A DNA stretch of 64,000 nt from Acidilobaceae archaeon (GCA_038897215.1 JAWAWX010000001.1:448001-512000); one strand, 5' to 3'; positions 1-64,000 are shown, counted from the stretch's first letter. Numbers and translations are program-made. Notes: a model not told the origin generated them from the sequence alone.

Positions 1-17
1 GAGCATACGAGACAGTC

Positions 18-806
18 TTGAGCCTAGCTAGGAGACTAGAGGGTAGAGTGAGCGTAGCAGACGGCACGGTAATCGCGTACACTAGAGGAGCAGAGCCTCC
101 GGCCTCCATCCTCTACATATCATCTCTCCACGCGGGGCTAGACGTGGCTCTAGCGAGCGCTACAGAGCTCTCTCTCCACATAGTCCCCTACAGGGAGCTC
201 AGGAGCGCCGTCATATTCTCCTACAAGCAGAGAGACTCTAGAGCAGTGAGCTCCGCTATAGCCTCATCGATAATGGGGGCTAAGACAGTGCTAGTGTCGC
301 CCACAATGCCGGAAGCGTACGAGGAGAAGCTGAGAATCCACGGAGTCGAGAGAGTAGCCGTAGACAGCCCCTCTCCTCTCTTAGCCATGTCTGTAGCCGC
401 CGCGCTCTGGAGCCCTAGGATGATGGGGGCTAGAGAAGAGAGAGTAAGAGCTGAGCTGAGAGCTCTCGACACTGCTCTCGACTGGGTTCTCGAGAAGTAC
501 AGCTTCGTAGCCGAGAGAGGCTACGAGACAGCTGTCTACTCTCCAGCGACCGCTGCTGGAGCGTACTACTACTGCGCCTCTACGAGGAGCTGCGCTCCAC
601 TGCCTCTAGACGCTCTAGAAGACTATGTTCCGAGAGGCAGGCTTCTAGCTATGCTGACTACTCTAGAGAGGAGAGAGTACGAGGAGTCTCTTAGAGCGGC
701 TAAGAGTAAGACTGAGGTCGATGTAGTGGAGTTCAACGTAGACCCCGTCACCGCTTCTCTCTACTCTGTCCTCGTAGCTCTAGTAGCCGCGAGGAGAGCT
801 ATCTAG
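18..806 (+). CDS. hypothetical protein (alpha/beta, possibly degenerate SIS-like)
   Basis: 262-aa ORF, TTG start, host-like codon usage; no diagnostic motif recognised. Confidence 0.6.
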   Translation: MSLARRLEGRVSVADGTVIAYTRGAEPPASILYISSLHAGLDVALASATELSLHIVPYRELRSAVIFSYKQRDSRAVSSAIASSIMGAKTVLVSPTMPEAYEEKLRIHGVERVAVDSPSPLLAMSVAAALWSPRMMGAREERVRAELRALDTALDWVLEKYSFVAERGYETAVYSPATAAGAYYYCASTRSCAPLPLDALEDYVPRGRLLAMLTTLERREYEESLRAAKSKTEVDVVEFNVDPVTASLYSVLVALVAARRAI

Positions 807-875
807 ACGCGGAGTAGAACAAAAGCCTTTTCCCCTCCCGGTCTCAGCAAGCGCTAGAGACTCGGGCGATGGGCT

Positions 876-2393
876 GTGAGCGAGTCTCTCTTCGTGAACG
901 AGACCGTCAGAGAGATCCTGAGCCGCTACAAGACCATCTGGGCTATAGAGCACTCCATGAGTCTCCTAAGCTGGGACCTAGAGGTCTCCATGCCCTCAGA
1001 GGGGGTTCAGGAGAGAGCGACTGCTCTAGCTGAGCTCAAGCTCCTCAGCCGCAAGCTGATCCTCCAAGACGTAGCCCCCCTCGTAGACAAGGTTGCTGGC
1101 AGAGAGGACTTGAACGAGTACGAGAGAGGAGTCGTTAGAGTCCTCTCGAGGATGATAGATAGGCTGAGGAAGGTGCCTGAGAGGCTTCACTACGAGATAG
1201 CGAAGACAGCCGCGGAGGCTACGACTGTCTGGAGAGAGGCTAAGAAGAGAGGAGACTTCGAGCTCTTCAAGCCCCACTTGGAGAAGATAGTGTCTCTCAC
1301 GAGAGAAGTCTCCGAGCACGTGGGCTACGATGAGCACCCCTACGACCCTCTCCTAGACTTCTTCGAGGAGAATCTCAGAGATAGAGACGTGAGAGCTCTC
1401 TTCTCCAGCCTAGTGCCTGGGCTCAGGAAGATCCTAGACGAGATCCTCTCCTCCGGCATCTACCCGAGAGAGCACGAGCTGGAAAACGTGAAGTATGATG
1501 TCGGAGCGATGGAGAAAGTCAACAGAGAGGTCTTAGACCTCCTAGGCTACCCGTGGAGCCGCGGTAGGCTCGATGTGAGCGCTCACCCCTTCTCGACGAG
1601 CATAGGGCTGAAGGATGTTAGGATAACTACGAGATACGAGGGGGTTGACTTCAAGAGGACTCTCTTCTCTGTGATACACGAGTTCGGCCACGCTCTCTAC
1701 GAGCTCCAGGTAGACGAGAGATTCGCTTTCACGCCTCTCGCTCAGGGGGTAAGCCTGGGGGTTCACGAGAGCCAGAGCAGGTTCTGGGAGAACGTTGTGG
1801 GGAGGAGTAGAGCATTCGTAGAGCTGGTCTCGCCGATCCTGAGGTCTCACCTGGGCTTCCTAGAGGGCTACAGTGATAGAGACATCTACCTGTACTTCAA
1901 CACAGTCAAGCCTAGCTTGATCAGAGTTGATGCCGACGAGGTCACGTACAACTTCCACGTTTACCTCAGGTATCAGCTCGAGAGGTCTCTGATAGCGGGC
2001 GAGGTCAAGGTATCAGAGCTACCGGAGCTCTGGAACGGGATGATGGAGGAGCTCCTGGGAGTAAAGCCTAAGAGCCACTCAGAGGGAGTGCTACAGGACA
2101 TACACTGGAGCCAGGCTCTCATCGGCTACTTCCCCACCTACACTATAGGGACTCTCCTCTCTGCTCAGATCAAGGCTAGAATGGAGGTGGAGTCGGGGAG
2201 GAGCCTCTCTGAGATCATAGCCTCGGGCAAGAGGGGCATCGAGTACATGAAGTCCTACCTGAGAGAGAAGATACACAGATTCGGGTCTCTCTACCCGCCA
2301 GACGAGCTGGTCGCGAAGAGCCTCGGGGAGAAGCTGAACCCGGAGTACTTCCTGAGATACCTGGAGGAGAAGTATCTGAGAGCTCCAAGCTAG
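876..2393 (+). CDS. M32 family carboxypeptidase (carboxypeptidase Taq-like)
   Basis: HEFGH zinc motif, HPF, DVRITTRY, HESQ, IRVDAD and GYFPTY motifs. Confidence 0.95.
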   Translation: MSESLFVNETVREILSRYKTIWAIEHSMSLLSWDLEVSMPSEGVQERATALAELKLLSRKLILQDVAPLVDKVAGREDLNEYERGVVRVLSRMIDRLRKVPERLHYEIAKTAAEATTVWREAKKRGDFELFKPHLEKIVSLTREVSEHVGYDEHPYDPLLDFFEENLRDRDVRALFSSLVPGLRKILDEILSSGIYPREHELENVKYDVGAMEKVNREVLDLLGYPWSRGRLDVSAHPFSTSIGLKDVRITTRYEGVDFKRTLFSVIHEFGHALYELQVDERFAFTPLAQGVSLGVHESQSRFWENVVGRSRAFVELVSPILRSHLGFLEGYSDRDIYLYFNTVKPSLIRVDADEVTYNFHVYLRYQLERSLIAGEVKVSELPELWNGMMEELLGVKPKSHSEGVLQDIHWSQALIGYFPTYTIGTLLSAQIKARMEVESGRSLSEIIASGKRGIEYMKSYLREKIHRFGSLYPPDELVAKSLGEKLNPEYFLRYLEEKYLRAPS

Positions 2394-3727
2394 CCTCTCT
2401 GCTCTCTCTTGAGCCGGAAGAGAGTAGAGTACTTGCCCAGGAGCCTCCTCCAAGACTCTCTAACGCTCCAGTATTTGCAGAGCTCTCCAACACTCTCCTC
2501 TCTGCAGTCCACTCTCCCCCCGGCTTTCTCGAAGACCCCGGAGCCCAGGTACGATACCCCCTCTGGGGGGCTCTTGCTCTTGTAGGGTAGCAGGTTTAGA
2601 GGCATGTCTTTAGGCGGGCTCCTCAAGTAGAGAGCCGCTGAAGCCATGGCCGCGGCTATCTTCGCTTCTAGAGTCGAGGCTCTAGCCTTGTAGCTCTCCT
2701 CTCCGACCATCACCAGCGAGGCTCCAGCCTCAGCCGCTAGGAACGTGAGGATGGCTGTTGATGCGTGTGTATCCACGTCTGCTAGCTCTATCGCGTTGTT
2801 TAGCCCAAGCATTACCGGGTAGTCTCTGCAAGCCTCTTCGCTGGAGAGAGCTCTAGCCGCTAGAAGGCTCTCGAGAGAGCCGGGTGATAGAGGTGGCTGC
2901 ATGACAGGGTCTAGTATCACGCTGAGAGAAGCCTTTGATGCAAGCTCGCAAACGCGAGCCAGCTCTCTAGCTCTCAGCCTCCAGTCTCCGAGCTCTCTGG
3001 GTATCACCACATAGAACACCTCGTCTCCAAGCCTAGCCACAGCCTCGAGTAGAGTATCGGCTGTGAAGCTCATCGCTACACTAGCTCCGGCCTCGACTGC
3101 CTCGGCTACAGCATCAAGACTGGGAGAGTCGACGGCTACGGGGGCCTCGATTGAGTCGAGGACTCTCTCGACTACTCTGAGGACGTCTCTGGAGCCAAGC
3201 GAGTAGTCGAAGCTAAGCACTACAGCATCAGCGCCAGCCCAGACTCTGTACTCCGCTTCTCTAGCCACGCGCTCAGCGTCAGCAGGCGGCTCTACATAGA
3301 TGTCTGAGAGGACAGCGATAGGCGGAGGGCGCTTTGGGACTCGCGCGTCACTCGCTTCAACCCACACTGCTCTAGCCGCTATCTCCTCGAAGACCTCCTC
3401 GAAGACTCTCGAGACTACCGCCTCGTCTAGAGCTCTCTCAGCAGGCTTGGAGGGGCTGAGAGAGTCGACGCTCGCTCTCCTCAAGATCCTCGGGAGTAAC
3501 CTGACCGCTGTAGGCCCCTTCACGACTCTCTCCAAGCCGCTGTAGTCGAAGGGGCTGAGCCCGGGGGCTATGGCGTAATCGTAGCTCAAGCCTTTGAGAG
3601 CCTCAGCGACCACAGCTGGGTGGAGAGACTGGACTCTAACGACTAGAACCTCGTAACCTGCTCCTCTAAGCTCCTCGACGACCGCTTGATCTACCCCAGC
3701 GGGGCCCGAGACGAGAGCTAGCCTCGA
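2390..3727 (-). CDS. archaeal dihydropteroate synthase-like (pterin-binding TIM barrel) protein
   Basis: GADAVVL, PVAVDS, ILDPV and GLNNAIELADVDT motifs. The ORF track starts at GTG 3613, but the frame is open to 3733 and the RBS points to a TCG at 3727 (see findings). Confidence 0.8.
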   Translation of the reverse strand, partial: SRLALVSGPAGVDQAVVEELRGAGYEVLVVRVQSLHPAVVAEALKGLSYDYAIAPGLSPFDYSGLERVVKGPTAVRLLPRILRRASVDSLSPSKPAERALDEAVVSRVFEEVFEEIAARAVWVEASDARVPKRPPPIAVLSDIYVEPPADAERVAREAEYRVWAGADAVVLSFDYSLGSRDVLRVVERVLDSIEAPVAVDSPSLDAVAEAVEAGASVAMSFTADTLLEAVARLGDEVFYVVIPRELGDWRLRARELARVCELASKASLSVILDPVMQPPLSPGSLESLLAARALSSEEACRDYPVMLGLNNAIELADVDTHASTAILTFLAAEAGASLVMVGEESYKARASTLEAKIAAAMASAALYLRSPPKDMPLNLLPYKSKSPPEGVSYLGSGVFEKAGGRVDCREESVGELCKYWSVRESWRRLLGKYSTLFRLKREQRG

Positions 3728-3806
3728 GCCCGGTCACCGAGAGTGAGCATCAGTACTCTCAACATAAAAACCCTATCTAGCTAAGGTATCTCGATAGGGC
3801 TGAGGC

Positions 3807-4757
3807 TTGGCTGAAGAGACTGGAGGGAAGAGGCTGAGGATTAGAGGAGAGCCGGGAGAACCGAGCTACAAGCAAGTAGCCGAGCATATGAGGAGATACG
3901 CTGAGATGAGGAGAGCTGCTGCTAGAAACTTGGAGAAGGTGAAGCACGTAGTCGTAGTAACAAGCACTAAGGGCGGTGTGGGCAAGAGCATGGTGACAGT
4001 CAACCTAGCGGCTGCTCTAGCACTCAGAGGGCTAAAGGTCGGAGTCTTCGACATAGACTTCCACGGCCCCTCAGTCCACAAGCTTCTAGGGCTTCCAACG
4101 GGTATGGGTTTACCTGTAACCGTCGACGGGTCCATAGTCCCGGTTACTGTTCAACCGCTAGGCATTAAGGTTGTATCTATAGGCTTGTTGCTCAAATCAG
4201 ACGACGAGGCTGTAGTCTGGAGAGGCCCCATTAAGGCATCTGCTGTAAACGAGCTCCTCTCATACATAGACTGGGGAGACTTAGACATGCTCCTAGTCGA
4301 CACGCCACCAGGGACCGGAGACGAGGTCCTATCACTGCTCCAGCTACTCCCGAGAAAGATATCTGGCATAGTGCTGGTAGCTACTCCCTCGGAGATAACG
4401 AGAGTAGTGGCGAGGAAGACCGCTACTCTAGCTCGCCAGCTTAGAGCACCGCTTCTCGGAGTCGTTGAGAACATGAGCTACTTCAGGTGTAGAAGCGGAG
4501 AGATAGTCTACGTCTTCGGAGAGAGCAGGGGGGAGGCTTTCGCTAGAGAACTCTCCACGAGATTCCTCGGAGCCATACCTCTAGACCCTGAGCTGAGAAG
4601 ACTGGGAGACCAGGGAGTGCCCGTTGTGCTCGCAGCTCCCGAGAGCGAGTCTGCGAGAGCGTTCGCTAGCATAGCCGAGAAGCTACTACAGGCTCTGGAG
4701 GAGGAGGAGAAGAGTAGAGAGGTAGGAGAGGAGCCTTCTGAAGAGGGTGAGCGCTAG
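3807..4757 (+). CDS. Mrp/NBP35 family ATPase (Fe-S cluster carrier)
   Basis: KGGVGKS deviant Walker [32 protein letters not shown]. Confidence 0.93.
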
Positions 4758-5017
4758 AAGACTCCCAGGCTCGCTGCTAGGTCTCTCGCTCTATACTCTG
4801 GAGCTAGCTTGACGTACGCTTTCTTCTCTCCTCTCGGTGTGATCAAGGTTCTAACCTTCTCTACCTTCACGTTGAACATTCTCTCCACAGCTCTCCTCAC
4901 GTCGTGCTTAGTAGCTCTCCTATCTACGATGAAGACTAGAGTGTTCTGGGTATCCATGAGTCTGGCTACTTTCTCGGAGTAGTGGGGTCTCAGGATCACC
5001 TTAGGCCACTCACTCAA
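4754..5017 (-). CDS. rpl23: 50S ribosomal protein L23
   Basis: [28 protein letters not shown]; follows L3 and L4. Confidence 0.97.
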
Positions 5018-5829
5018 AACCCTAGCACCTCGAATCTCTTAGCTAGTAGCTTTAGAGACTCGCTAGTCACGACTGCTAGCCTGCCGGGGACTCCTCCAGG
5101 AGCTAGCTGTAGAACATTAACGAAGCTCGGGGTAGCCACGTCTACTCCGGGGAGGCTTGCTACAGCTCTAGCGAATGGAGCTCTGTGGTCTTCGAGTATG
5201 AAGAGGATGCTCTTAGGCTCCTTGTACCTCCTCCCTCTCATCTTGCCTCTACCAGCTCTCCACCTTGTTCTCTCAGCTGCTCTCTCTACGTCCTCGTAGA
5301 CTCCTAGCTTCTCTAGGAGCTCTACAGCATCGCTAGTCTTCGAGATTGCATTGAGAACCGAAGAGTCTATAACCACGGGGACTTTGGCTACACTGAATCT
5401 GTGTCCTCGAGTTCTCACCAGCTCCGCGTCGGCTGTGGCTGCGAGAGCGCTCGCTGTCCCCAGGATCTTCTCCTTCTTGTTGACTCTCTCCCACAGGATC
5501 TTCTCTACTCTCGGCGGGAAGGTAGCCATGCCTCCTCTAGCTGAGCCTATGAAGGCTGCTCTCGTAGAGCCCTTTATCCTAGGGACTCTAGCGAGACCGT
5601 AGCCTATCCCCAGGCTCTCAGCCGTCGTCCTCTTGCCAGCCATGGGGTCTCTCCCCTTGGGCTGTAGCCGCATAGTGAACTCGCTCAAGAAGACTCTCCT
5701 TATCAGGTCTGCTCTGACGGGGAGCCTGAAGACCGCTGGTAGCTCTACCTCTCCTACTACTTCACCGCTAGCGTTGTAGAGAGGGACTGAGATAGGGGGC
5801 TTGAGGTATAGAGCTAGGTAGGTAGCCAT
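5014..5829 (-). CDS. rpl4: 50S ribosomal protein L4
   Basis: [39 protein letters not shown]. Confidence 0.97.
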
Positions 5830-5845
5830 GAGGGCTCCACCTCTT

Positions 5846-6883
5846 CTAGGCTCCCTGCTTGCTCTCTAGGCTCACGTAGGTTATCTTAGGCTGCCCGAGC
5901 TTGAACTTCAGGTACCACTTGGGCGGTCTTATAGGCCATCTTAGAACCACAGGTCTCTTGACCGCTCCAGCTATGCTACCAGCTAGGACTACGTAGTCGG
6001 ACTCGACTAAGCCGTAGTGCAGAAACCCCCCAGCTGGCGTTATCTCGTAGCCGTTAGAGCCTATGGCGAGAATCCTCTTATTGTACTCAGTCCTCCTGTG
6101 GAAGCCCATCTGGCCCGGCTGAGGAGCCTCCCACCACGTCCCGACTGCTGAGAAACGCGCGCCAGGGCCGCTCCTGCTACCCTTTCTGTGCTTGTGCCAT
6201 CTCGGGAGCTCTTTGACACCCCACCTCTTGACAACTCCCTGGAACCCCTTGCCTTTAGTTACTCCTATCACGTCTACAGGCATGCCTGGAGAGAAGACAT
6301 CGCTTACTCTGACCTCCTTACCGAGCTTGGAGACAGCGTACTCGAAGAGAGCACTGATATCGCTCACTCCACCCACCTTGACTTCTATGATATCAGGCTT
6401 CTTCTTCTCCAACCCTCCAGCTAGCTTAGGCTGAGAGGCTAGGATTAGCCTGACGTCTACCGCTTTGGGGAGGAGTGCTTCCAGCTTCTTTAAAGCCTCT
6501 TCTGTGCTCTTGACGCTGAGAGTCGAGATCCTCCTCTCTATCTCGAGCTCTCGAGGAGGCTGAACCCAGGCTTCGCCTAGAGTGTATAAGCCTCTATCGA
6601 CATCTCTCCCGTAGATTCTGACTGCTAGAGCGACCATTGGGGGGGTCTCGACTACAGTAACGGGGACGAATACCTCTCTGCCGGCTGTAGGGCTGGTTGG
6701 GATGTCGTCTACCACGAAGACGTGAGTCATCCCGACCTTGTAGCCAAGAAAAGCTAGCAGAGTTGGCTTGCCTAGATTGACTTCAGGCCAGGACTTGACT
6801 CTAGGGACTATACGAGAAGCTCTCTTACGCGGCGAGAAGCCTAAGCTCCCTCGTCTAGGCGCATGCTGCTTCCTAGCGCCCAC
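5846..6883 (-). CDS. rpl3: 50S ribosomal protein L3
   Basis: PRRGSLGFSPRKRA, GYKVGMTH, TKGKGFQGVVKRWG, GQMGFHRRTEYNKR. Confidence 0.98.
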   Translation of the reverse strand: MGARKQHAPRRGSLGFSPRKRASRIVPRVKSWPEVNLGKPTLLAFLGYKVGMTHVFVVDDIPTSPTAGREVFVPVTVVETPPMVALAVRIYGRDVDRGLYTLGEAWVQPPRELEIERRISTLSVKSTEEALKKLEALLPKAVDVRLILASQPKLAGGLEKKKPDIIEVKVGGVSDISALFEYAVSKLGKEVRVSDVFSPGMPVDVIGVTKGKGFQGVVKRWGVKELPRWHKHRKGSRSGPGARFSAVGTWWEAPQPGQMGFHRRTEYNKRILAIGSNGYEITPAGGFLHYGLVESDYVVLAGSIAGAVKRPVVLRWPIRPPKWYLKFKLGQPKITYVSLESKQGA

Positions 6884-6944
6884 GCTAATACCCCTCAGGG
6901 GCTCTGCGAGTCTCTGAGCCTAAAAAATCGAGCCCCTCTAGCTA

Positions 6945-7865
6945 CTAGTCTTCTAGAACGCTCGTGTTAGCTATTGCTGCGAGCGTTGCTACGATAGCCT
7001 CCTCCGTCCTGACCGTCTCCGTCCCCTGGTGTGGGATAGTGTTGACTATCGCGTCGAAGAGAGAGTGGTCGCTGTACTCGTAGGGGCACCTGTAGGGGCC
7101 CCCGAAGACTAGAGCTAGCTTCCTCCTCTTCTCCACCCCCTCTCTGAGTCTACCGGCTTGCCGGGAGAGGCAGTCACCGTATTTGCTGGCTAGAACGACT
7201 AGCGCTCCTCTCCTCCTCAGGTAGCTCACGACACTAGCTAGGTCTCCGAGGCTTCTTACCTTGAAGCCTGTGTATACGTCTCCCCAGCTCGCCTCCTCTA
7301 GCTCGTAGAGCCCTCTTTTCGCTGAAACTACTCGAGCTACTACTATAGACCCGGGCTTGTGCACACCTCTAAGAACCCCGTAGCCGGGCTTGCCTAGATA
7401 GGCTCTACACGAGTCTCTGTAGCACTCCTCGACGAATACCTCGATGATATCGCCTTCTCTCAGCTCTTCTGGAGCTAGGTGATTGTATGTCTTTAGTGGC
7501 GGCAGGACGCCTGATGCTCTCAACTCCCCGGTTAGCGGGACAGCCTTCTTCCTGAGATGAGGAGGGATTAGCATGTAGCGAAGATAGGAGACTAGGAGTC
7601 TAGCGTCTCTCTCGGCTGTATCAGGATCTCTATAGACTATGCACTCATCGACCCTGAACGCTGCGAGAGCTCTCCCAACAAGCCCGGCCTTGACGGCTTT
7701 CAGCACGAGAGTCTCCTCAACACTCAACACGCTACCCGGCAAAGCGACAGCAAGCCACACACTCCTCCTACGAGGAGGCCAGATGAAGCAACCCACGCTA
7801 CTCCACGCTCCTACTCGAGCCCGTAGAGCCGCCTCTAGAGAAGCTGATGAGAGATATGAGAGCAC
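6945..7865 (-). CDS. SPOUT-family RNA methyltransferase (DUF171 type)
   Basis: PPHLRK, GVLPPL, FGGP, NTIPHQGTETVRTEEA; sits directly upstream of rpl3. The true start is probably the downstream GTG before CFIWPP. Confidence 0.88.
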   Translation of the reverse strand: MLSYLSSASLEAALRARVGAWSSVGCFIWPPRRRSVWLAVALPGSVLSVEETLVLKAVKAGLVGRALAAFRVDECIVYRDPDTAERDARLLVSYLRYMLIPPHLRKKAVPLTGELRASGVLPPLKTYNHLAPEELREGDIIEVFVEECYRDSCRAYLGKPGYGVLRGVHKPGSIVVARVVSAKRGLYELEEASWGDVYTGFKVRSLGDLASVVSYLRRRGALVVLASKYGDCLSRQAGRLREGVEKRRKLALVFGGPYRCPYEYSDHSLFDAIVNTIPHQGTETVRTEEAIVATLAAIANTSVLED

Positions 7866-7882
7866 GCTACCTAGAAGCAGGG

Positions 7883-8017
7883 CTACTTGCCTTTCTGCTT
7901 AGGCTCCTTCTTAGCCTTCTCTCTAGCCTTCTCTTTGCTCGAACTCGCTGACTGCTCTAGCTCTCTAGCCGCAGACTCCTTAGTGTGAAACAGCGTAGTC
8001 TTCTGCCTACCCCCCAA
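7883..8017 (-). CDS. small Lys/Glu-rich protein, 44 aa (not in ORF track)
   Basis: TTG start 5 nt after a GGTGA RBS, AT-rich TATA-like element near 8053-8060; MGGRQKTTLFHTKESAARELEQSASSSKEKAREKAKKEPKQKGK. Confidence 0.65.
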   Translation of the reverse strand: MGGRQKTTLFHTKESAARELEQSASSSKEKAREKAKKEPKQKGK

Positions 8018-8151
8018 GCCTCTCACCCTCCGAGGCGGGAGAAGGGGGAGCTATTATATTCGTGAAGTAGCTCTACTCCTGCTCTCTCGTCTCTAAGATG
8101 GAGGGGAGAGAAAAGGGGAGACTCGCTGTCTCTGAGGGCTCTCTGAGTCTT

Positions 8152-8577
8152 CTAGGCTCCAAGGATGAGGTGAGCTATCGCGAAGTCTACTACTACCATG
8201 ACGGCTAGCCCTAGGAGAGCTAGCGCTAACGCTCTAGCTCCGGGGTTGTTGAGAGCTCCGCTGAGGCTCTCTCCTAGCTGTAAGCGTCTGCTAGCTAGCG
8301 TTAAGCAAAGCCAGACGGCTACCACAGCGAAAACCATGGGGACTCCTACGATCACGACTTCAGAGAATAGAGCCGAGATGCTTGCTGTCGGTAGGAGAGA
8401 CTCTCCTAGAAGAGCGTGCTTAACAGCTAGCAGGATAGAGCCTCCTAGCATCATGACGGAGAGGTCGCTCAAGCCTCTTCTACTCGAGGCTCTTGAGGCT
8501 AGTAGTAGGAGAGCCCCCACGAGTAGGGGTGGGATGAAGCAAGCCATAGATGCACCAGACCCATACGTAGAGTGCAC
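8152..8577 (-). CDS. small integral membrane protein
   Basis: about 4 hydrophobic segments; likely start at MACFIPP. Confidence 0.7.
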   Translation of the reverse strand: MHSTYGSGASMACFIPPLLVGALLLLASRASSRRGLSDLSVMMLGGSILLAVKHALLGESLLPTASISALFSEVVIVGVPMVFAVVAVWLCLTLASRRLQLGESLSGALNNPGARALALALLGLAVMVVVDFAIAHLILGA

Positions 8578-8650
8578 CGGTAGAGACTATAAGCTTTACC
8601 AGGAGTCAGCGGGGAAGCTTCGAGCCCTCGAGAGGAGAGAGACCGTGGAG

Positions 8651-8690
8651 AGAGAAGCGGGGGGCTACTCGGGGAGCCCCCCGTTTCTCT
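8651..8690. terminator. 16-bp inverted repeat at the 3' end of the ESCRT-III gene
   Basis: AGAGAAGCGGGGGGCT (8651-8666) and AGCCCCCCGTTTCTCT (8675-8690), one mismatch, 8-nt loop. Confidence 0.5.
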
Positions 8691-9354
8691 ACGAGGTGGA
8701 AGCGCGAGTCTTCTCGGTAGCTGTGACCTTCTCGAAGCTGGGGAGCTCTGGGAAGCTCTCCTTGAGCCTCTGCTCTGCTATTATGCTCGCCTCCTTGAGT
8801 ATCTTGGCTGCTTCCTCTGTCACGAACGTATTGTCTAGTGCTATCGGTGAGGTGACACTCGCTTGCAGTAGCACGCTCTGCAGAGCCTCGTCTATCTCTA
8901 CTAGCTCTGTGAACACGTCGGGCATCATGCCCTTTATGTAGCCTACTACCTGCCTGAGTGCTGCCACAGCCGGGGCTAGGTTTGCCTGAACGTCTCCAAA
9001 CATTATGGCTGTCTCTAGTCTTATCTTGACTCTCTCGAGCGCGTACCTAACAGTCATTATGACTCTAGCCATCTTCCTTACTTCTGCTACCTCAGAGGCG
9101 TACATCGTCGCCTTGGTCTTGTCTCCCTCGACGAGAGAGTTGACTGTCTTCTCGAATAGCATCCTATCGTAGCTCTGTAGCCTAGCTAGGCTGTAGTCTA
9201 GCTTGTTTATCTGAGCCCCTATCCTGTAGAGCGCGTTGACTAGCTGCTGCTTAGCGGGAGGCGGGGGGCTTATGAAGTCTCTAACCTTCTTGATCACGCT
9301 CTCCGAGTCCTCAGGGCCACTCCAGGTCTTAGCCCAGTGCTCGAGCCTGCTCAT
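8689..9354 (-). CDS. ESCRT-III / CdvB paralogue (CdvB1/B2-like, Snf7 domain)
   Basis: Snf7 coiled core (ATMYASEVAEVRKM, ALERVKIRLET), EEAAKILKEA, C-terminal MIM2-like FPELPS; no winged-helix extension; ATG at 9354. Confidence 0.88.
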   Translation of the reverse strand: MSRLEHWAKTWSGPEDSESVIKKVRDFISPPPPAKQQLVNALYRIGAQINKLDYSLARLQSYDRMLFEKTVNSLVEGDKTKATMYASEVAEVRKMARVIMTVRYALERVKIRLETAIMFGDVQANLAPAVAALRQVVGYIKGMMPDVFTELVEIDEALQSVLLQASVTSPIALDNTFVTEEAAKILKEASIIAEQRLKESFPELPSFEKVTATEKTRASTS

Positions 9355-9465
9355 CTCGAGCCGCCACACTAGCTCTCTCCGAGACCCCCTAATCCAGAGA
9401 GAGACCTCATAGGACGGGCTCTCTCCCCTAAATACCCAGTGTTACTACTCCCCCCGTGAGGAGAG

Positions 9466-10194
9466 GTGCGCGTAATGGCTCTAAAGCTCGAGTCCGTGTC
9501 TCCCCTGATAGGCTCTGACGTAGAGGACGTCTATGGGAGAGTCGTCGGCACTCTGGTCTGCGTCACGAGCGATATGAATGGTAACGTTAAGAGCGTCGAC
9601 ATAAAGATAGCGGATAGAGCTATAGAGACCGTGCCGGCTGAGAGACTGACTCTAAGAGATGGGAAGCTCGTGGTGATCCCCTCCTGGAGGCATGTCGCCA
9701 CGACTGTCATAGAGGCTCTAGATAGAGCCTATAGGAGGAGGAGAGCTCTAGACACTATGGCCTCCTCGGACCTTCCCGGGGAGATCGTGGAGAGCTATAA
9801 GAGGAGCATAGCCGAGGAGATTAGAGAGCTAAAGGTTAGAGCAGAGGAGGCTAAGAAAGCGATCAAGGATAGGCTCGCGTCGCTCGAAGACGAGGCTCTA
9901 GCTGTGGCGAAAGCCATAGCCAGCCTCCAGATCCTCTACTTCAGCGGAGAGGTCTCAGAGAAGGTCTACAACCAGAGCATGAACCACCTCAGGAAGATGA
10001 GAGACAAGATAACAGAGGAGAAGAACGACGCCAAGAGAGTCCTGGACAAGCTGGAGAAGACTCTGGAGGCTGCTCTGGCTCCAGCTCCCAGAGAGGAGGC
10101 TAAACAGCAACCACAACAACAACCCCAACAGCAACAGCAACGGCCTCCAACTCAGCAGCCTCAGCCGATACTAGTCAAGGTCGAGGAGGCATAG
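9466..10194 (+). CDS. cdvA: cell division protein CdvA
   Basis: N-terminal PRC barrel (IGSDVEDVYGRVVG), coiled coil, Q/P-rich linker, C-terminal PILVKV strand. Confidence 0.85.
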   Translation: MRVMALKLESVSPLIGSDVEDVYGRVVGTLVCVTSDMNGNVKSVDIKIADRAIETVPAERLTLRDGKLVVIPSWRHVATTVIEALDRAYRRRRALDTMASSDLPGEIVESYKRSIAEEIRELKVRAEEAKKAIKDRLASLEDEALAVAKAIASLQILYFSGEVSEKVYNQSMNHLRKMRDKITEEKNDAKRVLDKLEKTLEAALAPAPREEAKQQPQQQPQQQQQRPPTQQPQPILVKVEEA

Positions 10195-10208
10195 CTACTC
10201 TCAGCACG

Positions 10209-11537
10209 CTACAGCAGGTAAAAGGCTAGAGCTAAGAACGTGCAGTACACGACAACATTCACTAGAGTCACTAGAGCCCCTACTCTCAGGAACTCTTTGA
10301 ACGTGATAGTAGACCCCATTCTTGACTCCAGGTACTCTAGTATTATTATGTTGGAGGCGGCCCCGAAGAGAGTCAGGTTTCCCGCTATGGTCGTAGCCAT
10401 AGCGAGCGCTATCCAGGCGTGGGCATCTCCTTCAGTATAGCCTAGGTCGTGCATGTATTTCAGCATGAGCTGAGCGAAGGGCACGTTGCTGACTAGCTGG
10501 CTACCGATCACCGAGAGAGCCGTTATCAGTAGCAGGTCTGTCACCACGCTGTCGCTCCTAGATGGTAGCAGTAGAGATAGAAGAGGGTTTAGAGCCCCGC
10601 TCCTCCAGACTCCCTCCATGGATATGAACATGGCTATGAAGAAGACTACTGTGCCCCAGTCTACCCCGCCGATCACTCTACGAGGCTCGCTCGCGAGCAC
10701 GTAGAGAGCTGAGGCGACCAGGAAGGGTAGGAAGCCTCTGTGAGTGACGTGCGGCAAGCCTAGGAGCTCCAGCACGTCGTTGGCTACCAGTAGAGCGATG
10801 GATGCCACGAGCCCTACTAGAGCTAGCGCTGCGTCGCGCTTATTCCTTATCTGCTCTTGAGGTACTACCAGCAACCCCCCGGTTCTCCTCAGCTTAACCC
10901 CGTAGACCTTCATCAGGATATACGGGGTTATCAGTAAGTTCAAGAGCGTGGGTATGGAGAGGTACAGCACGAACTTGAGGAAGGGAGCCTGCAAGCCGGA
11001 CCCCGTGGCTATCAAGACGTTCTGAGGATTCCCTATAGGGGTCATGACCGAGCCTATGGTAAGCGAGAAAGCCAGCAGTAAAAACATGGCCGTGGGGTTC
11101 ACTCCGAGAGCTCTAGCTACAGTGTAGGCTATAGGGGGGCCTACGAGAGCAACGGTATCGTTCATAGCCACTGCGGCGAGGACGCCGAAGAAGAGCGAAG
11201 AAGCATAGACCAGGAGCACGGGTGACCTGAACAGGCTGATGAACCACGCCGCTATAGCAGAGAGGAGGCCCGACGACTCGGCTAAGCTGACTATGCTGAA
11301 CATGCCTATCAGGAAGAGGATCACGTCTAGGTTTATGGCAGTACCGAGCTCATCTAGAGGGACGAGCCCGGATACTACTGCAGTAAACGAGGCGAAAGCC
11401 ATGATGCTCCAAACAGGGGTCCGAGGTCTCCTGCTTCTGACGACTAGAGACACTATGATCATAGCTATTATCAGCCATCCGGCGACGACACTGTAGTTCA
11501 CGCTCTCTCCCCCCAGTCCGAGAGCAGCTGCAATCAA
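10209..11537 (-). CDS. ArsB/NhaD (ion transporter superfamily) anion permease
   Basis: MNDTVAL, GSVMTPIGNPQNVLIA, SNVP, TIAGNLTLFGAASNIII; about 11 TM segments. Confidence 0.9.
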   Translation of the reverse strand: MIAAALGLGGESVNYSVVAGWLIIAMIIVSLVVRSRRPRTPVWSIMAFASFTAVVSGLVPLDELGTAINLDVILFLIGMFSIVSLAESSGLLSAIAAWFISLFRSPVLLVYASSLFFGVLAAVAMNDTVALVGPPIAYTVARALGVNPTAMFLLLAFSLTIGSVMTPIGNPQNVLIATGSGLQAPFLKFVLYLSIPTLLNLLITPYILMKVYGVKLRRTGGLLVVPQEQIRNKRDAALALVGLVASIALLVANDVLELLGLPHVTHRGFLPFLVASALYVLASEPRRVIGGVDWGTVVFFIAMFISMEGVWRSGALNPLLSLLLPSRSDSVVTDLLLITALSVIGSQLVSNVPFAQLMLKYMHDLGYTEGDAHAWIALAMATTIAGNLTLFGAASNIIILEYLESRMGSTITFKEFLRVGALVTLVNVVVYCTFLALAFYLL

Positions 11538-11699
11538 GCGTAAGCGAGGCTCTCGGTGAGGTTCAAAAGCTTAGCGCTAGCGCTTAGATCTACTGAAGCT
11601 ACTCTAATCGCTCTTCTAGAAGACAGTCTCGCTAGCTCTTAAAGCCTCGGAGAGCTGGAGGAGCGGGAGACTACGGGTGGAGGCTGGAGGGGGTGCTTT

Positions 11700-11972
11700 G
11701 TGAGCTCTAAGAGAGAGAAGCAGGCGCCTCGGAGAGTCGAGCCGAGAGACCTGGTTGAAGCTATGCTGACACCCGAGCTTCTCGAGAGAGCTTCGAGAGA
11801 GCTGTTGAAGGAGCCCGTAGTGACTCCTTTTAGAGCAGCTCAGAAGCTGGGAGTCAAGGTGTCTACTGCTAGGAGATTGCTAGCTAGGTTAGCTGAATCC
11901 GGTCTCTTGAAGCCAGCTGGGGGGACTAGGAGAGCTAGGCTCTACGTGCCCGCTCGAGAGGTCAAAGCTTAA
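11700..11972 (+). CDS. rps25e: 30S ribosomal protein S25e
   Basis: VVTPFRAAQKLGVKVSTARRLL winged helix, RRARLYVP. Confidence 0.85.
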   Translation: MSSKREKQAPRRVEPRDLVEAMLTPELLERASRELLKEPVVTPFRAAQKLGVKVSTARRLLARLAESGLLKPAGGTRRARLYVPAREVKA

Positions 11973-11977
11973 CCGCC

Positions 11978-12859
11978 ATGGCTTTGAAGGTTCTCGTAGC
12001 TGGGCTCTATCACCTAGACTCGGGCAAGACCGTCTTAGCCTCTAGTCTAGTCTACGCTCTGAGAAGAGAGGGCTTCAAGGCGGTTGGCTTCAAGCCCTTG
12101 GGCGTTACTGAGCTCTGGAGCTATCCCCGTATTCTCGAGGAGTCTGTGAGAGCGGGAGCGCTCGTAACTAGAGACGGTCTAGCTCTCTACAAGGCTACAG
12201 GAGCCTTCAACCCCATAGTCTTGAACCCCGTTGGAGGGATAGCTGTGCCTCTAGACCCGAGAGTCTTCGAGTGGAGAGAGAGCCTGATGGACGCCGCTCT
12301 AAGCAACCCCTATTCCCGCATGGCTCTAGCTAGAGTGACTTTCTGCACTATGGAGGCTCCTGCTTCGAGGCACTTCTTCAACCAGGCGGCGTGCGCTAGA
12401 ACAGCTAGGAGTGTGAGGGAGGAGGTAGAGGAAGCAGCGATACTACTTAGACCGATGCCGGAGCACACTACTCCAAGAGGGTTAGCCGAGCTATTCGAGA
12501 ACGAGGGGGGAGCTGCTGCCGACTCCTGCCTAGACGCTGTCTCGGAGAAAGCCGAGGTAGTCGTGGCGGAGTCTAACTCCGATATAGCTGCTCCCACGAG
12601 GAGACTGGCCAGCCCAGACCTAGTAGTCCTCGTGGCTCGCAACGTGGCGGCTCTAGTGAACGGGCTCAGGTACTCTAAGGCTGTGGAGCTCAGGATGAGG
12701 CAGGGGAAGCCGTGGACTGTCTCAACTAGAGAGATAGCGAGCCTCCTAGCCCCCCAGAGGGTAGTCGAGCTACCGCTGAAGAGCGACCCGAGCGAGGGGT
12801 ACTCGGCGAGCGAGATAGAGGAGATAGTAGAGGAGGTTAAAAGCCTGGCTAGAAGATAG
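11978..12859 (+). CDS. predicted P-loop ATPase (archaeal family)
   Basis: LVAGLYHLDSGKT, VGFKP, VVAESNSDIAAP. Confidence 0.8.
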   Translation: MALKVLVAGLYHLDSGKTVLASSLVYALRREGFKAVGFKPLGVTELWSYPRILEESVRAGALVTRDGLALYKATGAFNPIVLNPVGGIAVPLDPRVFEWRESLMDAALSNPYSRMALARVTFCTMEAPASRHFFNQAACARTARSVREEVEEAAILLRPMPEHTTPRGLAELFENEGGAAADSCLDAVSEKAEVVVAESNSDIAAPTRRLASPDLVVLVARNVAALVNGLRYSKAVELRMRQGKPWTVSTREIASLLAPQRVVELPLKSDPSEGYSASEIEEIVEEVKSLARR

Positions 12860-12864
12860 AGAGG

Positions 12865-12942
12865 CTGGAATGTGGAGAGCCGTGTCCTCGATTTGAGAGG
12901 CGAGAGCCGATGAAGAGCTCTGGGGTATCCGAAGAAAACCAG
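12865..12942 (+). ncRNA. candidate box C/D guide sRNA
   Basis: intergenic; degenerate C ATGTGGA 12870-76, D' TTGA 12893-96, C' ATGAAGA 12910-16, D CCGA 12929-32, terminal CTGG/CCAG pairing. Confidence 0.4.
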
Positions 12943-13023
12943 GCTGTAGTCCTAAATGCTGTCACGATAGAGAAGGAGGGTGGGGAGAGAGCGTAAAGCT
13001 AGCCTGACGAGAGCTTAGCCGAG

Positions 13024-13737
13024 TTATTCTTCTTCTGCTTCCTCAGCTTCTGGTGCCTCCTCGAGCTCTGCCCTGACTAGCGCCTTGATCTCCCTCAAGA
13101 TCTTGTCTGCTTCTCTGTACTCGACGTTAGTGGCTCTGGCTAGGAGCTGGCTTATGTTGGTCTTCATGAAGTCGTCTAAGCTTCCAGTATAGTCCATAGC
13201 GGTCCTCCTGAGCACTAGTGGAGTAGGCTCTAAGACAGCTCCTCTCACTATAGCTTTGGCTTCGTTGACGGGAGTCGCTATTAGAGCGCCAACATCTCTT
13301 CCCTTGTATCTCACTAGGTACACTATGTCTCCGCTAGCTAGCTCTATGGCTTTCTCCGCCTCGAAGGCTATCGCCTCAGCTACAAGCCTCTTAGCTATGG
13401 ATTTGACGTCGCTAACCACTCTATCGACTTCGGCTTGAGGAACAGACCTCCAGAGCTGTACTTGGAGCTTTTCTAGCTCCCAGATTATCCTGCCCTCTTC
13501 TACCCTGTAGTCGACCGCTACTCTGACCACGTCTCCCTTCTCTGTCTTCAGTCTATCGACGAGGATCTCGTAGAGTATCCTGTTAAGCTCTCCCGCTGCT
13601 CTAGCTACCTCCTGGGAGGTTATCTCGCCGCTCTTGACTAAGTCTCTTGTCTGAGCGAAGAGCGTTCTCCTAACCTTGTCCGCGTAGGCTCCAGCGATAA
13701 CTAGCCCTGTTCTGAGAGTTCTAGTGTGAGAAGTCAT
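13024..13737 (-). CDS. DUF2258 / ThermoDBP-related ssDNA/RNA-binding protein
   Basis: LRTGLVIAGAYADKVRRTLFAQ, RAAGELN, KGDVVRV signature. Confidence 0.88.
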   Translation of the reverse strand: MTSHTRTLRTGLVIAGAYADKVRRTLFAQTRDLVKSGEITSQEVARAAGELNRILYEILVDRLKTEKGDVVRVAVDYRVEEGRIIWELEKLQVQLWRSVPQAEVDRVVSDVKSIAKRLVAEAIAFEAEKAIELASGDIVYLVRYKGRDVGALIATPVNEAKAIVRGAVLEPTPLVLRRTAMDYTGSLDDFMKTNISQLLARATNVEYREADKILREIKALVRAELEEAPEAEEAEEE

Positions 13738-13814
13738 TTCGGCTCACCGCCGGGTAGATCTCTACTACTGCCTAGAGCTTAAAGGGATTAAGTCGTGGAG
13801 GCTTCTCGCATCGC

Positions 13815-14531
13815 TTAGAGAACGCAGTCTGCTAGAGCTGAGACAGAGTCTACTCTTAGAGAGTTCTCCTCGAGGTTGAGGACTAGATTCGTTGCTCTCA
13901 GCTCGACTCCGCTCTCGACCGCTCTCCTAACCGCGCTCGCGATCTCGGGGAATCTGCTACAGTAGAAGCCAGCTCTTCTGACTCTAGGATGGCTGGCTAC
14001 CAGGACTAGGATGGCTCTGAAGCCTCTCTTAGCTATCTCGAGGAGAGTCAATACATGCCTAAGCCCTCTCTCGGTAGGAGCGTCTGGGTAGGCTGCCGTC
14101 TCTCCAGCTAGTGCTAGAGCGCTCTTGGCTTCAAGGTAGGCTAGCGATTCTCCGCAGGAGAGCTCAAAGTCGAGAGTAGAGCCGTAGAGTCTAGGCTTTC
14201 TCCTTCTGAGAGAGCAGTCGCTAAGCCACGGTATCAGCTTGGATGAGATGGCTCTCTCGAGAGCTCTCTCGTGGGCCATCGTGTCTACTATAGACCAGCC
14301 TCCCTCCAGCTCGACAGCGACCAGCCTGAGCCCGAGCTCGCCACTACTAGGAGAGCAGAGAGCAAGCCTCCCGGGCTCTAGGACTCCCTCGAGTCTCCCA
14401 GTGTTCGCGACTAGAGCTCTAGCCGTGGTCTCGCGCCACTCGACTAGAGCGACGAGTCTACTCGGTCTGCTCAGCACTCTACAAGAGTGTAGCTCGAGGA
14501 GACTCAGCTCGCTCAACTTAATCGAGCCCAT
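13815..14531 (-). CDS. sfsA: SfsA family nuclease (sugar fermentation stimulation protein)
   Basis: NTGRLE, LDF, YLEAKS, AYPDAPTERGLRHV. Confidence 0.88.
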   Translation of the reverse strand: MGSIKLSELSLLELHSCRVLSRPSRLVALVEWRETTARALVANTGRLEGVLEPGRLALCSPSSGELGLRLVAVELEGGWSIVDTMAHERALERAISSKLIPWLSDCSLRRRKPRLYGSTLDFELSCGESLAYLEAKSALALAGETAAYPDAPTERGLRHVLTLLEIAKRGFRAILVLVASHPRVRRAGFYCSRFPEIASAVRRAVESGVELRATNLVLNLEENSLRVDSVSALADCVL

Positions 14532-14553
14532 CCTGGAGCGCCTCCCGAGAGTT

Positions 14554-15711
14554 CTACCTCTTCTTGACTAAAAGCATGCTGACGAAAAACCCCGGGGTCC
14601 CATCGAGATGAGGAGAGAACCTGTACCCGTAGCCCGTGTCTCTCCCCCTGGCTCTAGGCCTGAAGTCTGGCTCTTCCAGCTCGAAGCCGAGGCTTAGAGC
14701 GTACTCTACCACTGCCTCGTTCTCCACGTCTGTGAGAGTACACGTAGAGTACACTAGCCTGCCCCCCTTCCTCAAGACTCTGTAGGCTTCTCTCACGAAC
14801 TGCAACTGGTACCTTGCTGCGGAGACTGACTCTCTGAGAGTCCTCCTATCGTAGACCTTGGGGATCACGCCTATGTCTGTGCAAGGGGGGTCTACGAGGA
14901 CCGCGTCTACTCTACCTGAGAGGTCTCCTAGGAGCTCTGAGGCTCTCCTAGAGTCTCCTCCGATGACTTTGACCCAGCTTGCTCCAAGCTTTCTCAGAGT
15001 GTTCTCGAGCTTCTCCACCTTGCTGGGTCTATCGACCCCCACTATGGTCGCTCGGGGCCCTGCTAGCTGAGCCACGTGCCCTATCTTGCCTCCAGGAGCA
15101 GCATTGAAGTCTACTATCACCTCTCCCGGCTTGGGGTTCAGGATTCTGGCTACGTACATAGACGTGATGGATTGCCCGTAGGAGAGCTCCCCGTAGCCGG
15201 GTAGCTCCGAGACTCTCGGGGCTCTGTAGACTGGCTCCGTGACTCTGACGAAGAGACCCCTCTTCCTCCTAGCTGCCTCCTCCCAGCTCGTTACCGCGAC
15301 TCCCGAGCCTACGGGGACCCCGTTGGGGGAGTATATCGTGACAGAGTCTCCTTCTCTTACGCCGCGCGCCTCCAGGACGCCGGGAGCGTAGAGGTCGCTA
15401 CCCATGAGGACAGACTCGCTAGCATTCTTGTCTGCCACTACTGCCTTATCGTACACGGTTATCCCCTGGGGGCCCTCCACGGGGGTCCACAGCGCCTCCT
15501 CTATCTCCTCGTCTCTCCTGAAGTCTAGACCGAGCGACCTCAAGAGCTCCAGGTATCTCTCAGGGCTGGTCTTGAGGGTATTTACTCTAACATAGAGACG
15601 GGGCGCTGGTCTCGTGAGACTCTCGAGGAGCCTGCAGAGAGGCCCAGAGGCTGAGTCGAGAACCTCGAGTAACCCCACGTCGTACTCTAGAGGAGTCCCA
15701 CAGGCTCCCAT
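14554..15711 (-). CDS. RsmB/NOP2-family RNA m5C methyltransferase with PUA domain
   Basis: RVNTLK, PUA (GSDLYAPGV), DFNAAPGGK, LVDPPCT, VYSTCT. Confidence 0.93.
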   Translation of the reverse strand: MGACGTPLEYDVGLLEVLDSASGPLCRLLESLTRPAPRLYVRVNTLKTSPERYLELLRSLGLDFRRDEEIEEALWTPVEGPQGITVYDKAVVADKNASESVLMGSDLYAPGVLEARGVREGDSVTIYSPNGVPVGSGVAVTSWEEAARRKRGLFVRVTEPVYRAPRVSELPGYGELSYGQSITSMYVARILNPKPGEVIVDFNAAPGGKIGHVAQLAGPRATIVGVDRPSKVEKLENTLRKLGASWVKVIGGDSRRASELLGDLSGRVDAVLVDPPCTDIGVIPKVYDRRTLRESVSAARYQLQFVREAYRVLRKGGRLVYSTCTLTDVENEAVVEYALSLGFELEEPDFRPRARGRDTGYGYRFSPHLDGTPGFFVSMLLVKKR

Positions 15712-15724
15712 CGAGCCCCCGTCT

Positions 15725-16681
15725 CTAGAAGATAGCGTGGCTTATCCTAGCCGCTACTCTCCTCGAGACCTCGTCTATCTTGAGCCAGTCGCTGTAGGAT
15801 AGGCTCCAGCCTACTGCTCCAGCGTTCTCTCTGACTTGCTCTGGGGTCTTGGCTCCCGGTATGGGGACTATTGCGTCGCTGTAGGCTATGAGCCAGTTGA
15901 GAGCTACCTGAGCAGGGGTCTTCCCGTACCTGGCTCCGACTTCTCTCAAGACCTCTACTAGCTCGAGTATAGCCTGGTAGTTCTCTCTGGAGAAGAGGGG
16001 GCTCCCAGCTCTAAAGTCTCCTAGTCTGCTGATATCGTCTAGCGAGTACTTCCCCGTGAGAGCTCCCTTAGCTAGAGGGCTCCAAGCCATGACCGTCATC
16101 CCGTTGGCTTCAGCGTAGGGTATGTGCTCCTCCTCTGCTTCTCTCTCGACGAGGTTGAACTTGACCTGCAAGACCTCGATATCAGCTCTAGCTAGACACT
16201 GCCTAGCCGCTTCAACCAGCTCTACTGGGTAGTCGCTGAGACCGAGGTAGCCCACCTTGCCTAGAGCCACGAGCCTCTCTAGTGCTCTCATGTAGCTACA
16301 CGTCGGCACATGGTCCCAGCAGGGGGGCCAGTGGACTAGGAGGACGTCCACGTCGTCTACCTGGAGCCTCTGAAGCGATCTCTCGACAGCTCTAGGTATA
16401 TCTCTAGGTCTCAGGAACTCTCCGGGTATCTTCGTGGCTATGACTACCTCGTCTCTCTTCACCTGGAGCTCTCTCAGAGCTCTCCCTATGAAGCTCTCGC
16501 TGAGCCCATCCCCGTAGACCATTGCTGTGTCTATGAAGTTCACTCCCTGCCTTACAGCCTCCTCAATCACAGCTTTGGCTTTAGAGTAATCAACTAGCCC
16601 CCACGTCTCGCTAAACTGCCAGGTCCCCAGACCTATCCTGGAGATCTTGAGGTCCGTGGTTCCAAGGAGAGTGTACTCCAA
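15725..16681 (-). CDS. aldo/keto reductase
   Basis: IGLGTWQ, DTAMVYG, IATK, HWP, WSPLAKG, PIPGA. Confidence 0.95.
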   Translation of the reverse strand: MEYTLLGTTDLKISRIGLGTWQFSETWGLVDYSKAKAVIEEAVRQGVNFIDTAMVYGDGLSESFIGRALRELQVKRDEVVIATKIPGEFLRPRDIPRAVERSLQRLQVDDVDVLLVHWPPCWDHVPTCSYMRALERLVALGKVGYLGLSDYPVELVEAARQCLARADIEVLQVKFNLVEREAEEEHIPYAEANGMTVMAWSPLAKGALTGKYSLDDISRLGDFRAGSPLFSRENYQAILELVEVLREVGARYGKTPAQVALNWLIAYSDAIVPIPGAKTPEQVRENAGAVGWSLSYSDWLKIDEVSRRVAARISHAIF

Positions 16682-16728
16682 CCCCCCGCACCCCCTACTT
16701 TCTCTCCCCGCTTTTAGCTCGGCTCGCG

Positions 16729-17175
16729 CTATATCGGCTTTACTGGCTGCTCTGCTCCGCAGGCTTCGCAGACCAGCGTCCAGACTCTCCCTCTCTTCTC
16801 TATTCTGGTATCTATGCTATTGCATGTAGGGCATCTCACGTATAGCTTCTCGAAGTTCTCAAGGATCTTCTTCAGAACCTTTCCTGATATCCTCATGTTG
16901 AGCACTAGCTGAGAGCTCTCCGAGTCGTAGTAGCCTCCTGTAGCGAGTTCTTTCAAGAGATACCTGGCTACCAGCTCGGGGTCTCTCTTGAGTGGTGCAG
17001 CGAGCTCTCTCAGATTCCTCACTATAGCCTGGTTGCCCGCGATCACCACCTCCGGGTCTGGAATGACTAGGCCCGATGTCCCGCTTCTTGGAGGCACCTT
17101 CTTGTAGAGCCTGCTCAGAAGCCACTCGTAGTTTCTGAGTAGAGCGAGACTAGAGCCTCTCGAAGTCTCAGACAA
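16729..17175 (-). CDS. eif2b: translation initiation factor aIF2 beta subunit
   Basis: YEWLLSRLY helix, RDP..YLLKELAT, CPTC-x-CEACGA zinc ribbon. Confidence 0.93.
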   Translation of the reverse strand: MSETSRGSSLALLRNYEWLLSRLYKKVPPRSGTSGLVIPDPEVVIAGNQAIVRNLRELAAPLKRDPELVARYLLKELATGGYYDSESSQLVLNMRISGKVLKKILENFEKLYVRCPTCNSIDTRIEKRGRVWTLVCEACGAEQPVKPI

Positions 17176-17289
17176 CCCTGAGAGACACCCCCGAGGAGGC
17201 TTTCTGCGAGAAGCAGAGGTATTAACTTGGAGCTCTCAACGCTTTTTATAGGTCTCCACGCTGATACTGTTAGAGGAGGCGGCTGAAGT

Positions 17290-17745
17290 ACGAGCAGAGC
17301 TCGAGACCTCCTCGAGAAGAGATACGAGGAAGAGGTTAGGAGGATAGCTAGATTCTGGCCTGTGGAGATGGTCACTCTTAGAGAGGCATCGAAGGGGAGA
17401 AGGTTTGTCAAGCTTCAGACGGGCGATGTCCACGAGTTCGACTCAAGCGAGGTTGGTGAAGTGCTTTCCAGAGTCCCCGTCTACCTCTGGGATCTAGTCA
17501 AGCTACCCATAATCCTGAAGTATAGGAGGTTCGATGACGGGACTTGCGAGGTGAGAGTTGAGGGAGACGTGTGGCAGAAGAGGCTGGTCGAGATTCTGCT
17601 AAAGGGCTCCATGTCTTCAACGGGGATCGAGAAGCTAGACTCTGAAAGCTTCAGAGCTCTCCTCTCGAGATACAAGACTCTAATCTTCATAGGCTTAGCT
17701 GGCTTAGAGGAGTCGCTTGAATCGAGTAGAGTAGAGGAGGCTTAA
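17290..17745 (+). CDS. DUF61 family protein
   Basis: VTLRE..G..HEFD..E, VKLPIIL pattern. The ORF track starts at 17362, but the frame extends to an ACG at 17290 (see findings). Confidence 0.75.
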   Translation, partial: TSRARDLLEKRYEEEVRRIARFWPVEMVTLREASKGRRFVKLQTGDVHEFDSSEVGEVLSRVPVYLWDLVKLPIILKYRRFDDGTCEVRVEGDVWQKRLVEILLKGSMSSTGIEKLDSESFRALLSRYKTLIFIGLAGLEESLESSRVEEA

Positions 17746-17788
17746 AGAGTCCTCGGTCTCCAGGCTCCGTAGATGTGGTGAGCTCTGC

Positions 17789-19123
17789 TTGCACAAAGAG
17801 AGATTCATAGAGGAGATCGTCCGGGGCTCGCGAGGCCTCATAGGGAGCACTATCAGAGTCTGCGGCTGGGTTCACAGAATCAGAGACATCGGGGGGGTCA
17901 AGTTCGTAGTGCTGAGAGATAGAACAGGCTTCATCCAGGCTGTCGCCAAGAGAGGAGAGGCTCCCGAGAGCGTTCTCGAAGTGTTCTCCGGCCTGAGAGA
18001 GGAGTCCGTGGTGTGCGTAGAGGGGGTTCTAAGAGAAGCCCCTACGAGAGAGGGCTGCGAGATAGCGGTCTCTAGCGCTCGAATCCTCTCGACCCCCATC
18101 GAGCCTCTCCCACTAGACGTGAGGACATCGAGGAGAGCCGGTCTAGCTACCAGGCTGAGGTATAGGTGGCTCGACGCCAGGAACCCGGAGGTTCAGTCGA
18201 TATTCATCCTCAAGGCGTGGGTCGCGTCTAAGTTCAGAGAATACTTCGCCAAGCACGGCTTCGTGGAGGTCTTCACACCAAAGATCGTGGCCGCTGGCAC
18301 CGAAGGCGGCGCCAACGTGTTCCCGGTGATATACTTCGGGAGGACCGTCTACCTCGCTCAAAGCCCCCAGCTCTACAAGCAGATGGCTGTCTTAGCGGGC
18401 TTCGAGAGAGTCTTCGAGATAGGCCCCGTCTACAGAGCTGAGCCTCATAACACCACGAGGCACTTGAACGAGTACCACTCTCTAGACATAGAGGTCGGGT
18501 TCATCGAATCCCACGAGGATGTCATGAAGTACGTGGAGGGATTCTTCGTAGAGCTCTCTAAATCAATGGCTGAAGACGAGCGCGTAGCTAGAATACTGGA
18601 GATGCATGGAGTCGAGCCTCCTCGAGCTCCACCCGGGGGGTTCCCTAGGATAAGGATGAGAGAGGCCTACGAGATCCTGGAGAGAGAGTACGGGAAGAGA
18701 GTGCCCTACGGGGAGGACCTTGATAGCGAGGCAGAGAAGCTCATAGGCGAGTACGCTAGAGAGAGGTACGGCTCGGACTTCGTCTTCGTGACAGAGTACC
18801 CCTGGAGAGTCCGCCCATTCTACGCTATGAGGAAGGAGGACGAGCCAGACTGGACTCTCAGCTTCGACCTGATAATGAGAGGCGTAGAGGTCGCGACCGG
18901 GGGGCAGAGAGAGCACAGATACGAGAGGCTCCTCGAGAACATCAAAGACAAAGGCTTGAACCCCGAGGACTTCCAGTTCTACCTAGACTTCTTCAAGCAC
19001 GGAGCCCCGCCACACGGGGGAGCGGGCATCGGCCTAGAGAGGATAGTGATGCAGACTCTGGGACTGCAGAACATAAGAGAAGCCAGGCTCCTGCCGAGAG
19101 ACCTCGAGAGGCTAACCCCCTAG
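17789..19123 (+). CDS. aspS: aspartyl-tRNA synthetase, probably non-discriminating (Asp/Asn)
   Basis: OB fold GWVHRIRD (His typical of non-discriminating enzymes), LAQSPQLYKQ, YRAE..HLNE, PPHGGAGIGLER. Confidence 0.96.
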   Translation: MHKERFIEEIVRGSRGLIGSTIRVCGWVHRIRDIGGVKFVVLRDRTGFIQAVAKRGEAPESVLEVFSGLREESVVCVEGVLREAPTREGCEIAVSSARILSTPIEPLPLDVRTSRRAGLATRLRYRWLDARNPEVQSIFILKAWVASKFREYFAKHGFVEVFTPKIVAAGTEGGANVFPVIYFGRTVYLAQSPQLYKQMAVLAGFERVFEIGPVYRAEPHNTTRHLNEYHSLDIEVGFIESHEDVMKYVEGFFVELSKSMAEDERVARILEMHGVEPPRAPPGGFPRIRMREAYEILEREYGKRVPYGEDLDSEAEKLIGEYARERYGSDFVFVTEYPWRVRPFYAMRKEDEPDWTLSFDLIMRGVEVATGGQREHRYERLLENIKDKGLNPEDFQFYLDFFKHGAPPHGGAGIGLERIVMQTLGLQNIREARLLPRDLERLTP

Positions 19124-19261
19124 CTCAGCACTCAAGACCCTCCTCACAGACCCCCCTCTCGGATACGCCGAGCTCAGCACCTCGAGGAGAATAGAGCAGG
19201 TAGTCGCCTAAAAGTGTTTCCGCTAGAGCCACGTGGGAGCTGTTCTCCCGGAGGCTACTGT

Positions 19262-20560
19262 CTACGTTAAGCGCGGTCTCCTGACGTGGCCGAAGTCTGC
19301 TACAGTCCCCGTTCTCTCCATCACCACCTCGGCTCTATCGTCGAAAACCCACTCGGCTAGCACCGCTCCCCCGGGAGTCAGCACTCTTATAGAGGCTATC
19401 CTGAGAGCTACGCTCTGCCCTATCCACGCGTCGACAAGAGAAGCTACTATGGTGACGTACTCGCTAGTGAAGCCCGATAAGTCTACCGTTGCTCTATTCG
19501 TCCTCCAATCGTACCACCCGGTCTGCCTCTCTGGCGACGTGTACTGCAGGACGACCACGTGCCTGTAATTTTCCTCAATGCGTCTATCGTTAGTTGGGAA
19601 GGCTTGGTCTCTCGATAGAACCGAGTCGGCTACGCTCACACGCCCAATCTCTCGAGCGCCTTCGAAGGTGAAGTAGCCTCTCCAGGTTATCTCGAGCACG
19701 TTTCCGTGCAGGAGGTCTCTGGGGACTACTATCAGGACAGCGCCCTGACCCATAGACCTAGCGCCGGCTGAATAGCTATCAATCTCTAGGACTCTGCGTC
19801 CTATGTCGCGGTCGTCAGCCATGCTGAACCTTATGTCAGGGTTCCAGTCGGTACGGACATAGACGTCGTGTTCTCTGAGCCCGACCACCGGGGATGTGAT
19901 GTTGAGAACAACGGGGTAGAAGGCGCTCACGCCGGGTGTCTGAACCCACCAGACGTAGTCCAGCCTCACCATGCAGCGAGTCCCATAGGCCATCTCGAAG
20001 CCGCCGATTAAGCTGAAAGCGTGCCACTTAACGCTCCACGCGGGCGGAGGGGCTTCGCTCAGAGGGCTCGTGGAGCTAGAGACAACCTGCCCCCGGGTTA
20101 TCACGATATTCGTCGTGGTAGTCGCCCCCGTCCTGGACCTGAGCGATATCGTTGTGTTGAAGTGCGAGAGAGCGTAGTTAGCCGGGAGCCCGGGCGTCAG
20201 CCCAGCGCACTCAACCGGCGTAGCGCTCGAGAGGCGGAGCATAGAGGTGAAGCCTGTGCTCATATTGCTATACACGTCGAGAAGCCTGTAAGACGGGGAC
20301 CTGCTGCCCGCGGAAGCCTCTACGAGAGCGCTGATCCCATAGGGCCCGATGCGCGCGATGACGCCTGAGCTCGCGGGAGGGCTCTCGAACCAGACAACGG
20401 GGTGCGCTACAGCAGCCAAGCCATCAACATGTCTATAGGCGAAAACCCCGGCCGAGGCGGAGAAGAGCACTACCGCTATCAGCGCTACCGCTATAAGGGC
20501 TCTAGCCAGTTTGTAGGCGCAGCTGTCGGCTTCACAGCTCATAGCAATGGTTAACCCCAT
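19262..20560 (-). CDS. secreted/surface beta-rich hypothetical protein
   Basis: N-terminal hydrophobic signal (LIAVALIAVVLFSASAG), Ser/Thr-rich middle, beta-sandwich-like C-terminus. Confidence 0.75.
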   Translation of the reverse strand: MGLTIAMSCEADSCAYKLARALIAVALIAVVLFSASAGVFAYRHVDGLAAVAHPVVWFESPPASSGVIARIGPYGISALVEASAGSRSPSYRLLDVYSNMSTGFTSMLRLSSATPVECAGLTPGLPANYALSHFNTTISLRSRTGATTTTNIVITRGQVVSSSTSPLSEAPPPAWSVKWHAFSLIGGFEMAYGTRCMVRLDYVWWVQTPGVSAFYPVVLNITSPVVGLREHDVYVRTDWNPDIRFSMADDRDIGRRVLEIDSYSAGARSMGQGAVLIVVPRDLLHGNVLEITWRGYFTFEGAREIGRVSVADSVLSRDQAFPTNDRRIEENYRHVVVLQYTSPERQTGWYDWRTNRATVDLSGFTSEYVTIVASLVDAWIGQSVALRIASIRVLTPGGAVLAEWVFDDRAEVVMERTGTVADFGHVRRPRLT

Positions 20561-20790
20561 TATAATAACGTGGTTAGATTCCTATATAAGGTTTATAGTC
20601 TAGAGTCGGGGGGCTTCGCAGCGAGCGATGCCGGCCGAGGCCGCTCGCTCCGCTCTCCCGGCCTCCCACGGGTCCCTTGTGGGGCTCGAAGCCATCCCGC
20701 GAGGCTCTCGGGGGGCGCGTGTGGCCTCAGGTGCTCTAGGCGGAGATAGCGGGCTTAGAGAGCGCTCGCTGCCTCGACCGGCGTGAAGGC

Positions 20791-21078
20791 TTAGACCCTC
20801 GTGCTGGATGGGAGCAACGGCCCCGCGTCGTGCCACTTGGGGGGCTCTATTCCAGCGAGTCTAAGTGAGGCTTTGAGGAGCAGCTCTACGATGAGCAAGT
20901 CCGTATCGCTATCTGGTCTAGCCTCGCCTCTAGCGGCCGAGCCGAATACTACGAGAGAGACCAGGTCGTTGCCCAGCCTTTTCGAAGCCTCTGCTAGGAG
21001 CTTCTCGAGGAGAGAAGCGTACGGCTCCCCCAGCCTCCCCCTAGAGCCTCCGGTGCTCTCAGAGCGTTCAGCGCTCAA
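20791..21078 (-). pseudogene. minimal nucleotidyltransferase fused by deletion to a HEPN fragment (MNT-HEPN remnant)
   Basis: VVFGSAARGEARPDSDTDLLIV (MNT) runs directly into ELLLKASLRLAGIEPPKWHDAG (HEPN), then stops prematurely. Confidence 0.8.
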
Positions 21079-21324
21079 CCCCGGCTCTTCCCCGAGGCTC
21101 CGCTGCTACGCGAGACTAAATGCTGGCTCTCGTCGCTAGCCGTAGCCAACGTGCACTACCGAGCGCCTCCACGGGACTCCGCTGCCGCGTCTTGAGCGCT
21201 AGAGGCTGATATAGGCTGCGGGCTTGGCGCTCGAGCCGCCATAGCCTAGCCGCGGCGGCGTCCTCAAGTCTTTTCGCTGGGCAACGTGGAGCCTCCGGCG
21301 GCCTTAGCGATAGGAGGCGGGTAG

Positions 21325-21400
21325 CGGGCCCGCCGGGATTTGAACCCGGGACCTCCGGCTCCGGAGGCCGGCGCTCTAGTCCTGGCTGAGCTACGGGCCC
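21325..21400 (-). tRNA. tRNA-Arg(CCG)
   Basis: acceptor GGGCCCG/CGGGCCC, anticodon arm CCGGC-CTCCGGA-GCCGG, T loop GTTCAAATC; CCA not encoded. Confidence 0.96.
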
Positions 21401-21439
21401 TCTCCTCTCCCTCTCGCATGCTCTCCCCCGTGGGGGGCT

Positions 21440-21461
21440 TTTTGTCTTAGTTTTGTCTTAG
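21440..21461. repeat. tandem 11-bp repeat TTTTGTCTTAG x2 in the tRNA-Arg/cdc6 divergent promoter region
   Basis: exact copies at 21440-21450 and 21451-21461. Confidence 0.7.
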
Positions 21462-21514
21462 CTGGTGATACTAGGGTTCTCGCTCGGTCTTCTCTCCCGC
21501 TTCTCCTACTTCTC

Positions 21515-22774
21515 TTGGAGCCGGTGGTTTCTGTGGAGGTTGTCGATGAGATCTTCAGGTCTGCTTTGAGGTCTAGAGTGTTCAGAGATAGAGAGAAGCT
21601 TCTACCAGACTACGTGCCCGAGGTCCTCCCCCACAGAGACGCTGAGATTAGGAGGGTTGCCTCAGTTCTAGCTCCTGCTCTCAGGGGGGAGAAGCCGAGC
21701 AATCTCTTCATCTACGGGCTCACGGGGACGGGGAAGACTGCTGTGGTCAGGTTCGTGTTGAGCAAGCTAGAGCAAGCTGCTAGAGAGGCAGGGGCTAGAG
21801 TGAAGAGCGTCTACGTGAACGTCAGGTATAGAGACACTCCCTACAGGGTCTTGGCTGAGATAGCTGAAAGCGTTGGCGTGAGGATACCGTTCACTGGGCT
21901 CTCTACGAGCGAGGTCTTCGATAGGATGGTTGGGAAGATGAGAGGCTCGGGGTACGTCTACGTCATTGTGCTAGACGAGATAGACTCTCTAGTCAGGAGG
22001 CACGGCGACGACCTCCTCTACAAGCTGACAAGAGTGAACACCCAGCTAGATGGGGCGAAGGTGTCGCTGATAGGGATAACGAACAGCATAGACCTAGTGG
22101 AGAACATGGACCCGAGGGTTAAGAGTAGCTTGAGCGAGGTGGAGACAGTGTTCCCGCCGTATAACGCTGACCAGCTCAGAGACATACTGGAGGCTAGAGC
22201 TAGAGAAGCGTTCGTAGATGGAGCGCTACACGAGGAGGTCATACCTCTCTGCGCAGCGCTAGCAGCTAGAGAGCACGGAGACGCTAGGAGAGCACTAGAC
22301 TTGCTTAGAGTAGCCGGGGAGATAGCGGAGAGGAGCGGCGCTAGCATAGTCACGCCGGAGCACGTGATGGCTGCTCGCGAGGAGATCGAGAGAGACAGAG
22401 TAGCCGACGTCGTAAGAGTGCTACCGCTACACAGCAAGCTAGTAGTGCTAGCAGTCATCCTAGCCACGGGGGGAGGGCTCGGCTACACGACCACAGGGGA
22501 GATATACGATGCCTACAGGAAGCTTACTCAAAGACTCGGCATAGAGACTGTCACAATGAGGAGAGTCAGCGGGATACTGGCAGAGCTAGACATGGCCGGG
22601 CTCCTAGCTGGCCGGGTCGTGAGCAGAGGCAGGTACGGGAAGACGAGAGTAGTAGAGCTGAAAGCAGACACACAACTTATACTTAAGACTCTAGCAGAAG
22701 ACCTTATGATAGAGGAGCTAGTAGAGGATGTGTCAAGAGAAGCGCTCGGAAAGCGTGGTAGTAGCTTGCGATGA
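21515..22774 (+). CDS. cdc6: Orc1/Cdc6 replication initiator (Cdc6-1 type)
   Basis: LLPDYVPEVLPHR, YGLTGTGKT, VLDEID, HGDARRALDLLR, C-terminal winged helix SRGRYGKT. Confidence 0.97.
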   Translation: MEPVVSVEVVDEIFRSALRSRVFRDREKLLPDYVPEVLPHRDAEIRRVASVLAPALRGEKPSNLFIYGLTGTGKTAVVRFVLSKLEQAAREAGARVKSVYVNVRYRDTPYRVLAEIAESVGVRIPFTGLSTSEVFDRMVGKMRGSGYVYVIVLDEIDSLVRRHGDDLLYKLTRVNTQLDGAKVSLIGITNSIDLVENMDPRVKSSLSEVETVFPPYNADQLRDILEARAREAFVDGALHEEVIPLCAALAAREHGDARRALDLLRVAGEIAERSGASIVTPEHVMAAREEIERDRVADVVRVLPLHSKLVVLAVILATGGGLGYTTTGEIYDAYRKLTQRLGIETVTMRRVSGILAELDMAGLLAGRVVSRGRYGKTRVVELKADTQLILKTLAEDLMIEELVEDVSREALGKRGSSLR

Positions 22775-23330
22775 CGGAGTAGTAGATAAGAGAAGGCAGA
22801 GAGCGGGAGTGGTAGCCTGCGTTCTCTGGGCCCGCGGGCCTGTGGACGTCGAGGCTTCAACAGCCCCCCTGGATATCCAGGAGTCCTCGTCTCTGATAGC
22901 TGGGCTCGCTCTCGCTCTAGCCTCTAGGAGCGGGCTGAGGCCAAGAGCCATACTCCTAGACTCTCTAACGATCCTCGGCTTCAGCGTAGTCTCCCCGCCC
23001 GCTCTAAGGAGGCTCTCGGGAGCCCCCCTCGTGGCTGTCTACAAGTACAAGCCTAGAGTAGAGAACCTAGAGGCTGCTCTCAAGAAGCACTTCCCGGACT
23101 GGAGGCTCAGGCTATCCGTTCTCAGAGTCTTGGAGAGAGTGGAGAGAGTTGAGACCAGGAGGGGGGAGCTCTACATCCTGCCCTGGGGGCTCTCTCTAGA
23201 AGAGGCCTCTGCTCTCGTGGCCGAGCTCCAGGAGTACTCGAGAACCCCCGAGCCTCTCAGACTAGCTCACTCTATAGCGTCAGAGCTCTCGAAGCTAGCG
23301 CTCATGAGGGGGAGTGATCGTAGCTTTTAG
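22728..23330 (+). CDS. DUF99 family protein (endonuclease V-like fold)
   Basis: VACDDG, ILLDSLTILGFSVV, PEPLRLAH. Confidence 0.85.
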   Translation: MCQEKRSESVVVACDDGVVDKRRQRAGVVACVLWARGPVDVEASTAPLDIQESSSLIAGLALALASRSGLRPRAILLDSLTILGFSVVSPPALRRLSGAPLVAVYKYKPRVENLEAALKKHFPDWRLRLSVLRVLERVERVETRRGELYILPWGLSLEEASALVAELQEYSRTPEPLRLAHSIASELSKLALMRGSDRSF

Positions 23331-23370
23331 CCTTCGGGAGCCCATAGAGGGGCTCGGAGAGGCGTGAGGC

Positions 23371-23559
23371 ATGGTTAGCATAGGGCCTATGGGCTTGCCA
23401 GAGCTCCTGATCATACTGCTGATACTGCTAATCATCCTTGGGCCCGGTAAGCTACCGAGTCTAGCTAGAGCTCTAGGAGAGTCTGTGAGAGAGTTCAGGA
23501 AAGCTGTGAGCAGTGAAGAGGAGGATAGGAGGAAGAAGGGGGAGAGAGCGGGAGAGTAG
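23371..23559 (+). CDS. tatA: twin-arginine translocase TatA/TatE subunit
   Basis: GLPELLIILLILLIILGPGKLPSLARALGESVREFRKA. Confidence 0.95.
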   Translation: MVSIGPMGLPELLIILLILLIILGPGKLPSLARALGESVREFRKAVSSEEEDRRKKGERAGE

Positions 23560-23571
23560 CGGAGACCCGGG

Positions 23572-23979
23572 TTGAAGCCATCGCTGAGGATAGCGGAGGG
23601 CTACCTCTACCTAGAGCTAGATGGGAGGGAGAGAGCGTTCATCAAGTTCTCGGCTGACAACGGGAAGCTCTACATTCTATCCACCTTCGTGCCCGAGAGC
23701 CACAGAGGGAGAGGGCTCGCTGGGAGGCTCGTAGAGGAGCTACTATCGTTCTCCGAGAGGAACGGCTTGAGTGTAGTCCCTCTCTGCTCCTACGCTGTGA
23801 GCTACTTCATCAAGAACAGAGAGAGGAGAGCTCTCCTAGCCGAGCCCTATAGGAGCATGAGCGATGAAGAGCTCCTCAGATACTACGAGGAGAGAGTGAG
23901 AGAGGAGTCTAGGAGGAGGCAGCTGAGGCTAGAGGAGCCCGGCAGGAGAGAGAGCCTAGACTGTCCGGTCTGCGGCTGA
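23572..23979 (+). CDS. GNAT family N-acetyltransferase (YjdJ-like)
   Basis: STFVPESHRGRGLA, VVPLCSYA. Confidence 0.88.
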   Translation: MKPSLRIAEGYLYLELDGRERAFIKFSADNGKLYILSTFVPESHRGRGLAGRLVEELLSFSERNGLSVVPLCSYAVSYFIKNRERRALLAEPYRSMSDEELLRYYEERVREESRRRQLRLEEPGRRESLDCPVCG

Positions 23980-23989
23980 GGGAGGGTCC

Positions 23990-25141
23990 TTGAGTAAGAG
24001 AGCCGTGGTAGCGTTCCTCTTACTCAGCCTGGTCTCTCTGCTGGCAGACGTGACGTACGAGGGGGGCAGGTCGGTCTCGGGGAGCTTCTTGAAGCACCTA
24101 GAGGCTCCTCTAGTAGCCGCTTCTCTGATAGCCGTGGGGGAGGTCATAGCGTACGCCTTCAGGCTAGTCGGGGGGGCTTTAGCTTGGAGGTTCGCCTCTC
24201 CTAGAGCCTACTGGGCTATGGTTTTCGCTGGCTACGCTATGAACGCTGGGATCCCTCTGCTAGCTCTGGTAGCAGACTGGAGGCTCGCTCTAGCGCTCTA
24301 TCTTATCGAGAGAGCGGGGAAGGGTCTCAGAACGCCTGTGAGAGACGCTTTGATAGCGGAGCTCACTGAGGGAGTGGGTAGAGGTAAGGCTTTCGCTGCC
24401 CACGAGGTGCTAGACCAGGTCGGCGCTGTAGCGGGGCCTCTGGCCGTGTCGCTAGCAATGAGCTGGAGCGGGGGTAGCTACAGTGTAGCCTTCGGGGTCC
24501 TGCTGGCTCCCTTCGCGGCCTCTCTCGTAGCGCTCTACGCCGCCTACCTGGCGTACAACACTATGAGGTCTCGGAGCGCTCCTCGCGCTCCAGCTGGCTT
24601 CGAGAGCTCCCGGCCTCTCTCCGCCCGCTGGCTCGCCCCGCTTCTAGTCTTCGCTTTCGCGCTCGGAGCAGGCTTCCTGCACTGGTCTCAGGCATCCTAC
24701 AGGCTGAGAGAAGCTGGGCTCGAGGACTCTGAGATAGCGTGGCTCTACGCTGTAGCCATGCTGAGCGATGCTCTAGCAGCGGTGCCTCTAGGCATCTTCT
24801 TCGACGCTGTCGGCTTGAGAAGCCTCATCCTGATGCCAGCTCTAGTGCTACTCTCTACTCTCGCGTTCTCAACAGGGTCTCCTCTACTCTTCGCTATAGC
24901 CTGGGGTGTGGCTATGAGCTCTTTCGAGACCATGCTGAAGGCTGCTATAGCCGTGGCATCAGCTGCTCGCGAGAGGCCTCTAGTCTACGCTCTAGCGTAC
25001 GTCTCTCTCGGAGCCGGCTGGACTCTAGGCAATCTCGTCATGTCGTACGCGGGGGTTAGCGCTCTATACGCTCTAGCCGTCGAGTTCCTAGCTCTAGCTG
25101 CTCTCGCTGTCTTCACAGCCGAGAGGACAAGGCTCTCTTGA
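23990..25141 (+). CDS. MFS transporter
   Basis: ADVTYEGGRS, ERAGKGLRTPVRDALI, DQVGAVAGP; about 12 TM segments. Confidence 0.9.
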   Translation: MSKRAVVAFLLLSLVSLLADVTYEGGRSVSGSFLKHLEAPLVAASLIAVGEVIAYAFRLVGGALAWRFASPRAYWAMVFAGYAMNAGIPLLALVADWRLALALYLIERAGKGLRTPVRDALIAELTEGVGRGKAFAAHEVLDQVGAVAGPLAVSLAMSWSGGSYSVAFGVLLAPFAASLVALYAAYLAYNTMRSRSAPRAPAGFESSRPLSARWLAPLLVFAFALGAGFLHWSQASYRLREAGLEDSEIAWLYAVAMLSDALAAVPLGIFFDAVGLRSLILMPALVLLSTLAFSTGSPLLFAIAWGVAMSSFETMLKAAIAVASAARERPLVYALAYVSLGAGWTLGNLVMSYAGVSALYALAVEFLALAALAVFTAERTRLS

Positions 25142-25976
25142 CAGCCTCCACGACGACTCTAGCGTCAGGAGACCTGGGCGGCTCTCTCTTGTGGCGAGAC
25201 CTCTCGACTAGAGAGACTACTCTCCTAACCGCACTCGCGTCAGCACCCGTGGCTCTAGCCGCTTCCTCCTCGCTCATCCCCAAGTCGGCGTAGCAGAAGA
25301 GGATTGGGTCTATCACGTCGAAGGGTAGCCCGAGCTCCTCCTCGGCGGTATGGCCTCTCCAGAGCCTGGGAGCGCTAGGCTTGCCCGCTATCCTCTCGGG
25401 CACCCCCAGGAATCTGGCGAGCTCTCTGACCTGAGTCTTGTAGACTACAGTTAGAGGCGCCACGTCGGACGCTCCGTCTCCGTGTTTGGTGAAGTAGCCT
25501 GTGAGGAGTTCCGTCCTATCGGTAGAGCCAGCTACCAGCATCCCTGTCTTGTTAGCGATGTAGTAGAGGATAGCCATCCTAGCTCTAGCCTTAAGGTTCC
25601 CTAGAGCCAACCTATCCGAGCCTACCCCCGCTCTCTCCAAGACTCGAGAGTACGCTGAGATAACCGGGTCTAGCTCGACCACCAAGAGCCTGCCCCCCAT
25701 GGCCTCAGCTAGCTCTTGAGCATCCTTCAGGTCCTCTGGGGGAGTGGCGTCGCTATCGGGGATCATGACTGGGACTACTCTGCCTGCTCCGAGAGCTCTG
25801 ACTGCTAGCGCGTAGAGAGTCGAGGAGTCAACACCTCCACTGAGCCCGAGAACGTATCCTCTAGCTCCCGCTCTCTCGAGGGACTCTCTGAGGAAGGCTT
25901 CGAGGTAGCGGGAGAGCCACTCGTAGTCAAGAGACTCTCTGAGAATCCTGGCTGTCACTACGGCCACGAGGCTCAT
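25113..25976 (-). CDS. nadE: NH3-dependent NAD+ synthetase
   Basis: GLSGGVDS, GNLKARARM, GYFTKHGDG, KPSAPRLW. Confidence 0.96.
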   Translation of the reverse strand: MSLVAVVTARILRESLDYEWLSRYLEAFLRESLERAGARGYVLGLSGGVDSSTLYALAVRALGAGRVVPVMIPDSDATPPEDLKDAQELAEAMGGRLLVVELDPVISAYSRVLERAGVGSDRLALGNLKARARMAILYYIANKTGMLVAGSTDRTELLTGYFTKHGDGASDVAPLTVVYKTQVRELARFLGVPERIAGKPSAPRLWRGHTAEEELGLPFDVIDPILFCYADLGMSEEEAARATGADASAVRRVVSLVERSRHKREPPRSPDARVVVEAVKRALSSRL

Positions 25977-26024
25977 CCGCGAGAGAGGCCGGAGGCTCGG
26001 GGGATTAATGTGTTAGCTGGGCTC

Positions 26025-27341
26025 TCAGAGCCCTAGGTATAGCTGGTACTCGTGGGGGTGGGGTTTGCTACGGACTGCTAGAGCTTCTCTCCTCTTGACC
26101 TCAATGTAGGACTCTAGTAGGCTCTCTGGGAACACGGGCTTGAGGTATTCTCTATCGCTCTCGAGCTCGTCTAGAGCCTCGTCTAGGCTTCTCGGGAGAA
26201 CCTCTATCCCTCTCCTCTTGGCCTCACTTCTGTCTAGCTTGTATAGATTGATGTTAACGGGCTCTCCTGGGTCTAGCTTCTTCTTGACTCCATCGAGTCC
26301 CGCTAGTATGACAGCTGGTATCGCGAGATAGGGGTTAGCAGTGGGGTCAGCCATCCTCACCTCTAGCCTGGTCTTGCTGTCGCTGTTAGCATAGGGGACT
26401 CTGACCATCACGGACCTGTTGTAGTAGCCCCAAGCCGCGTAGACGGGGGCCTCGTAGCCTGCTATCAGCCTCTTGTAGCTGTTGGTAGTGGGGGCTAGTA
26501 GAGCTGCTAGGCTACGAGCGTGAGCGAGCACTCCTCCTATGAAGTAGCGTGCTGTATCGCTGAGACCCCCGTCTCCAGCGAAGAGGTTTCTAGAGCTCTC
26601 CTTGCTCCAGAGGCTGACGTGGATGTGCATCCCGTTCCCGTTGTCTCCGTAGACAGGCTTAGCCATGAAGACGGCTTTGAAGCCAAGCCTGCTAGCAGTG
26701 CTTCTAGCCGCCCACTTGGCTGTCACAACGTTATCCGAGGTTCTGAGAACTCTCGCTGAGCCCATGGAGACCTCTATCTGAGAGACTGCTACCTCGTGGT
26801 GGGAGACGACGACGGGGATCTCGAGAGCCTCCAGAGCTCTAGTCAGCTCGAGCCTATACTCGAGAAGAGGGTCGCTTGGGTGAGAGAGCTGGTAGGAGCT
26901 TTTAGGCAAGCCGTTCCCCGCTATGGGGGTTATCTTGTAGCCTTGCTCAAACATCGAGTTGAAATCACTGAAAACCACGTCTTTGAACACGCTGAACTCG
27001 AGCTCGACCCCGACGAGAGCATCGAGACCGAGAGCGTCCAGGTGCTCCTCTACTCTCTCAGCCACTAGCCTCGGGTCTCTCTCAGCTCTAGAGCCTGGGG
27101 GCTCGTAGATCCTGCAGAGAGCCCTGTATACTCCGCTAAGCCAGGGGACGGGCTTGACGGTATCTCTATCGGGCTCGAGGAGAAGGTCGCTCTTCTCGAG
27201 AGAAGCTAGACCCATAGCGCTACTGCCGTCTATGTTAGCCAAGAACCTGGAGCCGTTATCGAGAGAGCTCAAGGGGACCTCGACGCTTCTCAGGAAGCCT
27301 GCTAGGTCTGTGTACTGCAAGAGTAATCTCTTGGACTCCAA
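26025..27341 (-). CDS. glnA: glutamine synthetase type I
   Basis: DGSS, ELEF, HHEVA, FMAKPVYGDNGNGMHIH, NSYKRL, NRS, EVRMADPTANPY. Confidence 0.96.
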   Translation of the reverse strand: MESKRLLLQYTDLAGFLRSVEVPLSSLDNGSRFLANIDGSSAMGLASLEKSDLLLEPDRDTVKPVPWLSGVYRALCRIYEPPGSRAERDPRLVAERVEEHLDALGLDALVGVELEFSVFKDVVFSDFNSMFEQGYKITPIAGNGLPKSSYQLSHPSDPLLEYRLELTRALEALEIPVVVSHHEVAVSQIEVSMGSARVLRTSDNVVTAKWAARSTASRLGFKAVFMAKPVYGDNGNGMHIHVSLWSKESSRNLFAGDGGLSDTARYFIGGVLAHARSLAALLAPTTNSYKRLIAGYEAPVYAAWGYYNRSVMVRVPYANSDSKTRLEVRMADPTANPYLAIPAVILAGLDGVKKKLDPGEPVNINLYKLDRSEAKRRGIEVLPRSLDEALDELESDREYLKPVFPESLLESYIEVKRREALAVRSKPHPHEYQLYLGL

Positions 27342-27523
27342 GAGAGCCCGCAGGCTTCTCTCTCAGACCAGAGCCTATAAGGGTTTCTAGACGTCTCACC
27401 AATAATTCTAACCACTTCGACATAAATAAGAAGCGAGCGTAGACTATAGACTAGCGGAGGCGACTTTAAGCTCTCGAGCGCGCCGCACCAGACCACTCTC
27501 GACTAATCCAGCAAACTATCAAT

Positions 27524-27537
27524 AAAAGCTTAAAACC
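27524..27537 (+). promoter_or_regulatory. BRE/TATA-like promoter of acs
   Basis: AAAAGCTTAAAACC upstream of a GGTG RBS and ATG 27584. Confidence 0.5.
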
Positions 27538-27583
27538 GTTCTCTAAGAACGCCTAGCTTGACTCCTGCAACCGGTGTGGGTTC

Positions 27584-29623
27584 ATGGGCTCCGAGTCTAG
27601 AGACATAGCTATACTGGGCGAGCCTCTCCCCTTCAACGAGTACTTGTTGCCTGAGGACGAGAGGTGGAAGTCTAAGATAGTGAGCATATCCGAGTACAAG
27701 TCCATGCTGGAGAAGAGCCTCAAAGACTACGAGGGCTTCTGGGCCTCTGTAGCTAAAGAGCTCGAGTGGATCGAGCCTTTCATAAAGGTCAGTGAGCCCG
27801 CGGAGACCCCCTACGTGTACAAGTGGTTCGTGGGGGGCAAGCTGAACATCTCGAAGCTAGCTCTAGACAAGCACGTGAAGACGTGGAGGAAGAATAAGGT
27901 AGCTATAATATGGGAGGGGGAGCCTGTAGACGAGACGGGGAGCCCTAGAGAGGTCAGGAAGCTGACCTATTTCGACCTATGGAGGGAGGTAAATAGAGTA
28001 GCCTACATGCTCAAGACGAAGCTGGGGCTGAAGAAGGGCGATAGAATAGCGTTCTACCTACCCATGATCCCAGAGCTCCCCATATACATGCTGGCAGCCG
28101 CTCGCCTAGGCTTAGTCTTCACTGTAGTTTTCGCAGGATTCGCTGCAGAGAGCCTCGCGATGAGAGTGAACGACCTCCAGGCCAAGGTCCTGGTCACTGC
28201 CGACGGGTTCTACAGAAGAGGGAAGGTCATTAGGCTTAAAGACATAGCCGATAAGGCTCTCGAAATGACCCCCTCTGTTGAGAGAGTTGTGGTAGTCAGG
28301 AGGCTGAAGCTAGGAGACGTGAATATAGTCGAGGGCAGAGACTACTTCCATGATGTGTTGATGAAAGACGTGCCAGTCAACGCCTACGTGGAGCCAGAGC
28401 CCATGGAGAGCACTGAGCCTCTCTTCGTCCTCTACTCCTCCGGGACTACGGGGAAGCCTAAGGGGATTATACACGACCACGTGGGCTACGCTGTAGGGCT
28501 CTACCATACTATGAAAGCAGTATTCGATATAAGAGACGACGATATACACTTCTGCACAGCAGACATAGGGTGGATCACTGGCCACAGCTACGTTGTCTTC
28601 GGCCCCCTCATAGCGGGAGCTACTATAGTCATGTATGAGGGGGCTCCGGATTACCCAGAGCCTGATAGATGGTGGTCTATAGTAGAGAGGTACGGGGTCA
28701 CGATATTCTACACCTCGCCTACAGCGACCAGGATGCTCATGAAGTACGGCGATAGCTGGGTCAAGAAGCACGACTTGTCTACGCTCAGAATAATACACAG
28801 CGTCGGCGAGCCCATCAACCCGTCTGCTTGGAGGTGGCTCTACGAGGTCGTAGGAGGCAGGAGGTGCCCCGTTGGCTCCACCTGGTGGATGACCGAGACT
28901 GGAGCTATAATGGTGAGCATAACTCCGGGTCTGGGACTCATCCCAATGAAGGCTGGAACCAACGCTTTACCGCTCCCGGGCGTGGAAGCGGAGGTAGTAG
29001 ACGAGCAAGGCAACCCAGCTCCTCCAGGGAAGAAGGGTTACCTTGTGATCAAGAAGCCGTGGCCAAGCATGCCGGCTCCACCGACAGGCCTCTGGGGAGA
29101 CCCTGGTAGGTATGTCGCCACTTACTGGAGCAAGTTCCCGGGCATGTTTTACACTGGAGACTACGCTGTCAAGGACCAGGACGGCTACATCTGGGTACTC
29201 GGGAGAGCAGACGAGGTCCTAAAGGTAGCCGGGCACAGAATAGGCACCTTCGAGCTGGAATCGATAATCACTATGCACTCAGCTGTAGCAGAGGCAGCCG
29301 TCGTGGGGGTACCAGACCCGATAAAGGGAGAGGTGCCAGTCGCCTTCGTCGTGCTCAAAGCGGAATACAAGCCTTCAGCAGAGCTAGCCGCATCGATCAG
29401 ACAGTGGGTTAGAGAGAAGTACGGGCCGATAGGAGAGCCTGCTCACGTCATATTCGTCAGCAAACTCCCCAAGACCAGGAGCGGGAAGATAATGAGGAGG
29501 CTCCTGATAGCGGTAGCCACAGGGAAGCCTCTGGGAGACGTCTCGACTCTCGAGGACGAGACTGCAGTCGAGGAGGCTAGAGCAGCCTACGAGGAGCTTA
29601 CGAGAGAGCTCTCCAAGCACTAG
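27584..29623 (+). CDS. acs: AMP-forming acetyl-CoA synthetase
   Basis: YSSGTTGKPKG, ADIGWITGHSY, TWWMTETG, LPKTRSGKIMRR. Confidence 0.97.
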   Translation: MGSESRDIAILGEPLPFNEYLLPEDERWKSKIVSISEYKSMLEKSLKDYEGFWASVAKELEWIEPFIKVSEPAETPYVYKWFVGGKLNISKLALDKHVKTWRKNKVAIIWEGEPVDETGSPREVRKLTYFDLWREVNRVAYMLKTKLGLKKGDRIAFYLPMIPELPIYMLAAARLGLVFTVVFAGFAAESLAMRVNDLQAKVLVTADGFYRRGKVIRLKDIADKALEMTPSVERVVVVRRLKLGDVNIVEGRDYFHDVLMKDVPVNAYVEPEPMESTEPLFVLYSSGTTGKPKGIIHDHVGYAVGLYHTMKAVFDIRDDDIHFCTADIGWITGHSYVVFGPLIAGATIVMYEGAPDYPEPDRWWSIVERYGVTIFYTSPTATRMLMKYGDSWVKKHDLSTLRIIHSVGEPINPSAWRWLYEVVGGRRCPVGSTWWMTETGAIMVSITPGLGLIPMKAGTNALPLPGVEAEVVDEQGNPAPPGKKGYLVIKKPWPSMPAPPTGLWGDPGRYVATYWSKFPGMFYTGDYAVKDQDGYIWVLGRADEVLKVAGHRIGTFELESIITMHSAVAEAAVVGVPDPIKGEVPVAFVVLKAEYKPSAELAASIRQWVREKYGPIGEPAHVIFVSKLPKTRSGKIMRRLLIAVATGKPLGDVSTLEDETAVEEARAAYEELTRELSKH

Positions 29624-30453
29624 CCGCTATCCTCCAGCTCCCCCAGCCTTCCTCTCTCTCCTCTCTCCTCCTGAGCTGAGCTCAGGTACTCTGAGAGAGT
29701 TGTCCTACGCGCTCTCGAGAAGGCTAGTTCTCGAGCCCGCCTCAAGTCTAGGTGCTTGACTTCTATCCCGTAAAGAGCTGCCAGCCTTAGAGCGTTCTCG
29801 GTAGCCCCCGGGGCTAGCAGAACTCCTCTAGCTTCCACTCCTCTCGCTTTCAGAGCCTCGAGGTAGCCGTGGAGCTGTCTGACAGCCTCCTCTGTAGCCT
29901 TGACTCTCTTGACCTCCACTAGCACCGGGCGGCCTCTCCCGTCTCTCCCGTAGATGTCCGCGACTCCGAGCTCTAGAGGCTTCTCTGAGTCTAGTACCTC
30001 GAAGCCCTCCTCGACGAGCCACGGGTTGTCTTTGATGACCTCCACTATCTCTCTCTCGCTCAGGTACATGTAGTAGTCGCCCTCGACTGGAGCCTCGAGG
30101 ATCGCTAGAACCTCTATCTCCGAGCATCTGAGCACTAGGACTTCTCTAGCTGTTCTCCTGAAGGCTTTGACTACGAGCTCTCCCCCCTCGATGAGTACTG
30201 CTACGCTACTCGTATCGGGCTGCCAGTTGAGAGGCTTAAAGCCTCGAGAGCTGTGGACTATTATGCTCCCATCCGGCTTGATCATCACGACTCTATCCCC
30301 CCGGGACGCTCTACTAGCCCCCCTGCCCTCGTACTCGGTCTCGCAGGAAGCGATCATCACTACTAGAGGCCTCCGGGGGAGGTAGCTGGAGAGAAGCGAC
30401 TTGGCTTTCTCGAGAGAAGGTCTAGCCTCGAGCTTCACTCTACTCTTCTCCAC
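29620..30453 (-). CDS. nucS: endonuclease NucS/EndoMS
   Basis: YEGR, IKPDGSIIVH, PLNWQP, ADIYG, VEVKR, AVRQL. Confidence 0.95.
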   Translation of the reverse strand: MEKSRVKLEARPSLEKAKSLLSSYLPRRPLVVMIASCETEYEGRGASRASRGDRVVMIKPDGSIIVHSSRGFKPLNWQPDTSSVAVLIEGGELVVKAFRRTAREVLVLRCSEIEVLAILEAPVEGDYYMYLSEREIVEVIKDNPWLVEEGFEVLDSEKPLELGVADIYGRDGRGRPVLVEVKRVKATEEAVRQLHGYLEALKARGVEARGVLLAPGATENALRLAALYGIEVKHLDLRRARELAFSRARRTTLSEYLSSAQEERGERGRLGELEDSG

Positions 30454-30458
30454 TCCAG

Positions 30459-31124
30459 CTAGCCCTCCAGGAGGTTTGAGAGAGCTCTCGCAACAGGCTC
30501 TACTACATCCTCCAAGCCGGGCTCCGAACTCTCCGAGTCTATGACGACAGGCTCCTCCGGAGGCTCTACGAGAGCCCCCTCTCTGTAGCGCACTCTAGGG
30601 CAGTCGCCTGAGCCCGCAGGGATCCCGAGAGCTCTCGCCACAGCTCTCTCCACTCTACCCCCGTGGTCTAGCTTGATCCCGGAGAGCCTCCAGTAGTCTA
30701 TAGCTACTGCTTTGATGCCAAGTTCCGCGGAAGCCTCGTAGAGAGCCGCCTTCACTAAACCCGAGTTGCTCGAGTGGCCGTTGATGACGGCTACTCTCCT
30801 GAAGCCGGAGCGGGCTAGAGACTCTGCTATCTCGCGGATCACGCTGAGGAAGGTGGCGGCTGAGAGGGTCAGCGTGCCGGAGACCCTGGACCACTCTGGG
30901 GAGAACCCGTAGTATAGAGTAGGGAGTATTAGGCAGAGTCCTGCTCCTGTCTCCTCGAGCTTCTGGCAGGCTAGCCAGGCTATCCTCTCCGCTATCAGAG
31001 CGTCTAGAGCCAGAGGGCTATCGCAGTGTTGCTCTATGCTACCAACAGGCACTACCGCGACAACTCTGCCTTTGGAGAGCTCCGCCACAGACCTAGAGTC
31101 TAGGAGCCTGTAGTCTAGCGGCAT
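30459..31124 (-). CDS. creatininase family amidohydrolase
   Basis: PVGSIEQH, YGFSPE, INGHSSN, DHGG. Confidence 0.88.
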   Translation of the reverse strand: MPLDYRLLDSRSVAELSKGRVVAVVPVGSIEQHCDSPLALDALIAERIAWLACQKLEETGAGLCLILPTLYYGFSPEWSRVSGTLTLSAATFLSVIREIAESLARSGFRRVAVINGHSSNSGLVKAALYEASAELGIKAVAIDYWRLSGIKLDHGGRVERAVARALGIPAGSGDCPRVRYREGALVEPPEEPVVIDSESSEPGLEDVVEPVARALSNLLEG

Positions 31125-31813
31125 CGAGCTCCTGCCTCTCGAAGAGACTCTAGAGCCTCTAGAGCGGCTCTCTTGGGGTCTCCCGACTTCACTATAGCCG
31201 AGCCTATCACTATAACGCGTGCCCCGGCTTCTGCTAGCACTCCAGCTTCTCTAGGCTTGATCCCCCCAGCTACCGCCACGGGGGGCTTCACTGTTTCCGC
31301 GAGCTTCTTGACTACGTCCACTAAGCTGGAGGCTCTCAAGCCTAGGGATCTCTGGACGTCGATGCCTACGTGGACAATCACCACATCGACGCCAAAATCT
31401 GAGACTCGCTGAGCAGCCTCGAAGGGGTCCCTCACTGCTATCGTGTCAGCGTAGACTCCGAGACCCAGCTCTCTAGCCGCCTCCACCGCCGACCTCAGAG
31501 TCTCCTCGCTAGCTGAAGCAAGCACTGTGAACGCGTCTCCACCAGCTGAGGCAACAGACTCTGCCTCTAGGCGCGCCGCGTCCACAGTCTTGGTGTCAAC
31601 GACGAGAAGAGACCAGGGTCTAGAGCTTCTAAGAGCTCTCACGGAAGCCATCCCCCAGGCTTTGACTAGAGGAGTCCCCGCCTCCACTACGACCTCTCTG
31701 CTCTCGGGGAGAGCTCGAGCTACTCTAAGAGCATCACTCAAGCTCAGAGAGTCTAGAGCTACCTGGAGGAACGCGCTACACTCGCTGAGAGCCTCGGCTA
31801 GTCTCTGCTTCAC
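31115..31813 (-). CDS. 3-hexulose-6-phosphate synthase (HUMPS/OMPDC family)
   Basis: LQVALD, EAGTPL, DTKTVDA, HVGIDVQ, AVAGGI. Confidence 0.9.
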   Translation of the reverse strand: MKQRLAEALSECSAFLQVALDSLSLSDALRVARALPESREVVVEAGTPLVKAWGMASVRALRSSRPWSLLVVDTKTVDAARLEAESVASAGGDAFTVLASASEETLRSAVEAARELGLGVYADTIAVRDPFEAAQRVSDFGVDVVIVHVGIDVQRSLGLRASSLVDVVKKLAETVKPPVAVAGGIKPREAGVLAEAGARVIVIGSAIVKSGDPKRAALEALESLREAGARCR

Positions 31814-31884
31814 AGCCGCTCCTCCAGTTGCGCGCTAAGAGAGCAGAGAGTTTTAGCTTAAGGGGAGAATCGGGGCTCTGGAGC

Positions 31885-32220
31885 TCAGAGAACGGGCTCT
31901 GCTGTAACGTTGTATCTAGCTCTCCACTCCTCGAGAGCTCTCTTCTCCTCCTCTGATAGAACTCTACCTATCCTGTACCAGCCTTTGGTCGATAGGACTT
32001 TAGCGTCTGACTCTGAGACTCTCTTTATGGCTCCAGTAGGGCAGACGTTGACGCAGAGGAAGTGGTCTCTGCATCTCTCCCATATCAGTCTAGACTTCAT
32101 GTTGTCATCGAACTCGAGAGCGTTCTCGGGGCACACCTCTATGCATGCCCCGCAACCTATGCAGAGACTCTGGTCTATTGCTACTCTCTCGAATCTAGAG
32201 AGCTCCGTCAAAGCTTGCAC
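31885..32220 (-). CDS. 4Fe-4S dicluster ferredoxin-like protein
   Basis: CIGCGACIEVCP and CRDHFLCVNVCP. Confidence 0.9.
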   Translation of the reverse strand: MQALTELSRFERVAIDQSLCIGCGACIEVCPENALEFDDNMKSRLIWERCRDHFLCVNVCPTGAIKRVSESDAKVLSTKGWYRIGRVLSEEEKRALEEWRARYNVTAEPVL

Positions 32221-32302
32221 CTCGCTCGGCTATAGTTGTCTCGAGGCTTAAGAGTGTTAGCTTTGAGAAAGTGCTGAGCATCAGTCTTCCGGGCTCTACA
32301 CG

Positions 32303-33292
32303 TCAAGCTAGCGGAGCCGGCTTCCTGTTAACGCATTGGAGAGCCCCTTCTTCTACCACATCAGGGTTTCTTATCTTGAATCTCTCCTCGAAAGCTACAA
32401 GCCCTCTCTCGTGGTACCCTCTCGCCTCCCAGTAGCCGTCTACATACCTGTCTAGTACTGCTATCCTCCTGACTCTCTTAACCCACTTCCATCCGAAGAG
32501 TTCTGGAAAGACTAGCCTAGGTGCTGTAAGCCCTCTCTGAGAGATAGCGAAAGCTAGATAGCTCTCAGATAGCGCTGTTGCCGGCACTACAGCGCTATAG
32601 CCTCTATCGCTCTCCGCGTAGACCCAGGAATCTCCGGGGACCTGGCCCAGCAAGTCTCTAAGGCTGACCGCGTGGAGAGAGATTCTCGCAGACCAGCCCT
32701 CGACACAGTGGAGGCCCGTCTCGAGAGCGGTGGAGGAACCCGCTAGCTCCTCGAGGCCGACCTCTCTAGAGCCGCTCGCTAGCTCCAGGACTAGACTCCA
32801 CTCTCTCAGAGACTCCTCTACAACATAGCCCTCAGAGTAGTACACAGCAGGCCTGGGGACCCATCGCTGAACCGGCTCCCAGCTAGGGGCTCTCTCTAGG
32901 AATAGCGGCTTCACTACATTGCCTATCTCTACTACGCTACCGCCTAGCAACTCAGTAGCTGGCTTCGAGGCGCCTCCTAGAGCAGCACCGGAGATCACGC
33001 CTGAGACCACTAGGGGAGCTCTGCAGAGCTCCGCGACTCTAGCTTCTCCCAGAGAGGCTCCTCGAGAGCCGACTGCTATCTTGAATAGATTGAACCTCCC
33101 GGCTACGAACTCCCACTCCTTGAGCCCCAGGACCTCAAGCCTGAGGTCTAGAGCTCTCGACACTAGCCTAGTGGCTTCGAAGGTTAGCTCTAAGGCGTCT
33201 CTACCGCTATCCAGAGAGCCCGCCACGCTACAGGTGAAGACTATCGAGTCTAGGAGCTTGTTGTAGTAGACGCTACAGCCCGTGACCCCCAA
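32303..33292 (-). CDS. molybdopterin-binding oxidoreductase (sulfite oxidase/MsrP-like domain) with N-terminal extension
   Basis: HCVEGWS, PRLVFPELFGWKWVK, GYWEARGYH. Confidence 0.85.
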   Translation of the reverse strand: MGVTGCSVYYNKLLDSIVFTCSVAGSLDSGRDALELTFEATRLVSRALDLRLEVLGLKEWEFVAGRFNLFKIAVGSRGASLGEARVAELCRAPLVVSGVISGAALGGASKPATELLGGSVVEIGNVVKPLFLERAPSWEPVQRWVPRPAVYYSEGYVVEESLREWSLVLELASGSREVGLEELAGSSTALETGLHCVEGWSARISLHAVSLRDLLGQVPGDSWVYAESDRGYSAVVPATALSESYLAFAISQRGLTAPRLVFPELFGWKWVKRVRRIAVLDRYVDGYWEARGYHERGLVAFEERFKIRNPDVVEEGALQCVNRKPAPLA

Positions 33293-33367
33293 TGCCCGCT
33301 CCTGGCAGCGCTCTACTCTATCATCCTTTATAAGGTCTTCGTAGAGGTGTAGGGAGAGGGCTCTGAG

Positions 33368-34138
33368 ATGAGAGGAGTCTGGAGGGTCCTAGCTGCCGCT
33401 CTAGCTCTGCTACTAGTAGCCTCCGCGTCTGTTGGCGTGTGGGTCTACTTGTCTCATACTGCTCCAGCTAGGGGTCTCGCTGGCGTATCCGACTACTCCG
33501 ACCTGCTCTCGAGAGTCTCCAGGCTCTCCTACACTCTATCTTATGGTGGTAGCGAGTACAGGGTTCAAGTAGAGTGCGAGTCTAGCTGCCTGAAGGGCGC
33601 TATCAGAGTCCACGGCGCAAACGGGAACCAGCTCTATGTAATCGAGTTCGAGTACATCGGCGGGCTCTTCACTGCCAGGAAAGTGTACGCTAACGGGACC
33701 ACGCTAGACCTAGACCCCACGGTCTACACGAGCGGCATCATAGGCAACCTGGTCTTCAAGAAGAACGCTGAAGGAGCCATCGTGGGAGTCGAGGTGTTCC
33801 CGGGTCTCGCTCCCCTCCTGCTCCCATACCATCTAGGCGTCGTGTACAACGTGGACTGGAGCCTGGTAGCGAGACTAGAGGGAGGAGGAACTCTGCCATC
33901 CACAAGCCTCGTTGAGACAAGCGTGGGCGGCGAGCGCTACAGAGGGCTTAGCCTAGTGTTCCTAGGCCACGGAGTCTACGTCGGCGGCTACGAGTGGCGA
34001 GCTCCCACATTCGAACTGATACTCGTGTCTCTCGACGGCATCCCCGTGGCTTCAACGATAGTAGCGGTAGTGCCAGACCCCCTCACCGGAGAAGCCGTAG
34101 AAGTCCGCGTAACCCTAGAGTCTCTGAAGAGAGCCTAG
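33368..34138 (+). CDS. membrane-anchored/secreted hypothetical protein
   Basis: N-terminal TM/signal followed by a beta-rich soluble domain. Confidence 0.75.
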   Translation: MRGVWRVLAAALALLLVASASVGVWVYLSHTAPARGLAGVSDYSDLLSRVSRLSYTLSYGGSEYRVQVECESSCLKGAIRVHGANGNQLYVIEFEYIGGLFTARKVYANGTTLDLDPTVYTSGIIGNLVFKKNAEGAIVGVEVFPGLAPLLLPYHLGVVYNVDWSLVARLEGGGTLPSTSLVETSVGGERYRGLSLVFLGHGVYVGGYEWRAPTFELILVSLDGIPVASTIVAVVPDPLTGEAVEVRVTLESLKRA

Positions 34139-34225
34139 CCTAGACCACTCCCCATAGACGAGAGCGAGCCGCCTCCCCGCTTTTCGAGAACTCTAAAAAG
34201 CCTCCACGCTAAGAGGAAAGCGGAA

Positions 34226-34350
34226 GCCGCCGTAGCTCAGCCTTGGTTAGAGCGCCGGACTCATACGGCCCCCACAGCCCGGGGTCGGGAGCCGATAAGG
34301 GGGCCTGGGGGATCCGGAGGTCCCGGGTTCGAATCCCGGCGGCGGCACCA
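34226..34350 (+). tRNA. elongator tRNA-Met(CAT) with 46-nt canonical intron (34266-34311)
   Basis: acceptor GCCGCCG/CGGCGGC, CCGGA-CTCATA^A-TCCGG, BHB helix CTCA/TGGG, CCA encoded. Confidence 0.93.
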
Positions 34351-34445
34351 GAGGCTACGAGCTATTCGTCATCCTCTTTTCTCGTTTTAAAACCTTGAGC
34401 TGAGCGCTTAGAGTGAGAGAGCAGAGTAGAAAGCAGGTGTGAGTA

Positions 34446-34775
34446 TTGGAGTTCTGGAGCTTAGTGTCGGAGATTTCTTTACCTATAGTGGCTGGGTTTA
34501 TTCTAGGTGTTATTCTAGGCTATGCTTCGATAAAGTTGTTGAAGCAAGCACTGAAGTACGCTGCCCTGATCGTTCTAGCCTTGATCCTAGGGGCTCTGCT
34601 TCACCTATGGAGAGTGGAGATAGAGAAAGAGCAGGACCTCCTAGCCTCTCTAGCTAGCGCTCTAATGCAGTTAGCTAGCATAGCGTTCAGCTTAGCGGAA
34701 TCGGTAGAGCTCACAGTAACGGGACCGCTAGTCATCGGTGTAGTCGCTGGAGCGCTGATTGCATTGCTTAGATAG
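34446..34775 (+). CDS. small membrane protein (FUN14-like)
   Basis: GFILGVILGYASIKLLK; 3 hydrophobic segments. Confidence 0.7.
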   Translation: MEFWSLVSEISLPIVAGFILGVILGYASIKLLKQALKYAALIVLALILGALLHLWRVEIEKEQDLLASLASALMQLASIAFSLAESVELTVTGPLVIGVVAGALIALLR

Positions 34776-34909
34776 ACGCGGAGAGCTTCTTCGAAGCAGT
34801 CTTCCTGCAACGCTACTAGCAGTTGAGAGCGTGCTTCGAGTTTAGAGTTCTTGCGAGCAACACTTATAAGGCATGCCTTCACATGATGTGACACGAAGAG
34901 GGCGCATCT

Positions 34910-35695
34910 ATGCCTATTACTTTACGTAGGGTCTACTCAGGCTACTCTGGGAGAGACTACGTGTTGAAGGATATCAGCATGGATATCTCTTCCAGCACCA
35001 TCGTGCTCGGCCCTAATGGTAGCGGGAAGACGACTCTATTCAGGACTATTCTCAGGCTGACGCCAGTAGCTAGAGGAGAGGTCAGGATAGACGGTTTGGA
35101 GCTAGAGAGCATCCGAGGGTCTCCCGGGACCGTCTCGACTAATCTCTGCGGGAAGTGTATTTAGGCTTCGTGAACTCCTCCTGGGAGTTCACTCACCCAT
35201 ATCTAGACTTATTGAGGGAACGCTGGCAAGCTCTCTAGCCTAGTAGAGGCTCTCGGCATAGCTAGAGAGCTGGGTAAGGAAGCCTCACGAACTCTCAGCG
35301 AGGACTAGGGTGCTACTATTCGACTCCATAGCCTTATCCTCGAGAGCGAGACACGTTCTGCTCGACGAGCCCTTCGAGAGCGTAGACCCAGTTAGGAGGT
35401 CGGTCTTGCTGAGAGAGATCGTGAGCTACGATGGGGTCGTGCTACTCAACACTCACACCACGTGGCTCCTGAAGCACACGGGCTCGTGGAACGTCTACCT
35501 CATGGTTTGCGGGCGAGTCTACGGGCCTCTTAGAGTCGAGGAGCTCATGTCCTCGAAGATATCGAGGGAGAGAAGCGAGGACACTCTAGTGGAGATCAGC
35601 CTGAGCGAGAAGACCGGTACCTGAGCAGGACTAGAGGAGTCTCGATATCCGACCTGGATACGCTCGATAAGCTCTACGAGGTGATATCATGGTAG
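34910..35695 (+). pseudogene. ABC transporter ATP-binding subunit, multiply frameshifted
   Basis: Walker A GPNGSGKT in the first fragment and Walker B LLDEPF in a later frame; about 4 frame changes needed; signature eroded (LSART). Confidence 0.85.
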
Positions 35696-36581
35696 CCGGT
35701 AGGCTGACAGTGCATCTAGTGAAGTACTTCCTGTGCAACCACGTATTCTGGGCTTACTCGATACTATTCATGCTATTCTGGGTCTTCATGGGAGCCTACG
35801 CGTTCTCGAGAGACCTAACCGTAGACAATATTCGAGAACTCGTACTGAGAACAGGAGCCCCCTTGACAGAGGCCGATGTGAACAAAGCGTGGAGAGATGC
35901 CGTGAGTCTTATACTGGCGGCTGGCTAGCCACGATAATAGTCGTATCCTTCGGGGCGACCGCTCAGATGCTGATTCACGTAGTCTACTACTCGACTTTAC
36001 CGATTAGATACTTGGCGAAGTTCTCTAGGGCTACCAGCGAGCGCATCCTGCTAGAACTCGTAGCAGGGTCGTCGCTCATACTTCTAATCAGCTCACTCAT
36101 ACTGTTAGCCATATCCTTGGTTATGTTCAGCCACAGGTTCGACACGTTGCTACTACCGGAGAGCCCGCTCGGCCTGCTGGTAGCCGGCATAGCCTTCGGG
36201 CTATTCATATACCTCTTCTCTACGACTTTCGGGTTGCTTGCAATCGTGTTCAGGAAGCCGGGTCTCGTCGCCAAGATATCATTCACTCCGACCGTGTTAG
36301 CGTGGGCTTTCGCCATGCTGTCGATCTTCGCCGGCGGAGAGGTCTACCACCACACTCCATTCGTGGCAGCCACGGCGCTACTATACCACTACTCCACTGG
36401 CTTCAAGGTACCCTACGATAAGCCTTTCGCGCGCATGAGCTTCCAAGACTTTACCCCAATGGAGCCGACTAGCTCGTGGGCCGTCCTGCAAGCCTGGATA
36501 GCAGTGTTCGCAACCACGTCTCTACTCTTGCTGAAGAAGCAGAAGGGAGTCCCGGTAGAGGAGAACATCAGAACAGCGTAG
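35689..36581 (+). pseudogene. ABC-2 type permease with one frameshift near 35905
   Basis: N-terminal TM (FWAYSILFMLFWVFMGAY) in ORF 35689-35928 continues as YTGGWL... in the frame of ORF 35733-36581. Confidence 0.8.
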
Positions 36582-36590
36582 AAGAGCGAG

Positions 36591-36691
36591 TGGAGCCGCC
36601 GGCGGGATTCGAACCCGCGACCACCGGCTTACAAGGCCGGCGCTATCGGCCCGCGCAGGCTCTCAGGTCTACCGGGCTGAGCTACGGCGGC
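36591..36691 (-). tRNA. tRNA-Thr(TGT) with 24-nt non-canonical D-arm intron (36645-36668)
   Basis: GCCGCCGTAGCTCAGCCCGGTAG^[24 nt]^AGCGCCGGCCTTGTAAGCCGG...GTTCGAATCCCGCCGGCGGCTCCA; 77 nt after removing the insert. Confidence 0.92.
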
Positions 36692-36748
36692 TCCTCTAGC
36701 GATCCACGTCAAGGCTCTTTTTAAGTTTTAAAGTGCTAGCTTTGAGTC

Positions 36749-37390
36749 TCATCTCCTAGTCCTGCTCTTACCGCTCACTACTTGCAGGACTAGGCTGGAG
36801 GCGGCCCCCACTGCTACTACTAGAGCTGCTAGTGCTAGCTTAGCCTGAGTTAGTGCTCCCTCACGTACACACATGTTCTCTGTTAGGCACTCGAGAACTA
36901 TGGGTTTCTCTTCTCCAGACATGAACGGCTTGTCTTCCGATGGCTCTGCTCTCGCTATAGCCTCCCAGAACTCGGGGTTCTCGTTGAGCCCCTCTACTAC
37001 AGCTAGGAGCTCTCCGTTCTTGAAGACTAGCGTTAGAGGGACTCCTCTCACTAAGCCGCTTAGCCCGGCTTCTTCGAGGAACCAGAGCAGGTTATCGAAG
37101 CATACTCTATCACTCACTATGTCGCACGATTTGTACGAGCCCGAATAGTGCTCGCTGAAGAATCTAAGCTGAGCCTCGCAGTAGGGACAGCCTCTCATAG
37201 CGAAACAGTAGAAGATGACCCCGCTCTCCTGTACCTCTAGCTTCTCTCTAAGAACTCTCAAGCTATCCGGGCTCATGGAAAAGCCTACTGCCGCCTCGAG
37301 CTTCACGGAGACAGGCCATAGCATGATCACTAGAGCTACCATCAGAGCCGTGATGAGAGGTAGCCAGGCGAGTCTACGCGAGACCGCCAA
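36749..37390 (-). CDS. membrane-anchored thioredoxin/glutaredoxin-like protein
   Basis: CPYC active site, GVP cis-Pro loop, N- and C-terminal TM segments. Confidence 0.82.
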   Translation of the reverse strand: MAVSRRLAWLPLITALMVALVIMLWPVSVKLEAAVGFSMSPDSLRVLREKLEVQESGVIFYCFAMRGCPYCEAQLRFFSEHYSGSYKSCDIVSDRVCFDNLLWFLEEAGLSGLVRGVPLTLVFKNGELLAVVEGLNENPEFWEAIARAEPSEDKPFMSGEEKPIVLECLTENMCVREGALTQAKLALAALVVAVGAASSLVLQVVSGKSRTRR

Positions 37391-37462
37391 GCCGCTTCCC
37401 GGAGAAGTGAGAGCCCTCTGAGAGCACTTATCTCTGAAATCCGGCTACTAGGCCAGCTGAGC

Positions 37463-37930
37463 TCATCCCTCCTCAGCGGCTTTCAGCAGGTCTAGTGGTA
37501 TCGTGACCACTAGGCGGAAGCCTGTCTCGAGTAGCACAACTTCGGCCTCGCTCCTAGTCTTGTATATCTCTACTATGCGTCCCTTCATGCCCTTCCAGGG
37601 GCCTCCGGTTATCTCCACGACCTGCCCTTTCTCGAACTCTACTACCTTAACCTTGGGTATCAGGAAGCTCACTGCCTCCTCTGCCTTCAAAGCTATCGGC
37701 TTCCTGGCTTTAACGTACCGGACTCCTCTGAGGAGAGCTTGGAGAGCTGCGGGGTCTCCGACTTCTACGATCACGTAACCCTTCAGGTCTGCCGGGACTC
37801 CTATGCTTCTCACATCAAGCCCTAATGCTTTAACTCTTTCAGCTAGAATTAGAGCCACGCGCTCCTCCATGCCTCCAAGGACTTGTATCGAGTAAAATCT
37901 CGACTGCTCTCGCGGAGACCCTTGACTCAC
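37463..37930 (-). CDS. spt5: transcription elongation factor Spt5
   Basis: NGN domain (GGMEERVA, KGYVIVE) plus KOW (GQVVEITGGPWKG). Confidence 0.96.
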   Translation of the reverse strand: MSQGSPREQSRFYSIQVLGGMEERVALILAERVKALGLDVRSIGVPADLKGYVIVEVGDPAALQALLRGVRYVKARKPIALKAEEAVSFLIPKVKVVEFEKGQVVEITGGPWKGMKGRIVEIYKTRSEAEVVLLETGFRLVVTIPLDLLKAAEEG

Positions 37931-37936
37931 AGCTCG

Positions 37937-38119
37937 TCACCTCAGCATTATAACTGCGAAGAGCATGTGGATCACGACGCCGATCATCCCTACAAGAGCT
38001 AGCCCTAGCAGTGTAAGCCGTAGGAGGAGCATGTACTCCTCGTCGTCAGGCTTGACTGCTAGAGCCAGTATTCTGGGCCAGGTTTTCACCATCCTCGCGA
38101 GCTTCGACACGAGCCACAC
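37937..38119 (-). CDS. secE: protein translocase SecE/Sec61-gamma
   Basis: RILALAVKPDDEEY plus one TM; adjacent to spt5. Confidence 0.9.
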   Translation of the reverse strand: MWLVSKLARMVKTWPRILALAVKPDDEEYMLLLRLTLLGLALVGMIGVVIHMLFAVIMLR

Positions 38120-38663
38120 TAGCTTCTCCCCCCGCTCTCTTGCGGGAGCTGATTCTTAAAGCTTTACGGAAGCTCTGCGCGAAGCTTCTCGCTTCCTCAA
38201 TGACCCCCCTTATGTTTCTCCAGTGGCTACCCTCCCAGTACACCTTCCCGCATTTAGCGCACTCGTAGAACTCCTCGTAGACCTCAAGCACTCTAGGAGG
38301 AACCCTGCTTCTGACCTCTTCTCTGCCTCTCTTCACGAGAACCCCGTTGCAGTCAGGGCATCTGCTTCTAGAAGGGTCGACGTTCAAGTCGAGCTTGATC
38401 TTTGAGGCAAGCTCCGCTATCTTCTCCACTGTTAGGGTAGACTCTACGAGAACCCCCCGCACGCCTAGCTTCTTGGCTTTAGCGTAGAGCCTCTTGTCTT
38501 TAGTGACTAGCACTCTATCTCCGAGAAGCGCTAGCTCGAGGAGCTGTCTATCCGTGTAGCTTCTAGAGTACACGGTATCATACCCGAGTATTCTCAGCCA
38601 CTTAGCTAGATCTCCGTGCATCGTGTCGACAATGAATCTAGGCTTAGAACTACCCTCATTCAA
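38046..38663 (-). CDS. Mut7-C RNase (PIN-like) domain protein
   Basis: FIVDTMHGDLAKWLRILGYD, SRCPDCNG, CAKCGKVYWEGSH. Confidence 0.92.
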   Translation of the reverse strand: MNEGSSKPRFIVDTMHGDLAKWLRILGYDTVYSRSYTDRQLLELALLGDRVLVTKDKRLYAKAKKLGVRGVLVESTLTVEKIAELASKIKLDLNVDPSRSRCPDCNGVLVKRGREEVRSRVPPRVLEVYEEFYECAKCGKVYWEGSHWRNIRGVIEEARSFAQSFRKALRISSRKRAGGEASVARVEAREDGENLAQNTGSSSQA

Positions 38664-38728
38664 ACCTAAAGCCCTAATATTAATCTCCGAGAGTCTGCGA
38701 GATAATAATACTTAGGGAGAGCGGAGAG

Positions 38729-39691
38729 ATGATCGTGGCTCTAGATGAGAGCAGGATTTCCGAAGCTTCGAGAGTTATCGGCGCGCTCGTTTCATCTATG
38801 GAGGTAGACAGATTCCTCGACTCCTCTCTATACCCTCCTCCTTCAGCTAGCAGGAGGCTCGTAGTTCAGTATTTTCTAGTCATGGTGGCTATGGACCATA
38901 GACTTAGCAGACCTGGCAGACCCTACGAGGGCTATGTTGACGGCAGGCTATACCATGGAGCAGACCTCCTCTACAGACTGGGGTCTATGAGGTTGAGAGA
39001 AGACCCCGGCTTCTTCGAAGCCGAGAGGCTAGCTAGAGTCACAGCTAGAGAGGTGAGAGAGTGGCTCGAGCTCCCTTCGGGGGTAGCCTCGCTCCCAGAC
39101 CCCGATGTCAGAGCCGAGCTTCTAAGAGACCTCGGAGTTAAGCTTCTAAGACTCTACGACGGGGACCCTTTTCTGCTAATCTCTGAGTCTCGAGGATTCC
39201 TGAAGAACCGTGGCTCAGGCTTGATAGAACTACTCAGAGTATTCAAAGCATACAACGACCCTGTCGAGAAGAAAGCATACCTCTTAGCTAAGTTCCTCGA
39301 GAGGAGAGAAGTCGTATCCTTCCTCGACCCTTACAACAAAGAGGTCCCTGTCGACAACCACCTAGTGAGAATAGCTCTAAGACTCGGGCTAGTCGATGTA
39401 GACTCTAGTCTCCTAGAGAAGATAGCCTACGGGGTAGAGTTCAGCGAGAACGAAGACGTGCTGTTGAGACTAGCTACCCGTATATCCTACAGGAAGCTCG
39501 CGATTAGAGCAGGGCTAGATCCCTTCATCTTAGACGACTTCCTCTGGAGCTTTGGGCGAAGTGTCTGTAAGCGCGAAACCCCTGCTTGCAAAGCTGGGAG
39601 AGAGTGCCCTCTCTCATCTATCTGCAAAGCGCGCTCCAACGCTCTCTACATGGTCCCAGAGCACAGATTCCTCGAGACGTGGTGGTATTAG
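38729..39691 (+). CDS. HhH-GPD-like / queuosine-salvage-like N-glycosylase with C-terminal Fe-S cluster motif
   Basis: DPVEKKAYLL, VPVDNHLVRIALRLG, LDDFLWSFGRSVC-x6-C-x5-CPL-x3-C. Confidence 0.7.
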   Translation: MIVALDESRISEASRVIGALVSSMEVDRFLDSSLYPPPSASRRLVVQYFLVMVAMDHRLSRPGRPYEGYVDGRLYHGADLLYRLGSMRLREDPGFFEAERLARVTAREVREWLELPSGVASLPDPDVRAELLRDLGVKLLRLYDGDPFLLISESRGFLKNRGSGLIELLRVFKAYNDPVEKKAYLLAKFLERREVVSFLDPYNKEVPVDNHLVRIALRLGLVDVDSSLLEKIAYGVEFSENEDVLLRLATRISYRKLAIRAGLDPFILDDFLWSFGRSVCKRETPACKAGRECPLSSICKARSNALYMVPEHRFLETWWY

Positions 39692-39702
39692 CTCTAGGAG
39701 AG

Positions 39703-39790
39703 TGGTGCGGGGGGTGGGATTTGAACCCACGCAGGCCTACGCCATCGGGTCCTCAGCCCGACCCCTTTGACCAGGCTCGGGCACCCCCGC
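39703..39790 (-). tRNA. tRNA-Leu(GAG)
   Basis: GCGGGGG acceptor, TCGGG-CTGAGGA-CCCGA, long variable arm, CCA encoded. Confidence 0.96.
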
Positions 39791-39861
39791 GCCGTAGACC
39801 TACGGTAGCTCGCTGAGCCAAATAAGGTTTCAGGCTTTCTCGAGCTAGGAGGTGGCGCTCC

Positions 39862-40233
39862 GTGGAGGCTTTCGACTCTAAGGCTCTGGCTGTCAAGGTC
39901 TCTAGCTTAAACGATCTCGCTCGCTTCGCGTCGTCTATGACTCCCGCTATGATCGTGATGCCAGTGTATAGATTCAAGAAGGGCGGGAGAGTCTACTACT
40001 TCCTCCAGACTGTCTACAAGGATTTCTATAAGTACTACGGGGTCCCAGTGATCTACTATTACTCGAGCGACGACGACGGGCTAGACGCGGATAAAGCGAG
40101 ATTCCTCTTATTTAAGGTTGATGAGGAGGGAGAGAAGCTAGAGATCTCGAGTAGAACCAAGCCCGGCTGGATAACAGTGCCCATAGTGAACCTAGAGGAG
40201 AAGCCTGGATTCATTCCCGACGAGCTTCTCTAA
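39862..40233 (+). CDS. conserved crenarchaeal hypothetical protein
   Basis: VKVSSLNDLAR, YYGVPVIYY, PIVNLEEKP; GGAGGTG RBS. Confidence 0.75.
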   Translation: MEAFDSKALAVKVSSLNDLARFASSMTPAMIVMPVYRFKKGGRVYYFLQTVYKDFYKYYGVPVIYYYSSDDDGLDADKARFLLFKVDEEGEKLEISSRTKPGWITVPIVNLEEKPGFIPDELL

Positions 40234-40393
40234 ACGGAGAGCTCAACTCCCGGATTCCTCTTCACCTACTCAGCAAAGTTAAGCTCTATCATCGCTCTTG
40301 CTCGCTCGGGTAACCGCTCCTAGTGGTGTTGATATAGCGGGGCTTAAAGATTATTTATTAGGGAGTTCTTCCTTCTCTGTCCTGGTGTAGTCG

Positions 40394-41068
40394 TTGCCTC
40401 CGCTAATTCCCGAGAATCTCGTAGCTGAGGCTCTAATCACTGCTGTTCTCGCTGTCTACGTGCTCTCCGTGATTGCTCTCACCAAGCCTCTGTACGATGT
40501 TCTGGTATCGAGAAACATGACTCCAATCAGAGCTAAGTACTTCAACAGGAAGATAATCCACATAGCTGCAGGAGGAGTTGTAGCGCTTCTCGTTCCATTC
40601 ATCTACTCTACTCCCCTCCTGCCTTTCCTGGCATCGCTAGCTATCACTGCTCTCCTCGCCTCCGCTAGGCGCTTCAGGCTACTCGACTGGTTCCAGGTTC
40701 CGGATAACCACTATGAGGTCAACTTCACGGTCATGTGGGGCTTGAGCATCCTAGTGTTATGGCTAGCTCTAGGGAGCCCATATCTAGCTGTTCTCCCCGC
40801 ATTGTATATGTCGTTTGGAGACGGCGTGACAGGAATAGTCAGGAACATAGTCGTGAAGACTAGGTCTAAGCACTGGTCCGGGAATCTAGCAATGGCTCTA
40901 GTCTCCGTTCCTCTCGGCTTCCTCTACGGTGGGCTCGTGGGCGTGGTCTCAGCTATAGTGGCTAGTGTCGTTGAGAGGTTCGAGTTCAACCCGGTTGACG
41001 ACAACGTCTTGGTGCCTCTTTCCTCGATGGCGGTTATTCTAGTCTTGGCGCCAGCGTTAGTCATGTAG
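40394..41068 (+). CDS. dolichol/phytol kinase family (CTP-dependent) membrane protein
   Basis: RKIIHIAAGG, MSFGDGVTG, KHWSGN, DDNVLVP. Confidence 0.88.
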   Translation: MPPLIPENLVAEALITAVLAVYVLSVIALTKPLYDVLVSRNMTPIRAKYFNRKIIHIAAGGVVALLVPFIYSTPLLPFLASLAITALLASARRFRLLDWFQVPDNHYEVNFTVMWGLSILVLWLALGSPYLAVLPALYMSFGDGVTGIVRNIVVKTRSKHWSGNLAMALVSVPLGFLYGGLVGVVSAIVASVVERFEFNPVDDNVLVPLSSMAVILVLAPALVM

Positions 41069-42239
41069 CGTGGATCTCTAGCACGTCTCCGTCTTCTAGC
41101 ACGTGGTGGGGGCCGACTTTCTGCCCGGGGTACTTAGCGCTAGGCCCCCAGATTCTTGCATACTTGAAGTTCTTAGCTAGCCTCTCGTGTATCATCTCAG
41201 CCACCTCGATCACCGTGGTTCCCCGCTTGACTACGAGAGGCTGAGGGGAGGGCTCGCTCCCGGGTGTCTTAGTTCTAACTCTTATCAAGCCGAGCTTCTC
41301 GAAGAGTGTTTTACCGACTAGCTCTAGATTTAGTCTAGATACTGTGGAGACAGGGATTACCTCGACGTCGCTGGGGACTACTCTCCTAGCTTCACTCAGC
41401 ATGTTCTCCTCTCTCGCTAAGTCTGCTTTATTGAGTAAAACTATTGCTGGCTTGTAGACTCTAGAAGCTAGGATCGAGGACTCGACATCATCTAGAGTGA
41501 CGTCTCCATGGATCTCTACTATTGCATTATATATCCTGTACTCTGCTAGGAGCTTCTTCAACTCGTCCTCAGTAGCACCCATGAGTCTTCCGCTACCGCT
41601 AAGCCTTACTCCGCTAGCATCTCTAGTCTTAACGATTCTCACTACTCCCTTCTGCTTAGTCACAATTATCCCCCGGTCTTCTAGTAGCTCAACGATTCGC
41701 TTGAGAGTCGCCGGAAGCCTGGGGTCATCGAAGCTCACTACTACCGCGATAGCGTCGCTATTCCTAGCGAGACCGAGAACTCTATTGTTGATACTGCTAT
41801 CCGGGTCGTCTAGCATCAAGGGTGGAGTGTCTACTAGCTGTATCTGAGCACCCTCGTAGACAAGCATCCCGGCTTGAGGAGCCTTCGTGGTGAAGGGGTA
41901 TGGAGCGATCTCCGGCTTAGCATCCGTTAGAGATGCTAGAACACTACTCTTACCCGAGTTGGGAGGTCCTATTAGCACTACCTGGGCTGCTCCACTCTTC
42001 TCCACGAAGAACTGTGGGCCTCCTCCTCTACTACTCGCTCTCTTCCTCTTCTCTAGCTCTAGCTCCTCCCTCAAGTCTGCTAGCCGTCGCCTAGCCCACT
42101 CTAGGAGATTCTCTGTCCCCTTGTGCTTGGGGACGCTGCCTATGAACTCCTCGAGTGCTCTGATTTTATCCTCTAAGCTCTTGGCTTCAGTGTATCTAGC
42201 TAGCTTAGCTCTAGCTTCTGGAGGTAGATTAGCTGGCAT
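41061..42239 (-). CDS. DRG/Rbg family GTPase with TGS domain
   Basis: MPANLPPEA start, PKHKGTE, GPPNSGKS, YPFTT, DTPP, NKAD, TGS C-terminus. Confidence 0.95.
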   Translation of the reverse strand: MPANLPPEARAKLARYTEAKSLEDKIRALEEFIGSVPKHKGTENLLEWARRRLADLREELELEKRKRASSRGGGPQFFVEKSGAAQVVLIGPPNSGKSSVLASLTDAKPEIAPYPFTTKAPQAGMLVYEGAQIQLVDTPPLMLDDPDSSINNRVLGLARNSDAIAVVVSFDDPRLPATLKRIVELLEDRGIIVTKQKGVVRIVKTRDASGVRLSGSGRLMGATEDELKKLLAEYRIYNAIVEIHGDVTLDDVESSILASRVYKPAIVLLNKADLAREENMLSEARRVVPSDVEVIPVSTVSRLNLELVGKTLFEKLGLIRVRTKTPGSEPSPQPLVVKRGTTVIEVAEMIHERLAKNFKYARIWGPSAKYPGQKVGPHHVLEDGDVLEIHAT

Positions 42240-42312
42240 GGCTGTCTCCCGATAGACCGCTGTCCAAGAGGCTCTACTATCATCATGACTCTTAAAGCTT
42301 ACTCCTCGAGCT

Positions 42313-43368
42313 TTGGAGGAAGTCATTCTATCGATCGATTCGCGGAAAACTTTTTTACTTAGCAAGGAGTCGAACAGTGCAGGAGAAGAGGTTTTGGGAA
42401 AACACTCCAAGAACTCTCAAGACCATTCTCGCAGAGAAGTCGCGCGCCGTGTTCAGAGATTAGGGAGCACGAGTCTCGTAGTGACTTTACCAAAAGCCTG
42501 GACAACGAGATTTGACATCAGGCCAGGAGATAAGCTAATCGTGATAGATGATGGATATCAGCTCCGAGTTCTCCCACCCAGAGACTCTCGCAGGGACCCG
42601 TTTCGTCTAGTGTTGAGACACGGTATAAGCTCTAGTATCTCCTTAGGTGTCCTCCTATGTCTCTACGTAAGAGGTTTCAACACTGTGACTCTAACGAGCA
42701 TTAAGAGTGAGAATGCTCCCTCCGATTTCAGCGAGATTAGAATAGAGGAAACCATGAACCTCTTCGTAAAGGAGCTTCGACGAACACACGAAGGGTATAC
42801 TTTCGTCTTCGAAGACGAGAGGAGTGAGAATATCCGTAGCTTGATCAGAGTCTACTTGTCAAAACTGCACTCTATTCTCGAAAAGATAGAGTCTAACAAG
42901 CATCCAGATGAAGCATTCCTAGAGGAGACTCAAGAAGAATTAGATAGGTTACGTGTCATAGCAATGAGAGCAAGTAGAGCTAGACTTTTTGACCCCGATG
43001 GGGGAAAACTTTGTGAAAACCTCCCGTTCACGCTGAATCAGATAGCGTTTATGATCAAGAGAGTAGTGGAAGCCTCTATCAGGGATAGCGGTAGCTGGAG
43101 AGTTCTCTCGGCTACCTCAAGTAAGCTCAAGCCTATAATAATGGAGCTCTTGAGCGGACTTCTCTACCCGAGTTGGAGAAGGCTGGAGACAGGCTATGAG
43201 CTACTCCGAGAGCTGAGAAGAGAGCTAGAGTTAGGAAGCCCTATATCGCGAAAGGAAGAGCGAGTAATGGGGAGAATCGAAGCGATCCTAGACCTACTAG
43301 ACCTCCTAGTAGAGTTATGCGCCTGTAACATCATACTATCGAGCGTAATGAATAACAACAAGCATTAG
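42313..43368 (+). CDS. AbrB/MazE-domain regulator with PhoU-like helical region
   Basis: RRVQRLGSTSLVVTLPKAW..GD AbrB motif; start may be the TTG near 42394. Confidence 0.8.
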   Translation: MEEVILSIDSRKTFLLSKESNSAGEEVLGKHSKNSQDHSRREVARRVQRLGSTSLVVTLPKAWTTRFDIRPGDKLIVIDDGYQLRVLPPRDSRRDPFRLVLRHGISSSISLGVLLCLYVRGFNTVTLTSIKSENAPSDFSEIRIEETMNLFVKELRRTHEGYTFVFEDERSENIRSLIRVYLSKLHSILEKIESNKHPDEAFLEETQEELDRLRVIAMRASRARLFDPDGGKLCENLPFTLNQIAFMIKRVVEASIRDSGSWRVLSATSSKLKPIIMELLSGLLYPSWRRLETGYELLRELRRELELGSPISRKEERVMGRIEAILDLLDLLVELCACNIILSSVMNNNKH

Positions 43369-43815
43369 CGAATGAAACTTGGAAACGGCGGTAGAGCGAG
43401 GAAAAGCCTCTCTATTTATGCATATAGCGGCTTAGGAGCCTGCCTATAAATCGAGAAAGAGTCATTCTCGACCACGCGTACGCAGTCAAGGCGCAACTCA
43501 AGGTCTTCTAGGAGAACTCTAAGGAAGCCTGTGAGAGTAGGGGAGTCCTGGAGGGCATTACTGTTTTTCGGTAACCTCAAGGATTACAGGCTTAGGCTTA
43601 CTCAACGCGATGAGTACAGTCCCGATCGGTACTAAGACGCTGTGAGAGCGTGAGGCTTCACGTGTCGGGCTTGAGGAAGGCGCGAGATAGCTAGTAGCTA
43701 CTCGCGGATAACGGGTAGTAGCGTTACTAGCTCTAGGAGAGCTGGGGGAGACGTGGAGCGAGAGCTGGGATCAAAGCTTAAGACTTTTAGGAAGGAGATA
43801 GGTCTCCCTATAAGG

Positions 43816-43892
<77 letters not shown>

Positions 43893-44002
43893 GTTTGTTG
43901 ATCACCTACTCTCAGCTCATCGAGGCTCTCTCTTTCCCGCCACGCTAGAGCTGTTATAGCGCGAGCTATGCGTTTAGGAGCAGAGAGCTTGCTGGAGATA
44001 GG

Positions 44003-44272
44003 CTAGGGCCACTCCTTTTTCTCTATGACGCTCTTCATGTAGGGCGCTGTGCCCGAGGAGGGAGTGTAGGCTCCGCCCGCCCATCTGCTACCACACTTCC
44101 TGCATACCCAGATGCCTACAGATACTCTCCGCACTGAGCCCTGCTTCCCGCAGAAGGGGCATGTGTGTGGTGACCTCAGCTTTACTAGTATGTCTCTCAC
44201 TCTCCTCCTAACGCTTAACCCGTATCTTGCTCCATAGCTTCCTGCTGGACCAACTACCTTGGTTCTCCCCAT
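44003..44272 (-). CDS. rpl37ae: 50S ribosomal protein L37ae
   Basis: GARYG, CPFC..CRKC, AGGAYTP. Confidence 0.96.
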   Translation of the reverse strand: MGRTKVVGPAGSYGARYGLSVRRRVRDILVKLRSPHTCPFCGKQGSVRRVSVGIWVCRKCGSRWAGGAYTPSSGTAPYMKSVIEKKEWP

Positions 44273-44276
44273 GCCT

Positions 44277-45113
44277 CTACCCTCCTCCGCGGAGAGCTGA
44301 CTCGAGAGCCTTAAAGTACTCTCCCGAAGCTCTCTTAGCTAGGCTGATTGCTGCTACTAGCTCTGATTGAGTGAGACCCCCGCTTCCTGTTTTCTGGAGC
44401 CCTACTATGTTTTGGTCTTTGTCTAGCGATACGACTAGCCTGTAGTCTGATATTATCTCTTCCTCGAAGTTGGGGTCGACTACGAGGTAGTCTGCTATCT
44501 TGGCTACCGTGACTGAGACCACGAGTTTATTCAAGTTCACTCTATCCCCTTGTCTCGTCCTATCTAGTATTATGTCTCCTGTCTCGCTCTCCTCGATGAA
44601 GGGGAGCCTCGTCGTGGCTAGTGCTGCCACAGTTGCTAGCATGCTTGCATCGAAGATGTTACCGTCGTGACTAAGCACATACACATCTACCCAGAGAATC
44701 CAGGCTTTCTCGCCTGTTCTTATCGAGAGAGACTTGAGGTCGATAGCTCTAGGCTCTCTAAGGCTCCTATCGACTACCCTAGATACCTCGATCGCGTTCT
44801 CGTCCGGTGGTCCTGGCTCACTAACAGGGGAGGCTATGGGGACTGTCTCGACGTTTACGATTATCGCTCCCTCGTCGGGCGTGTCTTTAAAAGGACTCCC
44901 TATCTCGGCCTTGACTCCAGCTAGAACCTCTGTGTTCCCGAGTCTTACTAGAGCCGAGCCTTCCGCTTTCTCTATGACTCCCGTCTTGATCTCTACTGTT
45001 CTTGGTGAAGCGAGACTCCTGCCGTCAGGCCTTAGGCCTCTCTCGTAGAAGCTCAGGTATGTCCTAATCTTCAAGCTGGGGACTACGGGTACTCTGAATG
45101 GTGTTATGCTCAA
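44277..45113 (-). CDS. rrp42: exosome complex subunit Rrp42
   Basis: RPDGR, AEGSALVRLG, PGPPDENAIE, HDGN. Confidence 0.96.
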   Translation of the reverse strand: MSITPFRVPVVPSLKIRTYLSFYERGLRPDGRSLASPRTVEIKTGVIEKAEGSALVRLGNTEVLAGVKAEIGSPFKDTPDEGAIIVNVETVPIASPVSEPGPPDENAIEVSRVVDRSLREPRAIDLKSLSIRTGEKAWILWVDVYVLSHDGNIFDASMLATVAALATTRLPFIEESETGDIILDRTRQGDRVNLNKLVVSVTVAKIADYLVVDPNFEEEIISDYRLVVSLDKDQNIVGLQKTGSGGLTQSELVAAISLAKRASGEYFKALESALRGGG

Positions 45114-45117
45114 AGAG

Positions 45118-45846
45118 CTACACCTCCGAGGCTACTGCTTCATACTTTCTTCTCAAAGCCTCTTTCTCCATCTCGACCAGGTTCTTGATAGCATTGAGAG
45201 CCATAGATAAGCCTTTATCGAGTTCTTCTTCTGTGAGTACTCCGTTTAGCTGGAGAAGTGTTATCAAGCCGATATCTGGCGCTGCTGCTACGGGAAGGTC
45301 TGCCTGACCGCCTGAGTCCTCGACTTCGTCTATGTCTAGCACTAGAACCCCCTCGATCTTGCCCACAGCTACGCCAGCTATAAGAGCTCTCATCGGGATA
45401 CCGGCATCAGCTAGAGCTAGAGAGGCTGCTGTAACGCCGGCCGTTCTAGTACCCCCGTCTGCTTGAAGTACTTCTACGAAGACGTCTATGACTGTTCTCG
45501 GGTACTCAGTGAGCAGAATGACTGGCTCTAGAGCTTCTCTCACGACCTTCGAGAGCTCTATCTCCCTCCTTGTGAGCACAGGGCTCTTTCTCTCAGCTGT
45601 AGAGAAGGGAGCCATGTGGTATCTGACTCTGAGAACCGCTCGGTCCGGTAGAATCATAAACCGTTGCACGGGCTCTCTAGGCCCGTAGACAGCCGCTACC
45701 ACCTTAGTCTTACCGTACTCCACTATAGCCGAGCCGTCCGCGTTAGGGATCACTCCAACCTGCATCTTTACTGGACGCATCTCCTCTGGTCTTCTCCCAT
45801 CGTGTCTCAGCCCTCGCTCATCTATGAGTCTAACCCTAGTCTTCAT
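45118..45846 (-). CDS. rrp41: exosome complex exonuclease Rrp41
   Basis: [33 protein letters not shown]. Confidence 0.97.
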
Positions 45847-46538
45847 AACCCTCGAGCCCTCCTCTCCTCCTCTATCATCTTAGCTATTCTCTCCGTCAGC
45901 CCTGTTGTGTGAGCTTCTCTCTCTATGTATTTTATGGCTGTAATAGCTACTATCTCGTGAGCTACACTAGGGCACTCGATGTGGACTCTCCCGTTGACCG
46001 CTGGGAATATCTTGCACTCCGTCTTCTCCTCGAGTATCGAGAGCATGCTTCTCTTCTTACCGATTACCCTCGGGATTTTATTATGCTGGATCTCGATGAC
46101 TACCCCGCTCGCGATCTTCCCCAAGCCCTCTCCCTGGACTGTTAAGGTGGGTTGGCGAGTCTTATCGAAGAGCTGGACTCTAGCTCTCACATAGTCTCCA
46201 GGCTTTAGTAGCTTGAGTAGATCGTCTGAGGCTGGATTGGGAGGTCTCCCCAACACGTCTTGAGCTAGGAGTATGGCTGTGTAAGGCGAGTTAATGTCTA
46301 TCTGCCAGTATGTGAGGCTAAAGGATTCTACGAGACCTATGACTATGTCTCCCGGCTCCGGGATATAGACGGATTTGAGGGGAACGAAGCCTACCTCTCC
46401 TCCCTCTCGCTCAACTAGAATACCTGGGATAGTCGCGATCTTGCTTCTAGCTAGCTGGATCACATAGGGGGGTCTAGCTTGAGTGCGCGGGTCGACCTCG
46501 TCTCCAGGTAGCACGATTCTACCGTATAGCTTGCTCAA
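45843..46538 (-). CDS. rrp4: exosome RNA-binding subunit Rrp4
   Basis: S1 domain ([11 protein letters not shown]) plus KH (IPRVIGKK), EAHTTGLT. Confidence 0.95.
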
Positions 46539-46540
46539 GA

Positions 46541-47242
46541 CTAGGCTACCACCTTCACGTTTACTGAAGCCTTCCCCTTAGCTATGCTCTGAATCTTGTT
46601 GATCACCTCTAGCTGCATTCCAGCCGGGATCTCTAGCTCTAGCTTGACGCCCCCGCTACTGAGCCACTCGAGCTTCTTAACCTGCCCGAGTCTCTTAGCC
46701 TCACTGGCCACTCTGCTCGCTACATCAGGAGGGACTTCGACCTCCAAGAGAGCCTTGGCTATCTTTATCGGTATAGCCTTAGAGAGCTTAGACACTATCT
46801 CCAGAGCTTGGCTCTCAACATCTCTATATAGGTCTACGCCGATACCAAGCTCCTCCATCAGAGACTCTATCCTACTCTCGGGAATGGGGAGCTTGGACCT
46901 AGGGTCTATGGCGTTTCTCGCTATGAATGCTACTATCTTCTTCCTCTTAGCTTCAATGAGCCTCCTCCTCTCCTCCTCGGTCAGCTGAATCATCCCCTCT
47001 TTTAGGATCCTCTCTGCTATAGCTCTCACGTCTTCAGTCCCGAAGGCTTTGCGTAGAGATTCGGGGCTCGCCTTTAAGCCTTTTCTGCTATCCTTGAAGA
47101 CAGTGTCTGTCCAGAGAATCTCGTTTACGTCTACCTTCTCTCCTTCTCTAAACCTAAACGCTAACTCCGGCTTCACCAGTATCTCGAATCTCTCCCCTCT
47201 GACCTCCATCCAGGCTATGACAAAGCTCTGTTTTTTCGACAT
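46541..47242 (-). CDS. ribosome maturation factor SBDS/Sdo1
   Basis: GERFEILV, KAFGT, IDPRSKLPIP..RIE, IPAG; ATG at 47242. Confidence 0.95.
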   Translation of the reverse strand: MSKKQSFVIAWMEVRGERFEILVKPELAFRFREGEKVDVNEILWTDTVFKDSRKGLKASPESLRKAFGTEDVRAIAERILKEGMIQLTEEERRRLIEAKRKKIVAFIARNAIDPRSKLPIPESRIESLMEELGIGVDLYRDVESQALEIVSKLSKAIPIKIAKALLEVEVPPDVASRVASEAKRLGQVKKLEWLSSGGVKLELEIPAGMQLEVINKIQSIAKGKASVNVKVVA

Positions 47243-47280
47243 CGAGGACACCGTGCTGTCATACTTCTGCGATAGTATCC

Positions 47281-48060
47281 TCACTTAGATTCGAGTAGCT
47301 GGCTTCTCATCTTGCCTATAAGGTCTTTGAGTTCCTCTACTGAGAGTTTTCTAAACCTTCTAGTCTTGACGTCTATATAGCCGACTTCTACTAGCTGATG
47401 GAATTCCTCGATGAGCACCTCTTTGCGCTCTTCTCCTGTGGCTATCCTACTCTTGAAGAGTGCTTCTATCACTATTCTAATCATTTCATCGATGGTCAAG
47501 TCTTCTCTGTATATCTTCTCGAAGAAGCTGTTCACATATGCATCTCCGGAGCCTATGGCTACAGCGTTATAGCTGAAGTACTGACCTCCAGGGTCTGTTC
47601 TAAAAAGCCTAACTGACCCGTCTGGGTTGACTCCTCCGAATAGGAGAGCGACTCCGAAGGGTCTCACTCCGCCGTGCTGCGTGTATGCCTGCTTTATGTC
47701 GGCTATGTATTTAGCGAGAAGGTCTACTGTAGCTTCCTCGCCGTATATTAGTCTATGTCTGAGAGCTAGCTGGCGAGCCACGTCTATGAGTATCCTGCCG
47801 TCGCTACCCATTCCTGCGAACGCTACAGCTATGTGGTCGTCTATCTTGTATATCTTCTCAATGTTGACAATATCTAGTAACGGTGAGATCTTCCTCTTCT
47901 CAGCACCCAGCACTACTCCGTGAATACTCCTGATGCCTACACTCGTCCACCCCTTCTTTACGGCCTCGAAGGCGTACCTTACTTGATAGAGGTCTCCCTC
48001 AGGGGAGAATATCGTGGTAGCTCTATCGTAAGCCATTGCCTGAGGGGTTGGAAAGACCAT
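47281..48060 (-). CDS. psmA: proteasome alpha subunit
   Basis: YDRATTIFSPEGDLYQVRYA, GGVRPFGV, TDPGG. Confidence 0.97.
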   Translation of the reverse strand: MVFPTPQAMAYDRATTIFSPEGDLYQVRYAFEAVKKGWTSVGIRSIHGVVLGAEKRKISPLLDIVNIEKIYKIDDHIAVAFAGMGSDGRILIDVARQLALRHRLIYGEEATVDLLAKYIADIKQAYTQHGGVRPFGVALLFGGVNPDGSVRLFRTDPGGQYFSYNAVAIGSGDAYVNSFFEKIYREDLTIDEMIRIVIEALFKSRIATGEERKEVLIEEFHQLVEVGYIDVKTRRFRKLSVEELKDLIGKMRSQLLESK

Positions 48061-48223
48061 ACCCGACCACCTATCCTACCTCCCTCCTTCGTCTAACCCC
48101 TAAGGTGGGATTTATCCTCGGCGTTAAATTACTTTTGCTAAGTGGGGGGGATTTCGGTTAGCCAAGAGAGAGAGTATAGCATTAATATTGGCGACCCCAT
48201 CTCTGCTAGTGGAGGAGCAGAGT

Positions 48224-48700
48224 TTGGAGAAGCTAGCTGAGTACATAGAGTACCTTGTTTTAGCATTAGTCTCGCTCATCGGCGGCGCTGTAGGGGGAGC
48301 GTTGGTCGCGATTAGATTGAAGTCTAAACCTGTGAGGATAGAGCTATCTGGTCTCTCTGCTTTCGAGAAACGCTCGAGCAGGAAGAGGAGGTATATCGTG
48401 TTCGAAGCTACCACTACAGAGCATCTAGCTACAAGCGAGATAGCCGAGGCCTTGGAGAGCACTGCTAGACGACTGCTTGGAGACCTCGGGATCGCGAAGG
48501 GAGGGTTTAAGCTCATAGACTACGACCCGCGCTCGAGACGCGGGATTCTAAGAGTTAAGAGAGACTACAAGTGGCACGCTCTCGCAGTGCTCTCACTAGT
48601 TCGATCCATAAGCGGCAAGAGAGTCCTCCTGGTCCCCCTCTTCACCACGGGGACTCTTCGAGGAGCTAGGAGGAGAGCGGGCTTGGCTAGAAGCTCCTAG
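48224..48700 (+). CDS. RNase P protein Pop5/Rpp14 with N-terminal hydrophobic segment
   Basis: RKRRYIVFE, LLGDLG, GILRV, TTGTLR; TTG 48224 after a GGAGG RBS. Confidence 0.88.
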   Translation: MEKLAEYIEYLVLALVSLIGGAVGGALVAIRLKSKPVRIELSGLSAFEKRSSRKRRYIVFEATTTEHLATSEIAEALESTARRLLGDLGIAKGGFKLIDYDPRSRRGILRVKRDYKWHALAVLSLVRSISGKRVLLVPLFTTGTLRGARRRAGLARSS

Positions 48701-49926
48701 GCTCTCCTGGCTCTAGCCGCGACTATCTTCACCACGTCTCCGTCTCTCAGCTTGTAGTCCTCGCCCACCTTCTGCTTGGTCTTAGCGTTCACAGCGTAGA
48801 GGAAGGAGTCTCCTAGCTCTGAGTGAATGCGGTAAGCTAGCTCTCTAGCCGTAGTCCCCTCGGGGACTAGGAGCACGTCGGGCAGGACTCTACCCTCTCT
48901 ATCAGCGTACCTGACGGGGTCCTCGACGGGGTAGACTGCTATCATGCGTAGCTTGTCGAAGACGAGAGCGTTTATAGCGTCCTGGACGCCCGTCGAGCCC
49001 CACTTCTTCAGCACGTTCTCGCGAATCACCTCGAGCACCTTGAAGCTCTTAGAGTCGAGCGAGCCCGTGACCTCGAAGCCGGGGTCTCCCGGTATGTATT
49101 TCACCAAGTTCTTGCTAGCCGCTTTCCTCAATATCAGCTCAGCTATGGCGCTAGTGGGGATCACGGGTATATCTCTGAAGGCTTCTCTGAGTCTCTTTAT
49201 GTTGTCCTCTGCCTCGGGGATGTCGGCTTTGTTGGCTACTATGACCATGGGCTTCGATACTCTCCTAAGCTCTGAGACGAACAATCTGAGGTCGCCGGAG
49301 CTCCAGCTCGATAGCTTCCTGCTAGCTAGTCCCGATGCTTCAAGCGCCTCGACTACATGCCTTTTAGTCACGCTTAGCCCCGAGAGTCTCTGCGCTAGAG
49401 AGCCCGCTACGTCTGCTGCTCCAGAGGTGTCAACGTATCTGGCTAGCTTATCCCAGTCTCTCGAGACTATGCCGAACATCCACTCCTCGAACTCTCTGAT
49501 CATCGCTCGCGCTTCCTCAACTGGGTCGTATGCTCCCGGCCCCGAGAACCTCCCCTCCTCGTCCGTGAAGCCACTAGCGTCCACGACGAGTAGAAGCCCG
49601 TCCGCTCTCCTCACGTGGTCTAAGAACATGTTGCCCAACCCTCTACCCTTATGAGCTCCCGGAACTAGCCCTGCTACATCGATGATCTTGACTGGGATCA
49701 TCCTCCAGCCTCCTACGCAGACGCTGTTGAGCGCGTTGCAGGAAGAGAGTCCGAGCTCTACGTGAGCACACCTCTTCTTAGCATACGTTACTCCACTATT
49801 GGGCTCTATTGTGACGAAGGGTCTGTTATCTATAGGGACATCTATGAGGGTCGCTGCAGAGAAGAAGGTAGACTTCCCGACATTAGTCTTGCCCACTATC
49901 CCCAGCAGTATATTGGAGGCCTCCAA
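48697..49926 (-). CDS. ychF: YchF/Obg-like GTPase with TGS domain
   Basis: GKTNVGKSTFF, PFVTIEPN, DVAGLVPGAHKGRGLGN.FL, NKAD. Confidence 0.95.
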   Translation of the reverse strand: MEASNILLGIVGKTNVGKSTFFSAATLIDVPIDNRPFVTIEPNSGVTYAKKRCAHVELGLSSCNALNSVCVGGWRMIPVKIIDVAGLVPGAHKGRGLGNMFLDHVRRADGLLLVVDASGFTDEEGRFSGPGAYDPVEEARAMIREFEEWMFGIVSRDWDKLARYVDTSGAADVAGSLAQRLSGLSVTKRHVVEALEASGLASRKLSSWSSGDLRLFVSELRRVSKPMVIVANKADIPEAEDNIKRLREAFRDIPVIPTSAIAELILRKAASKNLVKYIPGDPGFEVTGSLDSKSFKVLEVIRENVLKKWGSTGVQDAINALVFDKLRMIAVYPVEDPVRYADREGRVLPDVLLVPEGTTARELAYRIHSELGDSFLYAVNAKTKQKVGEDYKLRDGDVVKIVAARARRA

Positions 49927-50078
49927 GGGAGCTCTCTCCGAGCAGAGTCTACGCGATCCCGGTATATATCCACCTGAGAGACAGCCTAGCGCTCTTCGCG
50001 AGACGAGAATACATCGCTCGAGCCCCTAGAGATATATATAACGCCGAGGTGTGTTAGCGTCTTGAGAGGTGAGTTCCA

Positions 50079-50390
50079 ACGTTTAGAGCTGTTATCAGAG
50101 CATATGCTCCGCAAGCCGAGACGTTACTTGAGGGGCTTAGAGCCTTGAAGGACAGTATGGCGGAGCTCTGCGATATTGTTGATAGGCCTGGATGGATTCT
50201 GATGGGTTGCGAGGACTCTCTAGTAAAGGCTGTCATAGAGATGAGGACTAGAGAAGCGCCTAGACTAGTCCCCGAGGCGTTCCTAATAGTCGTGGTAGAG
50301 AGTGAGAGTTCAAAAGCTCTAGTCGATAAGGCTAGGAGAGTCGTCTCCACGCTAGGGCAGAGCGGGCTAGCCGCTGTTCTAGAAGTCTAA
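50079..50390 (+). CDS. hypothetical protein (about 103 aa)
   Basis: ORF track starts at 50145; frame is open to an ACG at 50079 lying 6 nt after GAGGTGA, TATA at 50031-40. Confidence 0.6.
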   Translation, partial: TFRAVIRAYAPQAETLLEGLRALKDSMAELCDIVDRPGWILMGCEDSLVKAVIEMRTREAPRLVPEAFLIVVVESESSKALVDKARRVVSTLGQSGLAAVLEV

Positions 50391-50469
50391 GCATGAAGCC
50401 TAGACAATTCGAAACGCATCTATTTAACTAGCACTGAGGCTGGGATCACATACTACTAGGCGGTTCTCC

Positions 50470-51366
50470 GTGGATAGTGGGCTTCCGAAGACTGTAATGC
50501 ACATATTTGAATCTACGAAACCGAAGCAGACCTTCCTGCTACTTTTAACTATGCTTGGAGCTTATGCTACTGGCTACGTATACTTAGGATCCTCTAATTT
50601 CTCTCCGAGCTTTCTCATAGCCCTTCTGCTAATGGGCTACCTAGCTGTAGGAGGTACCACGTTACTCAACATGTACTTCGATGTAGACATAGATAGTGTG
50701 ATGGAGAGAACTAAAGGTAGACCTCTACCCTCCAAGAAGCTCGATAAGAGAGTTGCGCTAGCTTGCGGGACGCTAATGGTTATCACATCTCTAGCGATCG
50801 CTTGGGATATAAATGTGTACGTATTCGCCGCTGTACTTGCTGGCTTCGCTTTCGACATCTTCGGCTACACTCTCCTGATGAAGAGGAGGTCTCCTCTCAG
50901 CATATTCGTGGGAGCTGTAGCAGGGTCTATGCCCGCTCTCGGAGGCTGGGCGGCCGCCACGGGTTCTCTCGAAGCTCCCGCTTTCTTGCTAGCGTCTCTA
51001 GTGTTTTTATGGCAGCCTCTTCACGTCTGGTTCCTCTCGTTCTTCTATAGCGAAGACTATAGGAGAGCCAGAGTCCCCACTCTTCCTCTCGTAGTTGAGC
51101 CTCAGGTGTTCGGACTCATCGTCATAGTATTCCTGGTAGCCTTTGTAGCGGCTACTGGTCTCTTCGTTGCTCTCACAGGCTATGGGATCGTAGCGTTCAT
51201 CGTATGCCTTCTAGGCTCTCTAAGAGCTTCTCTCATGGTGTTAAAGTTCATCAATGAGCCTGAGAAAAGTCTGGCTTGGAGGATCTTCAAGTTCGCTACG
51301 CCACTCCTAGCCTCGGTCTTCTTGCTGATACCCTTCGAGGCGATAGCTAGAACCCTAGTCCTCTAG
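50470..51366 (+). CDS. cyoE: protoheme IX farnesyltransferase (heme O synthase)
   Basis: TKPK, NMYFDVDIDSVMERTKGRPLP, YTLLMKRR, GSMPALGGW, WQPLH, DYRRARVP. Confidence 0.95.
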   Translation: MDSGLPKTVMHIFESTKPKQTFLLLLTMLGAYATGYVYLGSSNFSPSFLIALLLMGYLAVGGTTLLNMYFDVDIDSVMERTKGRPLPSKKLDKRVALACGTLMVITSLAIAWDINVYVFAAVLAGFAFDIFGYTLLMKRRSPLSIFVGAVAGSMPALGGWAAATGSLEAPAFLLASLVFLWQPLHVWFLSFFYSEDYRRARVPTLPLVVEPQVFGLIVIVFLVAFVAATGLFVALTGYGIVAFIVCLLGSLRASLMVLKFINEPEKSLAWRIFKFATPLLASVFLLIPFEAIARTLVL

Positions 51367-52437
51367 GAGACTGCTCTCCGAGACTCCGAGTTTCTCCAGG
51401 TCTTTGGCTCTAGAGGGTAGGCTTAGCCTAGTGAGAGACCTGCCCTCTCTAGCTACAGCTCTTCTCTCTGCTAGTGTGAACATGTAGCCTGGTCTCCTAA
51501 GCCAGACTGCTTCGAGTAGCTTTAATCTAGTAGCGGCTACCGCCTCCTCGCGAGTCTTAGCCGACCTGATTGCATCAAGTATGTTTACTCTTCTACCACT
51601 CCAGTTGATACAAGGGCTTACGTAGCCGTGAGGGTCTACTCTCACTCTATCGCAACCCGCGCAGAAGACGGGGTTGGAGGGTGATGAGACGATCTCTACT
51701 GTGACTCCGTTGGGGAGTCTGTAAACTGGTCTGTAGTGTAAGTCTCTTAGCTCTCTCTCCGCTCCTCTCTTCAGTAACTCCTCTTCGATAACGCTGAGCT
51801 TGAAAGCGAACTTGTCGAGACTAGAGCCTCTCCCCACAGGGATCAACTCTATGAGTTGGAGGGTAGCCCCTAGCTTGCTCGCGAGTTCTGCTATACTCCA
51901 GACCTCTGTCTCGTTGATGCCCCTCAAGACTAGAGTGTTGATCTTGACTTTTAGACCCATATCTACAGCTACTCTCAACCCCTCTAGGACTCTATCGAGC
52001 CCATCGACTCCCGTTATCTTCCTGTAGACCTCTCTTCTCAGACTGTGGAGAGACACGTTGACTCTCTTCAAACCCGCTGAAGCCAGAGAGGGCGCTAGGC
52101 TAGCTAGGTAGAACCCGTTGGTTGTCATGGAGATATCGAGAGACCTATCGGGAGAAGAGACAGCTGAAACCACTTCTACTATATCGCTTCTAGCTAGAGG
52201 CTCTCCTCCGGTTATCTTGAATCCTCTAACTCCGAGAGATACCGCTGCCTCGGCTAGAATCTCGTAGTCTAGAGGGGTCATTGAGGGAGGGTCTTCTCCA
52301 ATTCTGAATGGTCTTCCAGCAGGGCTCCCCTCCATGTGGCAGAAGAAGCAGTTGTAGTTGCACTCGTTGGTGACCAGGAGTCGTATGCTTCTAAAAGGTC
52401 TCCCGTAAGCGTCAGTAATAAACATCTGTAGCGCCAC
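51355..52437 (-). CDS. moaA: GTP 3',8-cyclase (molybdenum cofactor biosynthesis)
   Basis: DAYGR, CNYNCFFCHMEG, TGGEPL, second cluster FCAGCDRVR..PC. Confidence 0.94.
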   Translation of the reverse strand: MALQMFITDAYGRPFRSIRLLVTNECNYNCFFCHMEGSPAGRPFRIGEDPPSMTPLDYEILAEAAVSLGVRGFKITGGEPLARSDIVEVVSAVSSPDRSLDISMTTNGFYLASLAPSLASAGLKRVNVSLHSLRREVYRKITGVDGLDRVLEGLRVAVDMGLKVKINTLVLRGINETEVWSIAELASKLGATLQLIELIPVGRGSSLDKFAFKLSVIEEELLKRGAERELRDLHYRPVYRLPNGVTVEIVSSPSNPVFCAGCDRVRVDPHGYVSPCINWSGRRVNILDAIRSAKTREEAVAATRLKLLEAVWLRRPGYMFTLAERRAVAREGRSLTRLSLPSRAKDLEKLGVSESSLLED

Positions 52438-53028
52438 CTCTAAGAGCGTGTGCCGACTAGGCAGTATTTGAGCGAAGCCGAATAAGTATGCTGTCTAAAC
52501 ATAGTCCATATACTCTATCATAAGGCGTTCAGTGTCAGAGCCGAGCAGAAAAGAGTAGGGGAGACTCTCCCGTAATTTGAACCCTCCAAGAACACCTCTT
52601 GAGCTTTCTACTCTTTTTATCAAATCAGGAGTCTGAAGACATGGGTCTAGCGGCTACCCTACTTTCCCAGAGGTTTAGCGAGCCAGAGTAGCCCCTGGTA
52701 AAGGAGCGGAGGGTTGAAGGCTGTCAAGTTACTCCACCTATGATGATCGTTGAAGTTTTGCTTCTCAACGCGTCTTAGCCTCCTCCGCAGTCTCCACGAG
52801 TTCTCAGAAAGCAAGCTTTTCTCCAACTTCTTCAAGTCTAAACATAATTACCTTTAAGTAGCACTCTCCACATTGTTCGGAGAAGTGAGCGTCACGTGCT
52901 CTAGAGCAATGAAGATATAAAAAGCTGTGAGGACTCGATGGGTATAGTCAAGTTGGCGACCTCGGTCTCTCTGAGATTCATGTTAGCTTGTGTAAGACAA
53001 TGAGTGCTCAGAAGGAGGAACATGATAT

Positions 53029-54375
53029 TTATTTCTCTAAGCAGAGCTCTGCTAGCGCCTCTTGGCCCTCTGGCTGTTGCAAGGTCTGTACGACTCCTCT
53101 AATCCTGGCTATCGACTTCCTTTCTGGGAGCCCTACGTGACCGTCTTCTAGTACCACGAATATGTCGGATAGCTGGGAGAGTAGCGCCAGCAGTGGCTCG
53201 CTCGGGCTTGTTGCGGCGACAAGCTCTACTAGCGCTATATGCGTGTTTCTCGCCTTGTTAGCATTCATGACGACGTATCGATAGAACTCCTCGCGCTCCT
53301 CCTTGGAGATCAGAGTGTTGACCAGGTCTATTCCAAATGTGACCGCCACGTCTGGCTTAAATTCCTCAAGGCTTTTGTGGAATTTCACTGCTAAGTCACT
53401 AAGACTTTCCCTAGTAGGGTCGCTGGATACTACTATCAGCTCTCCTCCATCTACATTAACGCGAGTAACCTCCATTGGCACCGTTGAGAAGAAAAGTACT
53501 CTCGCGGAGTTCACTGCAGCTATCTTTCTAGCTAGATTGATAGCACACCTCATAGAAAGCTGGAGCGAAGAAGTCGCTATCGTCGCTATCTCGCCAGACC
53601 TAATACCTCCTATTATCTTATCTAAAGTCTTCATAGAGAGCATGAATACCTTTTCCTCGCGCTGTCTGCTAGAATCTTCAAAGTACTCATAGGGATAGAC
53701 GACCTCTATACCGGAGCCTTTGACGAAAGTGAAGGGAGCTCCTGCGACTTCTATCGAGTGTCCTCTTAGCTTCTGTATCTCGAGTCTTCTGGAAGGAGTT
53801 CCTCTTATTATCGAGTATTTCAACGCTATGATAGCGTCTGCAACGAATTCTATGTCTCCAGTATTCTCTATGTACATTGTCGAGAGAGGGACTTCAACTG
53901 TTACTATTACGAGACCCTCTATGTCTTTAGCTAGGCCCGAGAAGAAGTTCTGTAAGAGAGCTCTCCTCTTCACGTCCACTAGAATCTTCATGAAGGAGGA
54001 GATGCTATCGACTACGACTATTTGGGGACGATACTTGAGAACCAGATTAGCTATGGTCTCGACAGCACTATCAACAGCCTCATCGCTACTAGGCATGGGA
54101 AGCTTGACGAACTTCAAGTGATCGCTCTCGATAGCTTCAGCTACGTCTAAACCTAGATTTCTACAATTATCACGTATCTTAAACTCATCCTCCTGCGTGC
54201 TCACGAAAAGACAACGGTGTCCTCTCTTAATGTTAGCTAGACACATCATAAGAGCTAGCGTAGTCTTCCCGGCTCCAGGATGTCCCGCTATAGCGATCAA
54301 CATTCCTGGTCTGAGAGCCTTCCCGTAAGCGTGATCAAGCCCCTTGACGCCGAAAACGAAAACCGATTCTGACAC
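53029..54375 (-). CDS. KaiC/RAD55-like RecA-family ATPase, two domains (second degenerate)
   Basis: GHPGAGKT, VVDSIS, EFVADAII, LEIQKLRG; second repeat LDKIIGGI lacks Walker A. Confidence 0.88.
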   Translation of the reverse strand: MSESVFVFGVKGLDHAYGKALRPGMLIAIAGHPGAGKTTLALMMCLANIKRGHRCLFVSTQEDEFKIRDNCRNLGLDVAEAIESDHLKFVKLPMPSSDEAVDSAVETIANLVLKYRPQIVVVDSISSFMKILVDVKRRALLQNFFSGLAKDIEGLVIVTVEVPLSTMYIENTGDIEFVADAIIALKYSIIRGTPSRRLEIQKLRGHSIEVAGAPFTFVKGSGIEVVYPYEYFEDSSRQREEKVFMLSMKTLDKIIGGIRSGEIATIATSSLQLSMRCAINLARKIAAVNSARVLFFSTVPMEVTRVNVDGGELIVVSSDPTRESLSDLAVKFHKSLEEFKPDVAVTFGIDLVNTLISKEEREEFYRYVVMNANKARNTHIALVELVAATSPSEPLLALLSQLSDIFVVLEDGHVGLPERKSIARIRGVVQTLQQPEGQEALAELCLEK

Positions 54376-54557
54376 TGTACCTCACACTATAAACTACTAC
54401 CGAACCTAGTACTGTTCCGTAATGCCTTTAAGCTTAACTCGGCTTCTTAAAAAGATTCTTCAGATTCTTCATTGACGAAAAACATAAGCAAGATTAGACT
54501 TAGAAGTCAGTAAAACCTATAGCGGGAACAGCAACAAAACTGAAAGAGGAAGGCGGC

Positions 54558-55637
54558 TTGGAGAGAAGACACATTGCTCTTGCAAGACTATGGAAGCCTC
54601 TCAGAGATAGAGAGGGGTGGGTTGAGTGCAACCTATGCTATAGGAGGTGCTTGATAGCGCCTGGCAGATTTGGGGTCTGCGGTGTCAGGAAGAATGAGGA
54701 AGGCTCTCTCTATACCTTAGTCTACGGGCTCTTAACCGCCGTTAACCTAGACCCGATCGAGAAGAAGCCGCTCCTACACTTCTACCCAGCTAGCTTAGTG
54801 TTAAGCATTGGAACCGTGGGCTGCAACTTTTTCTGCAGATTCTGCCAGAACTGGGAGATAAGCCAGAGTAGGCTGGAGAGCGGTCTATTCGGCTCTTTCT
54901 TCGAGCCAGAGGACTTGATCGAACTCGCTACCAGACACGGAGCCGATGGAGTCTCCTACACTTACAACGAGCCCACGATCTTCTTCGAATTCATGGAGGA
55001 CACGGCCAAGCTGGCTAAGAAGAGGGGTCTTTTCAACACCATGGTGACAAACGGGTACATGACGCCCGAAGCCGTGGACTCTCTAGGAGGCTTGATCGAC
55101 GCCGCTACGGTCGACTTCAAGGGAGGAGGCAACGCACTCTTCTACCGGGACCTGATGAGAGTAAGAGACCCTGAACTCATCTTCGAGACTCTAAGAGCTA
55201 TGAAGGAGAAGGGCTGGTGGGTAGAGGTCACTAATCTCGTCGTCCCTAGGTACGGGGATAGAGAGGAGGATGTCAGGAAGCTGGCTCGCTGGATAGCCGA
55301 GAACCTGGGAGACGAGACCCCCTTCCACCTCCTCAGATTCTACCCGCAGTATAAGCTGACAGACGTGCCCCCCACGCCTAGGCAGACTCTCGAGAAGCTA
55401 GCTGAAGTAGCTAGAAGCGAGTCGCTGAAGCACGTCTACCTAGGCAACGTGCCGGGGCACCCTCTAGAAAACACGTACTGCCCCGGTTGCGGCTTCAGAG
55501 TAGTCGGGAGATACGGCTTCTTCGTGACTGAGTACAGGCTGGGCCCCGGCAACACCTGCCCTAGGTGTGGTAGGAAAATAAACATAGTGGGCGAGTATAG
55601 GGGGAAGTCTTCGGGGTTCCCCATCCCTCTAATCTAG
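54558..55637 (+). CDS. AmmeMemoRadiSam system radical SAM enzyme (PflA-like)
   Basis: CNLCYRRC, DPIEKKPL.HF.P, GCNFFCRFCQNWEISQ, YTYNEP, NTYCPGC. Confidence 0.93.
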   Translation: MERRHIALARLWKPLRDREGWVECNLCYRRCLIAPGRFGVCGVRKNEEGSLYTLVYGLLTAVNLDPIEKKPLLHFYPASLVLSIGTVGCNFFCRFCQNWEISQSRLESGLFGSFFEPEDLIELATRHGADGVSYTYNEPTIFFEFMEDTAKLAKKRGLFNTMVTNGYMTPEAVDSLGGLIDAATVDFKGGGNALFYRDLMRVRDPELIFETLRAMKEKGWWVEVTNLVVPRYGDREEDVRKLARWIAENLGDETPFHLLRFYPQYKLTDVPPTPRQTLEKLAEVARSESLKHVYLGNVPGHPLENTYCPGCGFRVVGRYGFFVTEYRLGPGNTCPRCGRKINIVGEYRGKSSGFPIPLI

Positions 55638-56836
55638 GCCTGCGCTACAGCTCTCTCCACGTCGTGCTCCGTTACCCCCCATTTAGCGCTGATCCCCGAG
55701 ACGTCTAGGTAGCAGAGCGGGTCGTCACCCCACATGTCTCCCGTGTATGCGAGAGCTCTCCCCCTACTGCCTCCTCCGCAGACGAGCTTGAAGACGCAGC
55801 TAGAGCACTTGGGTCCTCTGAGGTTCAAGTGGACCTCCAGGAAGGGCTTCAGCAACTGGTTCTCGGGACTGAGGACCTCTGCTAGCTTCTGCCTCCTCAG
55901 GTCGCCGACATCCACCCACTCTATGAACTGGCACGGCTTAACTCTGCCGTCGGGGTAGACGCTTAGAGTCTTCCTACCACAGTCTCCCTGAGCTCCTATC
56001 ATGGATAGATATGATAGGAACTCCTCTCTGGTCTTCGATAGAGCGTCTGCTAGATGAATGCCCGCAAAGTTAGCTCTGACTACTAGGAGCTCTGGATCTC
56101 CCCCCGTCTCTTTCGAGACCTTTGCTAGATCCTCGACTAGCTCTCTGAGCTGGTCGTGAGAAGGCATGAGCCCCAGCTCTCCGCAAGCTCTCCCAGCAGC
56201 GTCTAGCACGTAGTAGGCTACTCTCTTCACTCCGAGTTCTCTCGAGAGCAGAGCTAGCTCTCTGGCCTCGCTCGCGTTCTCTCTAGTGATAGTCATCCTG
56301 AAGCCCGTGTTCAGCCCTGCTCTCATAGAGTTCCTGACGCCCTCGAGAGCTCTCTCGAATGCTCCAGCTACTCCTCTGAACTCGTCGTGCTTCTCCCTGA
56401 CCACGCTGTCGAGAGAGACGCCGACGTAGCTGAACTCGAGCTTAGCGAGCTTCTCGGCCACCCTCTCGGTCAAGAGGGTGCCGTTAGTGCTTAGAGCCAG
56501 CTTCACCCCATAGTCTCTGAGAGTCTCCGCTATAGCCCAGAAGTCCTCTCTGAGGAGCGGCTCTCCCCCGCTGAGGACTGCCATGGGGAGCCCTAGCTCG
56601 CCTATCTCGCGCGCTATCCTCAGAGCCTCCTCGGAGCCCAGCTCTCCCGGGAGCTTGTGAGGCTGGGCTGAGATATAGCAGTGAGCGCACCTCAGGTTGC
56701 ACTTGTAGGTGAGGTTCCAGAACACTATTGGTTTGTAGCGGCTCGTGAACCTAGAGGGGGAGCCTCTCCCGTACCTGCCCTTGATGCTGAAGGATACAGT
56801 GCCTCTGCCTGTGACCATTACGCTGACCGGTATCAA
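55634..56836 (-). CDS. radical SAM/SPASM protein, AhbC/NirJ1-like (Fe-coproporphyrin synthase)
   Basis: WNLTYKCNLRCAHCY, SGGEPL, SPASM cysteines, DDPLCY; heme cluster context. Confidence 0.8.
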   Translation of the reverse strand: MIPVSVMVTGRGTVSFSIKGRYGRGSPSRFTSRYKPIVFWNLTYKCNLRCAHCYISAQPHKLPGELGSEEALRIAREIGELGLPMAVLSGGEPLLREDFWAIAETLRDYGVKLALSTNGTLLTERVAEKLAKLEFSYVGVSLDSVVREKHDEFRGVAGAFERALEGVRNSMRAGLNTGFRMTITRENASEARELALLSRELGVKRVAYYVLDAAGRACGELGLMPSHDQLRELVEDLAKVSKETGGDPELLVVRANFAGIHLADALSKTREEFLSYLSMIGAQGDCGRKTLSVYPDGRVKPCQFIEWVDVGDLRRQKLAEVLSPENQLLKPFLEVHLNLRGPKCSSCVFKLVCGGGSRGRALAYTGDMWGDDPLCYLDVSGISAKWGVTEHDVERAVAQA

Positions 56837-58005
56837 AACTGTGGCACCTCTACCTCGAGGCCGAGCTCTCTATAGCTGTTCGGAGTGTACGGGCAAGCTG
56901 GGTCCTCCCCGTAGGGGTCTCCCGTCGCGCTGAAAGCTCTGGCTCTGCTGCCACCGCAGATACTCCTAAACTCGCACTCGCCACACTTTCCTTTGAAGAG
57001 AGCTCTCCTCAGGTTCTTGAAGAGTTCCGACTCCAGGTATGCTCGCTTTAATCCCTCTCTTCTAACGTTCCCGCCCGCTACTGGGAGGAAGCCGCTCGGG
57101 TATACGTCTCCGTTGTACGCTACGAATACTATCCCCTTGCCGTCTCTTGTTCCCGTGGTTTCAGCCCTCGTCTCAGCCTTGGGGGCTCCTGCTAGAGTCT
57201 TGAGTGATTCTGAGAGGCTTCTGTAGAGGCTACCTAGCTTGAAAACCTCGACGTGGTCTAGCCCCTCTCTCTCAGCAGCAAGCCTAGCTAGAGCCACGCG
57301 TCTAAACATCGGGCCCTCGACTGTTCTCACGGTCAGACCGTAGCGGGACGCGTCGTAGAGGAAGTGGGAGACCTCCTCCCACTCCCAGGGCTCCAGGTCT
57401 AGGCTTGAGGCTCCTCTCCCGATTCTCACGAAGTAGAAAACCTCCCAGGCGCTCGCCTCGAGCTTCTCCAGGAGCGGGACTAGCTTGGGGAGCTCTCTGA
57501 GAGTGGGCCTCATCACCGTGGTGTTTATCTGAACCTTGATCCCGTAGTCTCTGAAGAGCCTGACAGCCTCGAGAGTCCTAGCCCACGTGCCCGGCACTCC
57601 TCTCACTGAATCGTGGACCTCGGGAGAGGCCCCGTCGAGGCTGAGGGAGACAGCTTGAATCCCCGACTCCGAGGCCTTCTTTATAGCGTCCTCGCTCAAG
57701 AGAGGCGTCACGCTCGGAGCTAGAGAGACTCTCAGACCCTTCTCTCTAGCGTAAGCCGCTATACTCCAGAGGTCTTGCCTCATCAGAGGGTCTCCGCCCG
57801 TGAGGACCAGGATCGGGTACGGGGGGTGGAATGACACCACCTCGTCTACGAGCCTAAGCCCCTCGCTCGTAGAGAGTTCTCCCGGCAGAGGCTTATCTAT
57901 AGCCTCTGCGCGGCAGTGCTTGCAGGAGAGCAGACAAGCCTTAGTGGTCTCCCAGAAGACTAGCAGAGGCTTCTCGTCGAAGGGCCACTTAGAGTAACGA
58001 ACCAA
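56833..58005 (-). CDS. radical SAM/SPASM protein, AhbD/NirJ2-like (heme synthase candidate)
   Basis: FWETTKACLLSCKHCRA, TGGDP, GKCGECEFRSICGGSRARA, EDPACPY. Confidence 0.8.
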   Translation of the reverse strand: MVRYSKWPFDEKPLLVFWETTKACLLSCKHCRAEAIDKPLPGELSTSEGLRLVDEVVSFHPPYPILVLTGGDPLMRQDLWSIAAYAREKGLRVSLAPSVTPLLSEDAIKKASESGIQAVSLSLDGASPEVHDSVRGVPGTWARTLEAVRLFRDYGIKVQINTTVMRPTLRELPKLVPLLEKLEASAWEVFYFVRIGRGASSLDLEPWEWEEVSHFLYDASRYGLTVRTVEGPMFRRVALARLAAEREGLDHVEVFKLGSLYRSLSESLKTLAGAPKAETRAETTGTRDGKGIVFVAYNGDVYPSGFLPVAGGNVRREGLKRAYLESELFKNLRRALFKGKCGECEFRSICGGSRARAFSATGDPYGEDPACPYTPNSYRELGLEVEVPQF

Positions 58006-58113
58006 GCCCGCTCACTCACTGTCATTCAATAAAATCTCAATGCTTATTAATACCGATTCAGAACCTCTAATATTAGCTCTACTCGAGAGAGAATTCTCTG
58101 GTGTAGCATCGTA

Positions 58114-59073
58114 ATGCCTGACCTGAGGACTACTTTGCTGATGAAACTCCAGTACGAGTTTCCCCTGACGGCGACACCGTTCCTCGATGTGGCTAGAGAG
58201 CTGGGAGTCTCGGAGGAACTCGCTCTAAGCGAGCTAAGGAGGCTCGCTGAAACCGGGGTTCTGAAGAGAGTAGGCTTCTACTACAACTATAGGTCTAGGC
58301 GCCAGGTAGCCGCTCTCATAGGGGTCGCTTGCGGAGAGAGATACTCCGAGGCCGCTGAGGCAACTAGGAGAGACCCTCTCACTACTCACAGTTATCTCAG
58401 AGACCACCCCGAGGTCAACCTGTGGGTCGTGGCTAGGAGAGCGTCCAGAGGAGAGCTCATAGAGTACGCTGAAGAGCTAGCTCGGCTGTGCGGCTCCTCG
58501 AGGTACACTGTGCTCTTCAGCAAGAAGACTCTCAAGCTCAGCGTCAAGTACGACCTCCTCGAGGGAGTCTCTAGAAGCGGCTCCTACTCGAAGCTACCCG
58601 AGAACCCCCCGAGACCCGAGGACCTGGGAGTAGACCCCAGGCTACCTGAGATGCTACGCTCGCTGCCCCTCGAGAGCAGACCCTATAGGGAGATAGCGGG
58701 AAAGCTGGGTCTGAGCGAGAACGAGGTTCTAGAAGCGGTAGTGAGGCTCCTGGAGGCGGGCGTTCTAGGAGACCCGGGGGCTGCTCTCGACGGTAAGAAG
58801 TTAGGGTTTAGAGAGAACGCTATGATCATAGCGAAGCTCAACGGCTCAGAAGAGCTAGCCTCATGCCTAGCCTCCATCCCGTACACGACCCACGTGGTCT
58901 TGAGAGAGGTCTACCCACCCTCTAGCTGGGAGTTCGACGGGTACGCCATGGTTCACGCTACTCGCAGAGATAAGGTGTACGAGGTGCTTGAGCTTATTGC
59001 CTCAAAGTGCTCTCTACGCGATACGAGAGTCCTTTTCAGCGTGGAGGACTTGAAGCCAGAGGTGGTCAGATAA
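58114..59073 (+). CDS. fused siroheme decarboxylase AhbA/AhbB (Lrp/AsnC-like, NirDL-type)
   Basis: two HTH+AsnC repeats: FPL..TPF, THSYLR; LPLESRPY, THVVLR, AMVH. Confidence 0.88.
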   Translation: MPDLRTTLLMKLQYEFPLTATPFLDVARELGVSEELALSELRRLAETGVLKRVGFYYNYRSRRQVAALIGVACGERYSEAAEATRRDPLTTHSYLRDHPEVNLWVVARRASRGELIEYAEELARLCGSSRYTVLFSKKTLKLSVKYDLLEGVSRSGSYSKLPENPPRPEDLGVDPRLPEMLRSLPLESRPYREIAGKLGLSENEVLEAVVRLLEAGVLGDPGAALDGKKLGFRENAMIIAKLNGSEELASCLASIPYTTHVVLREVYPPSSWEFDGYAMVHATRRDKVYEVLELIASKCSLRDTRVLFSVEDLKPEVVR

Positions 59074-59771
59074 TGGTCTTCACCCCTCTGTACATCGACC
59101 TCTCAGGCTTCCGCGTTCTTGTCGTCGGCGGAGGCTACGTTGGAGCTAGGAGAGCTCTCTTCTTCAAGGAGGCGGGAGCTAGAGTCACTGTAGCAGCTAA
59201 GGAGTTTAGAAAAGAGCTGACTCAAGTAGACGGTATTGAGCTTGTTCGAGTAGACCTGCCTAGAGACATGGCTCTACTCGAGGAGCTCATAAAGACTCAC
59301 GACTTGATAGTGATAGCTGTGAGCGACGACCAGCTAGCTGAGGAGGTCGCCGAGAAGGCTCTTAGGGAGAGGAAGCTGGTAAACAACAGTGTAGACTATA
59401 GGAAAGGCAACGTGATAGTACCCTTCAGGGCTCTAGCTGGAGGCTTAGGGGTAGCAGTGACCTCCTTCGGCTCTTCGGGTATGGCTGCTAGAGTGGCTTT
59501 AGAGAAGGCTGTCGAGGCCATAGCCGGAGACCCCGAGGTTAGAGCCATACTCGAGTCGTTCGGCAAGCTGAAGAGACAACTGAGAGAGACTGTGAGAGAC
59601 CCGAGGCTCAGGATGAGGATATACATGGCTGTAGAGGAGGACGCTCTCTACAGAGAGCTGGTGAAGAGAGGGAACGCTAGAGGAGCCTACGAGAGAGCTC
59701 TAGAGGTCGCTAGAGGCTTCGGTGTATCTCTTCAGCCTCTCGACGATAGTGTTCTCGAGGAGAGGCAATAG
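59073..59771 (+). CDS. precorrin-2 dehydrogenase / sirohydrochlorin ferrochelatase (SirC/Met8/CysG-N)
   Basis: PLYIDL, LVVGGGYVGARR, LVNN; ATG 59073 coupled to the upstream TAA. Confidence 0.9.
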   Translation: MVFTPLYIDLSGFRVLVVGGGYVGARRALFFKEAGARVTVAAKEFRKELTQVDGIELVRVDLPRDMALLEELIKTHDLIVIAVSDDQLAEEVAEKALRERKLVNNSVDYRKGNVIVPFRALAGGLGVAVTSFGSSGMAARVALEKAVEAIAGDPEVRAILESFGKLKRQLRETVRDPRLRMRIYMAVEEDALYRELVKRGNARGAYERALEVARGFGVSLQPLDDSVLEERQ

Positions 59772-60281
59772 GTACGGGATTACTACTCTATCCCCGCATC
59801 TCTCCAGAGACCTGAGGGTAGTAGAGCCTGGGAGGAGGCTAGCGACCACGATGCAGTCAGCAACGCTCGAGCAGTCACGCGATACCTCAACGAAAGCTTT
59901 CAGCTTCTCTCCGAGCTCTCGAGCGATATCATTCAAAGCCTTAGACCTACCTGCTTCCGCGTGCACTAATAGCACTGAGCTACAGCCTACAAGCTCTCTG
60001 GAGAGAGCTTCCACAATATCCTCGAGAGAGAGGAGAGAGATTACTCGAGCACCTCTAGTGGACGCGACGCTCAAGACCTCCGAGTAGCCCCGACCTCTTA
60101 GCAGTAGCAGAGGGTAAACTAGGTCCTTCTCTGAGATAGAGCAACTAGAGTCTCTGAGCTCGCTTAAGGCGCAGATCGTGACCTCCGTTCTCGTGATTGA
60201 AGCCAGTAGCTCGCGTAGCCTCGCGACCTCTCGAGCAGCCATGTCGGTAACATAGTCGTGGACAACGACAACTACTCTCAT
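59700..60281 (-). CDS. divergent CbiX/SirB-like chelatase-fold protein
   Basis: VVVVH, YPLLLLRG, LLVH, SLLPG repeated class II chelatase pattern; heme cluster context. Confidence 0.55.
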   Translation of the reverse strand: MRVVVVVHDYVTDMAAREVARLRELLASITRTEVTICALSELRDSSCSISEKDLVYPLLLLRGRGYSEVLSVASTRGARVISLLSLEDIVEALSRELVGCSSVLLVHAEAGRSKALNDIARELGEKLKAFVEVSRDCSSVADCIVVASLLPGSTTLRSLERCGDRVVIPYLLPLLENTIVERLKRYTEASSDL

Positions 60282-60425
60282 TCATCCACCCACTGTATCG
60301 CAGAAGAGCCCAGATACTATTTGCGTAACGGGGTCGCTCCAGAAAGCAATAGAATTAACGCTAATGAAAAGCTTAGAAGATAGAAATTTAAGCGAGTCTC
60401 ATGAGAGAGTCTATAGGAGAGTAGG

Positions 60426-61676
60426 TTGATTGGTGACGGTTCTCTTCTGAGAGCATACGCCATAACTCATAGGCGGTGCCCTCTCGCAGAGATAAGCAGT
60501 CTCGGTAGGAGGAGAGACGAGCTATACTCGAGGCTAAAGGAGGAGGCTCGCGGTCTCGTCATTCTATCTACCTGCAATAGGTTCGAGGTGTACGCTGACT
60601 CTCCCTCAGCCTCTTTCGAGCCAGCTTTGAGAAGTCTTCTAGGCGAGAGTTCCTCACATCTAGACGTCTACGAGGGTCTTAGCGCTGTCAGGCACCTAAT
60701 CGAGGTAGCCTCTGGCCTCGACTCCCAGGTCCTGGGGGAGCAGGAGATACTAGGGCAGGTGAGAGAAGCCTGGCTCTACGCTAGGAGGGCTAGAGCGTCC
60801 TCGAAGCTTCTCGACTACGTCTTCTCGAGAGCTCTACGCGCGGCGAGACGTGTGAGGAGAGAGACTAGGATAGGCTGGGGGGTCGTGGGGTACCCTCAGG
60901 CGGGCATAGAGCTTCTCGCTGCTAAGCTCGGGGGGCTGAACGGGAGAGTCGTAGTGCTAGTGGGAGCTGGCCAGGCCGGGGAGGCGGCACTAAGGCATCT
61001 CTGCAAGAAGTACGAGCCCTCTCGAGTGGTCTTAGTTAATAGAACTCTTGAGAGAGCCCGGGCTCTGACCACTCTATGCTCGAACCGCGAAGTGCAGGTA
61101 GAGAGCCTGGACTCTCTGGAGAGAGTCTTGAGCGAAGCAGACGCTGTATTCGTAGCCGTATCCGGAGGCCATAGGCTGGTCTCGCGGGATATAGTCGAGG
61201 CCTCTGGAGCGATCTTCGTCGACATCTCCCTCCCCCCCGTGGTCGAGAAGGTGCCCGGGAGAGTCTTCTACATGGAGGACGTTAGAGTCATCGCAGACGA
61301 GAACATGAAGATCAGGCTAAGCGAGGTCCCCAGAGCTCTATCCATAATCGAGGAGGAGGCGGCTAAGATCGAGAGGTTCCTGAACAGAGTCCCCGTAGAG
61401 GAGATGATCGCTGAGATGATGAAGAGAGTGAGGGAGCTCTACGTAGCCGAGGTGAGTAGGCTGACTGAAGCGGAAGGGGGGGTCTCCCGAGAGAAACTAG
61501 AGCTACTACTGGACAGCTACACTAGGAAGGTGCTGAGACCCCTCCTCTTATTCATGAGGTCGGGTGCCAGCAACGGTAACATGGAAGCCGTCAGAGGCAT
61601 TTATAGCCTCTATGTTAGAGAACTCGAAAGGATGACTAGAGGTGAGCGTGGGAGAGTTCCCTCTCCTAAGACCTAG
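60426..61676 (+). CDS. hemA: glutamyl-tRNA reductase
   Basis: STCNRFEVY, SGLDSQVLGEQEILGQV, GAGQAG, NRT. Confidence 0.96.
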   Translation: MIGDGSLLRAYAITHRRCPLAEISSLGRRRDELYSRLKEEARGLVILSTCNRFEVYADSPSASFEPALRSLLGESSSHLDVYEGLSAVRHLIEVASGLDSQVLGEQEILGQVREAWLYARRARASSKLLDYVFSRALRAARRVRRETRIGWGVVGYPQAGIELLAAKLGGLNGRVVVLVGAGQAGEAALRHLCKKYEPSRVVLVNRTLERARALTTLCSNREVQVESLDSLERVLSEADAVFVAVSGGHRLVSRDIVEASGAIFVDISLPPVVEKVPGRVFYMEDVRVIADENMKIRLSEVPRALSIIEEEAAKIERFLNRVPVEEMIAEMMKRVRELYVAEVSRLTEAEGGVSREKLELLLDSYTRKVLRPLLLFMRSGASNGNMEAVRGIYSLYVRELERMTRGERGRVPSPKT

Positions 61677-62661
61677 GAGGCTCAGGCTCTCTAGAAGCGT
61701 TAGAGACGTAGTGGCCGAGACGAGACTCAGCCCCTCGGCCTTCATGCTGCCCGTCTTCGTCAACGAGAATCTCAGCAAGCCGGCTGAGACCCCGTCGCTC
61801 AAAGGGCACTACTACTACCCCCCCGAGTCTCCAGAGCTGGCTAGGCTCTTGAGCGAGGCTCTAGACCTGGGCGTCAAGTCCTTCCTCTTCTTCGGAGTAC
61901 CCTCGCACAAGGACTTCTACGGCTCTCAAGCATGGTCTAGAGATGGGGTCGTCCAGAGAGCCGTGAGGTTCATTAGGAGAGAGCTGGGCCAGGAGCCGGT
62001 GCTATTCTCAGACCTCTGTCTCTGCGGCTACACAGACCACGGGCACTGCGGGATACCGAAGCAGACAGCTAGAGGGCTTGTGATCGACAATGACGCAACG
62101 CTAGAGCTCTACGGCAGGATTGCTGTAAGCCAGGCCGAGGCCGGGGTAGACTTCGTGGCTCCCTCAGGCATGATGGATGGACAGGTCTCAGCGATCAGGA
62201 GAGCTCTAGATGAAGCCGGTTTCAGCGATGTCGGGATAATGGCGTACTCTGTTAAGTACGCTAGCGGCTTCTACGGACCCTTCAGAACAGTGATGGACTC
62301 TGCTCCACGATTCGGCGACAGGAGGAGCTACCAGATGGACCCGAGGAACGCTAGAGAGGCGATTAAGGAGGCCGCTCTAGATATAATGGAGGGAGCCGAT
62401 ATAATAATGGTCAAGCCTGCTCTCGCCTACTTAGACGTGATAGCGTTACTGAAAGAGAACTTTCCCCACGTCCCGCTAGCAGCCTACAATGTCAGCGGAG
62501 AGTACGCTATGGTGAAGACCGCGGGCGAAGCAGGAGTCGTGGATGAGAGAGTGGTCATGATGGAGGTCTTGACAGCTATAGCTAGAGCTGGAGCAGACAT
62601 AATCATAACCTACCACGCTCTCGAGGCGGCTAGGCTTCTGAGAGAAGGGTTCACGTTCTAG
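61642..62661 (+). CDS. hemB: porphobilinogen synthase (Zn-dependent)
   Basis: RPRRLR, CLCGYTDHGHC, PSGMMDG, MVKPA, AYNVSGEY. Confidence 0.97.
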   Translation: MSVGEFPLLRPRRLRLSRSVRDVVAETRLSPSAFMLPVFVNENLSKPAETPSLKGHYYYPPESPELARLLSEALDLGVKSFLFFGVPSHKDFYGSQAWSRDGVVQRAVRFIRRELGQEPVLFSDLCLCGYTDHGHCGIPKQTARGLVIDNDATLELYGRIAVSQAEAGVDFVAPSGMMDGQVSAIRRALDEAGFSDVGIMAYSVKYASGFYGPFRTVMDSAPRFGDRRSYQMDPRNAREAIKEAALDIMEGADIIMVKPALAYLDVIALLKENFPHVPLAAYNVSGEYAMVKTAGEAGVVDERVVMMEVLTAIARAGADIIITYHALEAARLLREGFTF

Positions 62662-62663
62662 AG

Positions 62664-63959
62664 GTGGTAGCATTGCCTCGAAGCGAGGAACTCTTAGAGA
62701 GAGCTCTCCGAGTATTCCCCGGGGGGGTCAACAGCCCTGTTAGAGCCGCCGTCAAGCCCTACCCATTTTTCGTCGAGAAGGCTGAGGGGCCGTACATCTA
62801 CACTGTTGACGGAGAGAAGCTGATAGACTTGGTTCAAGCATATGGCCCCCTAATACTAGGGCATAGACACCCGGCTGTTGAGAAGGCTATACTAGAGCAG
62901 GTATCGAGAGGGTGGCTCTACGCTGCCCCATACGAGCTAGAGGTGAGGCTTGCTGAGAAAATCCTCGAATACGTGAATCCCCACGGCATGATCAGATTTG
63001 TGAACAGCGGTACTGAAGCTACGGCTCTAGCCATCAGGCTCGCTAGAGGCGTGACTAAGAGGAAGCTTGTACTGAAGTTCGATGGCTGCTATCACGGAGC
63101 TCACGACAGCGTTCTAGTAGCAGCTGGGAGCGCTGCTGAGCACTACGGAGTCCCTATGAGCGAGGGGGTCCCTGAGGAGGTCGCTAAGCTGACTCTCGTA
63201 GCCAGCTTTAACGACTTCGATGGCGTTGAGAGAGTCTTTAGAGAACATGGTGACAGAATAGCCGCGGTAATAGTTGAGCCGGTTTTAGGCAACATAGGAG
63301 TTATCTCTCCCAAAGAAGGATTCCTGAAGTTCTTGAGAGAACTCACTGAGAAGCATGGGGCCTTGCTGATATTCGATGAGGTGATCACGGGGTTCAGGCT
63401 GTCTCTGGGTGGAGCTCAGGAGTACTTCGGCGTCAAAGCAGACATAGTGACTCTAGGCAAGATAATAGGAGGAGGGATGCCGATAGGCGCTGTTGTAGCC
63501 AGCAGGGAGATCATGGAGAACATATCTCCGGCAGGCAGGGTCTTCAACGCTGGCACTTTCAACGCTCACCCTCTAGCCATGGCCGCAGGCTTAGCCACTA
63601 TAGAGGTTCTAGAGGAGGGAGAGGTCTACAGGGTAGCTGGTCACGCAGCCAGGTCTATAGCTAGAGCTCTCGAGGAGGCTTCTCAGAGCTCTAGGATAGA
63701 AGTCTACGTGAACCAAGTCGAAAGCATGCTGACCCCCTTCTTTACGAGCCGGGAGGTCTTCGACGCTAAGACCGCTAGAGCGAGCAACAGGAGTCTCTAC
63801 GAGAGGTTCCACGTGGAGATGAGGAAGAGAGGCGTGTTCGTGACTCCGAGCCAGTTCGAGGCTATATTCACAGGGCTACCCATAAGGGGCGAGGTGCTAG
63901 ACCACGTAATAGAAGCTATCCACGACTCCTTCAAGAGTCTCGGCGGGTCTGCGAGATGA
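62664..63959 (+). CDS. hemL: glutamate-1-semialdehyde 2,1-aminomutase
   Basis: PGGVNSPVRA, NSGTEA, GCYHG, FDEVITGFR, GKIIGGG. Confidence 0.97.
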   Translation: MVALPRSEELLERALRVFPGGVNSPVRAAVKPYPFFVEKAEGPYIYTVDGEKLIDLVQAYGPLILGHRHPAVEKAILEQVSRGWLYAAPYELEVRLAEKILEYVNPHGMIRFVNSGTEATALAIRLARGVTKRKLVLKFDGCYHGAHDSVLVAAGSAAEHYGVPMSEGVPEEVAKLTLVASFNDFDGVERVFREHGDRIAAVIVEPVLGNIGVISPKEGFLKFLRELTEKHGALLIFDEVITGFRLSLGGAQEYFGVKADIVTLGKIIGGGMPIGAVVASREIMENISPAGRVFNAGTFNAHPLAMAAGLATIEVLEEGEVYRVAGHAARSIARALEEASQSSRIEVYVNQVESMLTPFFTSREVFDAKTARASNRSLYERFHVEMRKRGVFVTPSQFEAIFTGLPIRGEVLDHVIEAIHDSFKSLGGSAR

Positions 63960-64000
63960 AGGTAAGGGTAGCTACTAGAGGGAGTAGGCTGAGCATCGCT
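63956..64000 (+). CDS. hemC: hydroxymethylbilane synthase, N-terminus (truncated by window end)
   Basis: MKVRVATRGSRLSIA, ATGA overlap with the hemL stop. Confidence 0.88.
   Translation, partial: MKVRVATRGSRLSIA

Follow-up and report, generated by a model that had tools for sequence, protein, structure and literature searches.

Non-canonical start codons are known from several translation systems. The infC gene of Escherichia coli starts at AUU. All 64 codons have been measured as starts in that bacterium (Hecht et al., 10.1101/063800), where ACG falls in the 0.1–1% class, AUA, AUC, AUU and CUG lie higher, at 1–2%, and GFP started at ACG bears an N-terminal Met (10.1101/063800). Eukaryotic and viral non-AUG starts include the ACG codons of yeast ALA1 and Sendai virus C′ (reviewed by Kearse & Wilusz, 2017; PMC5666671), and eukaryotic near-cognate efficiency follows the order CUG > GUG > ACG > AUU (PMC5666671). 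In plant organelles, ndhD and psbL carry a genomic ACG where relatives have ATG, in an otherwise intact gene, and the transcript is edited (PMC4727281; PMC6302522). Archaeal initiation factors are of the eukaryotic type (PMC6237735; PMC7531240), and aIF1 of Saccharolobus, in work cited in PMC6237735, destabilises complexes on non-AUG mRNA; a review of SD-led archaeal initiation lists only AUG, GUG and UUG as starts (PMC7531240).

The archaeon considered here is a small hot-spring crenarchaeon. A preliminary description of the window, that is, the whole 64,000-nt stretch of DNA analysed, had pointed to three genes with one layout, a TATA-like box followed by an SD and, 6–7 nt later, an ACG or TCG, and all of these elements are read in the sequence. 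The three SDs are complementary to the 3′ end of the genome's own 16S rRNA (..GGATCACCTCC): site 1 has 5 contiguous matches with a 6-nt spacing, site 2 has 5 with 7 nt and site 3 has 7 with 6 nt; the full SD is GGAGGTGA. The centre of the TATA-like box lies 28–31 nt 5′ of the SD, and outside the SD the sites share no sequence context. Spacings of 5–7 also predominate among supported canonical starts, and the canonical examples with which the sites had been compared are present (GGTGA-6-ATG at 13737 and GGTGA-5-TTG at 8017, both on the minus strand, and GGTGA-7-TTG at 17789). The in-frame TGA two codons upstream, also part of the proposed layout, is there as well, but sites 1 and 3 gain no independent evidence from it: the TGA there is part of GGTGA, and a spacing of 6 nt necessarily produces it.

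Site 1 belongs to a pterin-binding-like (DHPS-like) gene on the minus strand (2390–3727), which encodes 445 aa if read from its proposed start codon, TCG (3725–3727). The SD, GGTGA (3734–3738), is separated from the TCG by the 6-nt spacer CCGGGC, and a TATA-like box, GTTTTTAT (3764–3771), a putative promoter element, is centred about 29 nt further 5′. CCG GGC TCG are the only codons that separate the TGA from the conserved RLALVS, and the first canonical codon, GTG (3613–3611), comes 38 codons past the TCG; those 38 codons encode conserved protein, with an in-frame identity of 20/37 to the same-genus genome G001, compared with 7/36 in the other two frames. The TCG is aligned with a TTG start in another relative, G007, while the TTG start of G001 stands 2 codons further upstream; the true start may instead be the next codon, AGG, at a spacing of 9. 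The match of the protein to Pterin_bind is weak (18.9 bits, under the Pfam cut-off).

At site 2, on the plus strand, the proposed start is the ACG (17290–17292) of a DUF61 gene (17290–17745; 151 aa from the ACG), preceded by the SD GGAGGCGG (17275–17282; 5 contiguous matches, 7 nt 5′ of the ACG) and by a TATA-like box, TTTTTATA (17243–17250), with a presumed promoter role. There is no canonical codon between the TGA at 17284–17286 and the GTG at 17362–17364, 24 codons past the ACG. Positions 4–127 of the Pfam DUF61 profile match from residue 12 of the ACG-started protein, orthologues of the family start with ATG or GTG 8–15 aa ahead of the same conserved motif, and G001 has GAGGGTG-N7-CTG at this place. 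Site 3, also on the plus strand, lies before a gene (50079–50390) for a protein of 103 aa, counted from the proposed ACG start (50079–50081), which matched no family in Pfam. Its SD, GAGGTGA (50066–50072), has 7 contiguous matches 6 nt 5′ of the ACG, and the likely promoter element is a TATA-like box, ATATATATAA (50032–50041). The first canonical codon, TTG (50145–50147), follows 22 codons past the ACG; these 22 codons are conserved, and the ACG matches, codon for codon, a TTG start in G001 and a GTG start in G007.

From the upstream in-frame stop to the conserved segment of 22–38 codons, none of the three genes contains an ATG, GTG or TTG, and the protein-like character claimed for these segments is borne out by in-frame conservation in relatives. 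In-frame identity is 20/37, 12/22 and 14/21 at sites 1, 2 and 3, as against 7–10 in the other frames; differences at the first, second and third codon positions number 13/13/26, 4/6/12 and 5/4/10, so that the third position dominates, and each extension has 6–12 synonymous changes. By this substitution pattern, the extensions evolve as protein, under purifying selection. Orthologue matches extend to residues 3–5 of the stop-to-stop frames, and the aligned starts in relatives are TTG, GTG or CTG at the same position or at most 2 codons away. Alignment of the N-termini, which had been suggested as a check, indicates that orthologues do not start at the downstream canonical codons.

The codons found at such positions genome-wide were collected in this genome (G000) and in G001, which was absent from the preliminary description (median protein identity between the two species, about 71%). 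Selection by the full SD and by orthologue-conserved N-termini, with site 2 entering under an overlap filter of ≤0.25, gave 36 codons: CTG 9, ACG 6, ATA/ATT/ATC 5, TTA 4, TCG 2, GCG 1 and AAG plus AGG 1 (2.2 expected), among others. ACG is therefore enriched (6/36 vs 0.54 expected, P = 1.5e-5), as is the near-cognate set as a whole (26/36 vs 4.4 expected, P = 1.5e-16). This genome contributes CTG 4, ACG 3, TTA 2, TCG 1 and ATA 1, three of its four ACG/TCG cases being the post-hoc sites of the preliminary description, and G001 contributes CTG 5, ACG 3, ATT 2, TTA 2, TCG 1, ATC and ATA; in G001 alone, ACG plus TCG account for 4/19 (P = 9e-4). The enrichment of ACG and TCG appears only with the full SD and orthologue-supported N-termini. 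In a genome count with GGTGA only, neither is enriched (1 each vs 0.64 and 1.1 expected), and the proposed scan of NCG against control triplets holds with the stricter selection and fails with the looser one. Many raw matches of the screen had other causes, such as off-frame conservation of upstream genes, ORFs in rRNA, tRNA and a conserved TATA region. The pipeline background was gauged on a control of the same family with 30% GC (G017), which gave 12–15 raw cases and a properly spaced SD in one gene only.

Two earlier generalisations need narrowing in light of these counts. The description of each codon as a canonical start with its middle T replaced by C agrees with the preference at position 2 (NCG 9, NAG 2 and NGG 0 among the SD-selected codons), but such codons make up only part of the repertoire. 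The phenomenon extends beyond NCG, since CTG is commoner than ACG and both species have ATA/ATT/ATC and TTA starts, of which some are conserved. Outside the window, an ACG at 1018476 stands opposite a TTG in G001, and a TCG at 754931, behind GAGGAGGTGG-N6, also has a TTG as its counterpart there. The ACG at 626351, likewise outside the window, is kept as ACG in G001 together with its SD and 6-nt spacing, and 10 other genera have canonical starts at the same place or 1–4 codons upstream. Both species share conserved starts at TTA, ATT and ATC, and in this genome one ATT precedes a Tat-type signal, SRRDFVKLS, which argues that non-canonical starts are functional here.

With anatomy, conservation, enrichment and replication in a second genome all observed, the three sites are probably genuine initiation sites, at which near-cognate codons anchored by the SD would be read by the normal initiator tRNA. 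Relaxed near-cognate initiation, one of two explanations offered at the outset, is thus supported: ACG and TCG are enriched over AAG and AGG, recur in G001, and in one case the ACG is shared. A short leader, beginning a few bases 5′ of the SD, would pair with the 16S 3′ end, and this pairing would set the codon 6–7 nt downstream in the P site, where the ordinary Met-initiator tRNA (anticodon CAU) would be accepted despite a mismatch. ATG, GTG and TTG each start about one third of the genes in this genome, which implies that the first codon position is in effect not read. NUG would then be the working start signal, with the one-mismatch codons CUG, NCG and NUA/NUU/NUC as weak starts, of which ACG, TCG and GCG would be the position-2 members, C being tolerated opposite the anticodon A, and A and G not. 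TCG itself pairs with the CAU anticodon at one position only, which is very poor, and the same is true of TTA. The ribosome presumably starts exactly at these ACG and TCG codons, where Met would be inserted and output would fall below that of ATG. The near-cognate habit is a genus-level trait, seen in both species, and affects about 1.5–2% of the genes in this genome; a given site appears to drift between canonical and near-cognate codons (ACG↔TTG, ACG↔GTG, ACG↔CTG, TCG↔TTG/GTG) or to stay as it is (ACG↔ACG). Lost or altered fidelity machinery was considered as the source of the relaxation and rejected. The gene for aIF1 (SUI1) is present with a normal score in both genomes and aligns closely with relatives, the genus-specific differences being only CGN in place of CGG and, at the C-terminus, Y in place of E, and the initiator tRNA is ordinary (A1, GGG/CCC anticodon stem, CAT). 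The genome therefore offers no explanation for a relaxed check.

The same codons could also be decaying starts in a reduced, drifting genome, created by recent T-to-C changes on TTG or ATG and translated poorly or not at all, or belonging to genes about to be lost, with NCG use neither adaptive nor systematic. At 1.16 Mb the genome is small, and it is damaged elsewhere: a ThiI-like gene has an internal TAG, in-frame TAGs precede conserved regions, and a GlmS-like gene is broken by a tandem duplication of about 50 bp. It is also richer than G001 by 9 GC points, which makes T-to-C pressure plausible, and the poorly pairing TCG codons at 754931 and 3727 are each opposite a TTG in a relative. Decay is nevertheless unlikely, given that the ACG at 626351 has been kept with its SD and spacing across the divergence of the two species, that the downstream extensions are under purifying selection, and that the AT-richer sister genome has equally many ACG, TCG and CTG starts. 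Furthermore, AAG, AGG and GAG are avoided (AAG plus AGG, 1/36) even though they are equally reachable by mutation and are far commoner codons, which points to selection for codons that still function.

Editing of the mRNA from C to U, the other explanation offered at the outset, would turn ACG into AUG, UCG and CUG into UUG, and GCG into GUG before translation. One such change makes 18 of the 26 SD-selected near-cognates canonical (CTG 9, ACG 6, TCG 2, GCG 1), and editing would accommodate both the strong preference for C over A or G at position 2 and the TCG codons with their single base pair to the anticodon; a precedent exists in chloroplast ACG-to-AUG editing of the ndhD type (PMC4727281; PMC6302522). 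The starts at TTA (4), ATT (2), ATC, ATA (2) and AAG are, however, beyond repair by C-to-U, and a second mechanism would still be required for the TTA and ATH codons, of which several are conserved between the species and one stands ahead of the Tat signal. The sites also lack any common context beyond the SD. No match to the cytidine/dCMP deaminase fold (PF00383, PF14437) was found in a six-frame search of the single-contig genome, which is 89.7% complete by marker genes, with 12 of 14 controls positive; no PPR/DYW gene was found either, the DYW search (PF14432) being uninformative as to presence. To our knowledge, C-to-U editing of mRNA has not been described in archaea. Editing thus found no positive support and is very unlikely, and we give as little credence to a mixed scheme in which an enzyme of some fold other than that of known deaminases would edit the C-containing starts site-specifically while TTA and ATH served as ordinary weak near-cognates.

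Translation might instead begin at the first downstream canonical codon, upstream conservation reflecting a promoter, a leader or a gene that overlaps in a different frame, as it did for many raw matches of the genome-wide screen. At the three sites this is highly improbable: the overlapping-gene fraction is 0 at sites 1 and 3 and within the ≤0.25 filter at site 2, in-frame identity exceeds that of the other frames with differences concentrated at third positions, and matches with distant genera and with the DUF61 profile of Pfam span the segment. Assembly or base-calling error, with T (ATG/TTG) as the true base, is extremely unlikely even though each of the three starts is one C away from canonical, because random errors are not expected on three start codons, the sites have no common motif for methylation-linked systematic error, and the independent G001 assembly has the same classes elsewhere (ACG ×3, TCG ×1, CTG ×5) and likewise reads ACG at its orthologue of the 626351 site.

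Near-cognate initiation of the kind favoured here resembles that of eukaryotes in its use of Met-tRNAi on one-mismatch codons and in the homology of aIF1, aIF1A and aIF2 to eukaryotic factors. AAG and AGG are reportedly the poorest near-cognates in the work of Peabody from 1989; here CTG (9) exceeds ACG (6), and AAG plus AGG occur once. Unlike in eukaryotes, the codon would be placed by SD–anti-SD pairing at a fixed 6–7 nt and not by scanning and Kozak context, and ordinary housekeeping genes would have no other start, in contrast to a uORF or an alternative isoform. Both GUG and UUG are fully canonical in this archaeon, where the two-mismatch codons TCG and TTA also occur. With the bacterial starts at AUU, AUA, AUC and CUG, initiators in NCBI table 11, it shares SD anchoring, the capacity of weak starts to tune output, and CTG and ATH themselves, but ACG, which that table does not list as an initiator, is the second commonest non-canonical start here, and proofreading falls to aIF1 and not to IF3. 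The likeness to plant-organelle editing ends with the absence of a detectable deaminase-fold gene and with start types that could not be edited to canonical ones. From canonical archaeal initiation (PMC7531240; for aIF1 proofreading, PMC6237735), which uses the same SD, spacing, short leaders and factor genes, it differs in its wider codon repertoire.

Gene finders are limited to AUG, GUG and UUG, as are reviews (PMC7531240), and under this rule about 1.5–2% of the proteins of the genus would be shortened by 10–70 residues or missed; the start of a domain such as DUF61, a Tat signal or a membrane anchor would be lost in this way. The sites also provide natural substrates (SD-N6-ACG/TCG/CTG vs AAG/AGG) for the in vitro initiation systems of Saccharolobus and Pyrococcus. 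The codon hierarchy, with CUG and ACG at the top and AAG and AGG avoided, resembles the eukaryotic order more closely than that of E. coli and, if confirmed by experiment, would mean that a property of the eukaryote-type machinery (aIF1/aIF2/Met-tRNAi) is also present in TACK archaea, alongside the SD. One and the same start site may be ACG, CTG, TTG or GTG depending on the species, which suggests that the strength of the start codon is a dial of expression that can evolve.

The layouts ascribed to three genes in the preliminary description, each with a TATA-like box, a Shine-Dalgarno (SD) sequence and a proposed start codon carrying C in the middle, are present in the sequence as it stated. 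Site 1, a DHPS-like (pterin-binding-like) gene on the minus strand, has its TATA-like box GTTTTTAT at 3771-3764 and the SD GGTGA at 3738-3734, separated by the spacer CCGGGC from a TCG at 3727-3725; the first canonical codon (ATG, GTG or TTG) is a GTG at 3613-3611, 38 codons downstream. Site 2, a DUF61 gene on the plus strand, has the box TTTTTATA at 17243-17250 and the SD GGAGGCGG at 17275-17282, 7 nt before an ACG at 17290-17292, and a GTG follows 24 codons later, at 17362. Site 3, which encodes a 103-aa protein on the plus strand, has the box ATATATATAA at 50032-50041 and the SD GAGGTGA at 50066-50072, 6 nt before an ACG at 50079-50081, with a TTG 22 codons downstream at 50145. The boxes were read from the sequence, and their centres precede the SD by 28-31 nt at every one of the three sites, so that the predicted leader begins just upstream of the SD. 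An in-frame TGA does lie two codons upstream, as had been remarked, but at sites 1 and 3 it is simply the TGA within GGTGA at 6-nt spacing. Read-through of this TGA from an upstream start was rejected, since the interval between TATA-like box and TGA is free of in-frame start codons at all three sites. Near site 1, an out-of-frame ATG at 3750-3748 (minus strand) opens a 10-codon frame, MLTLGDRARG, which ends at the TAG at 3720-3718 and thus overlaps (3718-3750, minus) both the SD and the TCG. This frame probably precedes the point where transcription begins; should it be transcribed, the site-1 start would be overlapped by a uORF. A frameshift joining its ATG to the site-1 frame was rejected because orthologue N-termini start 1-3 residues before LALV and because transcription is predicted to begin downstream of the ATG.

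In six-frame searches of 30 relatives, matches extend to residues 3-5 of the stop-to-stop frame of each site, and the conserved protein accordingly reaches upstream of the downstream canonical codons. At site 3, ACG TTT AGA GCT GTT ATC AGA GCA corresponds codon for codon to TTG TAT AGA GCC GCT ATC CGA GCA in a genome of the same genus (G001), and the ACG aligns in the same way with GTG TAT AGG in another relative (G007). The conserved RLALVS of site 1 is preceded only by CCG GGC TCG, the TCG being aligned with the TTG start of G007, while the TTG start of G001 is two codons further upstream. The starts of site 2 orthologues in other genera are ATG or GTG and precede the conserved ..RKYRE..YWP motif by 8-15 residues; the same interval here contains only AGT ACG AGC AGA GCT CGA GAC CTC CTC GAG AAG, and G001 also lacks a canonical start, having GAGGGTG-N7-CTG (N7, a 7-nt spacer) instead. 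In the ACG-started protein, the match to the Pfam DUF61 profile begins at residue 12 and covers profile positions 4-127. Differences from G001 by codon position number 13/13/26 at site 1, 4/6/12 at site 2 and 5/4/10 at site 3, synonymous replacements amount to 6-12 per extension, and in all three the identity to G001 in frame is well above that in both other frames. The third-position excess, the synonymous changes and the frame-specific identity argue that these upstream segments are translated and under selection.

The genome under study (G000) is a single contig of 1,159,524 bp with 53.9% GC, of which the window covers bases 448001-512000, and the closest named relative by AspRS comparison is 'Sulfolobales archaeon Acd1' (63% identity), which together with the genome size indicates a small-genome crenarchaeon. 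With the whole genome of G001 (1.10 Mb, 44.6% GC) it forms 1153 reciprocal-best-hit pairs; the GC gap is 9 points at a median protein identity of 71%. Base composition thus shifts strongly inside the family, to which the complete control genome G017 (1.55 Mb, 30% GC) also belongs. Starts at ATG, GTG and TTG are used roughly equally in G000, and the 16S rRNA 3' end, ..GGATCACCTCC, gives GGAGGTGA as the full SD.

A count restricted to triplets that lie 5-8 nt after GGTGA and precede the first canonical start was dropped as a decisive test because it ignores most of GGAGGTGA and because no interior control is possible at spacing 6, where the TGA is in frame. It showed no enrichment in G000 (ACG 1 vs 0.64 expected, TCG 1 vs 1.1), its ACG and TCG being only the sites already described, but where the next canonical codon is distant its list is rich in ATA, ATT, ATC and CTG, among them an ATT that precedes a Tat-type SRRDFVKLS signal. 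In an SD test that made no use of orthologues, chance SD-like sites swamped the signal (121 selected vs about 144 expected from the interior rate); near-cognates of ATG other than AAG and AGG were still enriched in it (18 vs 7.5). The raw screen yielded 106 genes in which homology to G001 reaches 8 or more codons beyond the first canonical start in the upstream direction, a figure rejected as a gene total since most are artefacts (rRNA-operon ORFs, a tRNA, conserved promoters, in-frame stops and overlapping upstream genes conserved in another frame). G017, an imperfect control at its low GC, gives a background of about 12-15 raw cases in 750 gene pairs, and rRNA ORFs account for several. Because artefacts inflate such counts, a codon-blind selector was adopted. 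In conserved extensions that lack a canonical start, it picks whichever in-frame codon lies 5-7 nt downstream of an SD match of 5 or more contiguous bases. SD matches of this length (spacings 4-9) precede 31% of supported canonical starts vs 4.5% of interior codons.

The selector returned 17 codons in G000 (four CTG, three ACG, two TTA, one each of TCG, ATA, GCG and GTT, and four others), 19 in G001 (five CTG, three ACG, two ATT, two TTA, one each of TCG, ATC, ATA and AAG, and three others) and one gene only (ATT) in G017. When G000 and G001 are pooled, ACG accounts for 6/36 (0.54 expected, P=1.5e-5), CTG for 9/36 (P=4e-7), and the set of CTG, ACG, ATA/ATT/ATC, TCG and TTA for 26/36 (4.4 expected, P=1.5e-16); AAG+AGG make up 1/36 (2.2 expected) and GCG+CCG 1/36 (1.0 expected). 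G001 alone, untouched by the earlier choice of sites, has ACG or TCG in 4 of 19 cases (P=9e-4). Set against the control triplets, NCG occurs nine times, NAG twice and NGG never, though NAG and NGG are commoner in the background, and C is strongly preferred at position 2 among the selected codons. The recurrence of NCG starts claimed in the preliminary description is therefore real (ACG 6/36), but it is not specific to NCG, which makes up the position-2 share of a broader set of near-cognate starts. As a rough count, at least 17-20 genes of G000 (1.5-2%) are affected. About six ACG or TCG starts are supportable in the 1.16-Mb genome, and three of them fall between 3725 and 50081 of the 64-kb window, which is 5.5% of the genome; this clustering may be chance plus the earlier reader's attention.

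Beyond the three sites, an ACG at 1018476 (AGGAGGTG-N7) and a TCG at 754931 in an nfo-like gene (GAGGAGGTGG-N6) each face a TTG in G001, and a GCG at 310122 tentatively faces a GTG. In the other direction, one ACG of G001 faces a GTG of G000, another faces a CTG, and a TCG faces a GTG. At 626351 the ACG is present in both genomes behind GGTGG/GGTGA-N6; ten other genera have canonical starts at this position or 1-4 codons upstream, with the GTG of G007 exactly aligned. Within the window (21440-21520, plus), a hydrophobic segment resembling a signal peptide, LARSSLPLLLLLL, begins at the GTT of GGTGA-N7-GTT (21476). The 465-codon frame has its first canonical start 13 codons further on, and this GTT may be another non-canonical start. 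In two genes, at 1038847 (minus) of G000 and about 86445 (plus) on C1 of G001, a TGG is exactly aligned with the other species' TTG start (TGG GTC TTA AGA GGT GGT vs TTG GTC TTA AGA GGT GGT, and GGTGGTGG-TGG TTA GGA vs GGTGGTGG-TTG TTA GGA); both are possible additional variants at position 2, and no well-spaced SD was scored at either.

That these start codons are decaying in a small genome subject to drift is a rather unlikely explanation, less so for TCG, whose pairing is very poor, than for ACG. Other lesions are indeed seen in G000, but several observations point to working codons: the ACG at 626351 is conserved in both species, SD and spacing are retained, selection is purifying, and AAG/AGG are avoided. 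C-to-U mRNA editing that turns C-containing starts canonical is improbable: it would convert 18 of the 26 selected near-cognate codons but leaves the conserved TTA, ATT, ATC and ATA starts unexplained, and six-frame searches of G000 found no cytidine-deaminase-fold gene, while the same searches match in 12 of 14 control genomes. The DYW deaminase profile has zero matches in the control genomes and hence gives no calibration for its search of G000. Two defining features of plant-organelle editing, a deaminase-fold gene and starts all fixable by C-to-U, were thus looked for, and neither was found. Assembly error is very unlikely indeed, as the pattern is replicated in the independent assembly of G001, and initiation at the downstream canonical codons with non-coding conservation upstream is contradicted by the frame-specific conservation of the extensions.

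Several stop codons and one interruption were also observed in G000. In a cimA/leuA-like gene (C1, about 780720-780800, plus; G001 orthologue on C5), both genomes read GTG GTG GTy TAG AAA TCC .. VEVLDTTLRDG, with a conserved in-frame TAG at codon 4 and no near-cognate codon after it; the TAG may be read through, translation may re-initiate after a 3-codon uORF, or the start may be an unknown one. A TAG also stands immediately before conserved sequence in both genomes in the genes at 94269 and 974214. A ThiI-like gene (C1, about 730150-730230, plus) has an internal in-frame TAG (..CGT GGT TAG AAA CGC..) where G001 has GGC AAT AAA GCA and a frame that runs 111 codons further upstream; this TAG either arose by nonsense mutation or error or marks a site of read-through. 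A GlmS-like gene (C1, about 50000-50130, minus), intact in G001, is interrupted by a tandem duplication of about 50 bp whose unit contains CCGCGACTAAGACTTTCACCTCG.

The most economical reading is SD-anchored initiation at codons one mismatch from NUG. The SD would position the codon, and Met-tRNAi would be accepted there despite the mismatch; codon position 1 would carry little discrimination, since ATG, GTG and TTG are used about equally. Near-cognate initiation in eukaryotes follows the order CTG > ACG (PMC5666671), with AAG/AGG avoided. The same order is seen here, and initiation would work in the same way, except that it would be SD-positioned, as in bacteria. In Escherichia coli, AUA, AUC, AUU and CUG reach 1-2% of AUG and ACG belongs to the 0.1-1% class below them, an order different from that of G000 and G001; GFP initiated at ACG carries an N-terminal Met (10.1101/063800). 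Saccharolobus aIF1 destabilises complexes on non-AUG mRNA, according to work cited in PMC6237735, so the near-cognate starts here are probably weak.

A cause of relaxed start checking was sought in aIF1 and the initiator tRNA, and none was found in these. Loss of aIF1 was rejected, as the gene (C1:983374-983592, minus) is found with a normal score and closely resembles its relatives in alignment; the G000 and G001 proteins read CGNLPPE vs CGGLPPE/CGGLPPD in five relatives and end in Y vs E, and are otherwise highly conserved. The initiator tRNA of G000 is standard, the scan of its 40 intron-less tRNAs showed no further initiator-like tRNA carrying CGU or CGA as anticodon, and tRNA-Ser(CGA) is an ordinary elongator.

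A review of archaeal initiation gives AUG, GUG and UUG as the only start codons (PMC7531240), and a literature search of incomplete coverage turned up no description of ACG as an archaeal start codon, so prior publication is possible. The near-cognate starts are well supported by comparative evidence. They matter directly for annotation, are open to testing in existing in-vitro systems and, being probably weak, may set low expression of the genes that carry them.
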